In this document: positions 1-64,000 of the stretch, one piece after another | Position numbering within the stretch: position 1 is the stretch's first letter | How the letters are laid out: each line of letters begins with the position of its first letter | DNA from: Bispira polyomma | Lineage: Eukaryota | Reading direction: 5' to 3' | Length of the DNA stretch: 64,000 nt | Assembly (NCBI GenBank): GCA_965649765.1 | Contig: OZ287752.1 | Location: forward strand, 54,498,001 to 54,562,000 | Made by a program: the position numbers and the translations under genes | Notes under the pieces: generated by a model | Told to the model about the DNA's origin: nothing | Databases searched by the model: none | Seen by the model: the letters and a program-made list of their open reading frames with translations, nothing else

Positions 1-3000
1 GTTACAATTGTTACTTTCAGAGTTTGGTGTTAAATCCTGGGAGGGATTTGTACATATAGCAAAATTATTTTCATTTCTTTTTTTATTAAAACAAAAATCA
101 TCTCTTTCTACACGATTTGATATGTTAAGATATTAATGTAATCTTTTAATGCAATACAGGTTATATGGCTTATTTAACGATAACAGAACATCCATGACGA
201 GGTGACCAAACATGGTTAAATAACAGAAGTCTGCTGGTGTATCCTACAAATATGAAACATTACTTGGCTATTCCTGATCTCACGAGAGGTCATTTCTGGG
301 GAGGGGGGGGGGACAATTTCGAAGTTAATTAATTTATTTTAAATAATGCTTTTATATATTACTGTTCAAACATATTTAACTTAAAAAATAAGTCTGATAT
401 GGGAAGAATTTTAAGCAGTACATGTGAGTTTATTTTTGCCTGCAAAATGAGACATTTGTGAGGTGGGTCAATTAACTTCAGATCACCTGCCCTATCTTTA
501 AAGCCGCCATGCATATGTAGTAATGAAAAAGGTGCTTTCTGTTCATTCTGTTTTTTTAAATAAATGCACATGTAAAAATGAATCACACAATAAATTGAAA
601 TTGCAAGGCACAGCAATCAACAACAAAAAGTAAATATTAAGTCAACCACAGACATAGGAAGTTTATTTGGCACCTGCTAGTCTCTGATTTGCTTTTTATT
701 TCTGGTTACCAGTCACGTGATTAGTAAATAGAATAGTATTTGTGAAGGTCAAACATACGAAGAAAAAAAAGGTCTAGCAGAAATGAAAGAGAAAAGTATC
801 TATTTAACCCAAATATTGATAATATTTATTTGTGCTTAAGAACATATTTATTTTCTGAATTTCTCTCCCAGGTCACCATTCATATTTCTCTTTCTATAAA
901 ACGTAAACCTGAGTAGACTTTGATTTATTTGTCCTACAAAGTTCTGTATACAAGTCCAGATTACTCCATCAAGTGTTTGACAACCACATACACACAACCA
1001 CTGTAGGTCCCTAGCACTTCCTTGCACTCATTTGTCTTCACAAACTGGTGAGATCTGACCATGGACAACATTCCTCAGTCGTCGAGTGGATTATTTACGC
1101 AACTTTTATCTGAGCTCTCTAACTTCTGAGCACTTTACCAGTTACTAGCTACTAAAAAACTACTATATATCGAATCTACAGTTTTATTTTATATCAATCA
1201 ATCTCTTTCTGGTACAATTCTGTAACAGAGTAGTATGCAAAAACAGCTTTACAATTTCTATATTTCTATCTTAACATCACACATTTGGTAATATTAGTTT
1301 TCAATTTTTATAAACACGTATTTCATGTTTTACATTTATGAGCATTTGACGATAATGATATTTTAGAACATACATTCAAAAGGTAAAAGTGTATTTTACA
1401 TGCACAAGCAAAATTCAAACAAAAATATAATATTTAATGGCCAAAAATGTTGATCAAAAGTGTTTTCGTGGTACTATTAAGTTCTAAATCTATTTTAAAC
1501 ATCACTAATATTTGCCACAAAAAAACATAGATTTGAAAGAACACTGAAGATAAACATGTACTTTAACAAACATAAATATTTCATGTGTATTAATTAAATA
1601 TTAGTCAAATATATATATTTTTTAAAATTTTGAAGCTAAGTAAAGGAAAAGAGAGTCCAGATTTGATAAAATTGCCCTACTTTTTGACTGATGAACTTGC
1701 TTATCAGTTATTACTCATTCAATATCACCTAACATTTCACAACACACACAAGACCCCCCTTTCAGTACACAACCGTGAGAGCCACTTAGTAATTCCACCC
1801 ACCAAGTGAACTGACATTTAATTACCATATAACTTCATAATATTTGGTAGAGAAGCTGAGGTTTTGAATGACAGCTGTAATGAAAGCATTGAGCTAGGCT
1901 TTCACCATTATACAAAAGCTTGAGAAACCTATTTGTCCCAGGTTTATATAGGTTTACATCAACATCATGCTTCTTGTTCATCAACTTTCAGCAAAATATG
2001 CAATCTTTTGGCATTTCCTGTTACATTGCCAAAAAACACCTTCTCTTTCAAAAATATGGAAGTTACAAAGTCAAAATACAAACATACGCAAAGCTTTACC
2101 CAAACATACATTGCTGCATATCAAACGTATAGTGGTTTTTAGCAAATGATGAATGATTAAATTTTGCACAAAATGTGTATGACCAAAGCTTCCGATATTT
2201 GTTAGGGTGTTCTCTACTTGAAAATAGAGTGGCGTTATCCGGTTCCCAAACCTCACCTACTTAGATTACATCCTTATTGTACAGTTATACTTATACATAT
2301 ATAGTTGTGTCTAAAATGCCATTAATTCTAAGATCCTTTTTAAGATTATTGGAAAATAGTAGACACATATTTCAATCGGAAAGTGCCAGGTTTAATTTAA
2401 TTATTGTAAGACTACTTGGGGTTTATACAAATTCATTACGGAACATAACACCATAGCAATATTTTATATGTTTACATATATCATAGACATACGCACAAAT
2501 ATACCATATAATATAGACAATGTGTCGAAAAACATGGATGGTTACTACTGATTGTTCAACATGTTTGGTGCTTTTAAAAAAAACTGTATGTTTTAAAACG
2601 TTATCACCATGTGAGTCATAAATCTTCAATATAACCTTACTATTAGTCTTGCTGAACAACAAAAGATTGTTTCAAACATTATAGCTTTGTTTTACTATAT
2701 TTCAGAGTTATAATTCATACCACAAGACTCAGTTACTGCTATGGTAGTCATGATGATAATACTGACATACAAGTTAAGAGAAGTAAGTCAACTATAACAC
2801 CTTAGGTAAATGTAAACTATATCTACTAAAACACTTGTCGTCCAGCACAGAATGAATGACAACAATAACTATTTATAATATGTCTGTGAAGTTCACTGGT
2901 ATCTGTACATTATCTGAGATCTTGACATATAAAAACCATTCTTATTTCTGTAGACAAGTTTCATTTTTCACATTAGACCAAATGTGCCGCTACATGTATT

Positions 3001-3069
3001 ATTTACAATTATGCTTGTTGCCTACTTCTAGTTAAATCTGTATAGAATCATTGCAGTCCACGTGCACCG

Positions 3070-3268
3070 CCCTCCAAAATGGACGCTATTCGCCCCCCCC
3101 TCCCCCCAAATGACCTACTTATAAAACAGCCCATTGGTTGAAAATATCCCCTGCCTCCCGTTCTTTTAGATGAATGATTTCATAGTCCTGTCCCTCCAGC
3201 ATGGCCGCCATTTGTTTATTTCCCCTACTTATATAACAGCCCATAGGTTGAAAATATCGTCTGCCTCC
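3070..3268. repeat. Diverged direct duplication with a 45-bp conserved core (present in all units)
   Basis: cctacttata.aacagcccat.ggttgaaaatatc..ctgcctcc at 3114-3158 and 3224-3268 (41/45 identical), each preceded by a ccctcca..atgg.cgc.att block. Confidence 0.85.
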
Positions 3269-4061
3269 TTTTTTCCAGGCCGGCAGCTTTCTCAGTCTCT
3301 TCCTGTTCCCTATGGACCACTATCTCCACACTTTCTCTGGGTGACAGGTACCTGAGATTGACCACATCTACTGGACAGTTCAGACTGTCTAGCCTGGCAT
3401 GTAAACTAGCCTTTCTGGTCTCGGGATTGGGTTGTTTCAAATCCATTCTGCACTTTTTGTTGTACATATTACTATCACCTTTAAGAAGAGATAAAACAGC
3501 TTTTTCTGTTAACAATATTGTTATAAATTCACAACCACACTGAACAAATATTTTTATACTATACACTTGCAACAGTATTTTGCACAAGTTAAATTTTCTT
3601 GTAGTTTAATTATATTTTTACGAACAATCCCTGAAACGTTTGTTCTCTAGCATTAAACAAATGTTGTTTTTTTTTATCACAATTGTTTGTTTAAATAGCT
3701 ATCTATCTAACTTCTATTTAGTTTATTCTTAAATAAGCTACCAACACCACACGATGTTCGAACATAGACACTCTGATTTACTCAGAGCATTGTGCATTGA
3801 TGGAGCATAATATATATGAAACTGATGGCATTGATGGACACAAGAGTAAGTAATGAGAGTTGAGTAAGACATTCAGCCTTCTTCACAAAACAAAAGCATG
3901 ACTGGATGTGTTCATCAAATTACTGATTTATCTGGACCACATTTCTGCTTCCTTTCAAAGACCTCTGGGTATAAATTGACCTTAGCATAATTTTTACTTT
4001 TCCTGGTTGAGCATTGCAAACTTGGACAGATTCCCTATAATGAATATGGGAGTACTATTTA

Positions 4062-4065
<4 letters not shown>

Positions 4066-4115
<50 letters not shown>
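4066..4115. repeat. (AT)25 microsatellite
   Basis: Directly visible. Confidence 0.98.
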
Positions 4116-4117
<2 letters not shown>

Positions 4118-4484
4118 GGTATTCTTCTCGCTGGGGTCATCCGGGTGGTTAGATAGGCTAGGCTAATATTCTCAAAAAAAATTGTGAGGCAGAGGAAATT
4201 CACATTCGATACAAAAGCCAAGGTGACACTTACGTCTAGCAATAAGTAATTCAGTAAAGTGGTATGTTCGCTTAACCATGATCAACATTACAACCTTACT
4301 GAAAAATAATGGGCGTTATAATCCTCTTGGTGAGCATTCTGAATATCTATTTTTTTTTTTCAAAATGACTGTCAAGTTGTAGAAATTGGTTTAGTGTTGG
4401 TATTAATAGAAACATCATTTCATTAAAAAAAGGGATTATAATTCACACAAATTAAGGCAATTTTTGATACTAAATAAATAATAA

Positions 4485-4795
4485 TTGTAATGATAGTTGT
4501 CACCTGATATAGTTATGAACAACACTGTTATTTAATGTGCTATGACATTATTACCCCACCCTGGGTTCTTCTACTTGTCAAATAATAGTTCACTCTCAGC
4601 TCCCTTAGGGAGAATACTGGCCATGCCGCCACACATACAGAGCACAAACACCACTTTAGTGGCCAGGTACCCATTTATACACGTGGGTAGAGAGGGACAA
4701 CTTCGTGCATATTCCAAGGATAACCAGGCCAGCAGCGAGCATCGAATCTCGACCTTCACATCCAAAGTACACTCTAACCAATAGGCCACAGAGTG
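4485..4795 (-). mobile_element. tRNA-derived SINE with CORE-like central domain
   Basis: Minus strand: A-box-like tggcctattggttag, B-box-like gagattcgatgc, central tccttgg...ccctctctacccacgtgtataaatgggtacc resembling invertebrate CORE-SINEs, and an (ATT)n-like tail. Confidence 0.75.
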
Positions 4796-4799
4796 GTTA

Positions 4800-5360
4800 T
4801 AATAATAATAACAATAAATATATTATATAGCGTTCAACTGGTACATAAGAAAAATAAATAAAAAAATTCTGTGTTCTCTGGCGCTTGTCTTCTGAAATAA
4901 ATGAGCTTTTAGCTGTTTGCTGAATAGGTTGTGGCTGTCTGTTTTTCTGAGGTAGTCTGGATGAGAGTTCTGTGAGTTTGACCCAAATACAGTAAAACTA
5001 CAGTCAGCAAGTGTCGGAACATCCAATAGATAGTAGTGTTTTTTTTCATCTAACAGGATAGTCGCAGTTTTTTTTTATTGAATTCGATTCTGTTAATATC
5101 TCGGTGCTTTCTGGTGAATACATTTATGGACTGTTGTCAAAATTGAAACAAAATTCTGTAGCGAATTGGAAGCTAGTGGAGTGTCTTTAGTGCTCTTGAA
5201 CTACTAGTGTTATTTGTCTTATTTTAGCACATGCTTTGCTGCTGCATTTGGCAATTTTTGCATCATTTTAGTCTATTTCTCAGGCAAGGCCATAAAGATA
5301 TCATTGCAGTAGTCCAGATGGAATAGAACAAGGCCATACACTACTTGTTTGCATTCTTTT
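4800..5360 (-). mobile_element. Decayed L2/CR1-clade LINE, 3' end of ORF2 plus tail
   Basis: Minus-strand pieces KQVVYGLVLFHLDYCNDIFMALPEK*TKMMQKLPNAAAKHVL, ALKTLH*LPIRYRILF, TVHKCIHQKAPRY and ADCSFTVFG..NSHPDYLRKTDSHNLFSKQLKAHLF match L2 C-terminal motifs (LDYCN, QNAAAR, LHWLP, WNSLP, FKxxLKTxLF). Contains stops and frameshifts; ends in gctatata...attattatta. Confidence 0.9.
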
Positions 5361-8300
5361 GCATTTGCATTTAAACAATTTAAGTTGTTAATACAAAAAA
5401 ATGTGTCAGAGGCACTAACAGTGGCATACTTACAATATAAACTATTTTGTGAATATCAATTAATGCTGCACACACTAATAGTGATATTCCATTAATTCCC
5501 ATTGAACGAAAATATCCGGCAAAACATCACCCCCATCTTGTATATAAGGATTATCAATTGGGCCAAGAAGAACCATCCATCATTAGATTAGAGTCTTTAT
5601 CAACGAAAAGCAGGATTTTTTGTCTCCTTTTTTGTTTTGTTTTATTACACCCCACAGCAGCTGCAAAACGTTATACACCCCACGATGACTCTCTGAAGAG
5701 ACAAGGAGAATCAACAAAAAAATGATTTTATTGTTTCTAAGCAGCATTGAATCCTACCAATACACACAGGTGTTTCCCTTCCACCAATTTATCACACTTC
5801 CCCATAGACATCTAGCCTTCACTAAGGCTCAGAATGTGCCAGAAGGCCACATATAGAGATAGCTATTTTGTATAAGAGACCTAATGGCTTTAACATTCGC
5901 TTATGGGTGGTCTCCTATGGTCTACTGGTTAGGAATTTGGTCTGATGAGCAAAAGGTCCCCAGTTTGACACCTAGTTGGCGGAGTTGGTCTGTTGAACAG
6001 GATATACTGCCAAAGTTGCAATGTCCATTTGGGATAACATTCGCTTGCAAGATATGAACACGTCATTGTTTACTGATGATGTTGACCAAGGCTATGCTGT
6101 AGGATTATGCATTCTGTAGAATCAGCATCATAGAGGGTGATATCTCAATAGGATGTGATATAAATGTTCAATAATACTAAACTAAACATGAACCCAGGGA
6201 ACCATTTAAAATGATGATCCTCTGTCACTTGGGTCTCATTCCCAGTGGCAGGCTTATAAGGACCTTGTGGACATTGATTAATGGTGTCATCTTCAAGTTG
6301 CAGTCTTCAGGTAGGTTCACAACTTTGCAAGAACTAGAATTTAAACGCATCAATTGCAACATTAATTGGCAAAACTCTTTAATTTTGCCAGATATATTAC
6401 TTTGGGGGTAAATAGACTTTGACTGAATGGCATTTGAAATAGGTCGTTCTAGTTTGTAAATACAACACACTGTGTATATGTAATTCTGCAGTACAGTCAC
6501 AGCCAACAACCAAAAGATGAGGCCATTGCATTATTAGAATAGGGAGCATGGTTGTGACCAAACGAAGATAATGGAACAGTCTGTCTCCCAGTACATAAAT
6601 ACACCTAAACCAATTAATAATTTAAATTGACCTACCCACTAAAAATGATGGTACAATAATAGCATACATTGTGTACAGCATTATGGAGTGGATGGCATTT
6701 TGGGTTTTCAACATCTTAAATGAATGCCAAGCAGCTTCATTGTAATGATGTTAATGGTTCTTGGGGCGCTGCTGACAACCTGTGATGCCTGATAAAAATT
6801 ATTGGTATTTGTATTCACAGTTACAGTCCGTGCAGTATCGGTCATTATCTGCCAACCTGACGATTTAGATGAGGTAATAAAAATTTGGCCCAAAGGTCAA
6901 ACAGGTTTTTTGGTGTAGAAGCAGTTTTGACCTGTCTGTTATTAATGTTTTAATTCTGTTTGGTTTAGTACTAACATAGATTGATGTATATTCTTTTTCT
7001 TACTGTCATTAAATTGGTACGCTTGGGTGTACTGGCATTACTGCTTGCTACACCCCTGTAATAAAAGAGATCTCAGTTTTATCAGCCGAACAATATCGAT
7101 TTTAAGAGCTGATAATGTCATTATCAGCTGTGAATGATAAATATGCACAACTAAGGAGCCTGTATTGACATGATAATCTGTTAGTAGCGCCCTGCTTACT
7201 GGTATCATAGTATTTATTATACACCTACTAATATTGTATATACCATAATGAGTGATAATATTGAAAACCTCAATTTATATATATTAACACAAAATTGTCA
7301 AAAAGACATTGTCAAAGTATCTTGTACAAGTGTGGGAAAAGCGTAAGGAAATTTGATCTAAACAGTTGTTTCAAGGTTGATTTAGAATTGGTTACATACA
7401 TGTATAACAAAGGATTTATGAGTATATAATATGACCAGTAAAAAATGTATATGTGTTTAAAGTGACATATAAGCCCAAAAATTGTATTTTTTTTTAATTA
7501 CATGTCACTATAATAAAAATATATATCTATCTGCATCACTTAATGCAAATCTAATGCACCTACCAATGCCCTAAGGCCCCAAAAAAATGAAAATAAAATT
7601 CTTGGATCTGCCTGGATCACCCAACGAAGTGTCATGTTTGCTGTAAACAAACGGTAAAAACAAATCCTTATTGGCTGATGTACTAAAGATATAACACATT
7701 CTGTCACCTGGCTTTTAAAAACAACTTAAAATGACCGACTACACGACACAACAAATATGTATATATAGCCTGCTCCCGACACGACATTACACAGCAATTA
7801 AACTTGGAGAAATCTCTTCAAAACTGCTGTGTTGTTGTTTATATCGTACAGTATCCATATGATGTTTATATATACAGCTGTTGTTAATATGTATTTTATA
7901 TGGATTATGTAGTGGTGTTTCATGTAAACAGTACTGTTGTGCCTTGACGTGTCGTCCCCTGTAGTGTAGTACAGTGCCTTGGTTTCTAAACCCCTGTTTC
8001 TGCATAGTTGAAAGCGATGTAAAAAACCAAAATTCTGACTGAGATCTTTTGCTTATCCCTGTGTTTTAGCCCAACGATAGTTACCATAAGCAATATATTG
8101 CGCATACAAATACTGTTCTTGAAAATTCAATAATCAAATACAGCAGATCTAAAGGCTCATAACTCAGTCAAGGCACCAACGGGACAAGAACATTTGTTGT
8201 TTTATGTAATCCTAAGGTAAAGATCGAAAGAACAGAGACAAAACATCACCTCTTTGTCAGTTTAATATCCAATGTTTTTTAGTCTCTAACAGACTCTAAG

Positions 8301-8739
8301 AACTGGTATAACTTATGGTTTTTATGTAACAGACAATTTCACCTTCTGAACATCAAAGTGCCCTGAGCAAAGTTGCTGTGACTAACCTATCTGTGAACAT
8401 TTAAAGGAATCGTGATCAGTAGAAACAGAGAGGAAGTTCTATCATTTATTGAATTACATTAGGCTTTTTTTTTTTTTTGGTGAATGCCAAAATTACAAGT
8501 TGTACTGCCTAAAACGCCTTTGAATCTTTACCTTTTCATCTTTTTTGTGAGAACTGTAAATAATTAGCTTGAACAATAAACCTAAAATAATAAAGTATTA
8601 GGTAGCCTTACGTGCACTGTTTCAACAACAGCACCTCTTATATATTAACTAAGAATATGAAGACCATGAAAGAAAACATATTAGGAAATACTAATATTTA
8701 TACTAAGTTAAAAGCTACACCTATATACACACTGAACAG

Positions 8740-9013
8740 TAGGGCCACCTTTAACAATTTAAGTTCAGTCACTTAAGGTGACTTTAAATTACCTTAGGTT
8801 ACTAACTTTGTGGTGACCTTAAACCGAGGTCACCTTAGCACAAGTTAAGGTTTGATTCACTTTGTGTTGAATGTATAAAAGTATGTGGTCATCTGTGGTG
8901 ACCTTATACTAAATTAAAGTATTGTTAACTTACCAACTTTTTAGATAAAGTTAACTTTAAATACATGAAGTTAAGTCTAAATATAGATTTACTGCTCTAT
9001 TGAGGTGGCCCTA
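8740..9013. mobile_element. MITE-like non-autonomous DNA element
   Basis: Perfect 11-bp inverted termini tagggccacct (8740-8750) / aggtggcccta (9003-9013), the outer TA possibly a target duplication. Internal palindromes gtcacttaaggtgac and ggtgacct..aggtcacc. Confidence 0.7.
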
Positions 9014-9381
9014 AATATATAACTTTGAGAAATTGTAAAAATATAGATATATGTAAAGAAAAGAAAGAGCCCCCTTATGACCAGATGTGTTAGCTAATGG
9101 CTAAAACTTAACTCAAACTAGCAATAATTCTTCAGTCCATGCTACAGCATCACTTAGCTCACTAGAACCTTACATGACTGCGACAGCCCGTTGTTACATC
9201 AATCATCATGGCCAAACTATATTATGCAAACATATATTTTTCTCTTGACTGGCTGTAGTAATCCATGTTTGCCTTGCGTGCTTTTGGCTGCTTTGAGTAT
9301 TATTGGATCACTTGTTGGAGCCAGGGTGTGTGAAACTACAAACTACCTGTGAAATATAGTTTACAATGTTTAAACAAAACG

Positions 9382-9556
9382 CCAAATTAAAACGCAATAT
9401 GCAAAATTGTTACACTTTGATTCAAACTAAACCACTCTTTGTCAAATTACACCATCCCCCAAATTGCAACCTATTGTACCAAATTACTTCATATCCTTGT
9501 ACCATATTATGACACCACTTACCAAATTAAAATACAATGTGCCAAACTAAAACACA
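9382..9556 (+). repeat. Degenerate 20-bp-period array of a CCAAATT-like motif (all units)
   Basis: Motif at 9382, 9402, 9422, 9442, 9459, 9479, 9502, 9522 and 9542. Confidence 0.75.
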
Positions 9557-10822
9557 TTTAAAATTTGAACGATGATGATAGCTCATGTATCCGTTATGTA
9601 GACAGGTGCAGGTCGACACCATGGAGACGCTGGGAAGCTGACCCATGGAATGGTGGAAAAGCCTTGCTAAACAGACAGGTATTGGACATCTGTATGAAAC
9701 AGGGCAGAGAGGCAGAGTGATTCCACACGTTAAGAAGCATCATAAGCAAAAGTATGCTTGAAATGTGTTATTTATTTATGAACTGATGGATTAAAAATTT
9801 AAAAATTGGACCTAATTTGCCTGGTATTGTGTAAACGTGTATGAGGAGAAAGGTGTGGGCCAAAAATGCTGCAGTTAGAAACTTGTAAATTAAATGACTG
9901 TTTTAAAGATTGAACATTATCTGCCAAATTAAAACACTTGTTTACACTGGAACATGGACACACACACTGTTCTATTCTATAATTTTTTTCTGTGAAGGTC
10001 ATACACCTGCCATATATTGCCTGATATTCCTGGTGCACTATCATAGTCCAGAGCCAAGGCAATATTTTAAGAAAAAATACTGTAGTACTTCAGGCAAGTA
10101 TGGTTAAATAAATGTTTGGTGAAATAAAAACTTCTTTTACTTTACAAAAACGTAAGATATGTGAACTAATTTCAAGAGGAACTGAATTCCAAAGCAGCCA
10201 TGTTACGTGACAAAATGAATTCCACACCTGTTCTAGTCAAACTTGGAGATATTTGACACATACTAAATGATGATACATATTAGAGTATAATGAGAGGGAT
10301 ATGTCATAGGTTCTTAAGAGCTCTTCATAATCAAATGTATTTGCTTTTTCCAATAATACTCCCCCCCCCCTCCTGCATTTACTAAGGCGTCTAAGTCACT
10401 GTTTTTTCCTGAACCAAAGTGAAAGTAAATCCCAAAGACAAACAGTAAGCAAGAAAAGCAAAGAATTAGAGTGACACCAAAGAAGGCTTGTAAACTGAAA
10501 CTCTCCTCACAAAGAGAAGTTTACTGTAAGACCTTGTATTATTGTCACCCTGAGAAACTGTAACTCTGCACAGTGTAATTGTACTTCTCTTTGGGTAAAT
10601 GGAAAATAATACTGTAAAATTAAAGACTGAGCATGTCTACCTTATGGTAAAGTAAAGAGTGGGCTTCCGATGATATAATAGATGATCATCGAAAGGAAAG
10701 CCATTCTTCAATTATCAATAGTGTACAGGGCCTTTATTTTTATTTTAATGATTTCTGTTTGAGCAATTTTTTCTTAAATTTCACATTCATGGGGTTCATG
10801 GTTCATGGGCTTCATGGTTCAT

Positions 10823-11027
10823 GGTGGTGGACTAGTGGTTAAATGTGTTAACTTTACAATCACTGGTCTCTCACTAAATTGGGTTCGAATCCTGCTTGTT
10901 TCTTTGGGTGGGGAAGTTTGGCAGGTACTTGCAAACAGGTCATTGCTTGCTTCAGGTACGATTTCTTCCACCATTAAATCTGGCAGTCATGATATAACCT
11001 AAGCGACGTAAAATCAAACTAAATTTA
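10823..11027 (+). mobile_element. tRNA-derived SINE, older diverged member (MetaSINE-like body)
   Basis: A box tggactagtgg, B box ggttcgaatcc. Shares acaatcactggtctctcac and the atataaccta..gacgt.aaa 3' end with the SINEs at 11277 and 18168. Confidence 0.75.
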
Positions 11028-11276
11028 AATACACACACTTGCCAGTAATTTAACACACTGCACACTTTCTTTTTGTAATTTTAAGGAAACACTAAACTTA
11101 ATTTTACGATTACCATATATTAATAGTCTTAATGCAGGGGCATGTGTAGAAGCTTGTGTAGAAGCCAGTACGCAAAAGCATACCAATTTTATGACAGAAT
11201 GAGCCCCCCCACCCCCACCCCACCCCCAACGAATTTATGTTAGTACAAAAAAAAACAAACATAATAGTTTGATACA

Positions 11277-11520
11277 TTAGCAAGCATTGCGCTTCACAAT
11301 CACTGGTCTCTCACCTCTGGGCGACGTGAGTTCGAATCCCGTCAATACCTATGTGGGAAAGGTGGTAGTTCTTTACTGTTGGCCGCTAGTTTCAGTGCAG
11401 AACCTTGATCAACTGTATGCAGTGTTTCCTCCAGCGTTTCCAACTACCCGTCCCAATATAACCTAAACAGGTACTAGAGTGGACGTTAAATATCCAAATT
11501 AAAAAAAAAAATAAATAAAT
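11277..11520 (+). mobile_element. 5'-truncated tRNA-derived SINE
   Basis: Highly similar over ~220 bp to 18188-18420. B box gagttcgaatccc present, A box lost, A-rich tail. Confidence 0.88.
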
Positions 11521-11639
11521 ATAGAAGTAAAACATTAACATTAAATTGGGGTATACCAAATGAAAAATCCTAACTACTCCCCTGTAATGTTATGGAAACT
11601 TTAACATATGAATTGCAAAAAAATGGGTTTGTCCAATTT

Positions 11640-12099
11640 TTACCTAATATTAGGTCGATTAAGCACCTTTGGTTCACATTAGCGATACTCTTTCTTCAAT
11701 AGATGTAAAATCATCAATTTAATTGAACTGAAACAAGCTTTACAGGAAATGTGGAAAACTTTACCCAATACTTTGGAGGCGAATGTTCAAAGCCTGCCTC
11801 GAAGGATGGCAGCTAATGTACAGACCAAGGGGACAGACCAGAGGCTTTGATAAAAAATACTGAAAAAATTAGCTTTTTTAAAAATATCATTGATTTGGTT
11901 TGTAACTTAAATTTAACAGTTGTGAAGTTTGTTTTAAATGTAGTTTACTGTAACTGTGACAACTGTAATGCAAAGAAAACTTTTAAATGAAAATCATACC
12001 TACATACATATATATTAACAGATAATGTCTCAAATTTATTAAAGACTTATATATATAAAATTTGTTCAAATCTAATCTACCATTTTTAGCAACGCTGTA
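11640..12099 (+). mobile_element. Tc1/mariner transposon right-end remnant
   Basis: Translations PNIRSIKHLWFTLA (degenerate SPDLNPIEHLW) and ELKQALQEMWKTLPNTLEANVQSLPRRMAANVQTKG (Tc1 C-terminal SMPRR..V..KG). Ends in ...caacgctg-TA (12090-12099), like a Tc1 CAG terminus with TA target. Confidence 0.8.
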
Positions 12100-14177
12100 T
12101 ATAATTCTAAACTAATTTAAAGGAAAATTCAATTTTTTTATCTCACATTTTCAGCTATTTACTGTACTAAAATCAGGAAGTACATTTATCCTGCCCTATC
12201 TCTTTTAAGACCCCTCTCTTCTGTCTTTCTGGGGGGTATTGAAATGGAAAGATTTGCAGTACCCAAACCCAGTGGCATTAATAGGTCTAAAGCCCCAACT
12301 CAAATTGAGATAGAGTGTCCTGTGACGGTTTGATCCCCTCACTTGTAAAGTTCAAATAGCTGAAACTTGTGACTTCCAACTGCAACTATCTTACTGTGGG
12401 TGATTTCAGCTTTGCCTACCTGAGCATTTCTGGTGTAGTTGTTGCCTATGTATTTGTCGTTCTTGATATTTGGTATTACATTAGAAAATATATAAGGAAA
12501 ATAGCACTCAGTAGAGTGCAAACCTCAACCAGGGTGGTCCAAAATCCTAAATAGGGATGTGATTTACTTAGTTATAGACCTAAACCCGCCTGAACTCAGC
12601 CATCTCAATAGTATAATGCAAAGTAGATCAATAACTTATTTGAACAAATCACCCATTTCTTAGTAGTTCTTAGTAAGATTAGGTAAACCCTCATATATAT
12701 TGAATACTCTGTTCAAGATTTGATGACTTCTGTCTTACCCCACTATAGGATTTAACCAAAATTAGTTGAGCAGTATTTGTGTAATGATGCAGAAATTTTG
12801 GTCTTACTGAACTTCAGTTATCCTACAGGGTTATTTCTCACTTATTGGCCTGGTGGTGCCTTGGTGGAGTGAACCACTAACAAAATTTGTCCTAGACTTT
12901 CACAAATGTTTTGCATAAAATCTGTGATTACCTCAGTGAGATTGTGGTGGTCCAGCCAAACGCAGAAAAATAAAGTATGGATCAGTACAAAAAATGATGA
13001 GAATATGGAAAAATTGTAATCTGGCACCATTCACCTTATTTTTTGTGTGTACAGATTTGGTAAGGTGTTTGTGGATTCCCTAACGGTGGCCCTGAAATTT
13101 AGTAAGATGCTACTACTGATAAAACGAATAAATGGTGAATCACAGCAACTTGTAAGGACAGACTAAGGTATATCTCCATGGTTTCCTAAAGCATATATTT
13201 TATTAGGATACCAGCATTTGTTTTCTTGCACATTCACCACTCGGGTTGTGACCTAATTGCTTGCAAGTATTATCCTATATGGTGAAGTTTAAGTTACTTC
13301 TTTGACCTTGCAGTGTGTGAAAGGTCACGTTATATGAGTAGGGTAAGTTATGAAGCTGCTGCTTCTATATGCAACTTTCTATATGTGTCATTTGAAGGTT
13401 TAAGTAAAAGTGACCAGCAATCTGTATCTGTTAGGTGATTGGTTAATGTAGAGTAATCAATTGGTTGGCAAGCAATTTTACCTTAAAGCTCTATATTTTA
13501 GTTACTGAGGTGCCATTCCACTATTATTACAACCTTAGCAATCAGTAAAAAATTTGCTTTCAATCCCAAGTCCAACTATCATGGTTTTAAAACCAGGTTG
13601 ATTGTGGTTTTAAAACCATAAATTGCCTTGACCGGGCCTCCAAGCCATGGATACAACCCTTGTGAAACCATGGAGCCCCCTAATGATCACAGGCAGATGG
13701 CTTCCACGCTGGAAATGTTGGGCATGCTCAAAACTGCTTTGGATCTTTCACGGTGAATCGTATCAATGATTAACCACAGTGATACACACTGATTAGCCCT
13801 AATCGCAGTCACAAACCTCATCAACCCAAATTAACCATGATTGGTCTGGGTAAAGTCTGTGTTGCTGTTGTCTCAAATGTACAAGCATTTGTCTTACTTT
13901 ATGACACCCCCGTGACACCCTGATTTACCAAGGTAAGCCTGGTAAACCCTGACTGGCAAAACCATAGATCAACCCCTCATTTGACCCTCTATATCCATTC
14001 CCACGCCATCAGAGTTAGTGTACTTTTTAAACGATCTCTCGCGAAAATGATACGCTGTGTATGGTGTGAATGATGGCATTATTGCCAATATGGAAAGTGA
14101 CTGCATTGCTCCCTAATGTAAAGTTGTTGAGGGTTTTTAATCTTTGAATTTTAAGTACTAATCTCAAGTAGCAGTAG

Positions 14178-14308
14178 TTTAGTATATATTTAGTATTTCT
14201 GTCTATCTGAACAACAATTCCTTTGCAAAATCCCAAAATTTAGTATTTAGTATATATTTAGTATATCTGTCTATCTGAACCACAATTCCTTTGCAAAATC
14301 CCAAAATT
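14178..14308. repeat. Local tandem duplication, 63-bp block x2, period 68 (also 37472-37602 and 60026-60156)
   Basis: tttagtatatatttagtat.tctgtctatctgaac.acaattcctttgcaaaatcccaaaatt at 14178 and 14246, with 2 mismatches. Confidence 0.92.
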
Positions 14309-15954
14309 AATTTATGTCTTCCCTGAGCAATATGTATGAAACTTATGTAAAAACTGTGCTAGGATTTAGCTAAATCTTGATATTTTACCATTTATCCTTC
14401 CCGAGAAGAACACAAGAACAATTCCGTTTTTGTGATTACCAAATCAGTTAATATCTTAACTAAGCAAAACATATCAACCTTTAGACAAACCTAAGCCAGG
14501 ATTTGGTTAGAACCATACATCTGGCATTATGTCCTGCCAAGGAATGACATTTAGTAAATCACCAAACCCAACCATTAAACATATGACTGACTTATGTGAT
14601 ATAGAGTAACACGTGACATGTTAGCAGACAGTGTAATGACTTGAGAGGTCTCTCTACTGACGTGCTAGTGTCATTGTCTTTATGGGATATATATGATATG
14701 TGTGGGAGTTATCAGATGGTTCTTAAACTCATACTCAAAACCCAAAGCTCACATACATAGACTTTCTTATGTAATTGATATAACCTAACCATGTTACCAT
14801 GAACCTTTGAGTGAGGCATTCAATTATGCAGTCCAGTTTTAGATGTCTTTATTATACACAGAGATACTGCAGCACATGTAATGATACATTCTTTTCTTAA
14901 ATTTAGCACATTTATAAGGACCTTCCCCTTGGGAGATAGGTACGGGATGTTAGTTTATTAGTGTAATGGGGATGGAGACAAAATTGGCCTTGTAAGAAGT
15001 TATGTAGACAGGCATGATAGACAGTTTGGGATAGCACGAGATATACTGGGCCAGCATCAGTTTTACTGGCAAAGCATTTCAGCATTTTCAAACAGTCAGT
15101 TCAGCAAGTGAAATTAATTGCTAATGCAAAAATATGTCACTTAAAGTTCTAAAATTTGCAATAATATATTTATCAGATATCATACAAGAAGAATGGTTCA
15201 GTGTTTGTCCTACATTTCTTTTGCATACTTCAGGACAAAATAAGCCAGGTATGTAAATACATGTACATGTAACCTAAGACATTGGATGACTTGACTTTAT
15301 CACTAAGTCATGTGGTCATCCTGGCCTAGTTGCTAGGGAGTTGGTTGGGTTGTGGATAAGACCCAGGGACTTAAACTGTTAATTTCTGTGGTCATCTAAG
15401 CCACTATGTGTCTGCCTGTTCCTGCTAGCCCTAGATTGGGATCGTACCCATGTCCTTGGTACTTGTAAGTGAGTGTGTTGCCCGATTAGTATTGTATTAT
15501 ATATATTGACATCAGTTTGGAACTCAAACAGTTGTACTTTTTAAGTAGCTTTAAACATTCAGGTACAATGAACTTTTTTAACAAGGTCGCAAGGTAAAAT
15601 GCTATTGTTTAATTAATATGGTTAAGTTATCAAGCCTGCAACTTTTAGCAAGGCTAACTGTGCTTATGGTGTGTAGTAAGAGATTTAACTGGTGACCCTT
15701 ATTGTTGGCTATTATTGTCATGGTCAATAATCTGAAGAAATGTAACCAGAATTTACTCAGAAACAGATACTTCTGAAACTATAGCCATCGGTCATAGATA
15801 CATAAAGATAAATGAATCAGATTCTAACCATGTCTGCGAGATTACTTGTTATCTTGGACTAGTTGATTTATTTGTCTAGAACATTACCTTACAATAACAG
15901 TAATTAAGGTACCAATATCTATCGTAACATAATAATTGACACCAAAATAGATTA

Positions 15955-16150
15955 AATTAGATATTTATATCTTGCATTGAACAATAATGTTTTAATTGCA
16001 GATTTAAAACTTGACAGTTTTTTCAATTTGTCTGATGTTAATTGGTAAGCTGTTCCAAAGCTTAGGGAGCACTGTATGAAAAAATATTTATCGTTAGATG
16101 TTTTGTGGCTGCTAGCAGCAAAATTAAACAAAATTACAAATCCCATTTAC
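15955..16150 (-). mobile_element. Highly decayed CR1/L2-like LINE 3' end (copies at ~39249-39444 and ~61801-61996)
   Basis: Minus-strand translation ends KLKKLSSFKSAIKTLLF, resembling the LINE ORF2 terminal SFKxxLKxxL motif. Little other support. Confidence 0.45.
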
Positions 16151-16760
16151 ATGAATGTAATTGAGGAATGGTAACATTTTTAAATGTGATTGATAGATTT
16201 ATCTAACACATTTTTACAATATGTTTGGATACAATATATGTTAAATGATAATGAGAAACAATTGATAGATTGCATTGCTTGTCATACAACATCACGTACA
16301 TACGAATGTAGGCTGAGGTAAAATTCTCCAAATAGCTCTGCGAATCCATCCGAAGTATTCAATAATGAGTCTACCTGTTAAAAGCACTGACACACTGTTC
16401 TAGTGTATGCCACTGTCAAGGTCATACATCTATCACATATTGTGGAATATAACACACTAATGATCCTCTAACTGTTGAACTGTCTTAGTCCAAAGTCACA
16501 GAAACCACTAAGGTCATGGCCACCAGGAAGATACAGAATAGAGTCAGGATGTAACTGGTAAAAACCAGTTTACATCAAACTCAGAGTTCAAAACTGAGAG
16601 AAGTGAACCCTCCTGGTGGCTATTCTATTGTCTCAGTCACTTATTGTGTACTTATGCGCCATTATTGATGTCAGCTATATCTTCAAATGGACAGCATAAA
16701 GCTCAGGGTATATAAGGTAACACGTAAAGCTATATATGTTACAGCGAATTACATTCAGTC

Positions 16761-16840
16761 AGTGATTTCGCAAAATCCCTGATACATAATGTACTTTTTA
16801 CACTTATTGAATGGCTTTTAGGGAATTTGTGAAAGACACT
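16761..16840. repeat. 80-bp element with ~20-bp imperfect inverted ends (mini-MITE or hairpin; all units)
   Basis: agtgatttcgcaaaatccct versus reverse complement of 16820-16840, agtgtctttcacaaattccct. Confidence 0.55.
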
Positions 16841-18167
16841 AATTTTACTTTCTAGTTAGGAAAATACATTAGAATCCAAAGTGAGCGAATTAATAATAAA
16901 GTCATAAATTATTGTGGGGTAATATGTTTTTAATCATTTTGTGAGTTCAGGAGCATCTGGTTCTGTAGAATACATATGAAACTTTCTGGGAAAAGACATA
17001 CTTTAAAATAAAGACTAAATATAAAATTCAACCAGAATATTTGAACATACAGTGAGCATTTGCATGTATTCATTAAAAACTTAATACTCAGGGGACAGTT
17101 TTATATCAATTTTCCACAATTTTAAGTTACTTTACCATTGGAGCATATGACTACATAAGCATTGCTGGTCATCATAAGACTAATTGTATTATCACATCTT
17201 GGCCAAGGCTATTCATCCCCAATGGTGGCATTACCAGGCACACTAGTGCCACTCAAACGCCAGCCAAGCTTCTAGGCCACTCTGCCACACTTCATGTAGT
17301 TTTGTGATAGACATGGTTATACTTTTTGTATTTTGCTTTTGTACTGTGAATTTATATGTACACATTGTGAAGAATTTGATGAAAAAGAAAAAAACAAATA
17401 AATTCTATTTCAGCCTCTAAAATATATCTAACTATGTATAAACAGAACTATGGCAAGTACGCGATGGAGTTATGAATAGCTATTTCCATTCACAGAATTA
17501 GGCAAAATAAGAAAAAATATTGAGTTTTTTAGTTTTTTGTCTGCGAGTCAATATAGGTTTACTGGTACAGTTCACAAACTAAATTGGCCAGACAATATAT
17601 TCCATTATGCACTGGGAGTTGTAAAAGTGTTTAACAATAAACTTCTGGTATGGGATTATTATCTTATTCATTGAATTTTTAGCATGGGTATTGTAGTAAC
17701 TTATATAGGTTGTAGAGAATCAAATATTATATCTTCGGGAAGACAAATAACTACATTTCTAATAGTTTCATAAAATCAACATATATCATATATTAGCTAA
17801 GAACATTTTACACACTAAAAACTGATAGAGATATAATACCAAATTTTCAAATAATTAAGCATTTTAAAGTGTCTGATTAAATGGTGCAGACATATGCGAA
17901 TTGCACGGTTATATTATCATTTAATAAATGTACTGCTGTCTAAAAATCTTTCACTTACTTTAATCAGTTGCTGTTTGTTTTTTGTTACAGTAACATGGCG
18001 CAAAGTTTAGTAATGTGTCAAATTGGACAATTCTGAATCTGTGAGTATACTCCTTCAGATACAAACAAACTGTAAACCAGCTCCTCCAATCATCCTTGTC
18101 CTAAGCTACCATGACTCTCAGAAGCAGTAAGGAAACAAGAGACCACCTGTAGAAGTATTATTTTTAT

Positions 18168-18420
18168 GGGCCGTGGTGGCCTAGTGGTTAGCAAGCATTG
18201 CACTTCACAATCACGGGTCTCTCACCTCTGGGCGGCGTGAGTTCAACTCCCGTCGATGCCTATGTGGGAAAGGTGGTAGTTCCTTACTGTGGGCCCCTGG
18301 TTTAAGTGCAGAACCTTGACCAACTGTATGCAGTGTTTCCTCCAGCGTTTCCAACTACCCGTCCCAATATAACCTACTAGAAGGTACTAGAGTGAACGTT
18401 AAATATCTAAATTCAAATTT
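18168..18420 (+). mobile_element. Full-length tRNA(Leu-like)-derived SINE
   Basis: A box tggcctagtgg 18177-18187, B box gttcaactc 18241-18249. The segment gtctct...ggcgtgagttc resembles the tRNA-Leu variable arm/T arm. Possible low-complexity TSD tatttttat at 18159-18167 and 18429-18437. Confidence 0.88.
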
Positions 18421-19397
18421 AAGAGACATATTTTTATCAGAACCATTTATACAGTCCTATAAAGTGACAATGGTCGCCATAGGTAGGCAATTGATGTTAT
18501 TCGATGGTATAACCTGTATTACATTGCTGGAGGATAGAACCTGGGACTTTCTGATCACATTGCCCAACTCTATATCCACAAGGCTATGGGAGACCTGCGA
18601 CTAAACCATAATATCAACATATATATCCTGGTATATCTTTGACATATATTTTTTGTATATATTTAAATTCAAGAAAGAGTTCTGTTTAAAAGTATTGTGA
18701 CATTCTTGGCCATTTAGATAAATATTGAAAACCATTCCGTGGTAATTGAGGTTAAGCATAAATGTGAGTTTAAAACCTTTCCAAAATATGGCCTCTGATA
18801 ACTTTGACCCACTATATCCAAAATACAAAACTGGTTGTTTCAAGTAAAGGTCCAAATGTTCATAAAGTAATGTGAATGATAAAATTTACTCTACATTGAT
18901 AAAATTACTGTTGTGTGGCCTATGTGTATATACATGATTAGAATGAAATTATATTAGCAAGCTAATATATCATTTATTGTAAAATGCGCTTTTATTGGAA
19001 AAAATTATTATATGCATATATACTAGTTATATTATATAGACATTTCAATGATATCTACTAAAATATAGCACAGAAATGCAACAATAAATAGTATTGGGAT
19101 GATAAGGTCAAAATTAAAGGTCAAAAAGACTCAAACCGAGGTCAAAGTATGAAAACTGCCGCAAATGGTGTGATCAGGGAATAACAACAGGTAATCATTA
19201 CAGTGTGGTTAGAAAGTATATAGCTCAATATAACACTAACACGTGCACGCTTCGACTTCTTTCCTTACGACTTTGCTATATCCATGGACTTAATAATTAC
19301 ATCAATGATTCTGCTGTTACGCTTTAGAAGATGCCTAGCATCAATAAAGAGTGTTAAAAATTCATAATAATAGTAATAATCAGAACTAAAACAGAAT

Positions 19398-19455
19398 TTT
19401 ATTCAAGATATTTGGAGCATTATACGATTTTATTACATACATTCGGGAATTTATT
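19398..19455 (-). terminator. Three candidate polyadenylation signals for the orphan gene
   Basis: Minus-strand AATAAA (plus-strand TTTATT) at 19450-19455, 19429-19434 and 19398-19403, ~280-335 nt after the stop, followed by T/GT-rich sequence. The hexamer is common in AT-rich DNA. Confidence 0.45.
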
Positions 19456-19731
19456 TAGGAAAGTGATATCCTTCTTCAATGATACAAGTAGACTATTCAG
19501 GTATAGAAAGGTCCTTTTAGTGTACTTGTATATATCTACAAATATCTTCAAAACACAACATGCAATAAAACAAATCCAATCTACAGAGAATTACTACTCG
19601 TATCACATCGAAGGTTATTTAAGAAACATCCAATTAATTAATTGTGACTTATTGTGCTACTTGATAAAAAATAAAAATAAATATTGATTGGTTTGATGGG
19701 TTGAATGTTTGTGACCCAGACACCTTACGGT

Positions 19732-20331
19732 TTAGGACACATTGTACTGTATCCTGTCGAAATTGTCTGTCATGAACCTATTCAAGGGAGGCTCCAGTGA
19801 GTTAATGATCTCCTGAAAGCAAATTTCTGCAGCAACCATATAGCCCTGCAACTTCAACTGTTCACGGATGTAGTAATCAATGGCCAGACATGTAAACACA
19901 AAAGAACTAATCAAAAATAGCCACATCAAGCGAAATGTTGATTCCTCTGCTGATTTTTCCTGTGACACCACATCCATGCACTGGTTCGCCTGGATAGAGA
20001 ATTCCAATTCCAGGATGTTGCCCCAATCCAGCTTGCATGTGTACAGCTCTTCCGCCTTCCCATGGTGTAACACCCAGATTTTAAACAGTCTTCTGATAAG
20101 TATCCACAGCCACCCAAATAGGTTGTTGTCACCTCGGCTGTTCCATTCATGTTCGGTCCCACAGGTTAGGCCATATACAAACTTGCCAAGTATTGTCAAC
20201 ACTCGTCGTTGAAGTATGATTTCACAAGCACGATCGGGTGTATCCTGACTAAATGCATAGTACGAAATCATGCAACCAATTACCACTGCTAAATACCTGA
20301 ACAGTAGAAGTTGTTTTCTAGTAAATGTCAT
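19732..20331 (-). CDS. Intronless 199-aa orphan membrane protein (signal peptide/TM, 4-Cys region, TM, ~45-aa tail), copy 1
   Basis: Longest ORF in the unit by far. The track starts at GTG 20337; the first ATG is at 20331 (gtgaagATG). Hydrophobic N-terminus LLLFRYLAVVIGCMISYYAFS, Cys38/59/101/120 (track numbering), second hydrophobic segment LMWLFLISSFVFTCLAI. Visibly less AT-rich than the flanks, with promoter-like and poly(A) signals correctly oriented. No family recognised. Confidence 0.75.
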   Translation of the reverse strand: MTFTRKQLLLFRYLAVVIGCMISYYAFSQDTPDRACEIILQRRVLTILGKFVYGLTCGTEHEWNSRGDNNLFGWLWILIRRLFKIWVLHHGKAEELYTCKLDWGNILELEFSIQANQCMDVVSQEKSAEESTFRLMWLFLISSFVFTCLAIDYYIREQLKLQGYMVAAEICFQEIINSLEPPLNRFMTDNFDRIQYNVS

Positions 20332-20362
20332 CTTCACTTGTGCTACTATGATAATTAAGCAA

Positions 20363-20462
20363 AACTGACACGTATCTATGTAAAATGGTTTTTGTCGTCA
20401 TAAGTTAGCAATCATGACGTACACAACGTCACACCATGACGTATGTATCCATTGTGACGTCA
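20363..20462 (-). promoter_or_regulatory. Candidate promoter: five CRE-type TGACG sites plus TCAGTT initiator
   Basis: CGTCA 20396-20400, TGACGTA 20415-20421, ACGTCA 20426-20431, TGACGTA 20437-20443, full TGACGTCA 20455-20462. Minus-strand TCAGTT at 20368-20363, ~32 nt upstream of the ATG. No clear TATA box. Confidence 0.6.
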
Positions 20463-20783
20463 TTTATGCCTTCTCGTTTATTCTCACATGTGAGGACAAT
20501 TATAAGTACATTTGACTATGTATGACTCCATCTGTTGCAGAATTATTCTATGATTAGTAGCAGCATTCAGAATTTTCACCAAGTAGTATGTCGTTGTTGT
20601 TTTATATTTCAAATATGAACTAGAATCTAGTTTAAGATATTCTAAACATAGAACATATAAAGACGTTTGAACAAAAACAGAACAGGCGATTCAGCTAGAA
20701 GATGACGTATGTGTTTGTAGTTTGTCCCTTAATATTTAGGAAAGCAATATTGATCACATAAATACATCTAGTTAAGGGATAAT

Positions 20784-20901
20784 GTTGGTGAGTTAGTCAG
20801 GTACTTGCCATAGGTGAGTGGTTTCTTCCGCTATTGAATCTGGCTTTCGTGATATGAGCTAAGCTGTTAAAAGCGACGTAAAACGCAACTAAATTCAAAT
20901 T
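20784..20901 (+). mobile_element. SINE 3' fragment (unit 2 copy at 44078-44195)
   Basis: caggtacttgc...tttcttcc...aatctggc...gatat...gcgacgtaaaa...aactaaatt matches 10922-11025. Confidence 0.7.
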
Positions 20902-21892
20902 CTTATATGTCACTATAATAAATAAAAAATAGTAAAAAATATAATGCAAAATTGCTTTCCACAGAAATAACCATGTTTTGTTATGTTTTCTTTTTCTGAG
21001 TCTAGCCAACTTCCAGTTCCTTTAATCAATGGAATGGAAACTGTCAAAAGTTTAATTCAGGGAAATTGCAGGTTTTCTTAGTGAAAAGTTCCAACAGTAG
21101 AAAATTTTATCTATGGTTTTAGAATGATTACTAAAAATAATTATATGTTTCTCATTAATGGTGTTTATGGATACTTTCAAAGATATTTTGCCATTTAGCC
21201 CATTTTATAATGCATTCTGTCAGTGTACAAAAAGTAGACCCATTGGTCTGATTGGGTATACTGTTAGTGCATTTTATTGTACTCAGATCAAAGCCTGGGA
21301 AATTCCTAGCTAGTTGTTTTTTGGGATATAATCCACTACAAAACCATATAATCATGACCCCCCCGCCCCCCCCCCCCCAGCCCCCAACCCCCCTCTGTCA
21401 GAGAGTAATAAATTAAACTACTTAACCAACCACAAGAAAGGCATTAAGTGAATCCTCATAGGTAACATTATGTATCATTGTGGTGTTCTTTTAATTGTGG
21501 TTTAATCTTTCCATCTATCCAAGCTCTTAATGTACAATGGTAGTATGTAGTACATAGGGTGTATCCAGAGGGTGTCGAGGGTCCAGGCCCCAGAGCCGGG
21601 CTCCGGGTCCAGGAATACCTATCTAGGGGGCAAGGCCCCAGATACAGGGGATGGTCCAGGGGCTGACCAAACATGAATAAAACAGTCAAATTTCAACAAT
21701 TATGTTAACAATATACTCTAAGAGTGAACCCTCCTCTTATAAGCACCTAGATCCGATACATGGTGTATTTTAGCATATTAACTGTACCCAAGTGTATATT
21801 AAAGTTTAAATCATCCTCTTTAGAGGTATAGTCCGTTACCAAATATACCAAATAGGGGGTAACTCAGCATTGGTAAAATAATGTATTCTCAG

Positions 21893-22033
21893 TATTTGAA
21901 TTTAGTTAGGTTTTAGTGTCACCTTAAAAAGTTTCGAGTTTATATCAAGATGGTCAGACTTAATGATGGAAGAAACCAGTGCTAAAGCACTTTAAACCAC
22001 CAGCTTATGGCAAGTACAAACTTTCCCACATGT
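21893..22033 (-). mobile_element. SINE 3' fragment, minus strand (unit 2 copy at 45171-45311)
   Basis: Reverse complement reads atgtgggaaagtttgtacttgccata...ggtttcttccatcattaagtctgacc..gatataa...aactaaattcaaa, the same family as above. Confidence 0.7.
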
Positions 22034-25000
22034 TTCTTTGTCAAATGTAATAGGTACACTATTGTACATGGAAAATAACCATTCTGTCACATACTTATTA
22101 TTAAAAAATTGCATTTTGTATGTGTAAAACAACAGCTTAAATCTATATAGTTTGGTGTTTTCTTTTCTGAAAATGGAAGAAACAATTGTGTTTTATCTCC
22201 AAATATCACAAACCTCCTTTCTCCTATCAGACTATTCTTTTGCTCATTGTTTGGAATATGCGCCACAGAGGATGCCTGGTCATCAATTGTGGAACTATAG
22301 AAGTCAAAACATTAACATTAAAACATATCTTTCTTTTTGATATTTTGTCCTCAGTTTTTGCCCTTAACTATATGTGTACTCTGATAATCCCATGAGTGTA
22401 AAAAAGGCTAATATTGGTACATTGTTTTGTTTTACAATTTTAAGCTCCATTGTCAGGCTATCATATTATATAAGTACATTTGTAATACCTACTCATAATT
22501 CCTGTCAGAAGGAATCTAGGCCATGCATTCATTGGGGATTACCCCACTATCTAACTATATGCATTACATATCATTGACGCCCCAAAAAGGCATCAATTGC
22601 CTGAACAATTTTCTTTAAGTGAGTGTAATAGGATTACCTTACTTTTACACTTGTATGTATTTATGCGGTGGTGCTTTCTAGCTTGTATTATAACAATATG
22701 TCCGATAATGCCATGTACAAAAATAAAATTCTCTTTTTTTACATTGACCGTATACCAACTTTCAAAATTTCACTATAATTTTTCCCTCATTCTATGATGC
22801 ATTTTTTCCAGTTTATCCATTCAATATGGCTGTTACAATTGTTACTTTCAGAGTTTGGTGTTAAATCCTGGGAGGGATTTGTACATATAGCAAAATTATT
22901 TTCATTTCTTTTTTTATTAAAACAAAAATCATCTCTTTCTACACGATTTGATATGTTAAGATATTAATGTAATCTTTTAATGCAATACAGGTTATATGGC
23001 TTATTTAACGATAACAGAACATCCATGACGAGGTGACCAAACATGGTTAAATAACAGAAGTCTGCTGGTGTATCCTACAAATATGAAACATTACTTGGCT
23101 ATTCCTGATCTCACGAGAGGTCATTTCTGGGGAGGGGGGGGGGACAATTTCGAAGTTAATTAATTTATTTTAAATAATGCTTTTATATATTACTGTTCAA
23201 ACATATTTAACTTAAAAAATAAGTCTGATATGGGAAGAATTTTAAGCAGTACATGTGAGTTTATTTTTGCCTGCAAAATGAGACATTTGTGAGGTGGGTC
23301 AATTAACTTCAGATCACCTGCCCTATCTTTAAAGCCGCCATGCATATGTAGTAATGAAAAAGGTGCTTTCTGTTCATTCTGTTTTTTTAAATAAATGCAC
23401 ATGTAAAAATGAATCACACAATAAATTGAAATTGCAAGGCACAGCAATCAACAACAAAAAGTAAATATTAAGTCAACCACAGACATAGGAAGTTTATTTG
23501 GCACCTGCTAGTCTCTGATTTGCTTTTTATTTCTGGTTACCAGTCACGTGATTAGTAAATAGAATAGTATTTGTGAAGGTCAAACATACGAAGAAAAAAA
23601 AGGTCTAGCAGAAATGAAAGAGAAAAGTATCTATTTAACCCAAATATTGATAATATTTATTTGTGCTTAAGAACATATTTATTTTCTGAATTTCTCTCCC
23701 AGGTCACCATTCATATTTCTCTTTCTATAAAACGTAAACCTGAGTAGACTTTGATTTATTTGTCCTACAAAGTTCTGTATACAAGTCCAGATTACTCCAT
23801 CAAGTGTTTGACAACCACATACACACAACCACTGTAGGTCCCTAGCACTTCCTTGCACTCATTTGTCTTCACAAACTGGTGAGATCTGACCATGGACAAC
23901 ATTCCTCAGTCGTCGAGTGGATTATTTACGCAACTTTTATCTGAGCTCTCTAACTTCTGAGCACTTTACCAGTTACTAGCTACTAAAAAACTACTATATA
24001 TCGAATCTACAGTTTTATTTTATATCAATCAATCTCTTTCTGGTACAATTCTGTAACAGAGTAGTATGCAAAAACAGCTTTACAATTTCTATATTTCTAT
24101 CTTAACATCACACATTTGGTAATATTAGTTTTCAATTTTTATAAACACGTATTTCATGTTGTACATTTATGAGCATTTGACGATAATGATATTTTAGAAC
24201 ATACATTCAAAAGGTAAAAGTGTATTTTACATGCACAAGCAAAATTCAAACAAAAATATAATATTTAATGGCCAAAAATGTTGATCAAAAGTGTTTTCGT
24301 GGTACTATTAAGTTCTAAATCTATTTTAAACATCACTAATATTTGCCACAAAAAAACATAGATTTGAAAGAACACTGAAGATAAACATGTACTTTAACAA
24401 ACATAAATATTTCATGTGTATTAATTAAATATTAGTCAAATATATATATTTTTTAAAATTTTGAAGCTAAGTAAAGGAAAAGAGAGTCCAGATTTGATAA
24501 AATTGCCCTACTTTTTGACTGATGAACTTGCTTATCAGTTATTACTCATTCAATATCACCTAACATTTCACAACACACACAAGACCCCCCTTTCAGTACA
24601 CAACCGTGAGAGCCACTTAGTAATTCCACCCACCAAGTGAACTGACATTTAATTACCATATAACTTCATAATATTTGGTAGAGAAGCTGAGGTTTTGAAT
24701 GACAGCTGTAATGAAAGCATTGAGCTAGGCTTTCACCATTATACAAAAGCTTGAGAAACCTATTTGTCCCAGGTTTATATAGGTTTACAACAACATCATG
24801 CTTCTTGTTCATCAACTTTCAGCAAAATATGCAATCTTTTGGCATTTCCTGTTACATTGCCAAAAAACACCTTCTCTTTCAAAAATATGGAAGTTACAAA
24901 GTCAAAATACAAACATACGCAAAGCTTTACCCAAACATACATTGCTGCATATCAAACGTATAGTGGTTTTTAGCAAATGATGAATGATTAAATTTTGCAC

Positions 25001-26897
25001 AAAATGTGTATGACCAAAGCTTCCGATATTTGTTAGGGTGTTCTCTACTTGAAAATAGAGTGGCGTTATCCGGTTCCCAAACCTCACCTACTTAGATTAC
25101 ATCCTTATTGTACAGTTATACTTATACATATATAGTTGTGTCTAAAATGCCATTAATTCTAAGATCCTTTTTAAGATTATTGGAAAATAGTAGACACATA
25201 TTTCAATCGGAAAGTGCCAGGTTTAATTTAATTATTGTAAGACTACTTGGGGTTTATACAAATTCATTACGGAACATAACACCATAGCAATATTTTATAT
25301 GTTTACATATATCATAGACATACGCACAAATATACCATATAATATAGACAATGTGTCGAAAAACATGGATGGTTACTACTGATTGTTCAACATGTTTGGT
25401 GCTTTTAAAAAAAACTATGTTTTAAAACGTTATCACCATGTGAGTCATAAATCTTAAATATAACCTTACTATTAGTCTTGCTGAACAACAAAAGATTGTT
25501 TCAAACATTATAGCTTTGTTTTACTATATTTCAAACCACAAGAGTTATAATTCATACCACAAGACTCAGTTACTGCTATGGTAGTCATGATGATAATACT
25601 GACATACAAGTTAAGAGAAGTAAGTCAACTATAACACCTTAGGTAAATGTAAACTATATCTACTAAAACACTTGTCGTCCAGCACAGAATGAATGACAAC
25701 AATAACTATTTATAATATGTCTGTGAAGTTCACTGGTATCTGTACATTATCTGAGATCTTGACATATAAAAACCATTCTTATTTCTGTAGACAAGTTTCA
25801 TTTTTCACATTAGACCAAATGTGCCGCTACATGTATTATTTACAATTATGCTTGTTGCCTACTTCTAGTTAAATCTGTATAGAATCATTGCAGTCCACGT
25901 GCACCGCCCTCCAAAATGGACGCTATTCGCCCCCCCTCCCCCCAAATGACCTACTTATAAAACAGCCCATTGGTTGAAAATATCCCCTGCCTCCCGTTCT
26001 CTTAGATGAATGATTTCATAGTCCTGTCCCTCCAGCATGGCCGCCATTTGTTTATTTCCCCTACTTATATAACAGCCCATAGGTTGAAAATATCGTCTGC
26101 CTCCTTTTTTCCAGGCCGGCAGCTTTCTCAGTCTCTTCCTGTTCCCTATGGACCACTATCTCCACACTTTCTCTGGGTGACAGGTACCTGAGATTGACCA
26201 CATCTACTGGACAGTTCAGACTGTCTAGCCTGGCATGTAAACTAGCCTTTCTGGTCTCGGGATTGGGTTGTTTCAAATCCATTCTGCACTTTTTGTTGTA
26301 CATATTACTATCACCTTTAAGAAGAGATAAAACAGCTTTTTCTGTTAACAATATTGTTATAAATTCACAACCACACTGAACAAATATTTTTATACTATAC
26401 ACTTGCAACAGTATTTTGCACAAGTTAAATTTTCTTGTAGTTTAATTATATTTTTACGAACAATCCCTGAAACGTTTGTTCTCTAGCATTAAACAAATGT
26501 TGTTTTTTTTTATCACAATTGTTTGTTTAAATAGCTATCTATCTAACTTCTATTTAGTTTATTCTTAAATAAGCTACCAACACCACACGATGTTCGAACA
26601 TAGACACTCTGATTTACTCAGAGCATTGTGCATTGATGGAGCATAATATATATGAAACTGATGGCATTGATGGACACAAGAGTAAGTAATGAGAGTTGAG
26701 TAAGACATTCAGCCTTCTTCACAAAACAAAAGCATGACTGGATGTGTTCATCAAATTACTGATTTATCTGGACCACATTTCTGCTTCCTTTCAAAGACCT
26801 CTGGGTGTAAATTGACCTTAGCATAATTTTTACTTTTCCTGGTTGAGCATTGCAAACTTGGACAGATTCCCTATAGTGAATATGGGAGTACTATTTA

Positions 26898-26901
<4 letters not shown>

Positions 26902-26937
<36 letters not shown>
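26902..26937. repeat. (AT)18 microsatellite
   Basis: Directly visible; same locus in unit 2. Confidence 0.98.
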
Positions 26938-26939
<2 letters not shown>

Positions 26940-27306
26940 GGTATTCTTCTCGCTGGGGTCATCCGGGTGGTTAGATAGGCTAGGCTAATATTCTCAAAAA
27001 AAATTGTGAGGCAGAGGAAATTCACATTCGATACAAAAGCCAAGGTGACACTTACGTCTAGCAATAAGTAATTCAGTAAAGTGGTATGTTCGCTTAACCA
27101 TGATCAACATTACAACCTTACTGAAAAATAATGGGCGTTATAATCCTCTTGGTGAGCATTCTGAATATCTATTTTTTTTTTTCAAAATGACTGTCAAGTT
27201 GTAGAAATTGGTTTAGTGTTGGTATTAATAGAAACATCATTTCATTAAAAAAAGGGATTATAATTCACACAAATTAAGGCAATTTTTGATACTAAATAAA
27301 TAATAA

Positions 27307-27617
27307 TTGTAATGATAGTTGTCACCTGATATAGTTATGAACAACACTGTTATTTAATGTGCTATGACATTATTACCCCACCCTGGGTTCTTCTACTTGT
27401 CAAATAATAGTTCACTCTCAGCTCCCTTAGGGAGAATACTGGCCATGCCGCCACACATACAGAGCACAAACACCACTTTAGTGGCCAGGTACCCATTTAT
27501 ACACGTGGGTAGAGAGGGACAACTTCGTGCATATTCCAAGGATAACCAGGCCAGCAGCGAGCATCGAATCTCGACCTTCACATCCAAAGTACACTCTAAC
27601 CAATAGGCCACAGAGTG
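27307..27617 (-). mobile_element. CORE-like SINE (unit 2 copy)
   Basis: Copy of 4485-4795. Confidence 0.75.
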
Positions 27618-27621
27618 GTTA

Positions 27622-28182
27622 TAATAATAATAACAATAAATATATTATATAGGGTTCAACTGGTACATAAGAAAAATAAATAAAAAAATTCTGTGTTCTC
27701 TGGCGCTTGTCTTCTGAAATAAATGAGCTTTTAGCTGTTTGCTGAATAGGTTGTGGCTGTCTGTTTTTCTGAGGTAGTCTGGATGAGAGTTCTGTGAGTT
27801 TGACCCAAATACAGTAAAACTACAGTCAGCAAGTGTCGGAACATCCAATAGATAGTAGTGTTTTTTTTCATCTAACAGGATAGTCGCAGTTTTTTTTTAT
27901 TGAATTCGATTCTGTTAATATCTCGGTGCTTTCTGGTGAATACATTTATGGACTGTTGTCAAAATTGAAACAAAATTCTGTAGCGAATTGGAAGCTAGTG
28001 GAGTGTCTTTAGTGCTCTTGAACTACTAGTGTTATTTGTCTTATTTTAGCACATGCTTTGCTGCTGCATTTGGCAATTTTTGCATCATTTTAGTCTATTT
28101 CTCAGGCAAGGCCATAAAGATATCATTGCAGTAGTCCAGATGGAATAGAACAAGGCCATACACTACTTGTTTGCATTCTTTT
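27622..28182 (-). mobile_element. L2/CR1 LINE remnant (unit 2 copy)
   Basis: Copy of 4800-5360. Confidence 0.9.
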
Positions 28183-31100
28183 GCATTTGCATTTAAACAA
28201 TTTAAGTTGTTAATACAAAAAAATGTGTCAGAGGCACTAACAGTGGCATACTTACAATATAAACTATTTTGTGAATATCAATTAATGCTGCACACACTAA
28301 TAGTGATATTCCATTAATTCCCATTGAACGAAAATATCCGGCAAAACATCACCCCCATCTTGTATATAAGGATTATCAATTGGGCCAAGAAGAACCATCC
28401 ATCATTAGATTAGAGTCTTTATCAACGAAAAGCAGGATTTTTTGTCTCCTTTTTTGTTTTGTTTTATTACACCCCACAGCAGCTGCAAAACGTTATACAC
28501 CCCACGATGACTCTCTGAAGAGACAAGGAGAATCAACAAAAAAATGATTTTATTGTTTCTAAGCAGCATTGAACCCTACCAATACACACAGGTGTTTCCC
28601 TTCCACCAATTTATCACACTTCCCCATAGACATCTAGCCTTCACTAAGGCTCAGAATGTGCCAGAAGGCCACATATAGAGATAGCTATTTTGTATAAGAG
28701 ACCTAATGGCTTTAACATTCGCTTATGGGTGGTCTCCTATGGTCTACTGGTTAGGAATTTGGTCTGATGAGCAAAAGGTCCCCAGTTTGACACCTAGTTG
28801 GCGGAGTTGGTCTGTTGAACAGGATATACTGCCAAAGTTGCAATGTCCATTTGGGATAACATTCGCTTGCAAGATATGAACACGTCATTGTTTACTGATG
28901 ATGTTGACCAAGGCTATGCTGTAGGATTATCCATTCTGTAGAATCAGCATCATAGAGGGTGATATCTCAATAGGATGTGATATAAATGTTCAATAATACT
29001 AAACTAAACATGAACCCAGGGAACCATTTAAAATGATGATCCTCTGTCACTTGGGTCTCATTCCCAGTGGCAGGCTTATAAGGACCTTGTGGACATTGAT
29101 TAATGGTGTCATCTTCAAGTTGCAGTCTTCAGGTAGGTTCACAACTTTGCAAGAACTAGAATTTAAACGCATCAATTGCAACATTAATTGGCAAAACTCT
29201 TTAATTTTGCCAGATATATTACTTTGGGGGTAAATAGACTTTGACTGAATGGCATTTGAAATAGGTCGTTCTAGTTTGTAAATACAACACACTGTGTATA
29301 TGTAATTCTGCAGTACAGTCACAGCCAACAACCAAAAGATGAGGCCATTGCATTATTAGAATAGGGAGCATGGTTGTGACCAAATGAAGATAATGGAACA
29401 GTCTGTCTCCCAGTACATAAATACACCTAAACCAATTAATAATTTAAATTGACCTACCCACTAAAAATGATGGTACAATAATAGCATACATTGTGTACAG
29501 CATTATGGAGTGGATGGCATTTTGGGTTTTCAACATCTTAAATGAATGCCAAGCAGCTTCATTGTAATGATGTTAATGGTTCTTGGGGCGCTGCTGACAA
29601 CCTGTGATGCCTGATAAAAATTATTGGTATTTGTATTTACAGTTACAGTCCGTGCAGTATCGGTCATTATCTGCCAACCTGACGATTTAGATGAGGTAAT
29701 AAAAATTTGGCCCAAAGGTCAAACAGGTTTTTTGGTGTAGAAGCAGTTTTGACCTGTCTGTTATTAATGTTTTAATTCTGTTTGGTTTAGTACTAACATA
29801 GATTGATGTATATTCTTTTTCTTACTGTCATTAAATTGGTACGCTTGGGTGTACTGGCATTACTGCTTGCTACACCCCTGTAATAAAAGAGATCTCAGTT
29901 TTATCAGCCGAACAATATCGATTTTAAGAGCTGATAATGTCATTATCAGCTGTGAATGATAAATATGCACAACTAAGGAGCCTGTATTGACATGATAATC
30001 TGTTAGTAGCGCCCTGCTTACTGGTATCATAGTATTTATTATACACCTACTAATATTGTATATACCATAATGAGTGATAATATTGAAAACCTCAATTTAT
30101 ATATATTAACACAAAATTGTCAAAAATACATTGTCAAAGTATCTTGTACAAGTGTGGGAAAAGCGTAAGGAAATTTGATCTAAACAGTTGTTTCAAGGTT
30201 GATTTAGAATTGGTTACATACATGTATAACAAAGGATTTATGAGTATATAATATGACCAGTAAAAAATGTATATGTGTTTAAAGTGACATATAAGCCCAA
30301 AAATTGTATTTTTTTTTAATTACATGTCACTATAATAAAAAATATATATCTATCTGCATCACTTAACGCCCCAAACAAGGCTAACAGATAGGGTGGCATT
30401 GATCACACTCTTAAAAAGGACGTTTTTAAGTTCCAAAGTCCTGGGCTCCTATTTATCAAAGACTTCAGGTCTAATCATTCTACTTTATTTTTACTGTAGT
30501 TATTTATTGTTGTTGAAAGGAATCGTATTTTAAGCAGTTAAATGATACTAAAGAGCTCAAAACAAGAATTTACTATTAGTATCACTCACCTAGAGAATAA
30601 AGCTTGGCAATACTTGAAACTGTGTTTGTTCTGGAGTGACAAAAAAAAAAAATAAATGTAATTAATTTATTTGTGAATTTTGTTTTGCCAAAATTCCAAT
30701 AAAAGAACAACTATACCAAGCAAATGCCAACAAATCTTAAACCTAGTATGTTTAAACACCTACATTTATATGGAACAGTACATTTTGTACCAAAATAAAT
30801 ATGTGACAGTTTTTATTTCTGAAGTTTCCAGATGACAGCTCTCCAATGTGCAAATCTAATGCACCTACCAATGCCCTAAGGCCCCAAAAAAATGAAAATA
30901 AAATTCTTGGATCTGCCTGGATCACCCAACGAAGTGTCATGTTTGCTGTAAACAAACGGTGAAAACAAATCCTTATTGGCTGATGTACTAAAGATATAAC
31001 ACATTCTGTCACCTGGCTTTTAAAAACAACTTAAAATGACCGACTACACGACACAACAAATATGTATATATAGCCTGCTCCCGACACGACATTACACAGC

Positions 31101-32045
31101 AATTAAACTTGGAGAAATCTCTTCAAAACTGCTGTGTTGTTGTTTATATCGTACAGTATCCATATGATGTTTATATATACAGCTGTTGTTAATATGTATT
31201 TTATATGGATTATGTAGTGGTGTTTCATGTAAACAGTACTGTTGTGCCTTGACGTGTCGTCCCCTGTAGTGTAGTACAGTGCCTTGGTTTCTAAACCCCT
31301 GTTTCTGCATAGTTGAAAGCGATGTAAAAAACCAAAATTCTGACTGAGATCTTTTGCTTATCCCTGTGTTTTAGCCCAATGATAGTTCCCATAAGCAATA
31401 TATTGCGCATACAAATACTGTTCTTGAAAATTCAATAATCAAATACAGCAGATCTAAAGGCTCATAACTCAGTCAAGGCACCAATGGGACAAGAACATTT
31501 GTTGTTTTATGTAATCCTAAGGTAAAGATCGAAAGAACAGAGACAAAACATCACCTCTTTGTCAGTTTAATATCCAATGTTTTTTAGTCTCTAACAGACT
31601 CTAAGAACTGGTATAACTTATGGTTTTTATGTAACAGACAATTTCACCTTCTGAACATCAAAGTGCCCTGAGCAAAGTTGCTGTGACTAACCTATCTGTG
31701 AACATTTAAAGGAATCGTGATCAGTAGAAACAGAGAGGAAGTTCTATCATTTATTGAATTACATTAGGCTTTTTTTTTTTTTTTGGTGAATGCCAAAATT
31801 ACAAGTTGTACTGCCTAAAACGCCTTTGAATCTTTACCTTTTCATCTTTTTTGTGAGAACTGTAAATAATTAGCTTGAACAATAAACCTAAAATAATAAA
31901 GTATTAGGTAGCCTTACGTGCACTGTTTCAACAACAGCACCTCTTATATATTAACTAAGAATATGAAGACCATGAAAGAAAACATATTAGGAAATACTAA
32001 TATTTATACTAAGTTAAAAGCTACACCTATATACACACTGAACAG

Positions 32046-32319
32046 TAGGGCCACCTTTAACAATTTAAGTTCAGTCACTTAAGGTGACTTTAAATTACCT
32101 TAGGTTACTAACTTTGTGGTGACCTTAAACCGAGGTCACCTTAGCACAAGTTAAGGTTTGATTCACTTTGTGTTGAATGTATAAAAGTATGTGGTCATCT
32201 GTGGTGACCTTATACTAAATTAAAGTATTGTTAACTTACCAACTTTTTAGATAAAGTTAACTTTAAATACATGAAGTTAAGTCTAAATATAGATTTACTG
32301 CTCTATTGAGGTGGCCCTA
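32046..32319. mobile_element. MITE-like element (unit 2 copy)
   Basis: Copy of 8740-9013. Confidence 0.7.
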
Positions 32320-34129
32320 AATATATAACTTTGAGAAATTGTAAAAATATAGATATATGTAAAGAAAAGAAAGAGCCCCCTTATGACCAGATGTGTTAGC
32401 TAATGGCTAAAACTTAACTCAAACTAGCAATAATTCTTCAGTCCATGCTACAGCATCACTTAGCTCACTAGAACCTTACATGACTGCGACAGCCCGTTGT
32501 TACATCAATCATCATGGCCAAACTATATTATGCAAACATATATTTTTCTCTTGACTGGCTGTAGTAATCCATGTTTGCCTTGCGTGCTTTTGGCTGCTTT
32601 GAATATTATTGGATCACTTGTTGGAGCCAGGGTGTGTGAAACTACAAACTACCTGTGAAATATAGTTTACAATGTTTAAACAAAACGCCAAATTAGAACG
32701 CAATATGCAAAATTGTTACACTTTGATTCAAACTAAACCACTCTTTATCAAATTACACCATCCCCCAAATTGCAACCTATTGTACCAAATTACTTCATAT
32801 CCTTGTACCATATTATGACACCACTTACCAAATTAAAATACAATGTGCCAAACTAAAACACATTTAAAATTTGAACGATGATGATAGCTTATGTATCCGT
32901 TATGTAGACAGGTGCAGGTCGACACCATGGAGACGCTGGGAAGCTGACCCATGGAATGGTGGAAAAGCCTTGCTAAACAGACAGGTATTGGACTTTTGTA
33001 TGAAACAGGGCAGAGAAGCAGAGTGATTCCACACGTTAAGAAGCATCATAAGCAAAAGTATGCTTGAAATGTGTTATTTATTTATGAACTGATGGATTAA
33101 AAATTTAAAAATTGGACCTAATTTGCCTGGTATTGTGTAAACGTGTATGAGGAGAAAGGTGTGGGCCAAAAATGCTGCAGTTAGAAACTTGTAAATTAAA
33201 TGACTGTTTTAAAGATTGAACATTATCTGCCAAATTAAAACACTTGTTTACACTGGAACATGGACACACACACTGTTCTATTCTATAATTTTTTTCTGTG
33301 AAGGTCATACACCTGCCATATATTGCCTGATATTCCTGGTGCACTATCATAGTCCAGAGCCAAGGCAATATTTTAAGAAAAAATACTGTAGTACTTCAGG
33401 CAAGTATGGTTAAATAAATGTTTGGTGAAATAAAAACTTCTTTTACTTTACAAAAACGTAAGATATGTGAACTAATTTCAAGAGGAACTGAATTCCAAAG
33501 CAGCCATGTTACGTGACAAAATGAATTCCACACCTGTTCTAGTCAAACTTGGAGATATTTGACACATACTAAATGATGATACATATTAGAGTATAATGAG
33601 AGGGATATGTCATAGGTTCTTAAGAGCTCTTCATAATCAAATGTATTTGCTTTTTCCAATAATACTCCCCCCCCCCCTCCTGCATTTACTAAGGCGTCTA
33701 AGTCACTGTTTTTTCCTGAACCAAAGTGAAAGTAAATCCCAAAGACAAACAGTAAGCAAGAAAAGCAAAGAATTAGAGCGACACCAAAGAAGGCTTGTAA
33801 ACTGAAACTCTCCTCACAAAGAGAAGTTTACTGTAAGACCTTGTATTATTGTCACCCTGAGAAACTGTAACTCTGCACAGTGTAATTGTACTTCTCTTTG
33901 GGTAAATGGAAAATAATACTGTAAAATTAAAGACTGAGCATGTCTACCTTATGGTAAAGTAAAGAGTGGGCTTCCGATGATATAATAGATGATCATCGAA
34001 AGGAAAGCCATTCTTCAATTATCAATAGTGTACAGGGCCTTTATTTTTATTTTAATGATTTCTGTTTGAGCAATTTTTTCTTAAATTTCACATTCATGGG
34101 GTTCATGGTTCATGGGCTTCATGGTTCAT

Positions 34130-34334
34130 GGTGGTGGACTAGTGGTTAAATGTGTTAACTTTACAATCACTGGTCTCTCACTAAATTGGGTTCGAATCCT
34201 GCTTGTTTCTTTGGGTGGGGAAGTTTGGCAGGTACTTGCAAACAGGTCATTGCTTGCTTCAGGTACGATTTCTTCCACCATTAAATCTGGCAGTCATGAT
34301 ATAACCTAAGCGACGTAAAATCAAACTAAATTTA
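34130..34334 (+). mobile_element. Diverged SINE (unit 2 copy)
   Basis: Copy of 10823-11027. Confidence 0.75.
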
Positions 34335-34584
34335 AATACACACACTTGCCAGTAATTTAACACACTGCACACTTTCTTTTTGTAATTTTAAGGAAACACT
34401 AAACTTAATTTTACGATTACCATATATTAATAGTCTTAATGCAGGGGCATGTGTAGAAGCTTGTGTAGAAGCCAGTACGCAAAAGCATACCAATTTTATG
34501 ACAGAATGAGCCCCCCCCACCCCCACCCCACCCCCAACGAATTTATGTTAGCACAAAAAAAAACAAACATAATAGTTTGATACA

Positions 34585-34828
34585 TTAGCAAGCATTGCGC
34601 TTCACAATCACTGGTCTCTCACCTCTGGGCGACGTGAGTTCGAATCCCGTCAATACCTATGTGGGAAAGGTGGTAGTTCTTTACTGTTGGCCGCTAGTTT
34701 CAGTGCAGAACCTTGATCAACTGTATGCAGTGTTTCCTCCAGCGTTTCCAACTACCCGTCCCAATATAACCTAAACAGGTACTAGAGTGGACGTTAAATA
34801 TCCAAATTAAAAAAAAAAATAAATAAAT
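34585..34828 (+). mobile_element. 5'-truncated SINE (unit 2 copy)
   Basis: Copy of 11277-11520. Confidence 0.88.
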
Positions 34829-34947
34829 ATAGAAGTAAAACATTAACATTAAATTGGGGTATACCAAATGAAAAATCCTAACTACTCCCCTGTAATGTTA
34901 TGGAAACTTTAACATATGAATTGCAAAAAAATGGGTTTGTCCAATTT

Positions 34948-35399
34948 TTACCTAATATTAGGTCGATTAAGCACCTTTGGTTCACATTAGCGATACTCTT
35001 TCTTCAATAGATGTAAAATCATCAATTTAATTGAACTGAAACAAGCTTTACAGGAAATGTGGAAAACTTTACCCAATACTTTGGAGGCGAATGTTCAAAG
35101 CCTGCCTCGAAGGATGGCAGCTAATGTACAGACCAAGGGGACAGACCAGAGGCTTTGATAAAAAATACTGAAAAAATTAGCTTTTTTAAAAATATCATTG
35201 ATTTGGTTTGTAACTTAAATTTAACAGTTGTGAAGTTTGTTTTAAATGTAGTTTACTGTAACTGTGACAACTGTAATGCAAAGAAAACTTTTAAATGAAA
35301 ATCATACCTACATACATATATATTAACAGATAATGTCTCAAATTTATTAAAGACTTATATATATAAAATTTGTTCAAATCTAATCTACCATTTTTAGTA
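34948..35399 (+). mobile_element. Tc1 remnant (unit 2 copy, terminal 8 bp lost)
   Basis: Copy of 11640-12099 with caacgctg missing at 35397/35398. Confidence 0.78.
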
Positions 35400-38300
35400 T
35401 ATAATTCTAAACTAATTTAAAGGAAAATTCAATTTTTTTATCTCATATTTTCAGCTATTTACTGTACTAAAATCAGGAAGTACATTTATCCTGCCCTATC
35501 TCTTTTAAGACCCCTCTCTTCTGTCTTTCTGGGGGGTATTGAAATGGAAAGATTTGCAGTACCCAAACCCAGTGGCATTAATAGGTCTAAAGCCCCAACT
35601 CAAATTGAGATAGAGTGTCCTGTGACGGTTTGATCCCCTCACTTGTAAAGTTCAAATAGCTGAAACTTGTGACTTGCAACTGCAACTATCTTACTGTGGG
35701 TGATTTCAGCTTTGCCTACCTGAGCATTTCTGGTGTAGTTGTTGTATTTGTCGTTCTTGATATTTGGTATTACATTAGAAAATATATAAGGAAAATAGCA
35801 CTCAGTAGAGTGCAAACCTCAACCAGGGTGGTCCAAAATCCTAAATAGGGATGTGATTTACTTAGTTATAGACCTAAACCCGCCTGAACTCAGCCATCTC
35901 AATAGTATAATGCAAAGTAGATCAATAACTTATTTGAACAAATCACCCATTTCTTAGTAGTTCTTAGTAAGATTAGGTAAACTCTCATATATATTGAATA
36001 CTCTGTTCAAGATTTGATGACTTCTGTCTTACCCCACTATAGGATTTAACCAAAATTAGTTGAGCAGTATTTGTGTAATGATGCAGAAATTTTGGTCTTA
36101 CTGAACTTCAGTTATCCTACAGGGTTATTTCTCACTTATTGGCCCGGTGGTGCCTTGGTGGAGTGAACCACTAACAAAATTTGTCCTAGACTTTCACAAA
36201 TGTTTTGCATAAAATCTGTGATTACCTCAGTGAGATTGTGGTGGTCCAGCCAAACGCAGAAAAATAAAGTATGGATCAGTACAAAAAATGATGAGAATAT
36301 GGAAAAATTGTAATCTGGCACCATTCACCTTATTTTTTGTGTGTACAGATTTGGTAAGGTGTTTGTGGATTCCCTAACGGTGGCCCTGAAATTTAGTAAG
36401 ATGCTACTACTGATAAAACGAATAAATGGTGAATCACAGCAACTTGTAAGGACAGACTAAGGTATATCTCCATGGTTTCCTAAAGCATATATTTTATTAG
36501 GATACCAGCATTTGTTTTCTTGCACATTCACCACTCGGGTTGTGACCTAATTGCTTGCAAGTATTATCCTATATGGTGAAGTTTAAGTTACTTCTTTGAC
36601 CTTGCAGTGTGTGAAAGGTCACGTTATATGAGTAGGGTAAGTTATGAAGCTGCTGCTTCTATATGCAACTTTCTATATGTGTCATTTGAAGGTTTAAGTA
36701 AAAGTGACCAGCAATCTGTATCTGTTAGGTGATTGGTTAATGTAGAGTAATCAATTGGTTGGCAAGCAATTTTACCTTAAAGCTCTATATTTTAGTTACT
36801 GAGGTGCCATTCCACTATTATTACAACCTTAGCAATCAGTAAAAAATTTGCTTTCAATCCCAAGTCCAACTATCATGGTTTTAAAACCAGGTTGATTGTG
36901 GTTTTAAAACCATAAATTGCCTTGACCGGGCCTCCAAGCCATGGATACAACCCTTGTGAAACCATGGAGCCCCCTAATGATCACAGGCAGATGGCTTCCA
37001 CGCTGGAAATGTTGGGCATGCTCAAAACTGCTTTGGATCTTTCACGGTGAATCGTATCAATGATTAACCACAGTGATACACACTGATTAGCCCTAATCGC
37101 AGTCACAAACCTCATCAACCCAAATTAACCATGATTGGTCTGGGTAAAGTCTGTGTTGCTGTTGTCTCAAATGTACAAGCATTTGTCTTACTTTATGACA
37201 CCCCCGTGACACCCTGATTTACCAAGGTAAGCCTGGTAAACCCTGACTGGCAAAACCATAGATCAACCCCTCATTTGACCCTCTATATCCATTCCCACGC
37301 CATCAGAGTTAGTGTACTTTTTAAACGATCTCTCGCGAAAATGATACGCTGTGTATGGTGTGAATGATGGCATTATTGCCAATATGGAAAGTGACTGCAT
37401 TGCTCCCTAATGTAAAGTTGTTGAGGGTTTTTAATCTTTGAATTTTAAGTACTAATCTCAAGTAGCAGTAGTTTAGTATATATTTAGTATTTCTGTCTAT
37501 CTGAACAACAATTCCTTTGCAAAATCCCAAAATTTAGTATTTAGTATATATTTAGTATATCTGTCTATCTGAACCACAATTCCTTTGCAAAATCCCAAAA
37601 TTAATTTATGTCTTCCCTGAGCAATATGTATGAAACTTATGTAAAAACTGTGCTAGGATTTAGCTAAATCTTGATATTTTACCATTTATCCTTCCCGAGA
37701 AGAACACAAGAACAATTCCGTTTTTGTGATTACCAAATCAGTTAATATCTTAACTAAGCAAAACATATCAACCTTTAGACAAACCTAAGCCAGGATTTGG
37801 TTAGAACCATACATCTGGCATTATGTCCTGCCAAGGAATGACATTTAGTAAATCACCAAACCCAACCATTAAACATATGACTGACTTATGTGATATAGAG
37901 TAACACGTGACATGTTAGCAGACAGTGTAATGACTTGAGAGGTCTCTCTACTGACGTGCTAGTGTCATTGTCTTTATGGGATATATATGATATGTGTGGG
38001 AGTTATCAGATGGTTCTTAAACTCATACTCAAAACCCAAAGCTCACATACATAGACTTTCTTATGTAATTGATATAACCTAACCATGTTACCATGAACCT
38101 TTGAGTGAGGCATTCAATTATGCAGTCCAGTTTTAGATGTCTTTATTATACACAGAGATACTGCAGCACATGTAATGATACATTCTTTTCTTAAATTTAG
38201 CACATTTATAAGGACCTTCCCCTTGGGAGATAGGTACGGGATGTTAGTTTATTAGTGTAATGGGGATGGAGACAAAATTGGCCTTGTAAGAAGTTATGTA

Positions 38301-41300
38301 GACAGGCATGATAGACAGTTTGGGATAGCACGAGATATACTGGGCCAGCATCAGTTTTACTGGCAAAGCATTTCAGCATTTTCAAACAGTCAGTTCAGCA
38401 AGTGAAATTAATTGCTAATGCAAAAATATGTCACTTAAAGTTCTAAAATTTGCAATAATATATTTATCAGATATCATACAAGAAAAATGGTTCAGTGTTT
38501 GTCCTACATTTCTTTTGCATACTTCAGGACAAAATAAGCCAGGTATGTAAATACATGTACATGTAACCTAAGACATTGGATGACTTGACTTTATCACTAA
38601 GTCATGTGGTCATCCTGGCCTAGTTGCTAGGGAGTTGGTTGGGTTGTGGATAAGACCCAGGGACTTAAACTGTTAATTTCTGTGGTCATCTAAGCCACTA
38701 TGTGTCTGCCTGTTCCTGCTAGCCCTAGATTGGGATCGTACCCATGTCCTTGGTACTTGTAAGTGAGTGTGTTGCCCGATTAGTATTGTATTATATATAT
38801 TGACATCAGTTTGGAACTCAAACAGTTGTACTTTTTAAGTAGCTTTAAACATTCAGGTACAATGAACTTTTTTAACAAGGTCGCAAGGTAAAATGCTATT
38901 GTTTAATTAATATGGTTAAGTTATCAAGCCTGCAACTTTTAGCAAGGCTAACTGTGCTTATGGTGTGTAGTAAGAGATTTAACTGGTGACCCTTATTGTT
39001 GGCTATTATTGTCATGGTCAATAATCTGAAGAAATGTAACCAGAATTTACTCAGAAACAGATACTTCTGAAACTATAGCCATCGGTCATAGATACATAAA
39101 GATAAATGAATCAGATTCTAACCATGTCTGCGAGATTACTTGTTATCTTGGACTAGTTGATTTATTTGTCTAGAACATTACCTTACAATAACAGTAATTA
39201 AGGTACCAATATCTATCGTAACATAATAATTGACACCAAAATAGATTAAATTAGATATTTATATCTTGCATTGAACAATAATGTTTTAATTGCAGATTTA
39301 AAACTTGACAGTTTTTTTAATTTGTCTGATGTTAATTGGTAAGCTGTTCCAAAGCTTAGGGAGCACTGTATGAAAAAATATTTATCGTTAGATGTTTTGT
39401 GGCTGCTAGCAGCAAAATTAAACAAAATTACAAATCCCATTTACATGAATGTAATTGAGGAATGGTAACATTTTTAAATGTGATTGATAGATTTATCTAA
39501 CACATTTTTACAATATGTTTGGATACAATATATGTTAAATGATAATGAGAAACAATTGATAGATTGCATTGCTTGTCATACAACATCACGTACATACGAA
39601 TGTAGGCTGAGGTAAAATTCTCCAAATAGCTCTGCGAATCCATCCGAAGTATTCAATAATGAGTCTACCTGTTAAAAGCACTGACACACTGTTCTAGTGT
39701 ATGCCACTGTCAAGGTCATACATCTATCACATATTGTGGAATATAACACACTAATGATCCTCTAACTGTTGAACTGTCTTAGTCCAAAGTCACAGAAACC
39801 ACTAAGGTCATGGCCACCAGGAAGATACAGAATAGAGTCAGGATGTAACTGGTAAAAACCAGTTTACATCAAACTCAGAGTTCAAAACTGAGAGAAGTGA
39901 ACCCTCCTGGTGGCTATTCTATTGTCTCAGTCACTTATTGTGTACTTATGCGCCATTATTGATGTCAGCTATATCTTCAAATGGACAGCATAAAGCTCAG
40001 GGTATATAAGGTAACACGTAAAGCTATATATGTTACAGCGAATTACATTCAGTCAGTGATTTCGCAAAATCCCTGATACATAATGTACTTTTTACACTTA
40101 TTGAATGGCTTTTAGGGAATTTGTGAAAGACACTAATTTTACTTTCTAGTTAGGAAAATACATTAGAATCCAAAGTGAGCGAATTAATAATAAAGTCATA
40201 AATTATTGTGGGGTAATATGTTTTTAATCATTTTGTGAGTTCAGGAGCATCTGGTTCTGTAGAATACATATGAAACTTTCTGGGAAAAGACATACTTTAA
40301 AATAAAGACTAAATATAAAATTCAACCAGAATATTTGAACATACAGTGAGCATTTGCATGTATTCATTAAAAACTTAATACTCAGGGGACAGTTTTATAT
40401 CAATTTTCCACAATTTTAAGTTACTTTACCATTGGAGCATATGACTACATAAGCATTGCTGGTCATCATAAGACTAATTGTATTATCACATCTTGGCCAA
40501 GGCTATTCATCCCCAATGGTGGCATTACCAGGCACACTAGTGCCACTCAAACGCCAGCCAAGCTTCTAGGCCACTCTGCCACACTTCATGTAGTTTTGTG
40601 ATAGACATGGTTATACTTTTTGTATTTTGCTTTTGTACTGTGAATTTATATGTACACATTGTGAAGAATTTGATGAAAAAGAAAAAAACAAATAAATTCT
40701 ATTTCAGCCTCTAAAATATATCTAACTATGTATAAACAGAACTATGGCAAGTACGCGATGGAGTTATGAATAGCTATTTCCATTCACAGAATTAGGCAAA
40801 ATAAGAAAAAATATTGAGTTTTTTAGTTTTTTGTCTGCGAGTCAATATAGGTTTACTGGTACAGTTCACAAACTAAATTGGCCAGACAATATATTCCATT
40901 ATGCACTGGGAGTTGTAAAAGTGTTTAACAATAAACTTCTGGTATGGGATTATTATCTTATTCATTGAATTTTTAGCATGGGTATTGTAGTAACTTATAT
41001 AGGTTGTAGAGAATCAAATATTATATCTTCGGGAAGACAAATAACTACATTTCTAATAGTTTCATAAAATCAACATATATCATATATTAGCTAAGAACAT
41101 TTTACACACTAAAAACTGATAGAGATATAATACCAAATTTTCAAATAATTAAGCATTTTAAAGTGTCTGATTAAATGGTGCAGACATATGCAAATTGCAC
41201 GGTTATATTATCATTTAATAAATGTACTGCTGTCTAAAAATCTTTCACTTACTTTAATCAGTTGCTGTTTGTTTTTTGTTACAGTAACATGGCGCAAAGT

Positions 41301-41461
41301 TTAGTAATGTGTCAAATTGGACAATTCTGAATCTGTGAGTATACTCCTTCAGATACAGACAAACTGTAAACCAGCTCCTCCAATCATCCTTGTCCTAAGC
41401 TACCATGACTCTCAGAAGCAGTAAGGAAACAAGAGACCACCTGTAGAAGTATTATTTTTAT

Positions 41462-41714
41462 GGGCCGTGGTGGCCTAGTGGTTAGCAAGCATTGCACTTC
41501 ACAATCACTGGTCTCTCACCTCTGGGCGGCGTGAGTTCAACTCCCGTCGATGCCTATGTGGGAAAGGTGGTAGTTCCTTACTGTGGGCCCCTGGTTTAAG
41601 TGCAGAACCTTGACCAACTGTATGCAGTGTTTCCTCCAGCGTTTCCAACTACCCGTCCCAATATAACCTACTAGAAGGTACTAGAGTGAACGTTAAATAT
41701 CTAAATTCAAATTT
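41462..41714 (+). mobile_element. Full-length SINE (unit 2 copy)
   Basis: Copy of 18168-18420. Confidence 0.88.
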
Positions 41715-42691
41715 AAGAGACATATTTTTATCAGAACCATTTATACAGTCCTATAAAGTGACAATGGTCACCATAGGTAGGCAATTGATGTTATTCGATG
41801 GTATAACCTGTATTACATTGCTGGAGGATAGAACCTGGGACTTTCTGATCACATTGCCCAACTCTATATCCACAAGGCTATGGGAGACCTGCGACTAAAC
41901 CATAATATCAACATATATATCCTGGTATATCTTTGACATATATTTTTTGTATATATTTAAATTCAAGAAAGAGTTCTGTTTAAAAGTATTGTGACATTCT
42001 TGGCCATTTAGATAAATATTGAAAACCATTCCGTGGTAATTGAGGTTAAGCATAAATGTGAGTTTAAAACCTTTCCAAAATATGGCCTCTGATAACTTTG
42101 ACCCACTATATCCAAAATACAAAACTGGTTGTTTCAAGTAAAGGTCCAAATGTTCATAAAGTAATGTGAATGATAAAATTTACTCTACATTGATAAAATT
42201 ACTGTTGTGTGGCCTATGTGTATATACATGATTAGAATGAAATTATATTAGCAAGCTAATATATCATTTATTGTAAAATGCGCTTTTATTGGAAAAAATT
42301 ATTATATGCATATATACTAGTTATATTATATAGACATTTCAATGATATCTACTAAAATATAGCACAGAAATGCAACAATAAATAGTATTGGGATGATAAG
42401 GTCAAAATTAAAGGTCAAACAGACTCAAACCGAGGTCAAAGTATGAAAACTGCCGCAAATGGTGTGATCAGGGAATAACAACAGGTAATCATTACAGTGT
42501 GGTTAGAAAGTATATAGCTCAATATAACACTAACACGTGCACGCTTCGACTTCTTTCCTTACGACTTTGCTATATCCATGGACTTAATAATTACATCAAT
42601 GATTCTGTTGTTACGCTTTAGAAGATGCCTAGCATCAATAAAGAGTGTTAAAAATTCATAATAATAGTAATAATCAGAACTAAAACAGAAT

Positions 42692-42749
42692 TTTATTCAA
42701 GATATTTGGAGCATTATACGATTTTATTACATACATTCGGGAATTTATT
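42692..42749 (-). terminator. Candidate polyadenylation signals, copy 2
   Basis: Identical to 19398-19455. Confidence 0.45.
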
Positions 42750-43025
42750 TAGGAAAGTGATATCCTTCTTCAATGATACAAGTAGACTATTCAGGTATAG
42801 AAAGGTCCTTTTAGTGTACTTGTATATATCTACAAATATCTTCAAAACACAACATGCAATAAAACAAATCCAATCTACAGAGAATTACTACTCGTATCAC
42901 ATCGAAGGTTATTTAAGAAACATCCAATTAATTAATTGTGACTTATTGTGCTACTTGATAAAAAATAAAAATAAATATTGATTGGTTTGATGGGTTGAAT
43001 GTTTGTGACCCAGACACCTTACGGT

Positions 43026-43625
43026 TTAGGACATATTGTACTGTATCCTGTCGAAATTGTCTGTCATGAACCTATTCAAGGGAGGCTCCAGTGAGTTAAT
43101 GATCTCCTGAAAGCAAATTTCTGCAGCAACCATATAGCCCTGCAACTTCAACTGTTCACGGATGTAGTAATCAATGGCCAGACATGTAAACACAAAAGAA
43201 CTAATCAAAAATAGCCACATCAAGCGAAATGTTGATTCCTCTGCTGATTTTTTCTGTGACACCACATCCATGCACTGGTTCGCCTGGATAGAGAATTCCA
43301 ATTCCAGGATGTTGCCCCAATCCAGCTTGCATGTGTACAGCTCTTCCGCCTTCCCATGGTGTAACACCCAGATTTTAAACAGTCTTCTGATAAGCATCCA
43401 CAGCCACCCAAATAGGTTGTTGTCACCTCGGCTGTTCCATTCATGTTCGGTCCCACAGGTTAGGCCATATACAAACTTGCCAAGTATTGCCAACACTCGT
43501 CGTTGAAGTATGATTTCACAAGCACGATCGGGTGTATCCTGACTAAATGCATAGTACGAAATCATGCAACCAATTACCACTGCTAAATACCTGAACAGTA
43601 GAAGTTGTTTTCTAGTAAATGTCAT
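43026..43625 (-). CDS. Same orphan membrane protein, copy 2
   Basis: Intact frame. Differs from copy 1 by T48A, I79M, E127K and V200M (track numbering). Confidence 0.75.
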   Translation of the reverse strand: MTFTRKQLLLFRYLAVVIGCMISYYAFSQDTPDRACEIILQRRVLAILGKFVYGLTCGTEHEWNSRGDNNLFGWLWMLIRRLFKIWVLHHGKAEELYTCKLDWGNILELEFSIQANQCMDVVSQKKSAEESTFRLMWLFLISSFVFTCLAIDYYIREQLKLQGYMVAAEICFQEIINSLEPPLNRFMTDNFDRIQYNMS

Positions 43626-43656
43626 CTTCACTTGTGCTACTATGATAATTAAGCAA

Positions 43657-43756
43657 AACTGACACGTATCTATGTAAAATGGTTTTTGTCGTCATAAGTT
43701 TGCAATCATGATGTACACAACGTCACACCATGACGTATGTATCCATTGTGACGTCA
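43657..43756 (-). promoter_or_regulatory. Candidate promoter of copy 2 (one CRE site mutated TGACG>TGATG)
   Basis: Same motifs as 20363-20462, except atcatgatgtac at ~43705-43716. Confidence 0.55.
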
Positions 43757-46700
43757 TTTATGCCTTCTCGTTTATTCTCACATGTGAGGACAATTATAAG
43801 TACATTTGACTATGTATGACTCCATCTGTTGCAGAATTATTCTATGATTAGTAGCAGCATTCAGAATTTTCACCAAGTAGTATGTCGTTGTTGTTTTATA
43901 TTTCAAATATGAACTAGAATCTAGTTTAAGATATTCTAAACATAGAACATATAAAGACGTTTGAACAAAAACAGAACAGGCGATTCAGCTAGAAGATGAC
44001 GTATGTGTTTGTAGTTTGTCCCTTAATATTTAGGAAAGAAATATTGATCACATAAATACATCTAGTTAAGGGATAATGTTGGTGAGTTAGTCAGGTACTT
44101 GCCATAGGTGAGTGGTTTCTTCCGCTATTGAATCTGGCTTTCGTGATATGAGCTAAGCTGTTAAAAGCGACGTAAAACGCAACTAAATTCAAATTCTTAT
44201 ATGTCACTATAATAAATAAAAAATAGTAAAAAATATAATGCAAAATTGCTTTCCACAGAAATAACCATGTTTTGTTATGTTTTCTTTTTCTGAGTCTAGC
44301 CAACTTCCAGTTCCTTTAATCAATGGAATGGAAACTGTCAAAAGTTTAATTCAGGGAAATTGCAGGTTTTCTTAGTGAAAAGTTCCAACAGTAGAAAATT
44401 TAATCTATGGTTTTAGAATGATTACTAAAAATAATTATATGTTTCTCATTAATGGTGTTTATGGATACTTTCAAAGATATTTTGCCATTTAGCCCATTTT
44501 ATAATGCATTCTGTCAGTGTACAAAAAGTAGACCCATTGGTCTGATTGGGTATACTGTTAGTGCATTTTATTGTACTCAGATCAAAGCCTGGGAAATTCC
44601 TAGCTAGTTGTTTTTTGGGATATAATCCACTACAAAACCATATAATCATGACCCCCCCCCCCCCCCAGCCCCCAACCCCCCTCTGTCAGAGAGTAATAAA
44701 TTAAACTACTTAACCAACCACAAGAAAGGCATTAAGTGAATCCTCATAGGTAACATTATGTATCATTGTGGTGTTCTTTTAATTGTGGTTTAATCTTTCC
44801 ATCTATCCAAGCTGTTAATGTACAATGGTAGTATGTAGTACATAGGGTGTATCCAGAGGGTGTCGAGGGTCCAGGCCCCAGAGCCGGGCTCCGGGTCCAG
44901 GAATACCTATCTAGGGGGCAAGGCCCCAGATACAGGGGATGGTCCAGGGGCTGACCAAACATGAATAAAACAGTCAAATTTCAACAATTATGTTAACAAT
45001 ATACTCTAAGAGTGAACGTAAGACCTAGATCCGATACATGGTGTATTTTAGCATATTAACTGTACCCAAGTGTATATTAAAGTTTAAATCATCCTCTTTA
45101 GAGGTATAGTCCGTTACCAAATATACCAAATAGGGGGTAACTCAGCATTGGTAAAATAATGTATTCTCAGTATTTGAATTTAGTTAGGTTTTAGTGTCAC
45201 CTTAAAAAGTTTCGAGTTTATATCAAGATGGTCAGACTTAATGATGGAAGAAACCAGTGCTAAAGCACTTTAAACCACCAGCTTATGGCAAGTACAAACT
45301 TTCCCACATGTTTCTTTGTCAAATGTAATAGGTACACTATTGTACATGGAAAATAACCATTCTGTCACATACTTATTATTAAAAAATTGCATTTTGTATG
45401 TGTAAAACAACAGCTTAAATCTATATAGTTTGGTGTTTTCTTTTCTGAAAATGGAAGAAACAATTGTGTTTTATCTCCAAATATCACAAACCTCCTTTCT
45501 CCTATCAGACTATTCTTTTGCTCATTGTTTGGAATATGCGCCACAGAGGATGCCTGGTCATCAATTGTGGAACTATAGAAGTCAACACATTAACATTAAA
45601 ACATATCTTTCTTTTTGATATTTTGTCCTCAGTTTTTGCCCTTAACTATATGTGTACTCTGATAATCCCATGAGTGTAAAAAAGGCTAATATTGGTACAT
45701 TGTTTTGTTTTACAATTTTAAGCTCCATTGTCAGGCTATCATATTATATAAGTACATTTGTAATACCTACTCATAATTCCTGTCAGAAGGAATCTAGGCC
45801 ATGCATTCATTGGGGATTACCCCACTATCTAACTATATGCATTACATATCATTGACGCCCCAAAAAGGCATCAATTGCCTGAACAATTTTCTTTAAGTGA
45901 GTGTAATAGGATTACCTTACTTTTACACTTGTATGTATTTATGCGGTGGTGCTTTCTAGCTTGTATTATAACAATATGTCCGATAATGCCATGTACAAAA
46001 ATAAAATTCTCTTTTTTTACATTGACCGTATACCAACTTTCAAAATTTCACTATAATTTTTCCCTCATTCTATGATGCATTTTTTCCAGTTTATCCATTC
46101 AATATGGCTGTTACAATTGTTACTTTCAGAGTTTGGTGTTAAATCCTGGGAGGGATTTGTACATATAGCAAAATTATTTTCATTTCTTTTTTTATTAAAA
46201 CAAAAATCATCTCTTTCTACACGATTTGATATGTTAAGATATTAATGTAATCTTTTAATGCAATACAGGTTATATGGCTTATTTAACGATAACAGAACAT
46301 CCATGACGAGGTGACCAAACATGGTTAAATAACAGAAGTCTGCTGGTGTATCCTACAAATATGAAACATTACTTGGCTATTCCTGATCTCACGAGAGGTC
46401 ATTTCTGGGGAGGGGGGGGGGACAATTTCGAAGTTAATTAATTTATTTTAAATAATGCTTTTATATATTACTGTTCAAACATATTTAACTTAAAAAATAA
46501 GTCTGATATGGGAAGAATTTTAAGCAGTACATGTGAGTTTATTTTTGCCTGCAAAATGAGACATTTGTGAGGTGGGTCAATTAACTTCAGATCACCTGCC
46601 CTATCTTTAAAGCCGCCATGCATATGTAGTAATGAAAAAGGTGCTTTCTGTTCATTCTGTTTTTTTAAATAAATGCACATGTAAAAATGAATCACACAAT

Positions 46701-49700
46701 AAATTGAAATTGCAAGGCACAGCAATCAACAACAAAAAGTAAATATTAAGTCAACCACAGACATAGGAAGTTTATTTGGCACCTGCTAGTCTCTGATTTG
46801 CTTTTTATTTCTGGTTACCAGTCACGTGATTAGTAAATAGAATAGTATTTGTGAAGGTCAAACATACGAAGAAAAAAAAGGTCTAGCAGAAATGAAAGAG
46901 AAAAGTATCTATTTAACCCAAATATTGATAATATTTATTTGTGCTTAAGAACATATTTATTTTCTGAATTTCTCTCCCAGGTCACCATTCATATTTCTCT
47001 TTCTATAAAACGTAAACCTGAGTAGACTTTGATTTATTTGTCCTACAAAGTTCTGTATACAAGTCCAGATTACTCCATCAAGTGTTTGACAACCACATAC
47101 ACACAACCACTGTAGGTCCCTAGCACTTCCTTGCACTCATTTGTCTTCACAAACTGGTGAGATCTGACCATGGACAACATTCCTCAGTCGTCGAGTGGAT
47201 TATTTACGCAACTTTTATCTGAGCTCTCTAACTTCTGAGCACTTTACCAGTTACTAGCTACTAAAAAACTACTATATATCGAATCTACAGTTTTATTTTA
47301 TATCAATCAATCTCTTTCTGGTACAATTCTGTAACAGAGTAGTATGCAAAAACAGCTTTACAATTTCTATATTTCTATCTTAACATCACACATTTGGTAA
47401 TATTAGTTTTCAATTTTTATAAACACGTATTTCATGTTTTACATTTATGAGCATTTGACGATAATGATATTTTAGAACATACATTCAAAAGGTAAAAGTG
47501 TATTTTACATGCACAAGCAAAATTCAAACAAAAATATAATATTTAATGGCCAAAAATGTTGATCAAAAGTGTTTTCGTGGTACTATTAAGTTCTAAATCT
47601 ATTTTAAACATCACTAATATTTGCCACAAAAAAACATAGATTTGAAAGAACACTGAAGATAAACATGTACTTTAACAAACATAAATATTTCATGTGTATT
47701 AATTAAATATTAGTCAAATATATATATTTTTTAAAATTTTGAAGCTAAGTAAAGGAAAACAGAGTCCAGATTTGATAAAATTGCCCTACTTTTTGACTGA
47801 TGAACTTGCTTATCAGTTATTACTCATTCAATATCACCTAACATTTCACAACACACACAAGACCCCCCTTTCAGTACACAACCGTGAGAGCCACTTAGTA
47901 ATTCCACCCACCAAGTGAACTGACATTTAATTACCATATAACTTCATAATATTTGGTAGAGAAGCTGAGGTTTTGAATGACAGCTGTAATGAAAGCATTG
48001 AGCTAGGCTTTCACCATTATACAAAAGCTTGAGAAACCTATTTGTCCCAGGTTTATATAGGTTTACATCAACATCATGCTTCTTGTTCATCAACTTTCAG
48101 CAAAATATGCAATCTTTTGGCATTTCCTGTTACATTGCCAAAAAACACCTTCTCTTTCAAAAATATGGAAGTTACAAAGTCAAAATACAAACATACGCAA
48201 AGCTTTACCCAAACATACATTGCTGCATATCAAACGTATAGTGGTTTTTAGCAAATGATGAATGATTAAATTTTGCACAAAATGTGTATGACCAAAGCTT
48301 CCGATATTTGTTAGGGTGTTCTCTACTTGAAAATAGAGTGGCGTTATCCGGTTCCCAAACCTCACCTACTTAGATTACATCCTTATTGTACAGTTATACT
48401 TATACATATATAGTTGTGTCTAAAATGCCATTAATTCTAAGATCCTTTTTAAGATTATTGGAAAATAGTAGACACATATTTCAATCGGAAAGTGCCAGGT
48501 TTAATTTAATTATTGTAAGACTACTTGGGGTTTATACAAATTCATTACGGAACATAACACCATAGCAATATTTTATATGTTTACATATATCATAGACATA
48601 CGCACAAATATACCATATAATATAGACAATGTGTCGAAAAACATGGATGGTTACTACTGATTGTTCAACATGTTTGGTGCTTTTAAAAAAAACTGTATGT
48701 TTTAAAACGTTATCACCATGTGAGTCATAAATCTTCAATATAACCTTACTATTAGTCTTGCTGAACAACAAAAGATTGTTTCAAACATTATAGCTTTGTT
48801 TTACTATATTTCAGAGTTATAATTCATACCACAAGACTCAGTTACTGCTATGGTAGTCATGATGATAATACTGACATACAAGTTAAGAGAAGTAAGTCAA
48901 CTATAACACCTTAGGTAAATGTAAACTATATCTACTAAAACACTTGTCGTCCAGCACAGAATGAATGACAACAATAACTATTTATAATATGTCTGTGAAG
49001 TTCACTGGTATCTGTACATTATCTGAGATCTTGACATATAAAAACCATTCTTATTTCTGTAGACAAGTTTCATTTTTCACATTAGACCAAATGTGCCGCT
49101 ACATGTATTATTTACAATTATGCTTGTTGCCTACTTCTAGTTAAATCTGTATAGAATCATTGCAGTCCACGTGCACCGCCCTCCAAAATGGACGCTATTC
49201 GCCCCCCCCTCCCCCCAAATGACCTACTTATAAAACAGCCCATTGGTTGAAAATATCCCCTGCCTCCCGTTCTTTTAGATGAATGATTTCATAGTCCTGT
49301 CCCTCCAGCATGGCCGCCATTTGTTTATTTCCCCTACTTATATAACAGCCCATAGGTTGAAAATATCGTCTGCCTCCTTTTTTCCAGGCCGGCAGCTTTC
49401 TCAGTCTCTTCCTGTTCCCTATGGACCACTATCTCCACACTTTCTCTGGGTGACAGGTACCTGAGATTGACCACATCTACTGGACAGTTCAGACTGTCTA
49501 GCCTGGCATGTAAACTAGCCTTTCTGGTCTCGGGATTGGGTTGTTTCAAATCCATTCTGCACTTTTTGTTGTACATATTACTATCACCTTTAAGAAGAGA
49601 TAAAACAGCTTTTTCTGTTAACAATATTGTTATAAATTCACAACCACACTGAACAAATATTTTTATACTATACACTTGCAACAGTATTTTGCACAAGTTA

Positions 49701-49931
49701 AATTTTCTTGTAGTTTAATTATATTTTTACGAACAATCCCTGAAACGTTTGTTCTCTAGCATTAAACAAATGTTGTTTTTTTTTATCACAATTGTTTGTT
49801 TAAATAGCTATCTATCTAACTTCTATTTAGTTTATTCTTAAATAAGCTACCTTAGCATAATTTTTACTTTTCCTGGTTGAGCATTGCAAACTTGGACAGA
49901 TTCCCTATAGTGAATATGGGAGTACTATTTA

Positions 49932-49935
<4 letters not shown>

Positions 49936-49967
<32 letters not shown>
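49936..49967. repeat. (AT)16 microsatellite
   Basis: Directly visible; same locus in unit 3. Confidence 0.98.
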
Positions 49968-49969
<2 letters not shown>

Positions 49970-50336
49970 GGTATTCTTCTCGCTGGGGTCATCCGGGTGG
50001 TTAGATAGGCTAGGCTAATATTCTCAAAAAAAATTGTGAGGCAGAGGAAATTCACATTCGATACAAAAGCCAAGGTGACACTTACGTCTAGCAATAAGTA
50101 ATTCAGTAAAGTGGTATGTTCGCTTAACCATGATCAACATTACAACCTTACTGAAAAATAATGGGCGTTATAATCCTCTTGGTGAGCATTCTGAATATCT
50201 ATTTTTTTTTTTCAAAATGACTGTCAAGTTGTAGAAATTGGTTTAGTGTTGGTATTAATAGAAACATCATTTCATTAAAAAAAGGGATTATAATTCACAC
50301 AAATTAAGGCAATTTTTGATACTAAATAAATAATAA

Positions 50337-50647
50337 TTGTAATGATAGTTGTCACCTGATATAGTTATGAACAACACTGTTATTTAATGTGCTATGACAT
50401 TATTACCCCACCCTGGGTTCTTCTACTTGTCAAATAATAGTTCACTCTCAGCTCCCTTAGGGAGAATACTGGCCATGCCGCCACACATACAGAGCACAAA
50501 CACCACTTTAGTGGCCAGGTACCCATTTATACACGTGGGTAGAGAGGGACAACTTCGTGCATATTCCAAGGATAACCAGGCCAGCAGCGAGCATCGAATC
50601 TCGACCTTCACATCCAAAGTACACTCTAACCAATAGGCCACAGAGTG
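50337..50647 (-). mobile_element. CORE-like SINE (unit 3 copy)
   Basis: Copy of 4485-4795. Confidence 0.75.
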
Positions 50648-50651
50648 GTTA

Positions 50652-51212
50652 TAATAATAATAACAATAAATATATTATATAGCGTTCAACTGGTACATAA
50701 GAAAAATAAATAAAAAAATTCTGTGTTCTCTGGCGCTTGTCTTCTGAAATAAATGAGCTTTTAGCTGTTTGCTGAATAGGTTGTGGCTGTCTGTTTTTCT
50801 GAGGTAGTCTGGATGAGAGTTCTGTGAGTTTGACCCAAATACAGTAAAACTACAGTCAGCAAGTGTCGGAACATCCAATAGATAGTAGTGTTTTTTTTCA
50901 TCTAACAGGATAGTCGCAGTTTTTTTTTATTGAATTCGATTCTGTTAATATCTCGGTGCTTTCTGGTGAATACATTTATGGACTGTTGTCAAAATTGAAA
51001 CAAAATTCTGTAGCGAATTGGAAGCTAGTGGAGTGTCTTTAGTGCTCTTGAACTACTAGTGTTATTTGTCTTATTTTAGCACATGCTTTGCTGCTGCATT
51101 TGGCAATTTTTGCATCATTTTAGTCTATTTCTCAGGCAAGGCCATAAAGATATCATTGCAGTAGTCCAGATGGAATAGAACAAGGCCATACACTACTTGT
51201 TTGCATTCTTTT
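50652..51212 (-). mobile_element. L2/CR1 LINE remnant (unit 3 copy)
   Basis: Copy of 4800-5360. Confidence 0.9.
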
Positions 51213-54200
51213 GCATTTGCATTTAAACAATTTAAGTTGTTAATACAAAAAAATGTGTCAGAGGCACTAACAGTGGCATACTTACAATATAAACTATTTT
51301 GTGAATATCAATTAATGCTGCACACACTAATAGTGATATTCCATTAATTCCCATTGAACGAAAATATCCGGCAAAACATCACCCCCATCTTGTATATAAG
51401 GATTATCAATTGGGCCAAGAAGAACCATCCATCATTAGATTAGAGTCTTTATCAACGAAAAGCAGGATTTTTTGTCTCCTTTTTTGTTTTGTTTTATTAC
51501 ACCCCACAGCAGCTGCAAAACGTTATACACCCCACGATGACTCTCTGAAGAGACAAGGAGAATCAACAAAAAAATGATTTTATTGTTTCTAAGCAGCATT
51601 GAACCCTACCAATACACACAGGTGTTTCCCTTCCACCAATTTATCACACTTCCCCATAGACATCTAGCCTTCACTAAGGCTCAGAATGTGCCAGAAGGCC
51701 ACATATAGAGATAGCTATTTTGTATAAGAGACCTAATGGCTTTAACATTCGCTTATGGGTGGTCTCCTATGGTCTACTGGTTAGGAATTTGGTCTGATGA
51801 GCAAAAGGTCCCCAGTTTGACACCTAGTTGGCGGAGTTGGTCTGTTGAACAGGATATACTGCCAAAGTTGCAATGTCCATTTGGGATAACATTCGCTTGC
51901 AAGATATGAACACGTCATTGTTTACTGATGATGTTGACCAAGGCTATGCTGTAGGATTATGCATTCTGTAGAATCAGCATCATAGAGGGTGATATCTCAA
52001 TAGGATGTGATATAAATGTTCAATAATACTAAACTAAACATGAACCCAGGGAACCATTTAAAATGATGATCCTCTGTCACTTGGGTCTCATTCCCAGTGG
52101 CAGGCTTATAAGGACCTTGTGGACATTGATTAATGGTGTCATCTTCAAGTTGCAGTCTTCAGGTAGGTTCACAACTTTGCAAGAACTAGAATTTAAACGC
52201 ATCAATTGCAACATTAATTGGCAAAACTCTTTAATTTTGCCAGATATATTACTTTGGGGGTAAATAGACTTTGACTGAATGGCATTTGAAATAGGTCGTT
52301 CTAGTTTGTAAATACAACACACTGTGTATATGTAATTCTGCAGTACAGTCACAGCCAACAACCAAAAGATGAGGCCATTGCATTATTAGAATAGGGAGCA
52401 TGGTTGTGACCAAACGAAGATAATGGAACAGTCTGTCTCCCAGTACATAAATACACCTAAACCAATTAATAATTTAAATTGACCTACCCACTAAAAATGA
52501 TGGTACAATAATAGCATACATTGTGTACAGCATTATGGAGTGGATGGCATTTTGGGTTTTCAACATCTTAAATGAATGCCAAGCAGCTTCATTGTAATGA
52601 TGTTAATGGTTCTTGGGGCGCTGCTGACAACCTGTGATGCCTGATAAAAATTATTGGTATTTGTATTCACAGTTACAGTCCGTGCAGTATCGGTCATTAT
52701 CTGCCAACCTGACGATTTAGATGAGGTAATAAAAATTTGGCCCAAAGGTCAAACAGGTTTTTTGGTGTAGAAGCAGTTTTGACCTGTCTGTTATTAATGT
52801 TTTAATTCTGTTTGGTTTAGTACTAACATAGATTGATGTATATTCTTTTTCTTACTGTCATTAAATTGGTACGCTTGGGTGTACTGGCATTACTGCTTGC
52901 TACACCCCTGTAATAAAAGAGATCTCAGTTTTATCAGCCGAACAATATCGATTTTAAGAGCTGATAATGTCATTATCAGCTGTGAATGATAAATATGCAC
53001 AACTAAGGAGCCTGTATTGACATGATAATCTGTTAGTAGCGCCCTGCTTACTGGTATCATAGTATTTATTATACACCTACTAATATTGTATATACCATAA
53101 TGAGTGATAATATTGAAAACCTCAATTTATATATATTAACACAAAATTGTCAAAAAGACATTGTCAAAGTATCTTGTACAAGTGTGGGAAAAGCGTAAGG
53201 AAATTTGATCTAAACAGTTGTTTCAAGGTTGATTTAGAATTGGTTACATACATGTATAACAAAGGATTTATGAGTATATAATATGACCAGTAAAAAATGT
53301 ATATGTGTTTAAAGTGACATATAAGCCCAAAAATTGTATTTTTTTTTAATTACATGTCACTATAATAAAAATATATATCTATCTGCATCACTTAATGCAA
53401 ATCTAATGCACCTACCAATGCCCTAAGGCCCCAAAAAAATGAAAATAAAATTCTTGGATCTGCCTGGATCACCCAACGAAGTGTCATGTTTGCTGTAAAC
53501 AAACGGTAAAAACAAATCCTTATTGGCTGATGTACTAAAGATATAACACATTCTGTCACCTGGCTTTTAAAAACAACTTAAAATGACCGACTACACGACA
53601 CAACAAATATGTATATATAGCCTGCTCCCGACACGACATTACACAGCAATTAAACTTGGAGAAATCTCTTCAAAACTGCTGTGTTGTTGTTTATATCGTA
53701 CAGTATCCATATGATGTTTATATATACAGCTGTTGTTAATATGTATTTTATATGGATTATGTAGTGGTGTTTCATGTAAACAGTACTGTTGTGCCTTGAC
53801 GTGTCGTCCCCTGTAGTGTAGTACAGTGCCTTGGTTTCTAAACCCCTGTTTCTGCATAGTTGAAAGCGATGTAAAAAACCAAAATTCTGACTGAGATCTT
53901 TTGCTTATCCCTGTGTTTTAGCCCAACGATAGTTCCCATAAGCAATATATTGCGCATACAAATGCTGTTCTTGAAAATTCAATAATCAAATACAGCAGAT
54001 CTAAAGGCTCATAACTCAGTCAAGGCACCAACGGGACAAGAACATTTGTTGTTTTATGTAATCCTAAGGTAAAGATCGAAAGAACAGAGACAAAACATCA
54101 CCTCTTTGTCAGTTTAATATCCAATGTTTTTTAGTCTCTAACAGACTCTAAGAACTGGTATAACTTATGGTTTTTATGTAACAGATAATTTCACCTTCTG

Positions 54201-54591
54201 AACATCAAAGTGCCCTGAGCAAAGTTGCTGTGACTAACCTATCTGTGAACATTTAAAGGAATCGTGATCAGTAGAAACAGAGAGGAAGTTCTATCATTTA
54301 TTGAATTACATTAGGCTTTTTTTTTTTTTTGGTGAATGCCAAAATTACAAGTTGTACTGCCTAAAACGCCTTTGAATCTTTACCTTTTCATCTTTTTTGT
54401 GAGAACTGTAAATAATTAGCTTGAACAATAAACCTGAAATAATAAAGTATTAGGTAGCCTTACGTGCACTGTTTCAACAACAGCACCTCTTATATATTAA
54501 CTAAGAATATGAAGACCATGAAAGAAAACATATTAGGAAATACTAATATTTATACTAAGTTAAAAGCTACACCTATATACACACTGAACAG

Positions 54592-54865
54592 TAGGGCCAC
54601 CTTTAACAATTTAAGTTCAGTCACTTAAGGTGACTTTAAATTACCTTAGGTTACTAACTTTGTGGTGACCTTAAACCGAGGTCACCTTAGCACAAATTAA
54701 GGTTTGATTCACTTTGTGTTGAATGTATAAAAGTATGTGGTCATCTGTGGTGACCTTATACTAAATTAAAGTATTGTTAACTTACCAACTTTTTAGATAA
54801 AGTTAACTTTAAATACATGAAGTTAAGTCTAAATATAGATTTACTGCTCTATTGAGGTGGCCCTA
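54592..54865. mobile_element. MITE-like element (unit 3 copy)
   Basis: Copy of 8740-9013. Confidence 0.7.
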
Positions 54866-56676
54866 AATATATAACTTTGAGAAATTGTAAAAATATAGAT
54901 ATATGTAAAGAAAAGAAAGAGCCCCCTTATGATCAGATGTGTTAGCTAATGGCTAAAACTTAACTCAAACTAGCAATAATTCTTCAGTCCATGCTACAGC
55001 ATCACTTAGCTCACTAGAACCTTACATGACTGCGACAGCCCGTTGTTACATCAATCATCATGGCCAAACTATATTATGCAAACATATATTTTTCTCTTGA
55101 CTGGCTGTAGTAATCCATGTTTGCCTTGCGTGCTTTTGGCTGCTTTGAGTATTATTGGATCACTTGTTGGAGCCAGGGTGTGTGAAACTACAAACTACCT
55201 GTGAAATATAGTTTACAATGTTTAAACAAAACGCCAAATTAGAACGCAATATGCAAAATTGTTACACTTTGATTCAAACTAAACCACTCTTTATCAAATT
55301 ACACCATCCCCCAAATTGCAACCTATTGTACCAAATTACTTCATATCCTTGTACCATATTATGACACCACTTACCAAATTAAAATACAATGTGCCAAACT
55401 AAAACACATTTAAAATTTGAACGATGATGATAGCTCATGTATCCGTTATGTAGACAGGTGCAGGTCGACACCATGGAGACGCTGGGAAGCTGACCCATGG
55501 AATGGTGGAAAAGCCTTGCTAAACAGACAGGTATTGGACTTTTGTATGAAACAGGGCAGAGAGGCAGAGTGATTCCACACGTTAAGAAGCATCATAAGCA
55601 AAAGTATGCTTGAAATGTGTTATTTATTTATGAACTGATGGATTAAAAATTTAAAAATTAGACCTAATTTGCCTGGTATTGTGTAAACGTGTATGAGGAG
55701 AAAGGTATGGGCCAAAAATGCTGCAGTTAGAAACTTGTAAATTAAATGACTGTTTTAAAGATTGAACATTATCTGCCAAATTAAAACACTTGTTTACACT
55801 GGAACATGGACACACACACTGTTCTATTCTATAATTTTTTTCTGTGAAGGTCATACACCTGCCATATATTGCCTGATATTCCTGGTGCACTATCATAGTC
55901 CAGAGCCAAGGCAATATTTTAAGAAAAAATACTGTAGTACTTCAGGCAAGTATGGTTAAATAAATGTTTGGTGAAATAAAAACTTCTTTTACTTTACAAA
56001 AACGTAAGATATGTGAACTAATTTCAAGAGGAACTGAATTCCAAAGCAGCCATGTTACGTGACAAAATGAATTCCACACCTGTTCTAGTCAAACTTGGAG
56101 ATATTTGACACATACTAAATGATGATACATATTAGAGTATAATGAGAGGGATATGTCATAGGTTCTTAAGAGCTCTTCATAATCAAATGTATTTGCTTTT
56201 TCCAATAATACCCCCCCCCCCCCCTCCTGCATTTACTAAGGCGTCTAAGTCACTGTTTTTTCCTGAACCAAAATGAAAGTAAATCCCAAAGACAAACAGT
56301 AAGCAAGAAAAGCAAAGAATTAGAGTGACACCAAAGAAGGCTTGTAAACTGAAACCCTCCTCACAAAGAGAAGTTTACTGTAAGACCTTGTATTATTGTC
56401 ACCCTGAGAAACTGTAACTCTGCACAGTGTAATTGTACTTCTCTTTGGGTAAATGGAAAATAATACTGTAAAATTAAAGACTGAGCATGTCTACCTTATG
56501 GTAAAGTAAAGAGTGGGCTTCCGATGATATAATAGATGATCATCGAAAGGAAAGCCATTCTTCAATTATCAATAGTGTACAGGGCCTTTATTTTTATTTT
56601 AATGATTTCTGTTTGAGCAATTTTTTCTTAAATTTCACATTCATGGGGTTCATGGTTCATGGGCTTCATGGTTCAT

Positions 56677-56881
56677 GGTGGTGGACTAGTGGTTAAATGT
56701 GTTAACTTTACAATCACTGGTCTCTCACTAAATTGGGTTCGAATCCTGCTTGTTTCTTTGGGTGGGGAAGTTTGGCAGGTACTTGCAAACAGGTCATTGC
56801 TTGCTTCAGGTACGATTTCTTCCACCATTAAATCTGGCAGTCATGATATAACCTAAGCGACGTAAAATCAAACTAAATTTA
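56677..56881 (+). mobile_element. Diverged SINE (unit 3 copy)
   Basis: Copy of 10823-11027. Confidence 0.75.
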
Positions 56882-57130
56882 AATACACACACTTGCCAGT
56901 AATTTAACACACTGCACACTTTCTTTTTGTAATTTTAAGGAAACACTAAACTTAATTTTACGATTACCATATATTAATAGTCTTAATGCAGGGGCATGTG
57001 TAGAAGCTTGTGTAGAAGCCAGTACGCAAAAGCATACCAATTTTATGACAGAATGAGCCCCCCCACCCCCACCCCACCCCCAACGAATTTATGTTAGCAC
57101 AAAAAAAAACAAACATAATAGTTTGATACA

Positions 57131-57374
57131 TTAGCAAGCATTGCGCTTCACAATCACTGGTCTCTCACCTCTGGGCGACGTGAGTTCGAATCCCGTCAAT
57201 ACCTATGTGGGAAAGGTGGTAGTTCTTTACTGTTGGCCGCTAGTTTCAGTGCAGAACCTTGATCAACTGTATGCAGTGTTTCCTCCAGCGTTTCCAACTA
57301 CCCGTCCCAATATAACCTAAACAGGTACTAGAGTGGACGTTAAATATCCAAATTAAAAAAAAAAATAAATAAAT
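57131..57374 (+). mobile_element. 5'-truncated SINE (unit 3 copy)
   Basis: Copy of 11277-11520. Confidence 0.88.
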
Positions 57375-57493
57375 ATAGAAGTAAAACATTAACATTAAAT
57401 TGGGGTATACCAAATGAAAAATCCTAACTACTCCCCTGTAATGTTATGGAAACTTTAACATATGAATTGCAAAAAAATGGGTTTGTCCAATTT

Positions 57494-57953
57494 TTACCTA
57501 ATATTAGGTCGATTAAGCACCTTTGGTTCACATTAGCGATACTCTTTCTTCAATAGATGTAAAATCATCAATTTAATTGAACTGAAACAAGCTTTACAGG
57601 AAATGTGGAAAACTTTACCCAATACTTTGGAGGCGAATGTTCAAAGCCTGCCTCGAAGGATGGCAGCTAATGTACAGACCAAGGGGACAGACCAGAGGCT
57701 TTGATAAAAAATACTGAAAAAATTAGCTTTTTTAAAAATATCATTGATTTGGTTTGTAACTTAAATTTAACAGTTGTGAAGTTTGTTTTAAATGTAGTTT
57801 ACTGTAACTGTGACAACTGTAATGCAAAGAAAACTTTTAAATGAAAATCATACCTACATACATATATATTAACAGATAATGTCTCAAATTTATTAAAGAC
57901 TTATATATATAAAATTTGTTCAAATCTAATCTACCATTTTTAGCAATGCTGTA
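57494..57953 (+). mobile_element. Tc1 remnant (unit 3 copy)
   Basis: Copy of 11640-12099. Confidence 0.8.
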
Positions 57954-60900
57954 TATAATTCTAAACTAATTTAAAGGAAAATTCAATTTTTTTATCTCAC
58001 ATTTTCAGCTATTTACTGTACTAAAATCAGGAAGTACATATATCCTGCCCTATCTCTTTTAAGACCCCTCTCTTCCATCTTTCTGGGGGGTATTGAAATG
58101 GAAAGATTTGCAGTACCCAAACCCAGTGGCATTAATAGGTCTAAAGCCCCAACTCAAATTGAGATAGAGTGTCCTGTGACGGTTTGATCCCCTCACTTGT
58201 AAAGTTCAAATAGCTGAAACTTGTGACTTGCAACTGCAACTATCTTACTGTGGGTGATTTCAGCTTTGCCTACCTGAGCATTTCTGGTGTAGTTGTTGTA
58301 TTTGTCGTTCTTGATATTTGGTATTACATTAGAAAATATATAAGGAAAATAGCACTCAGTAGAGTGCAAACCTCAACCAGGGTGGTCCAAAATCCTAAAT
58401 AGGGATGTGATTTACTTAGTTATAGACCTAAACCCGCCTGAACTCAGCCATCTCAATAGTATAATGCAAAGTAGATCAATAACTTATTTGAACAAATCAC
58501 CCATTTCTTAGTAGTTCTTAGTAAGATTAGGTAAACCCTCATATATATTGAATACTCTGTTCAAGATTTGATGACTTCTGTCTTACCCCACTATAGGATT
58601 TAACCAAAATTAGTTGAGCAGTATTTGTGTAATGCTGCAGAAATTTTGGTCTTACTGAACTTCAGTTATCCTACAGGGTTATTTCTCACTTATTGGCCCG
58701 GTGGTGCCTTGGTGGAGTGAACCACTAACAAAATTTGTCCTAGACTTTCACAAATGTTTTGCATAAAATCTGTGATTACCTCAGTGAGATTGTGGTGGTC
58801 CAGCCAAACGCAGAAAAATAAAGTATGGATCAGTACAAAAAATGATGAGAATATGGAAAAATTGTAATCTGGCACCATTCACCTTATTTTTTGTGTGTAC
58901 AGATTTGGTAAGGTGTTTGTGTATTCCCTAACGGTGGCCCTGAAATTTAGTAAGATGCTACTACTGATAAAACGAATAAATGGTGAATCACAGCAACTTG
59001 TAAGGACAGACTAAGGTATATCTCCATGGTTTCCTAAAGCATATATTTTATTAGGATACCAGCATTTGTTTTCTTGCACATTCACCACTCGGGTTGTGAC
59101 CTAATTGCTTGCAAGTATTATCCTATATGGTGAAGTTTAAGTTACTTCTTTGACCTTGCAGTGTGTGAAAGGTCACGTTATATGAGTAGGGTAAGTTATG
59201 AAGCTGCTGCTTCTATATGCAACTTTCTATATGTGTCATTTGAAGGTTTAAGTAAAAGTGACCAGCAATCTGTATCTGTTAGGTGATTGGTTAATGTAGA
59301 GTAATCAATTGGTTGGCAAGCAATTTTACCTTAAAGCTCTATATTTTAGTTACTGAGGTGCCATTCCACTATTATTACAACCTTAGCAATCAGTAAAAAA
59401 TTTGCTTTCAATCCCAAGTCCAACTATCATGGTTTTAAAACCAGGTTGATTGTGGTTTTAAAACCATAAATTGCCTTGACCGGGCCTCCAAGCCATGGAT
59501 ACAACCCTTGTGAAACCATGGAGCCCCCTAATGATCACAGGCAGATGGCTTCCACGCTGGAAATGTTGGGCATGCTCAAAACTGCTTTGGATCTTTCACG
59601 GTGAATCGTATCAATGATTAACCACAGTGATACACACTGATTAGCCCTAATCGCAGTCACAAACCTCATCAACCCAAATTAACCATGATTGGTCTGGGTA
59701 AAGTCTGTGTTGCTGTTGTCTCAAATGTACAAGCATTTGTCTTACTTTATGACACCCCCGTGACACCCTGATTTACCAAGGTAAGCCTGGTAAACCCTGA
59801 CTGGCAAAACCATAGATCAACCCCTCATTTGACCCTCTATATCCATTCCCACGCCATCAGAGTTAGTGTACTTTTTAAACGATCTCTCGCGAAAATGATA
59901 CGCTGTGTATGGTGTGAATGATGGCATTATTGCCAATATGGAAAGTGACTGCATTGCTCCCTAATGTAAAGTTGTTGAGGGTTTTTAATCTTTGAATTTT
60001 AAGTACTAATCTCAAGTAGCAGTAGTTTAGTATATATTTAGTATTTCTGTCTATCTGAACAACAATTCCTTTGCAAAATCCCAAAATTTAGTATTTAGTA
60101 TATATTTAGTATATCTGTCTATCTGAACCACAATTCCTTTGCAAAATCCCAAAATTAATTTATGTCTTCCCTGAGCAATATGTATGAAACTTATGTAAAA
60201 ACTGTGCTAGGATTTAGCTAAATCTTGATATTTTACCATTTATCCTTCCCGAGAAGAAGACAAGAACAATTCCGTTTTTGTGATTACCAAATCAGTTAAT
60301 ATCTTAACTAAGCAAAAATATCAACCTTTAGACAAACCTAAGCCAGGATTTGGTTAGAACCATACATCTGGCATTATGTCCTGCCAAGGAATGACATTTA
60401 GTAAATCACCAAACCCAACCATTAAACATATGACTGACTTATGTGATATAGAGTAACACGTGACATGTTAGCAGACAGTGTAATGACTTGAGAGGTCTCT
60501 CTACTGACGTGCTAGTGTCATTGTCTTTATGGGATATATATGATATGTGTGGGAGTTATCAGATGGTTCTTAAACTCATACTCAAAACCCAAAGCTCACA
60601 TATATAGACTTTCTTATGTAATTGATATAACCTAACCATGTTACCATGAACCTTTGAGTGAGGAATTCAATTATGCAGTCCAGTTTTAGATGTCTTTATT
60701 ATACACAGAGATACTGCAGCACATGTAATGATACATTCTTTTCTTAAATTTAGCACATTTATAAGGACCTTCCCCTGGGGAGATAGGTATGGGATGTTAG
60801 TTTATTAGTGTAATGGGGATGGAGACAAAATTGGCCTTGTAAGAAGTTATGTAGACAGGCATGATAGACAGTTTGGGATAGCACGAGATATACTGGGCCA

Positions 60901-63900
60901 GCATCAGTTTTACTGGCAAAGCATTTCAGCATTTTCAAACAGTCAGTTCAGCAAGTGAAATTAATTGCTAATGCAAAAATATGTCACTTAAAGTTCTAAA
61001 ATTTGCAATAATATATTTATCAGATATCATACAAGAAAAATGGTTCAGTGTTTGTCCTACATTTCTTTTGCATACTTCAGGACAAAATAAGCCAGGTATG
61101 TAAATACATGTACATGTAACCTAAGACATTGGATGACTTGACTTTATCACTAAGTCATGTGGTCATCCTGGCCTAGTTGCTAGGGAGTTGGTTGGGTTGT
61201 GGATAAGACCCAGGGACTTAAACTGTTAATTTCTGTGGTCATCTAAGCCACTATGTGTCTGCCTGTTCCTGCTAGCCCTAGATTGGGATCGTACCCATGT
61301 CCTTGGTACTTGTAAGTGAGTGTGTTGCCCGATTAGTATTGTATTATATATATTGACATCAGTTTGGAACTCAAACAGTTGTACTTTTTAAGTAGCTTTA
61401 AACATTCAGGTACAATGAACTTTTTAACAAGGTCGCAAGGTAAAATGCTATTGTTTAATTAATATGGTTAAGTTATCAAGCCTGCAACTTTTAGCAAGGC
61501 TAACTGTGCTTATGGTGTGTAGTAAGAGATTTAACTGGTGACCCTTATTGTTGGCTATTATTGTCATGGTCAATAATCTGAAGAAATGTAACCAGAATTT
61601 ACTCAGAAACAGATACTTCTGAAACTATAGCCATCGGTCATAGATACATAAAGATAAATGAATCAGATTCTAACCATGTCTGCGAGATTACTTGTTATCT
61701 TGGACTAGTTGATTTATTTGTCTAGAACATTACCTTACAATAACAGTAATTAAGGTACCAATATCTATCGTAACATAATAATTGACACCAAAATAGATTA
61801 AATTAGATATTTATATCTTGCATTGAACAATAATGTTTTAATTGCAGATTTAAAACTTGACAGTTTTTTTAATTTGTCTGATGTTAATTGGTAAGCTGTT
61901 CCAAAGCTTAGGCAGCACTGCATGAAAAAATATTTATCGTTAGATGTTTTGTGGCTGCTAGCAGCAAAATTAAACAAAATTACAAATCCCATTTACATGA
62001 ATGTAATTGAGGAATGGTAACATTTTTAAATGTGATTGATAGATTTATCTAACACATTTTTACAATATGTTTGGATACAATATATGTTAAATGATAATGA
62101 GAAACAATTGATAGATTGCATTGCTTGTCATACAACATCACGTACATACGAATGTAGGCTGAGGTAAAATTCTCCAAATAGCTCTGCGAATCCATCCGAA
62201 GTATTCAATAATGAGTCTACCTGTTAAAAGCACTGACACACTGTTCTAGTGTATGCCACTGTCAAGGTCATACATCTATCACATATTGTGGAATATAACG
62301 CACTAATGATCCTCTAACTGTTGAACTGTCTTAGTCCAAAGTCACAGAAACCACTAAGGTCATGGCCACCAGGAAGATACAGAATAGAGTCAGGATGTAA
62401 CTGGTAAAAACCAGTTTACATCAAACTCAGAGTTCAAAACTGAGAGAAGTGAACCCTCCTGGTGGCTATTCTATTGTCTCAGTCACTTATTGTGTACTTA
62501 TGCGCCATTATTGATATCAGCTATATCTTCAAATGGACAGCATAAAGCTCAGGGTATATAAGGTAACACGTAAAGCTATATATGTTACAGCGAATTACAT
62601 TCAGTCAGTGATTTCGCAAAATCCCTGATACATAATGTACTTTTTACACTTATTGAATGGATTTTAGGGAATTTGTGAAAGACACTAATTTTACTTTCTA
62701 GTTAGGAAAATACATTAGAATCCAAAGTGAGCGAATTAATAATAAAGTCATAAATTATTGTGGGGTAATATGTTTTTAATCATTTTGTGAGTTCAGGAGC
62801 ATCTGGTTCTGTAGAATACATATGAAACTTTCTGGGAAAAGACATACTTTAAAATAAAGACTAAATATAAAATTCAACCAGAATATTTGAACATACAGTG
62901 AGCATTTGCATGTATTCATTAAAAACTTAAAACTCTACATGTGTACATACATTTTAAATAATCCATCATAATGTAAGAAACCTCTGAGGAGGTTGAGCTA
63001 GATGTCTTCTAGTGAATTACCGACAGAAAAGGATGTTGAATGTGGACTTCTTTATATTATATCCTAAAAATATGTTGTTTATGGGTGCATTATTACTCAG
63101 GGGACAGTTTTATATCAATTTTCCACAATTTTAAGTTACTTTACCATTGGAGCATATGACTACATAAGCATTGCTGGTCATCATAAGACTAATTGTATTA
63201 TCACATCTTGGCCAAGGCTATTCATCCCCAATGGTGGCATTACCAGGCACACTAGTGCCACTCAAACGCCAGCCAAGCTTCTAGGCCACTCTGCCACACT
63301 TCATGTAGTTTTGTGATAGACATGGTTATACTTTTTGTATTTTGCTTTTGTACTGTGAATTTATATGTACACATTGTGAAGAATTTGATGAAAAAGAAAA
63401 AAACAAATAAATTCTATTTCAGCCTCTAAAATATATCTAACTATGTATAAACAGAACTATGGCAAGTACGCGATGGAGTTATGAATAGCTATTTCCATTC
63501 ACAGAATTAGGCAAAATAAGAAAAAATATTGAGTTTTTTAGTTTTTTGTCTGCGAGTCAATATAGGTTTACTGGTACAGTTCACAAACTAAATTGGCCAG
63601 ACAATATATTCCATTATGCACTGGGAGTTGTAAAAGTGTTTAACAATAAACTTCTGGTATGGGATTATTATCTTATTCATTGAATTTTTAGCATGGGTAT
63701 TGTAGTAACTTATATAGGTTGTAGAGAATCAAATATTATATCTTCGGGAAGACAAATAACTACATTTCTAATAGTTTCATAAAATCAACATATATCATAT
63801 ATTAGCTAAGAACATTTTACACACTAAAAACTGATAGAGATATAATACCAAATTTTCAAATAATTAAGCATTTTAAAGTGTCTGATTAAATGGTGCAGAC

Positions 63901-64000
63901 ATATGCGAATTGCACGGTTATATTATCATTTAATAAATGTACTGCTGTCTAAAAATCTTTCACTTACTTTAATCAGTTGCTGTTTGTTTTTTGTTACAGT

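What the first reader, a model, noticed from the sequence alone, without database searches (positions are those of the whole stretch)
1..64000. ~23-kb tandem amplicon whose only evident cargo is one small orphan gene
Seen: at least 2.8 head-to-tail, near-identical units with no array boundary in the window. The only intact gene-like element per unit is a 600-bp intronless ORF; the rest is old repeat debris. No rDNA, histone, snRNA or autonomous transposon gene explains the amplification. Inference: a recent gene-dosage amplification (ampliconic, macrosatellite-like locus) driven by this gene. A third gene copy is predicted just outside the window at ~65.7-66.3 kb.
Basis: partly seen in the sequence, partly recalled or inferred. 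Interest (0 to 1): 0.8.

Follow-up and report, generated by a model that had tools for sequence, protein, structure and literature searches.

The report
Young 23-kb tandem array, two genes
A 23-kb stretch of an invertebrate-like animal genome is repeated head to tail at least 2.8 times, and each unit carries two small unannotated protein genes rather than one orphan, which makes it a young but ordinary gene-bearing tandem duplication.

Summary
The repeat is real. The window holds 2.8 head-to-tail units of 22.8-23.3 kb and no array end. Units differ by about 0.2% in substitutions (ts:tv 33:18) and by three unit-specific indels of 163-482 bp.

The 600-bp ORF is a real intronless gene, but not a strict orphan. 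It has 8 diverged, dispersed relatives (E down to 1.5e-21) in one other eukaryotic genome. They share four cysteines, two hydrophobic segments and a promoter with TGACGTCA (CRE) boxes.

The claim that this ORF is the only cargo is wrong. Each unit also carries a 73-codon gene (3225-3446, minus strand). It is 73% identical to a single-copy ORF in that other genome, and 17 of 23 core differences fall at third codon positions. Conserved blocks flank it in the same order upstream and downstream. Unit 3 has lost the upstream block.

No rDNA, histone, snRNA, tRNA, transposon or Pfam domain was found. Nothing shows that gene dosage drove the amplification: the two visible copies of gene 1 differ by four amino-acid changes and no silent change.

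Verdict: a new member of a known kind, the gene-bearing macrosatellite or young tandem segmental duplication. Both protein families are undescribed. Copy number, expression and organism remain untested. The sequence is not human-like.

The parts
1..22831 (.). Tandem unit 1 (register arbitrary; the window starts inside the array)
   Evidence: Self-megablast offsets 22831/23305; MAFFT of the three units
22832..46109 (.). Tandem unit 2 (23,278 bp). It carries a unit-specific 482-bp segment at 30367-30848.
46110..64000 (.). Tandem unit 3, partial (17.9 kb). It lacks 239 bp present in units 1 and 2 (junction near 49851) and has a private 163-bp segment at 62936-63089.
19732..20331 (-). Gene 1, copy 1: intronless CDS of 199 codons plus stop. 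It encodes a small membrane protein with an N-terminal hydrophobic segment (aa 8-26), a domain of about 100 aa with 4 conserved Cys (C36, C57, C99, C118), a second hydrophobic segment (aa 133-151) and a 44-aa tail.
43026..43625 (-). Gene 1, copy 2: intact. It differs from copy 1 by 4 nucleotides, all nonsynonymous (T46A, I77M, E125K, V198M, numbered from the ATG), all at non-conserved family positions.
20332..20462 (-). Gene 1 promoter, copy 1. It holds the only full TGACGTCA of the unit (20455-20462, -131 from the ATG), four further TGACG/CGTCA half-sites (20396-20441), and the block 20359-20401 that aligns with the paralogues' promoters.
43626..43756 (-). Gene 1 promoter, copy 2. It has two differences from copy 1 (43712 and 43701). 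The first removes a CGTCA half-site.
19398..19455 (-). Three AATAAA signals 276-333 nt after the gene 1 stop (copy 2: 42692-42749)
3225..3446 (-). Gene 2, copy 1: CDS of 73 codons plus stop. It is 73% identical to P0009 of the other genome, with ATG and stop at the same positions.
26061..26282 (-). Gene 2, copy 2 (identical)
49334..49555 (-). Gene 2, copy 3 (identical CDS, but its conserved upstream block is deleted)
3792..3949 (-). Conserved block A, 346-503 nt upstream of the gene 2 ATG. It is 80% identical to L006:9367-9528 and holds an AGATAA (GATA-like) site and an aligned TATA-like element, so it is the likely promoter. Copy 2 is at 26628-26785. It is absent from unit 3.
1784..1848 (-). 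Conserved block C, downstream of gene 2 (75% to L006:11409-11473), probably 3' UTR. Copies at 24615-24679 and 47893-47957.
907..1040 (-). Conserved block D with an AATAAA, in the same order as L006:~11860-11960. It is a candidate 3' end of the gene 2 transcript. Copies at 23738-23871 and 47016-47149. The similarity is weak.

Best explanation
This is a real, very young tandem segmental duplication of at least three units of about 23 kb, in the nuclear genome of a CpG-methylated, AT-rich, non-mammalian animal. An initial duplication was most likely expanded, and partly homogenised, by unequal crossing-over or gene conversion between units (inferred).

Each unit carries two complete small genes on the minus strand. 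Gene 1 is an intronless 199-aa membrane protein with a four-cysteine domain. It belongs to an undescribed, fast-evolving, lineage-restricted family whose members keep a promoter built around TGACGTCA (CRE/ATF-type) boxes. Gene 2 is a 73-aa protein under clear purifying selection, with a conserved upstream block that looks like a promoter and conserved blocks downstream.

The amplification multiplies the dose of both genes. The copies already show the first steps of birth-and-death evolution: only amino-acid changes between the gene 1 copies, a lost CRE half-site in one copy, and loss of the gene 2 upstream block in unit 3. I therefore take the array to be a nearly neutral or only weakly selected copy-number variant, not an amplification driven by the 600-bp ORF.

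Shown: the array, the two genes, their conservation, the promoter motifs and the differences between units. Inferred: the recombination mechanism, transcription, membrane topology and the absence of dosage selection.
For: Array. The differences look like real mutations: ts:tv is 33:18, 57 substitutions fall in 17.8 kb, and there are private indels of 482, 239 and 163 bp with no other copy in the window or the fetched loci. Exchange between units: private substitutions are unevenly spread along the unit. Units 1 and 3 are nearly identical over the first 8 kb and share the lack of the 482-bp segment, while unit 3 is the outlier over 8-18 kb (chi-square p = 5e-4).

Nuclear animal DNA: CpG o/e is 0.36 and GC is 0.345. 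tRNA-derived SINE copies are shared with Mb-sized contigs of ENA assembly ERZ22147071.

Gene 1 is real. Its open frame is far beyond chance. An exhaustive phmmer search gave 7 relatives, E 1.5e-21 to 1.3e-6, and an eighth came from the profile word search. All six whose loci were fetched are contiguous ORFs on different contigs. G, C, Y, C, F and S are invariant, and both hydrophobic segments are conserved. 8 of the 15 TGACGTCA sites in 123 kb lie within 200 bp upstream of the six ATGs, and the promoter block aligns. CpG o/e is highest in the unit at 19-21 kb.

Gene 2 is real. The match to P0009 has E 4.7e-24 and 53/73 identities. In core codons 18-67 there are 15 synonymous against 5 nonsynonymous codon changes, with differences by codon position of 5/1/17. 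ATG and stop are at the same positions. Blocks A-D are in the same order in both genomes.

Unit 3 lacks block A. No other cargo was found.
Against: Copy number and the array ends are not visible in the window, and no reads were available, so an inflated or deflated copy number in the assembly cannot be excluded. There is no expression data for either gene. Four differences in gene 1 are too few to tell neutrality from diversifying selection: P(all four nonsynonymous) is roughly 0.3 under neutrality by my own estimate. The excess of differences in the CDS is significant only against the whole-unit rate (p = 0.04), not against the local rate (p = 0.17). Block A is called a promoter from its position, its conservation and a TATA-like element only. 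Other small conserved genes or RNAs may sit in the remaining ~19 kb. The one extra word search I could afford found gene 2 at once.
Confidence: 0.7

Rival explanations
1. One reading: the array is an adaptive gene-dosage amplification selected for higher output of the 600-bp gene (gene 1).
For: Gene 1 is intact in both visible units and keeps its promoter motifs. None of the four amino-acid differences hits a conserved family position. The family is lineage-restricted and fast-evolving, as is typical of amplified reproductive or immune surface proteins (the comparison is from general knowledge).
Against: A second gene shares every unit, so gene 1 is not the only candidate. There are 4 nonsynonymous and 0 synonymous differences, and one CRE half-site is lost in copy 2. 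In the other genome the 8 relatives are dispersed single copies. There are no population or expression data.
Confidence: 0.2
2. Assembly artefact: a single-copy or two-copy locus, or two haplotypes, wrongly laid out as three tandem units.
For: Copy number cannot be checked without reads. The units are very similar.
Against: All three units have private substitutions (12, 19 and 26) with a biological transition bias, and private indels of 163-482 bp. Two haplotypes cannot give three distinct units. The window has no N and no gap. No mitochondrial or viral genes point to a concatenated circle.
Confidence: 0.07
3. The selected or causal element is something other than gene 1: gene 2, whose dosage may matter, or an unrecognised small gene, non-coding RNA or regulatory element elsewhere in the unit.
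For: Gene 2 is much better conserved than gene 1 (73% against 40% identity to the same other genome). Its three CDS copies are identical. About 19 kb of the unit is unexplained, and my search for small genes was limited by the caps.
Against: Unit 3 has lost the conserved upstream block of gene 2, which argues against strong selection for gene 2 dosage. Identity of 222 bp is expected anyway at 0.2% divergence. No Rfam or Pfam signal lies elsewhere in the unit. No further conserved blocks appear against about 30 kb of the orthologous region.
Confidence: 0.12
4. The window lies inside a long, silenced heterochromatic macrosatellite of tens to hundreds of units, in which both genes are passengers.
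For: There is no array end within 64 kb. The DNA is AT-rich and CpG-depleted.
Against: Both genes are intact with conserved promoter motifs, and local CpG o/e rises to 0.58-0.74 over gene 1, as expected for a region that escapes methylation decay. At 0.2% divergence the array is too young for decay to be informative.
Confidence: 0.1

Closest known systems
Human gene-bearing large tandem arrays: TSPY (20.3-kb units, >99%), CT45 (19.9 kb x 4), RBMY (23.6 kb x 2.3), as tabulated in PMC2588610
   Same: Head-to-tail units of about 20-24 kb, more than 99% identity between units, one or a few complete genes per unit among interspersed-repeat-bearing DNA, and presumed growth by unequal crossing-over.
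   Different: Different organism (not mammalian by composition), and the genes are unrelated. Here there are two tiny single-exon CDSs rather than a multi-exon testis gene. Chromosome, copy number, polymorphism and expression are unknown.
D4Z4 macrosatellite with the intronless DUX4 ORF (3.3-kb units; PMC2588610, PMC12376486)
   Same: One intronless ORF in every unit of a macrosatellite.
   Different: The unit here is seven times larger. The ORF encodes a small membrane protein, not a homeodomain factor. It has its own conserved promoter and paralogues that are not in arrays. A second gene is present.
'Megasatellites' made of ordinary interspersed-repeat-bearing DNA amplified by unequal crossing-over (PMC2588610)
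   Same: An ordinary genomic segment with SINE relics that was amplified later. The SINE copies sit at the same place in every unit.
   Different: Those arrays were defined as gene-free. This one carries two genes.
Young tandem gene duplicates undergoing birth-and-death evolution (general knowledge)
   Same: Near-identical copies with the first inactivating or diverging changes: a promoter-block deletion in one copy of gene 2, and amino-acid changes between the gene 1 copies.
   Different: Nothing essential. This is the category I file it under.

Membership tests
Gene-bearing macrosatellite / ampliconic tandem array | Head-to-tail repeats with a unit of several kb or more | tested here: met
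   Units of 22,831 and 23,278 bp, all in the same orientation
Gene-bearing macrosatellite / ampliconic tandem array | Very high identity between units (above about 95-99%) | tested here: met
   99.5-99.97% with gaps counted. About 99.8% for substitutions alone
Gene-bearing macrosatellite / ampliconic tandem array | A complete gene in each unit | tested here: met
   Gene 1 is intact in both units that show it. The gene 2 CDS is intact in all three units, but its upstream block is missing in unit 3
Gene-bearing macrosatellite / ampliconic tandem array | Many units, and copy number that varies between individuals | not testable with these tools
   Only 2.8 units are visible. No reads, no flanks, no other individuals.
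Gene-bearing macrosatellite / ampliconic tandem array | Germline- or testis-biased expression of the amplified gene (true of many ampliconic families) | not testable with these tools
   No expression data. The CRE boxes are only a hint.
Orphan gene (no detectable homologue outside the species) | No relatives in exhaustive protein searches | tested here: not met
   Gene 1: 7 relatives by phmmer over 1.84 billion representatives, best E 1.5e-21. Gene 2: P0009, E 4.7e-24. All come from one other genome (ENA ERZ22147071). Neither has a Pfam, PDB or PHROG match.
rDNA / histone / snRNA / tRNA gene arrays | The unit contains the RNA or histone gene | tested here: not met
   Rfam at gathering threshold and at E<=0.1: nothing. 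ARAGORN: nothing. No histone domain in the Pfam scans.
Transposon-borne or transposon-derived amplification | Transposase, RT or integrase domains, or flanks shared between copies of the gene | tested here: not met
   No such domain in 217 open frames. The flanks of the six family loci do not align in the same order.
Single-pass (type I) membrane protein with a disulfide-bonded ectodomain (gene 1) | N-terminal signal peptide, one later TM helix, conserved paired cysteines between them | tested here: inconclusive
   Kyte-Doolittle peaks at aa 8-26 and 133-151, and four conserved Cys in between, in most members. No signal-peptide predictor was available. AF2 models have low confidence (pLDDT 61 and 68) and no fold match.
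CRE (CREB/ATF)-regulated promoter (gene 1 family) | Conserved TGACGTCA close to the start site | tested here: met
   8 of 15 sites in 123 kb lie within 200 bp upstream of the ATGs, typically at about -59 and -120 to -132. In the window there is a full site at -131 and half-sites at -110, -100, -88 and -69. Binding and cAMP response are not testable here.

The most novel reading that the evidence does not exclude
The array is a selected, copy-number-variable cassette that co-amplifies two undescribed cAMP-linked genes. One is a CRE-driven, fast-evolving four-cysteine surface protein with a reproductive or immune recognition role. The other is a conserved 73-aa protein carrying a perfect PKA-type site (RRQTI). 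The copies would be diversifying under positive selection, which would explain four of four amino-acid changes.
Probability: 0.1. Interest if true: 0.6.

Novelty: new member of a known kind. Interest (0 to 1): 0.35.

Why it matters
As a structure it is ordinary: young tandem segmental duplications with genes inside are well known. The value lies in the by-products. There are two unannotated small-protein families, each now supported by conservation in a second genome. One has a conserved CRE-box promoter. The other shows a clear purifying-selection signature and conserved flanking blocks. The array also catches gene duplicates at the very first steps of divergence. It is a caution as well: calling an ORF the 'only cargo' from sequence reading alone missed a 73-codon gene.

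Tried and rejected
- **Human or mammalian origin:** rejected. There are no Alu or B1 heads. CpG o/e is 0.36 and TpA o/e is 0.90. The SINE and both genes are shared only with a non-human ENA assembly. I therefore did not treat the contig as human.
- **Mitochondrial or viral concatemer:** rejected.
- **Word search with gene 1:** no hit. Only the exhaustive search found relatives.
- **Profile word search:** added one protein.
- **Pfam, PHROGs, PDB sequence search, two AlphaFold models and two Foldseek runs for gene 1:** nothing usable.
- **Pfam and PDB for gene 2:** only noise.
- **The search for related loci:** Single proteins or the gene 2 alignment in metagenome and viral contigs gave no relatives.
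- **Neighbouring 182-aa ORF in L001 as a tandem paralogue:** rejected.
- **Gene 1 riding on a Harbinger element:** such elements lie near two paralogues, but the flanks do not align in the same order, so rejected.
- **Gene 1 orthologue next to gene 2 in the other genome:** none from about 20 kb upstream to 10 kb downstream of gene 2 there.
- **Identifying the organism:** failed. From memory only, the SINE 3' part resembles SINEs of molluscs and other marine invertebrates. This is a lead, not a test.
- **Unit-specific indels as transposon insertions:** no target-site duplication and no other copies.
- **Spliced models:** none was built or joined. Both CDSs are single exons.


Full report
**Observation.** The window has no N and is 34.5% G+C. 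Shared 20-mers pile up at offsets of 22.5-23.3 kb. Self-megablast tiles the whole window with blocks of 3.5-19 kb at 99.5-99.97% identity, all in the same orientation. In an arbitrary register, unit 1 is 1-22831, unit 2 is 22832-46109 and unit 3 is 46110-64000. Both window ends lie inside the array, so 'at least 2.8 units, no boundary' is correct.

In a 3-way alignment the units differ at 57 sites in 17.8 kb, with 12, 19 and 26 private to units 1, 2 and 3. The u1-u2 transition:transversion ratio is 33:18. There are three large unit-specific indels:
- 482 bp present only in unit 2 (30367-30848);
- 239 bp missing only in unit 3 (equivalent to 3740-3978);
- 163 bp present only in unit 3 (62936-63089).

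None of these segments has another copy in the window or the fetched loci. The transition bias and the private indels look like real mutations in three distinct copies. They do not look like one locus tiled three times, and two haplotypes cannot give three distinct units.

Private substitutions are unevenly spread along the unit (chi-square p = 5e-4). Units 1 and 3 are almost identical over the first 8 kb and share the lack of the 482-bp segment. Unit 3 is the outlier over 8-18 kb. I read this mosaic as exchange between units by unequal crossing-over or gene conversion. That reading is an inference.

**What kind of DNA.** CpG o/e is 0.36 and TpA o/e is 0.90. There are no Alu or B1 heads, and no tRNA or Rfam family even at E<=0.1. 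Two copies of a tRNA-derived SINE (11277-11504 and 18188-18417, 91% alike) have relatives at 71-75% identity in contigs of ENA assembly ERZ22147071. Those contigs are 0.4-3.7 Mb, 35-37% G+C and CpG o/e 0.33-0.38, so they are a eukaryotic host genome inside a metagenome assembly.

I do not take the window for human, and I treated it as a non-mammalian animal genome. The organism could not be named. A mollusc-like or other marine invertebrate source is my guess from memory of the SINE tail only.

The CDS is 19732-20331(-) and 43026-43625(-), 199 codons from the ATG. The tool's 201-codon ORF starts at an upstream GTG. Its 221-codon open frame is far beyond chance: 300 simulated units give a mean longest frame of 121, sd 17 and max 186.

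Pfam and the word-index search found nothing. Because the 'orphan' claim rests on absence, I ran the exhaustive search. It returned 7 relatives, with E from 1.5e-21 (40% identity) to 1.3e-6, and a profile word search added an eighth. The five whose loci I fetched (P0001, P0002, P0004, P0006, P0007) are contiguous ORFs on five different contigs of the same ENA assembly. P0003, P0005 and P0008 were not looked up.

The alignment shows the following features:
- an N-terminal hydrophobic segment;
- a domain of about 100 residues with invariant G, C, Y, C, F and S, the motifs YGLSCG, EELYxCxLDWG and FSVxAYxC, and four conserved cysteines;
- a second hydrophobic segment followed by DYxIR;
- a variable tail.

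The most economical reading is a small single-pass surface protein with a disulfide-bonded ectodomain. This rests on hydropathy only. AlphaFold models were poor (pLDDT 61 for the full length and 68 for the ectodomain) and matched nothing in the PDB. The PDB sequence search and PHROGs were also blank.

The paralogues also share a promoter. Of 15 TGACGTCA sites in 123 kb of the six loci, 8 lie within 200 bp upstream of the ATGs, typically near -59 and -120 to -132. A block of the form ATGACGTCACAAA ... ACATAGAnACGTTACnGTTTC aligns across the loci. In the window, the only TGACGTCA of each unit sits at -131 (20455-20462 and 43749-43756), with half-sites at -110, -100, -88 and -69. AATAAA signals follow the stop by 276-333 nt. 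CpG o/e peaks over the gene at 0.58-0.74. The flanks of the paralogues do not align in the same order, so no mobile element carries the family.

Gene 1 is therefore a real gene of an undescribed, lineage-restricted family, not a strict orphan.

The second-longest frame (3228-3605, minus strand) is within chance by length: 34% of simulated units reach it. Since the finding claims a single cargo, I spent the last word search on it. It hit P0009, a 73-aa ORF on a 3.7-Mb contig of the same ENA assembly, with E 4.7e-24 and 53/73 identities.

The match starts exactly at an ATG (window 3446-3444) and ends at a stop at codon 74 in both genomes. In core codons 18-67 there are 15 synonymous against 5 nonsynonymous codon changes. 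The differences fall 5, 1 and 17 at codon positions 1, 2 and 3. This is coding sequence under purifying selection.

Around the CDS, three further blocks lie in the same order in both genomes:
- Block A (3792-3949; 80% identical) holds an AGATAA site and an aligned TATA-like element 346-503 nt upstream of the ATG.
- Block C (1784-1848; 75% identical) lies downstream.
- Block D (907-1040; weak similarity) lies further downstream and holds an AATAAA.

I read these as promoter, CDS and a long 3' UTR of a gene of about 3 kb. That gene model is an inference. The three CDS copies (3225-3446, 26061-26282 and 49334-49555) are identical. Block A lies inside the 239 bp that unit 3 has lost, so the third copy has probably lost its promoter.

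The protein has no Pfam or PDB relative and no relative in JGI metagenomes. It contains RRQTI, which fits the PKA consensus R-R-x-S/T-hydrophobic. This is general knowledge and was not tested.

In the other genome gene 2 is single-copy. No gene 1 relative and no other conserved block lies from about 20 kb upstream to 10 kb downstream of it. The adjacency of the two genes is therefore particular to the window's lineage, or was created by the amplification junction itself.

**The rest of the unit.** None of the 217 open frames of 40 aa or more in a unit has a Pfam domain, and there is no Rfam match. 'No rDNA, histone, snRNA or autonomous transposon' is thus confirmed. 'Old repeat debris' is not: I could recognise only the two SINE copies and one relic (about 4826-5455), and I had no repeat library. 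Further small genes cannot be excluded.

**Interpretation.** The array is a young tandem segmental duplication carrying two small genes. Nothing shows that gene 1 drove it.
- The two visible gene 1 copies differ at 4 sites, all nonsynonymous and all at non-conserved positions.
- Their promoters differ at 2 sites, one of which destroys a CRE half-site.
- The excess of differences in the CDS is significant against the unit-wide rate (p = 0.04) but not against the local rate (p = 0.17).
- One copy of gene 2 has lost its upstream block.

This is what the first steps of birth-and-death evolution of redundant copies look like. It is also compatible with diversifying selection on gene 1, but the data are too few to say.

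Large gene-bearing arrays with units of about 20-24 kb and more than 99% identity (TSPY, CT45, RBMY), and gene-free 'megasatellites' amplified by unequal crossing-over, are described in PMC2588610. I file the locus as a new member of that kind.

**Housekeeping.** No N stretches were present. No spliced model was needed or joined, because both CDSs are single exons and were searched by reference. 

Noticed in passing
window 11277-11504 and 18188-18417 (also 34585-34812, 41482-41711, 57131-57358); L001:4590-4797; L006:19570-19650; L007:17977-18095: A tRNA-derived SINE with a GGGTTCGAATCCCG-type head, a conserved body and an A-rich or (AAAT)n tail. The two copies in each unit are 91% alike, and copies in the other genome are 71-75% alike. 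The copies sit at the same place in every unit, so they were inserted before the amplification.
   Followed up: partly
window ~4826-5455 (-), also 27648-28277 and 50678-51307: Open frames here read ...LDYCN... and ...KAHLF.... From memory, this resembles a repeat relic widespread in aquatic animal genomes. It was not identified.
   Followed up: no
window 30367-30848; 3740-3978 with 26576-26814; 62936-63089: Three large unit-specific indels of 482, 239 and 163 bp. They have no target-site duplication and no other copy in the window or the fetched loci. The 239-bp loss in unit 3 has an ACC microhomology at its edges and removes the conserved upstream block of gene 2.
   Followed up: yes
window 3114-3158 vs 3224-3268: A 45-bp direct repeat (91%). 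The last codons and stop of gene 2 are duplicated about 110 bp downstream of the CDS.
   Followed up: no
window 4066-4115 (and unit 2/3 equivalents): An (AT)25 microsatellite whose length differs between units (14 and 18 bp shorter in units 2 and 3). There is also a 68-bp x 2 tandem at 14173-14308.
   Followed up: no
window 19877-20209 (+) and 19929-20165 (-): The gene 1 CDS is also open for 111 codons on the opposite strand and for 79 codons in a second frame. The gene 2 CDS has a 98-codon antisense frame (3247-3540). These are probably by-products of the stop-poor coding composition.
   Followed up: no
window gene 1 protein, residues 65-67 from the ATG (SRGDN): An RGD tripeptide lies in the variable loop of the putative ectodomain. 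It is absent from the relatives and is probably chance.
   Followed up: no
L002:500-3947 and L004:13122-16419: Harbinger-type elements (a DDE_Tnp_4 transposase plus a MADF protein) lie 2-6 kb from two gene 1 paralogues in the other genome. No shared flanks were found, so this is taken as coincidence.
   Followed up: partly
L007:12604-17301: A run of seven same-strand ORFs (94-328 aa), one with a faint phage-integrase hit, lies 12-17 kb upstream of the gene 2 orthologue. It may be a tyrosine-recombinase retroelement or Crypton-like element.
   Followed up: no
P0005, P0007, P0008 (L004 and others): A longer subfamily of gene 1 relatives (239-245 aa) shares a C-terminal tail motif (...AYTxRPxxRGIADALP...). 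The window protein lacks it.
   Followed up: no

What the first reader, a model, noticed from the sequence alone, without database searches (positions are those of the whole stretch)
19732..20331. Unrecognised intronless membrane protein with a 4-Cys ectodomain and a Trp/basic amphipathic helix
Seen: N-terminal hydrophobic stretch ending A-F-S|Q-D (signal-peptidase-like site), four cysteines (C38, C59, C101, C120), a Trp/Arg/Lys-rich segment LFGWLWILIRRLFKIWVL, a second hydrophobic helix (137-153) and a tail ending YNVS. Inference: a type-I or two-pass surface protein with two possible disulfides and a membrane-interacting helix. Candidate roles include gamete recognition/fusion, allorecognition/immunity or a captured viral membrane gene. 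I recognise no family, so function is speculative.
Basis: partly seen in the sequence, partly recalled or inferred. Interest (0 to 1): 0.8.

Follow-up and report, generated by a model that had tools for sequence, protein, structure and literature searches.

The report
Orphan membrane-protein gene in tandem array
The open reading frame is real and encodes a small membrane protein with a two-disulfide outer domain; it belongs to a tiny unnamed family with no described relative, sits once per unit in a 23-kb tandem repeat, and its function is still unknown.

Summary
The ORF is far longer than chance allows (221 open codons against 121 +/- 18 simulated) and has GC3 of 0.51 on a 0.35 background. 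An exhaustive HMMER search of 1.84 billion proteins found seven unnamed relatives (E 1.5e-21 to 1e-6), and a profile search found an eighth. All are 140-241 aa, and seven of the eight share the full layout: N-terminal hydrophobic segment, four conserved Cys, YGL[ST]C, ELYxCxLxWG, FS[VI]xA..C, second TM, variable tail. One member lost Cys36 and Cys118 together, which suggests C36-C118 and C57-C99 disulfides. Pfam, NCBIfam, PHROGs, PDB (sequence and fold) and BFVD gave no match. A second intact copy lies at 43026-43625, differing by four changes, all non-synonymous and all in variable columns. Upstream is a CpG-rich patch with a tight TGACGT cluster. Verdict: a real single-exon gene of an undescribed family. 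The architecture is well supported; surface recognition is only inferred.

The parts
19732..20331 (-). Coding sequence, copy A: 199 codons plus TAA stop, ATG at 20331-20329
   Evidence: relatives match this frame at E 1.5e-21 and by tblastn
20251..20310 (-). N-terminal hydrophobic segment (residues 8-27), a signal peptide or signal anchor, preceded by MTFTRKQ (+2)
   Evidence: Kyte-Doolittle 19-mer maximum 1.78; flank charges; present in all full-length relatives
19936..20247 (-). Luminal/extracellular domain (residues 29-132) with Cys36, 57, 99 and 118. Conserved blocks are 34-59 (..C..LQxRVL....YGL[ST]C) and 93-118 (ELYxCxLxWG....FS[VI]xA..C)
   Evidence: alignment A3; block identity 49% and 47% against about 20% elsewhere; beta-alpha-beta-alpha-beta-beta in the AF2 model, pLDDT 61
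20068..20121 (-). Trp/basic amphipathic helix LFGWLWILIRRLFKIWVL (residues 71-88)
   Evidence: hydrophobic moment 0.37-0.56 with W- and K/R-rich character in all members, although only 20% identical
19867..19935 (-). Second transmembrane helix (residues 133-155), ending in the juxtamembrane motif IDYYIR
   Evidence: Kyte-Doolittle maximum 2.01; negative flank before it and basic flank after it in most members; a long helix in the model
19735..19866 (-). Variable C-terminal tail (residues 156-199), inferred to be cytosolic
20396..20462 (.). Cluster of CRE-like bZIP half-sites (TGACG/CGTCA), including one full palindrome TGACGTCA at 20455-20462, 65-131 nt upstream of the ATG. A TATA-like CATAAAT on the minus strand lies at 20462-20468
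   Evidence: Of 39 half-sites in 64 kb, 6 fall in the 250-nt bin 20251-20500, 6 lie upstream of copy B, and every other bin has at most 1
20338..20800 (-). Relatively CpG-rich upstream region (CpG o/e 0.88 against 0.36 for the unit), the putative promoter
19398..19455 (-). Three AATAAA signals 277-334 nt past the stop, candidate polyadenylation signals; repeated below copy B at 42692-42749
43026..43625 (-). Coding sequence, copy B: intact, with 4 nucleotide differences from copy A, all non-synonymous (T>A, I>M, E>K, V>M)
43720..43756 (.). CRE-like cluster upstream of copy B, with one TGACGT site fewer than copy A
1..22831 (.). Tandem unit 1 (phase arbitrary, cut by the window start); carries copy A
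   Evidence: self-BLAST
22832..46109 (.). Tandem unit 2 (23,278 nt); carries copy B
   Evidence: 41 substitutions in 19,035 aligned nt against unit 1, 0.215%
46110..64000 (.). Tandem unit 3 (partial); its ORF copy would lie beyond the window end

Best explanation
This is a real, single-exon protein-coding gene of a eukaryote. It is the founding visible member of a small, undescribed family of membrane proteins of about 140-240 aa. The protein enters the secretory pathway through its N-terminal hydrophobic segment, which is either a cleaved signal or a signal anchor. It exposes a roughly 100-residue domain on the luminal/extracellular side. That domain is held by two disulfides (most likely C36-C118 and C57-C99) and built from two conserved strand-rich blocks plus an aromatic/basic amphipathic helix. 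A second helix anchors the protein in the membrane and leaves a short, fast-changing tail in the cytosol. The gene sits once per unit in a head-to-tail array of at least three ~23.3-kb units that differ by about 0.2%, so it is a multi-copy (ampliconic) gene. It is probably driven by a CpG-rich promoter carrying a tight cluster of CREB/ATF-type bZIP sites. Shown here: ORF reality, family membership, conserved architecture, the array and the motif cluster. Inferred: topology, disulfide pairing and promoter use. Inferred and weakest: that the conserved outer domain is a binding module for a partner at the cell surface (recognition or adhesion), and that amplification reflects selection on dosage or rapid turnover, as is typical of reproductive or immune surface genes.
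For: ORF length is z = 5.6 above simulation, GC3 is 0.51, and it is the only long ORF in the unit. Seven relatives were found in an exhaustive HMMER scan and an eighth by profile search. All pairs are mutually significant at 25-53% identity, all are contiguous ORFs starting with MA, and all sit on contigs of 0.4-2.6 Mb. G54, C57, Y97, C99, F111 and S112 are invariant; Y53, L55, L101, W103, A115 and C118 are nearly so. Conservation is concentrated in residues 34-59 and 93-118. One member has Tyr at both the C36 and C118 columns. Flank charges follow the positive-inside rule for N-in/loop-out/C-in. The AF2 model built on the family alignment gives a beta-alpha-beta-alpha-beta-beta domain and then a long TM helix. 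The four differences between the two window copies all fall in variable columns. The tandem units carry unit-specific indels. The TGACG/CGTCA cluster and CpG o/e of 0.88 lie upstream, and AATAAA signals lie downstream. No LTR or TIR flanks the ORF and no TE domain occurs in the unit.
Against: There is no expression evidence of any kind. They could therefore be paralogues in a few genomes rather than orthologues across many. The structure model is of low confidence (pLDDT 61, pTM 0.28), so the fold and the helix packing are tentative. All four differences between the two copies are non-synonymous, and the ORF carries about 3 times the unit's substitution density (4/606 against 41/19,035; P about 0.04, post hoc). 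The recent copies therefore show no sign of purifying selection. The array could be inflated by mis-assembly. Function is inferred from architecture alone.
Confidence: 0.7

Rival explanations
1. The family is real, but the copies in this array are silent, recently amplified passengers on their way to becoming pseudogenes. The array would be a macrosatellite whose unit happens to contain the gene.
For: All four differences between copies A and B are non-synonymous, and the substitution density in the ORF is about 3 times that of the unit. No transcript data exist. Nothing else in the unit is recognisable.
Against: Both copies are intact over 199 codons and keep every invariant family residue, and the four changes fall in variable columns. 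The upstream region keeps CpG (o/e 0.88) in a CpG-depleted unit (0.36), as unmethylated, active promoters do.
Confidence: 0.15
2. The ORF is cargo of a mobile or virus-derived element, a captured viral membrane gene or a transposon ORF, and the family spreads with that element.
For: It is intronless, small and membrane-bound, with a patchy, sparse family of eight unnamed ORFs. Dense CRE-type sites also occur in some viral enhancers (own knowledge).
Against: No LTR or TIR surrounds the ORF. No transposase, RT, integrase, capsid or polymerase domain occurs in any ORF of 50 aa or more in the whole unit. There is no match among predicted viral structures (best E 0.47) or in PHROGs. All relatives sit on 0.4-2.6-Mb contigs. 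No relative was found in JGI metagenomes or GTDB genomes. The viral contig collection itself was not scanned (see referred steps).
Confidence: 0.06
3. The ORF is the terminal or sole coding exon of a larger spliced gene. The true protein would then have further N-terminal exons, or the transcript would differ from the reader's ~1-kb model.
For: There are no transcript data. One relative (P0003) starts only at the YGLSC block, so its upstream part may lie in another exon or be lost.
Against: Seven of eight relatives begin with Met-Ala, a few polar residues and then the hydrophobic segment, which is a complete N-terminus in one ORF. The window ATG has A at -3. A promoter-like patch lies directly upstream.
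Confidence: 0.05
4. It is a chance ORF with no coding function.
For: There is no Pfam, PDB or literature match.
Against: Its length is 5.6 sd above simulation, GC3 is enriched, and eight relatives share a conserved Cys/aromatic pattern at E down to 1.5e-21.
Confidence: 0.02

Closest known systems
The eight unnamed ORF products P0001-P0008 (ENA assemblies; no name, no Pfam)
   Same: Seven of the eight share the same size class and order of parts: N-terminal hydrophobic segment, the four Cys (one member lacks two of them), YGL[ST]C, ELYxCxLxWG, FS[VI]xA..C, second TM and variable tail. P0003 begins only at the YGLSC block. Identity to the window protein is 24-40%.
   Different: Three members (P0005, P0007, P0008) carry a longer tail with its own conserved motif. 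P0006 lacks the second hydrophobic segment. None is described anywhere, so they give no function.
Small sperm-egg fusion-associated type-I proteins of vertebrates (IZUMO1 / SPACA6 / TMEM95 superfamily)
   Same: They are small single-pass proteins whose disulfide-bonded ectodomain does the work, with fast-evolving, germline-type genes. The resemblance is recalled from memory.
   Different: No sequence or fold match to any solved structure. The predicted domain is beta-alpha-beta-alpha-beta-beta, not a four-helix bundle plus Ig-like domain.
BST-2 / tetherin
   Same: About 180 aa, with a hydrophobic segment at each end and a Cys-bearing ectodomain between them (own knowledge).
   Different: Here the second hydrophobic segment is followed by a 44-residue tail, so it is not a GPI signal. 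No coiled coil is predicted, and there is no PDB match.
Intronless genes carried in macrosatellite or ampliconic arrays (e.g. DUX4 in D4Z4; DUX arrays reviewed in PMC13558733; TSPY-type arrays, own knowledge)
   Same: One intronless ORF per unit of a head-to-tail, nearly identical multi-kilobase repeat.
   Different: The protein is unrelated: a membrane protein, not a homeodomain or nuclear protein. The unit is 23.3 kb. Array size and expression are unknown.
Viral small membrane or fusion-associated proteins
   Same: Small size, hydrophobic segments and an aromatic/basic amphipathic stretch.
   Different: No match in BFVD (best E 0.47, TM 0.21), PHROGs or the 1.84-billion-protein library apart from Mb-scale contigs.

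Membership tests
Unnamed family P0001-P0008 | Significant full-length sequence similarity | tested here: met
   E 1.5e-21 to 1.3e-6 in the library-wide phmmer search; all pairs significant by BLASTP
Unnamed family P0001-P0008 | Four ectodomain Cys plus YGL[ST]C, ELYxCxLxWG and FS[VI]xA..C blocks | tested here: met
   Alignment A3: C57 and C99 invariant, C36 in 8/9 and C118 in 9/10 members. The window protein keeps all invariant columns
Unnamed family P0001-P0008 | N-terminal hydrophobic segment and a second TM after the domain | tested here: met
   (P0003 lacks the N-terminus, P0006 lacks TM2)
IZUMO1/SPACA6/TMEM95 superfamily | Four-helix-bundle plus Ig-like/beta-hairpin ectodomain detectable by sequence or fold | tested here: not met
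   The PDB profile search returned nothing at E up to 10. The best Foldseek PDB hit is E 0.81 and unrelated. The model is of low confidence, so the fold test is weak
BST-2/tetherin | Extracellular coiled coil ending in a C-terminal GPI signal | tested here: not met
   A 44-aa tail follows the second hydrophobic segment; the domain is mixed alpha/beta; no PDB match
Zonadhesin cohesin-like domain (Pfam PF22320) | Score at or above the Pfam gathering cut-off (26 bits) | tested here: not met
   12.4 bits, E 0.14, over TM2 and the tail only, and only in the window copies
Transposon- or virus-borne ORF | Terminal repeats round the ORF and element genes nearby | tested here: not met
   No LTR or TIR; no Pfam domain in any of the 118 ORFs of 50 aa or more in a full unit; no BFVD or PHROGs match
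Transposon- or virus-borne ORF | Relatives in viral genome collections | not tested
The protein-level library search found no relative outside the Mb-scale ENA contigs
Macrosatellite/ampliconic gene array (organisation, not homology) | Head-to-tail multi-kb units of near identity, each with the ORF | tested here: met
   2.75 units, 99.5% identity including indels and 0.215% substitutions; two intact ORF copies, with the third expected beyond the window
Macrosatellite/ampliconic gene array (organisation, not homology) | Array confirmed independently of the assembly, with expression of the unit gene | not testable with these tools
   Neither reads nor transcript data are available

The most novel reading that the evidence does not exclude
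The gene is an ampliconic, germline-expressed surface gene of a new fold, whose disulfide-clamped domain and Trp/basic amphipathic helix act directly on an apposed membrane or partner during gamete recognition or fusion (or in self/non-self recognition). It would be kept in a homogenised 23-kb array by dosage selection or genetic conflict.
Probability: 0.08. Interest if true: 0.8.

Novelty: new variant of a known kind. Interest (0 to 1): 0.4.

Why it matters
If expressed, this adds an undescribed protein family with a probable new small disulfide-bonded domain to the catalogue of eukaryotic surface proteins. It also gives an example, outside the well-known mammalian cases, of an intronless gene kept in a large, nearly identical tandem array. 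Gene annotation that depends on homology or splicing evidence tends to miss such genes: none of the relatives has a name, and the window protein itself is absent from a 15-billion-protein collection. Without expression or localisation data it remains one more orphan gene. Its value lies in being a well-defined, testable candidate, not in a demonstrated function.

Tried and rejected
Family and structure searches that gave nothing:
- The word-index protein search with the ORF found nothing; with P0001 it found only P0001 itself.
- Pfam gave only a sub-threshold Zona_CL1 hit.
- PHROGs and NCBIfam gave nothing.
- The PDB sequence and profile searches gave nothing.
- The single-sequence AF2 model was unusable, pLDDT 41.
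- Foldseek on the alignment-based model found no hit below E 0.4 against PDB or BFVD. The abalone VERL rows at E above 5 are noise.

Searches of the window and surroundings that gave nothing:
- A Pfam scan of all 118 ORFs of 50 aa or more in one whole unit found nothing.
- Rfam and ARAGORN found nothing on the window.
- A repeat search found no LTRs or TIRs round the ORF.
- tblastn of the family against the window found no further paralogue fragments.

Searches elsewhere that gave nothing:
- The 4-sequence alignment found no relative in JGI metagenomes or GTDB genomes.
- An exact 32-nt stretch of the ORF was absent from the metagenomes.
- Literature searches for array analogues and for family motifs were not informative.

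Other points:
- One of the four 8-residue motifs typed (the last) is not verbatim in any member.
- I rejected a chance ORF, a TE ORF and the antisense 110-aa ORF at 19880-20212 (+). The last is a by-product of the coding frame, because the relatives match the minus strand only.
- No contig looked human, and no spliced model was needed.

Full report
**1. The observation**

The minus strand holds an ORF at 19732-20337, 201 aa from a GTG. All described features are present:
- an N-terminal hydrophobic stretch ending AFS|QD;
- LFGWLWILIRRLFKIWVL;
- a second hydrophobic helix;
- a tail ending YNVS.

In ATG numbering the Cys are at 20, 36, 57, 99, 118, 148 and 171. Four of them (36, 57, 99, 118) lie between the two hydrophobic segments.

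The ORF is not a chance event. It spans 221 stop-free codons, against 121 +/- 18 (maximum 189) in 300 Markov simulations of the surrounding 23-kb unit. It is the only ORF above 120 aa in that unit. GC is 0.43 and GC3 0.51 on a 0.35 background.

**2. Surroundings**

Self-comparison shows that the whole window is 2.75 head-to-tail copies of a ~23.3-kb unit at about 99.5% identity. Substitutions amount to 0.215% (41 in 19,035 nt), and there are a few unit-specific indels of 154-482 nt.

The ORF therefore occurs twice in the window. Copy B at 43026-43625 is intact and differs at four nucleotides, all non-synonymous. A third copy is expected just past the window end.

Nothing else in the unit is recognisable:
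- none of the 118 ORFs of 50 aa or more in a full unit hits Pfam;
- there are no tRNAs or Rfam families;
- no LTRs or TIRs bracket the ORF;
- tblastn with the family finds no other fragments.

The sequence is eukaryote-like. It has almost no long ORFs, 35% GC, CpG o/e of 0.36, and a tRNA-derived SINE-like repeat. The species could not be identified. Nothing suggested human DNA.

**3. Flanking signals**

Upstream of the ATG, the 460 nt at 20338-20800 keep CpG (o/e 0.88) in a CpG-depleted unit. Between 20396 and 20462 lie seven TGACG/CGTCA half-sites, including a full palindromic TGACGTCA next to a TATA-like CATAAAT.

Of the 39 half-sites in the 64-kb window, six fall in one 250-nt bin here and six lie upstream of copy B. 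No other bin has more than one. TGACGT alone is found 20 times against 9.9 expected, with half of the hits in these two patches.

TGACGTCA is the CREB/ATF bZIP site (established knowledge). That it serves as the promoter here is inference. Three AATAAA signals lie 277-334 nt after the stop and are repeated below copy B. They are weak evidence in AT-rich DNA.

**4. Relatives**

The word-index search found nothing. Because the claim rested on the absence of relatives, I ran the exhaustive HMMER search. It found seven hits in 1.84 billion representatives, with E from 1.5e-21 to 1.3e-6, lengths of 140-241 aa, and none above 40% identity. A profile word search added an eighth.

All eight are single-member clusters from ENA. 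All pairs are mutually significant at 25-53% identity. The window's own protein is not in the collection.

The alignment (A3) shows these patterns:
- Invariant: G54, C57, Y97, C99, F111, S112.
- Nearly invariant: Y53, L55, L101, W103, A115, C118.
- Motifs: C..LQxRVL....YGL[ST]C, ELYxCxLxWG, FS[VI]xA..C.

Conservation by segment is 49% for residues 34-59 and 47% for 93-118. It is about 20% for both hydrophobic segments, the amphipathic helix and the tail. The helix keeps its character in every member (hydrophobic moment 0.37-0.56, rich in W and K/R) although not its sequence.

One member has Tyr at both the C36 and C118 columns and keeps C57 and C99. This paired loss argues for C36-C118 and C57-C99 disulfides (inference).

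The four differences between the window's two copies all fall in variable columns. JGI metagenomes and GTDB prokaryote genomes hold no relative.

I therefore could not see the organisms of the relatives, their neighbours or their DNA. No synteny or dN/dS test was possible.

**5. Protein architecture**

Flank charges follow the positive-inside rule. The stretch before segment 1 is +1 to +2 in most members, both borders of the middle domain are mostly acidic, and the stretch after segment 2 is basic in most members (IRR, IRK, YRRRQRDRK). This gives N-in (or a cleaved signal), domain out, tail in.

Whether segment 1 is cleaved is open. The window has a fair A-x-S site, but several relatives have none.

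AlphaFold2 on the sequence alone was useless, pLDDT 41. With the ten-row alignment it gave pLDDT 61 and pTM 0.28, with this order of elements:
- strand 34-38
- helix 40-51
- strand 55-59
- helix 71-88 (the W/basic helix)
- strands 95-103 and 107-120
- a long helix 126-179 through the membrane.

Each of the four Cys lies in one of the four strands, which is compatible with the pairing inferred above. The model is tentative. Foldseek found nothing below E 0.4 in PDB or BFVD. Sequence and profile searches of PDB, Pfam, PHROGs and NCBIfam were also empty apart from a sub-threshold Zona_CL1 hit.

**6. Best explanation**

This is a real single-exon gene for a small secretory-pathway membrane protein of an undescribed family. 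It is present once per unit of a young or homogenised 23.3-kb tandem array.

I take the conserved outer domain to be the working part, a compact disulfide-clamped binding module. The present data cannot tell these apart.

A role in cell-surface recognition is an inference from four observations: the architecture, the sparse and divergent family, the variable tail, and the amplification. I hold it with low confidence.

**7. Rivals**

- Silent amplified passenger copies. All four copy differences are non-synonymous, and the ORF has about 3 times the unit's substitution density (P about 0.04, post hoc). Against this are the intact ORFs, the kept invariant residues and the CpG-preserved promoter.
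- Element- or virus-borne cargo. No hallmark of any kind was found.
- An exon of a larger gene. The N-termini of the relatives look complete.
- A chance ORF. This is excluded for practical purposes.

**8. Comparison with the known**

In organisation it works like intronless genes embedded in macrosatellite or ampliconic arrays (DUX arrays, PMC13558733; TSPY-type arrays from my own knowledge), without any homology to them.

In protein architecture it recalls small single-pass gamete proteins (IZUMO1/SPACA6/TMEM95) and tetherin, from memory only. The tests for membership in either were not met. There is no support for a viral origin.

**9. Steps left out, and a slip**

I did not scan the viral contig collection with the family, because a match could have fetched DNA of a virus of animals. 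The library-wide protein search and the BFVD fold search stand in its place.

One 8-residue motif typed into the literature search was a blend that is not verbatim in any member. It found nothing and nothing rests on it.

**10. Verdict**

The tandem array and the eight relatives are new facts.

Novelty is a new, undescribed family of an ordinary architectural kind, in an unusual genomic setting. Interest is moderate (0.4). It is a clean, testable orphan gene with no demonstrated function.

Noticed in passing
window 1-64000: The whole window is 2.75 head-to-tail units of about 23.3 kb. Similarity is mosaic: units 1 and 3 are 99.97% identical over their first 3.7 kb, while units 1 and 2 are 99.5% identical there. 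This hints at gene conversion or unequal exchange, or at an assembly effect.
   Followed up: partly
window 11252-11517 and 18163-18430 (and the matching places in the other units): A tRNA-derived SINE-like repeat occurs twice per unit. It has box A/B-like motifs, and the first copy has an A-rich tail. The copies are 91-93% identical. ARAGORN and Rfam do not call it.
   Followed up: partly
window 25950-26111 and 26061-26423 (-): A 52-nt module is duplicated 110 nt apart and reads CCAAT...TATAAG on the minus strand, which looks promoter-like. It lies beside a 120-aa TTG-start ORF that is identical in all three units (3225, 26061, 49334). There is no Pfam match.
   Followed up: partly
window 3743-3978 (= 26579-26814), 30367-30848, 62936-63089: Unit-specific indels: 236 nt present in units 1 and 2 but not 3, 482 nt only in unit 2, and 154 nt only in unit 3. 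No obvious target-site duplications or terminal repeats were seen on reading them.
   Followed up: partly
window 4066-4115; 14173-14308: An (AT)25 microsatellite, and a 68-nt unit repeated twice.
   Followed up: no
window 21252-21416 (+), within 21294-21843: A GC-rich but CpG-poor island (CpG o/e 0.14-0.34) holds a short ORF with a proline run. Its nature is unknown.
   Followed up: no
window 19880-20212 (+): A 110-aa antisense ORF lies inside the coding sequence. The relatives match only the minus-strand frame, so it is taken as a by-product of the coding frame.
   Followed up: yes
proteins P0005, P0007, P0008 (relatives, not in the window): A subfamily with an 85-91-residue tail carries its own conserved motif (..LI..AY..RP..RGIADALP), which is absent from the window protein. 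P0006 lacks the second hydrophobic segment.
   Followed up: no
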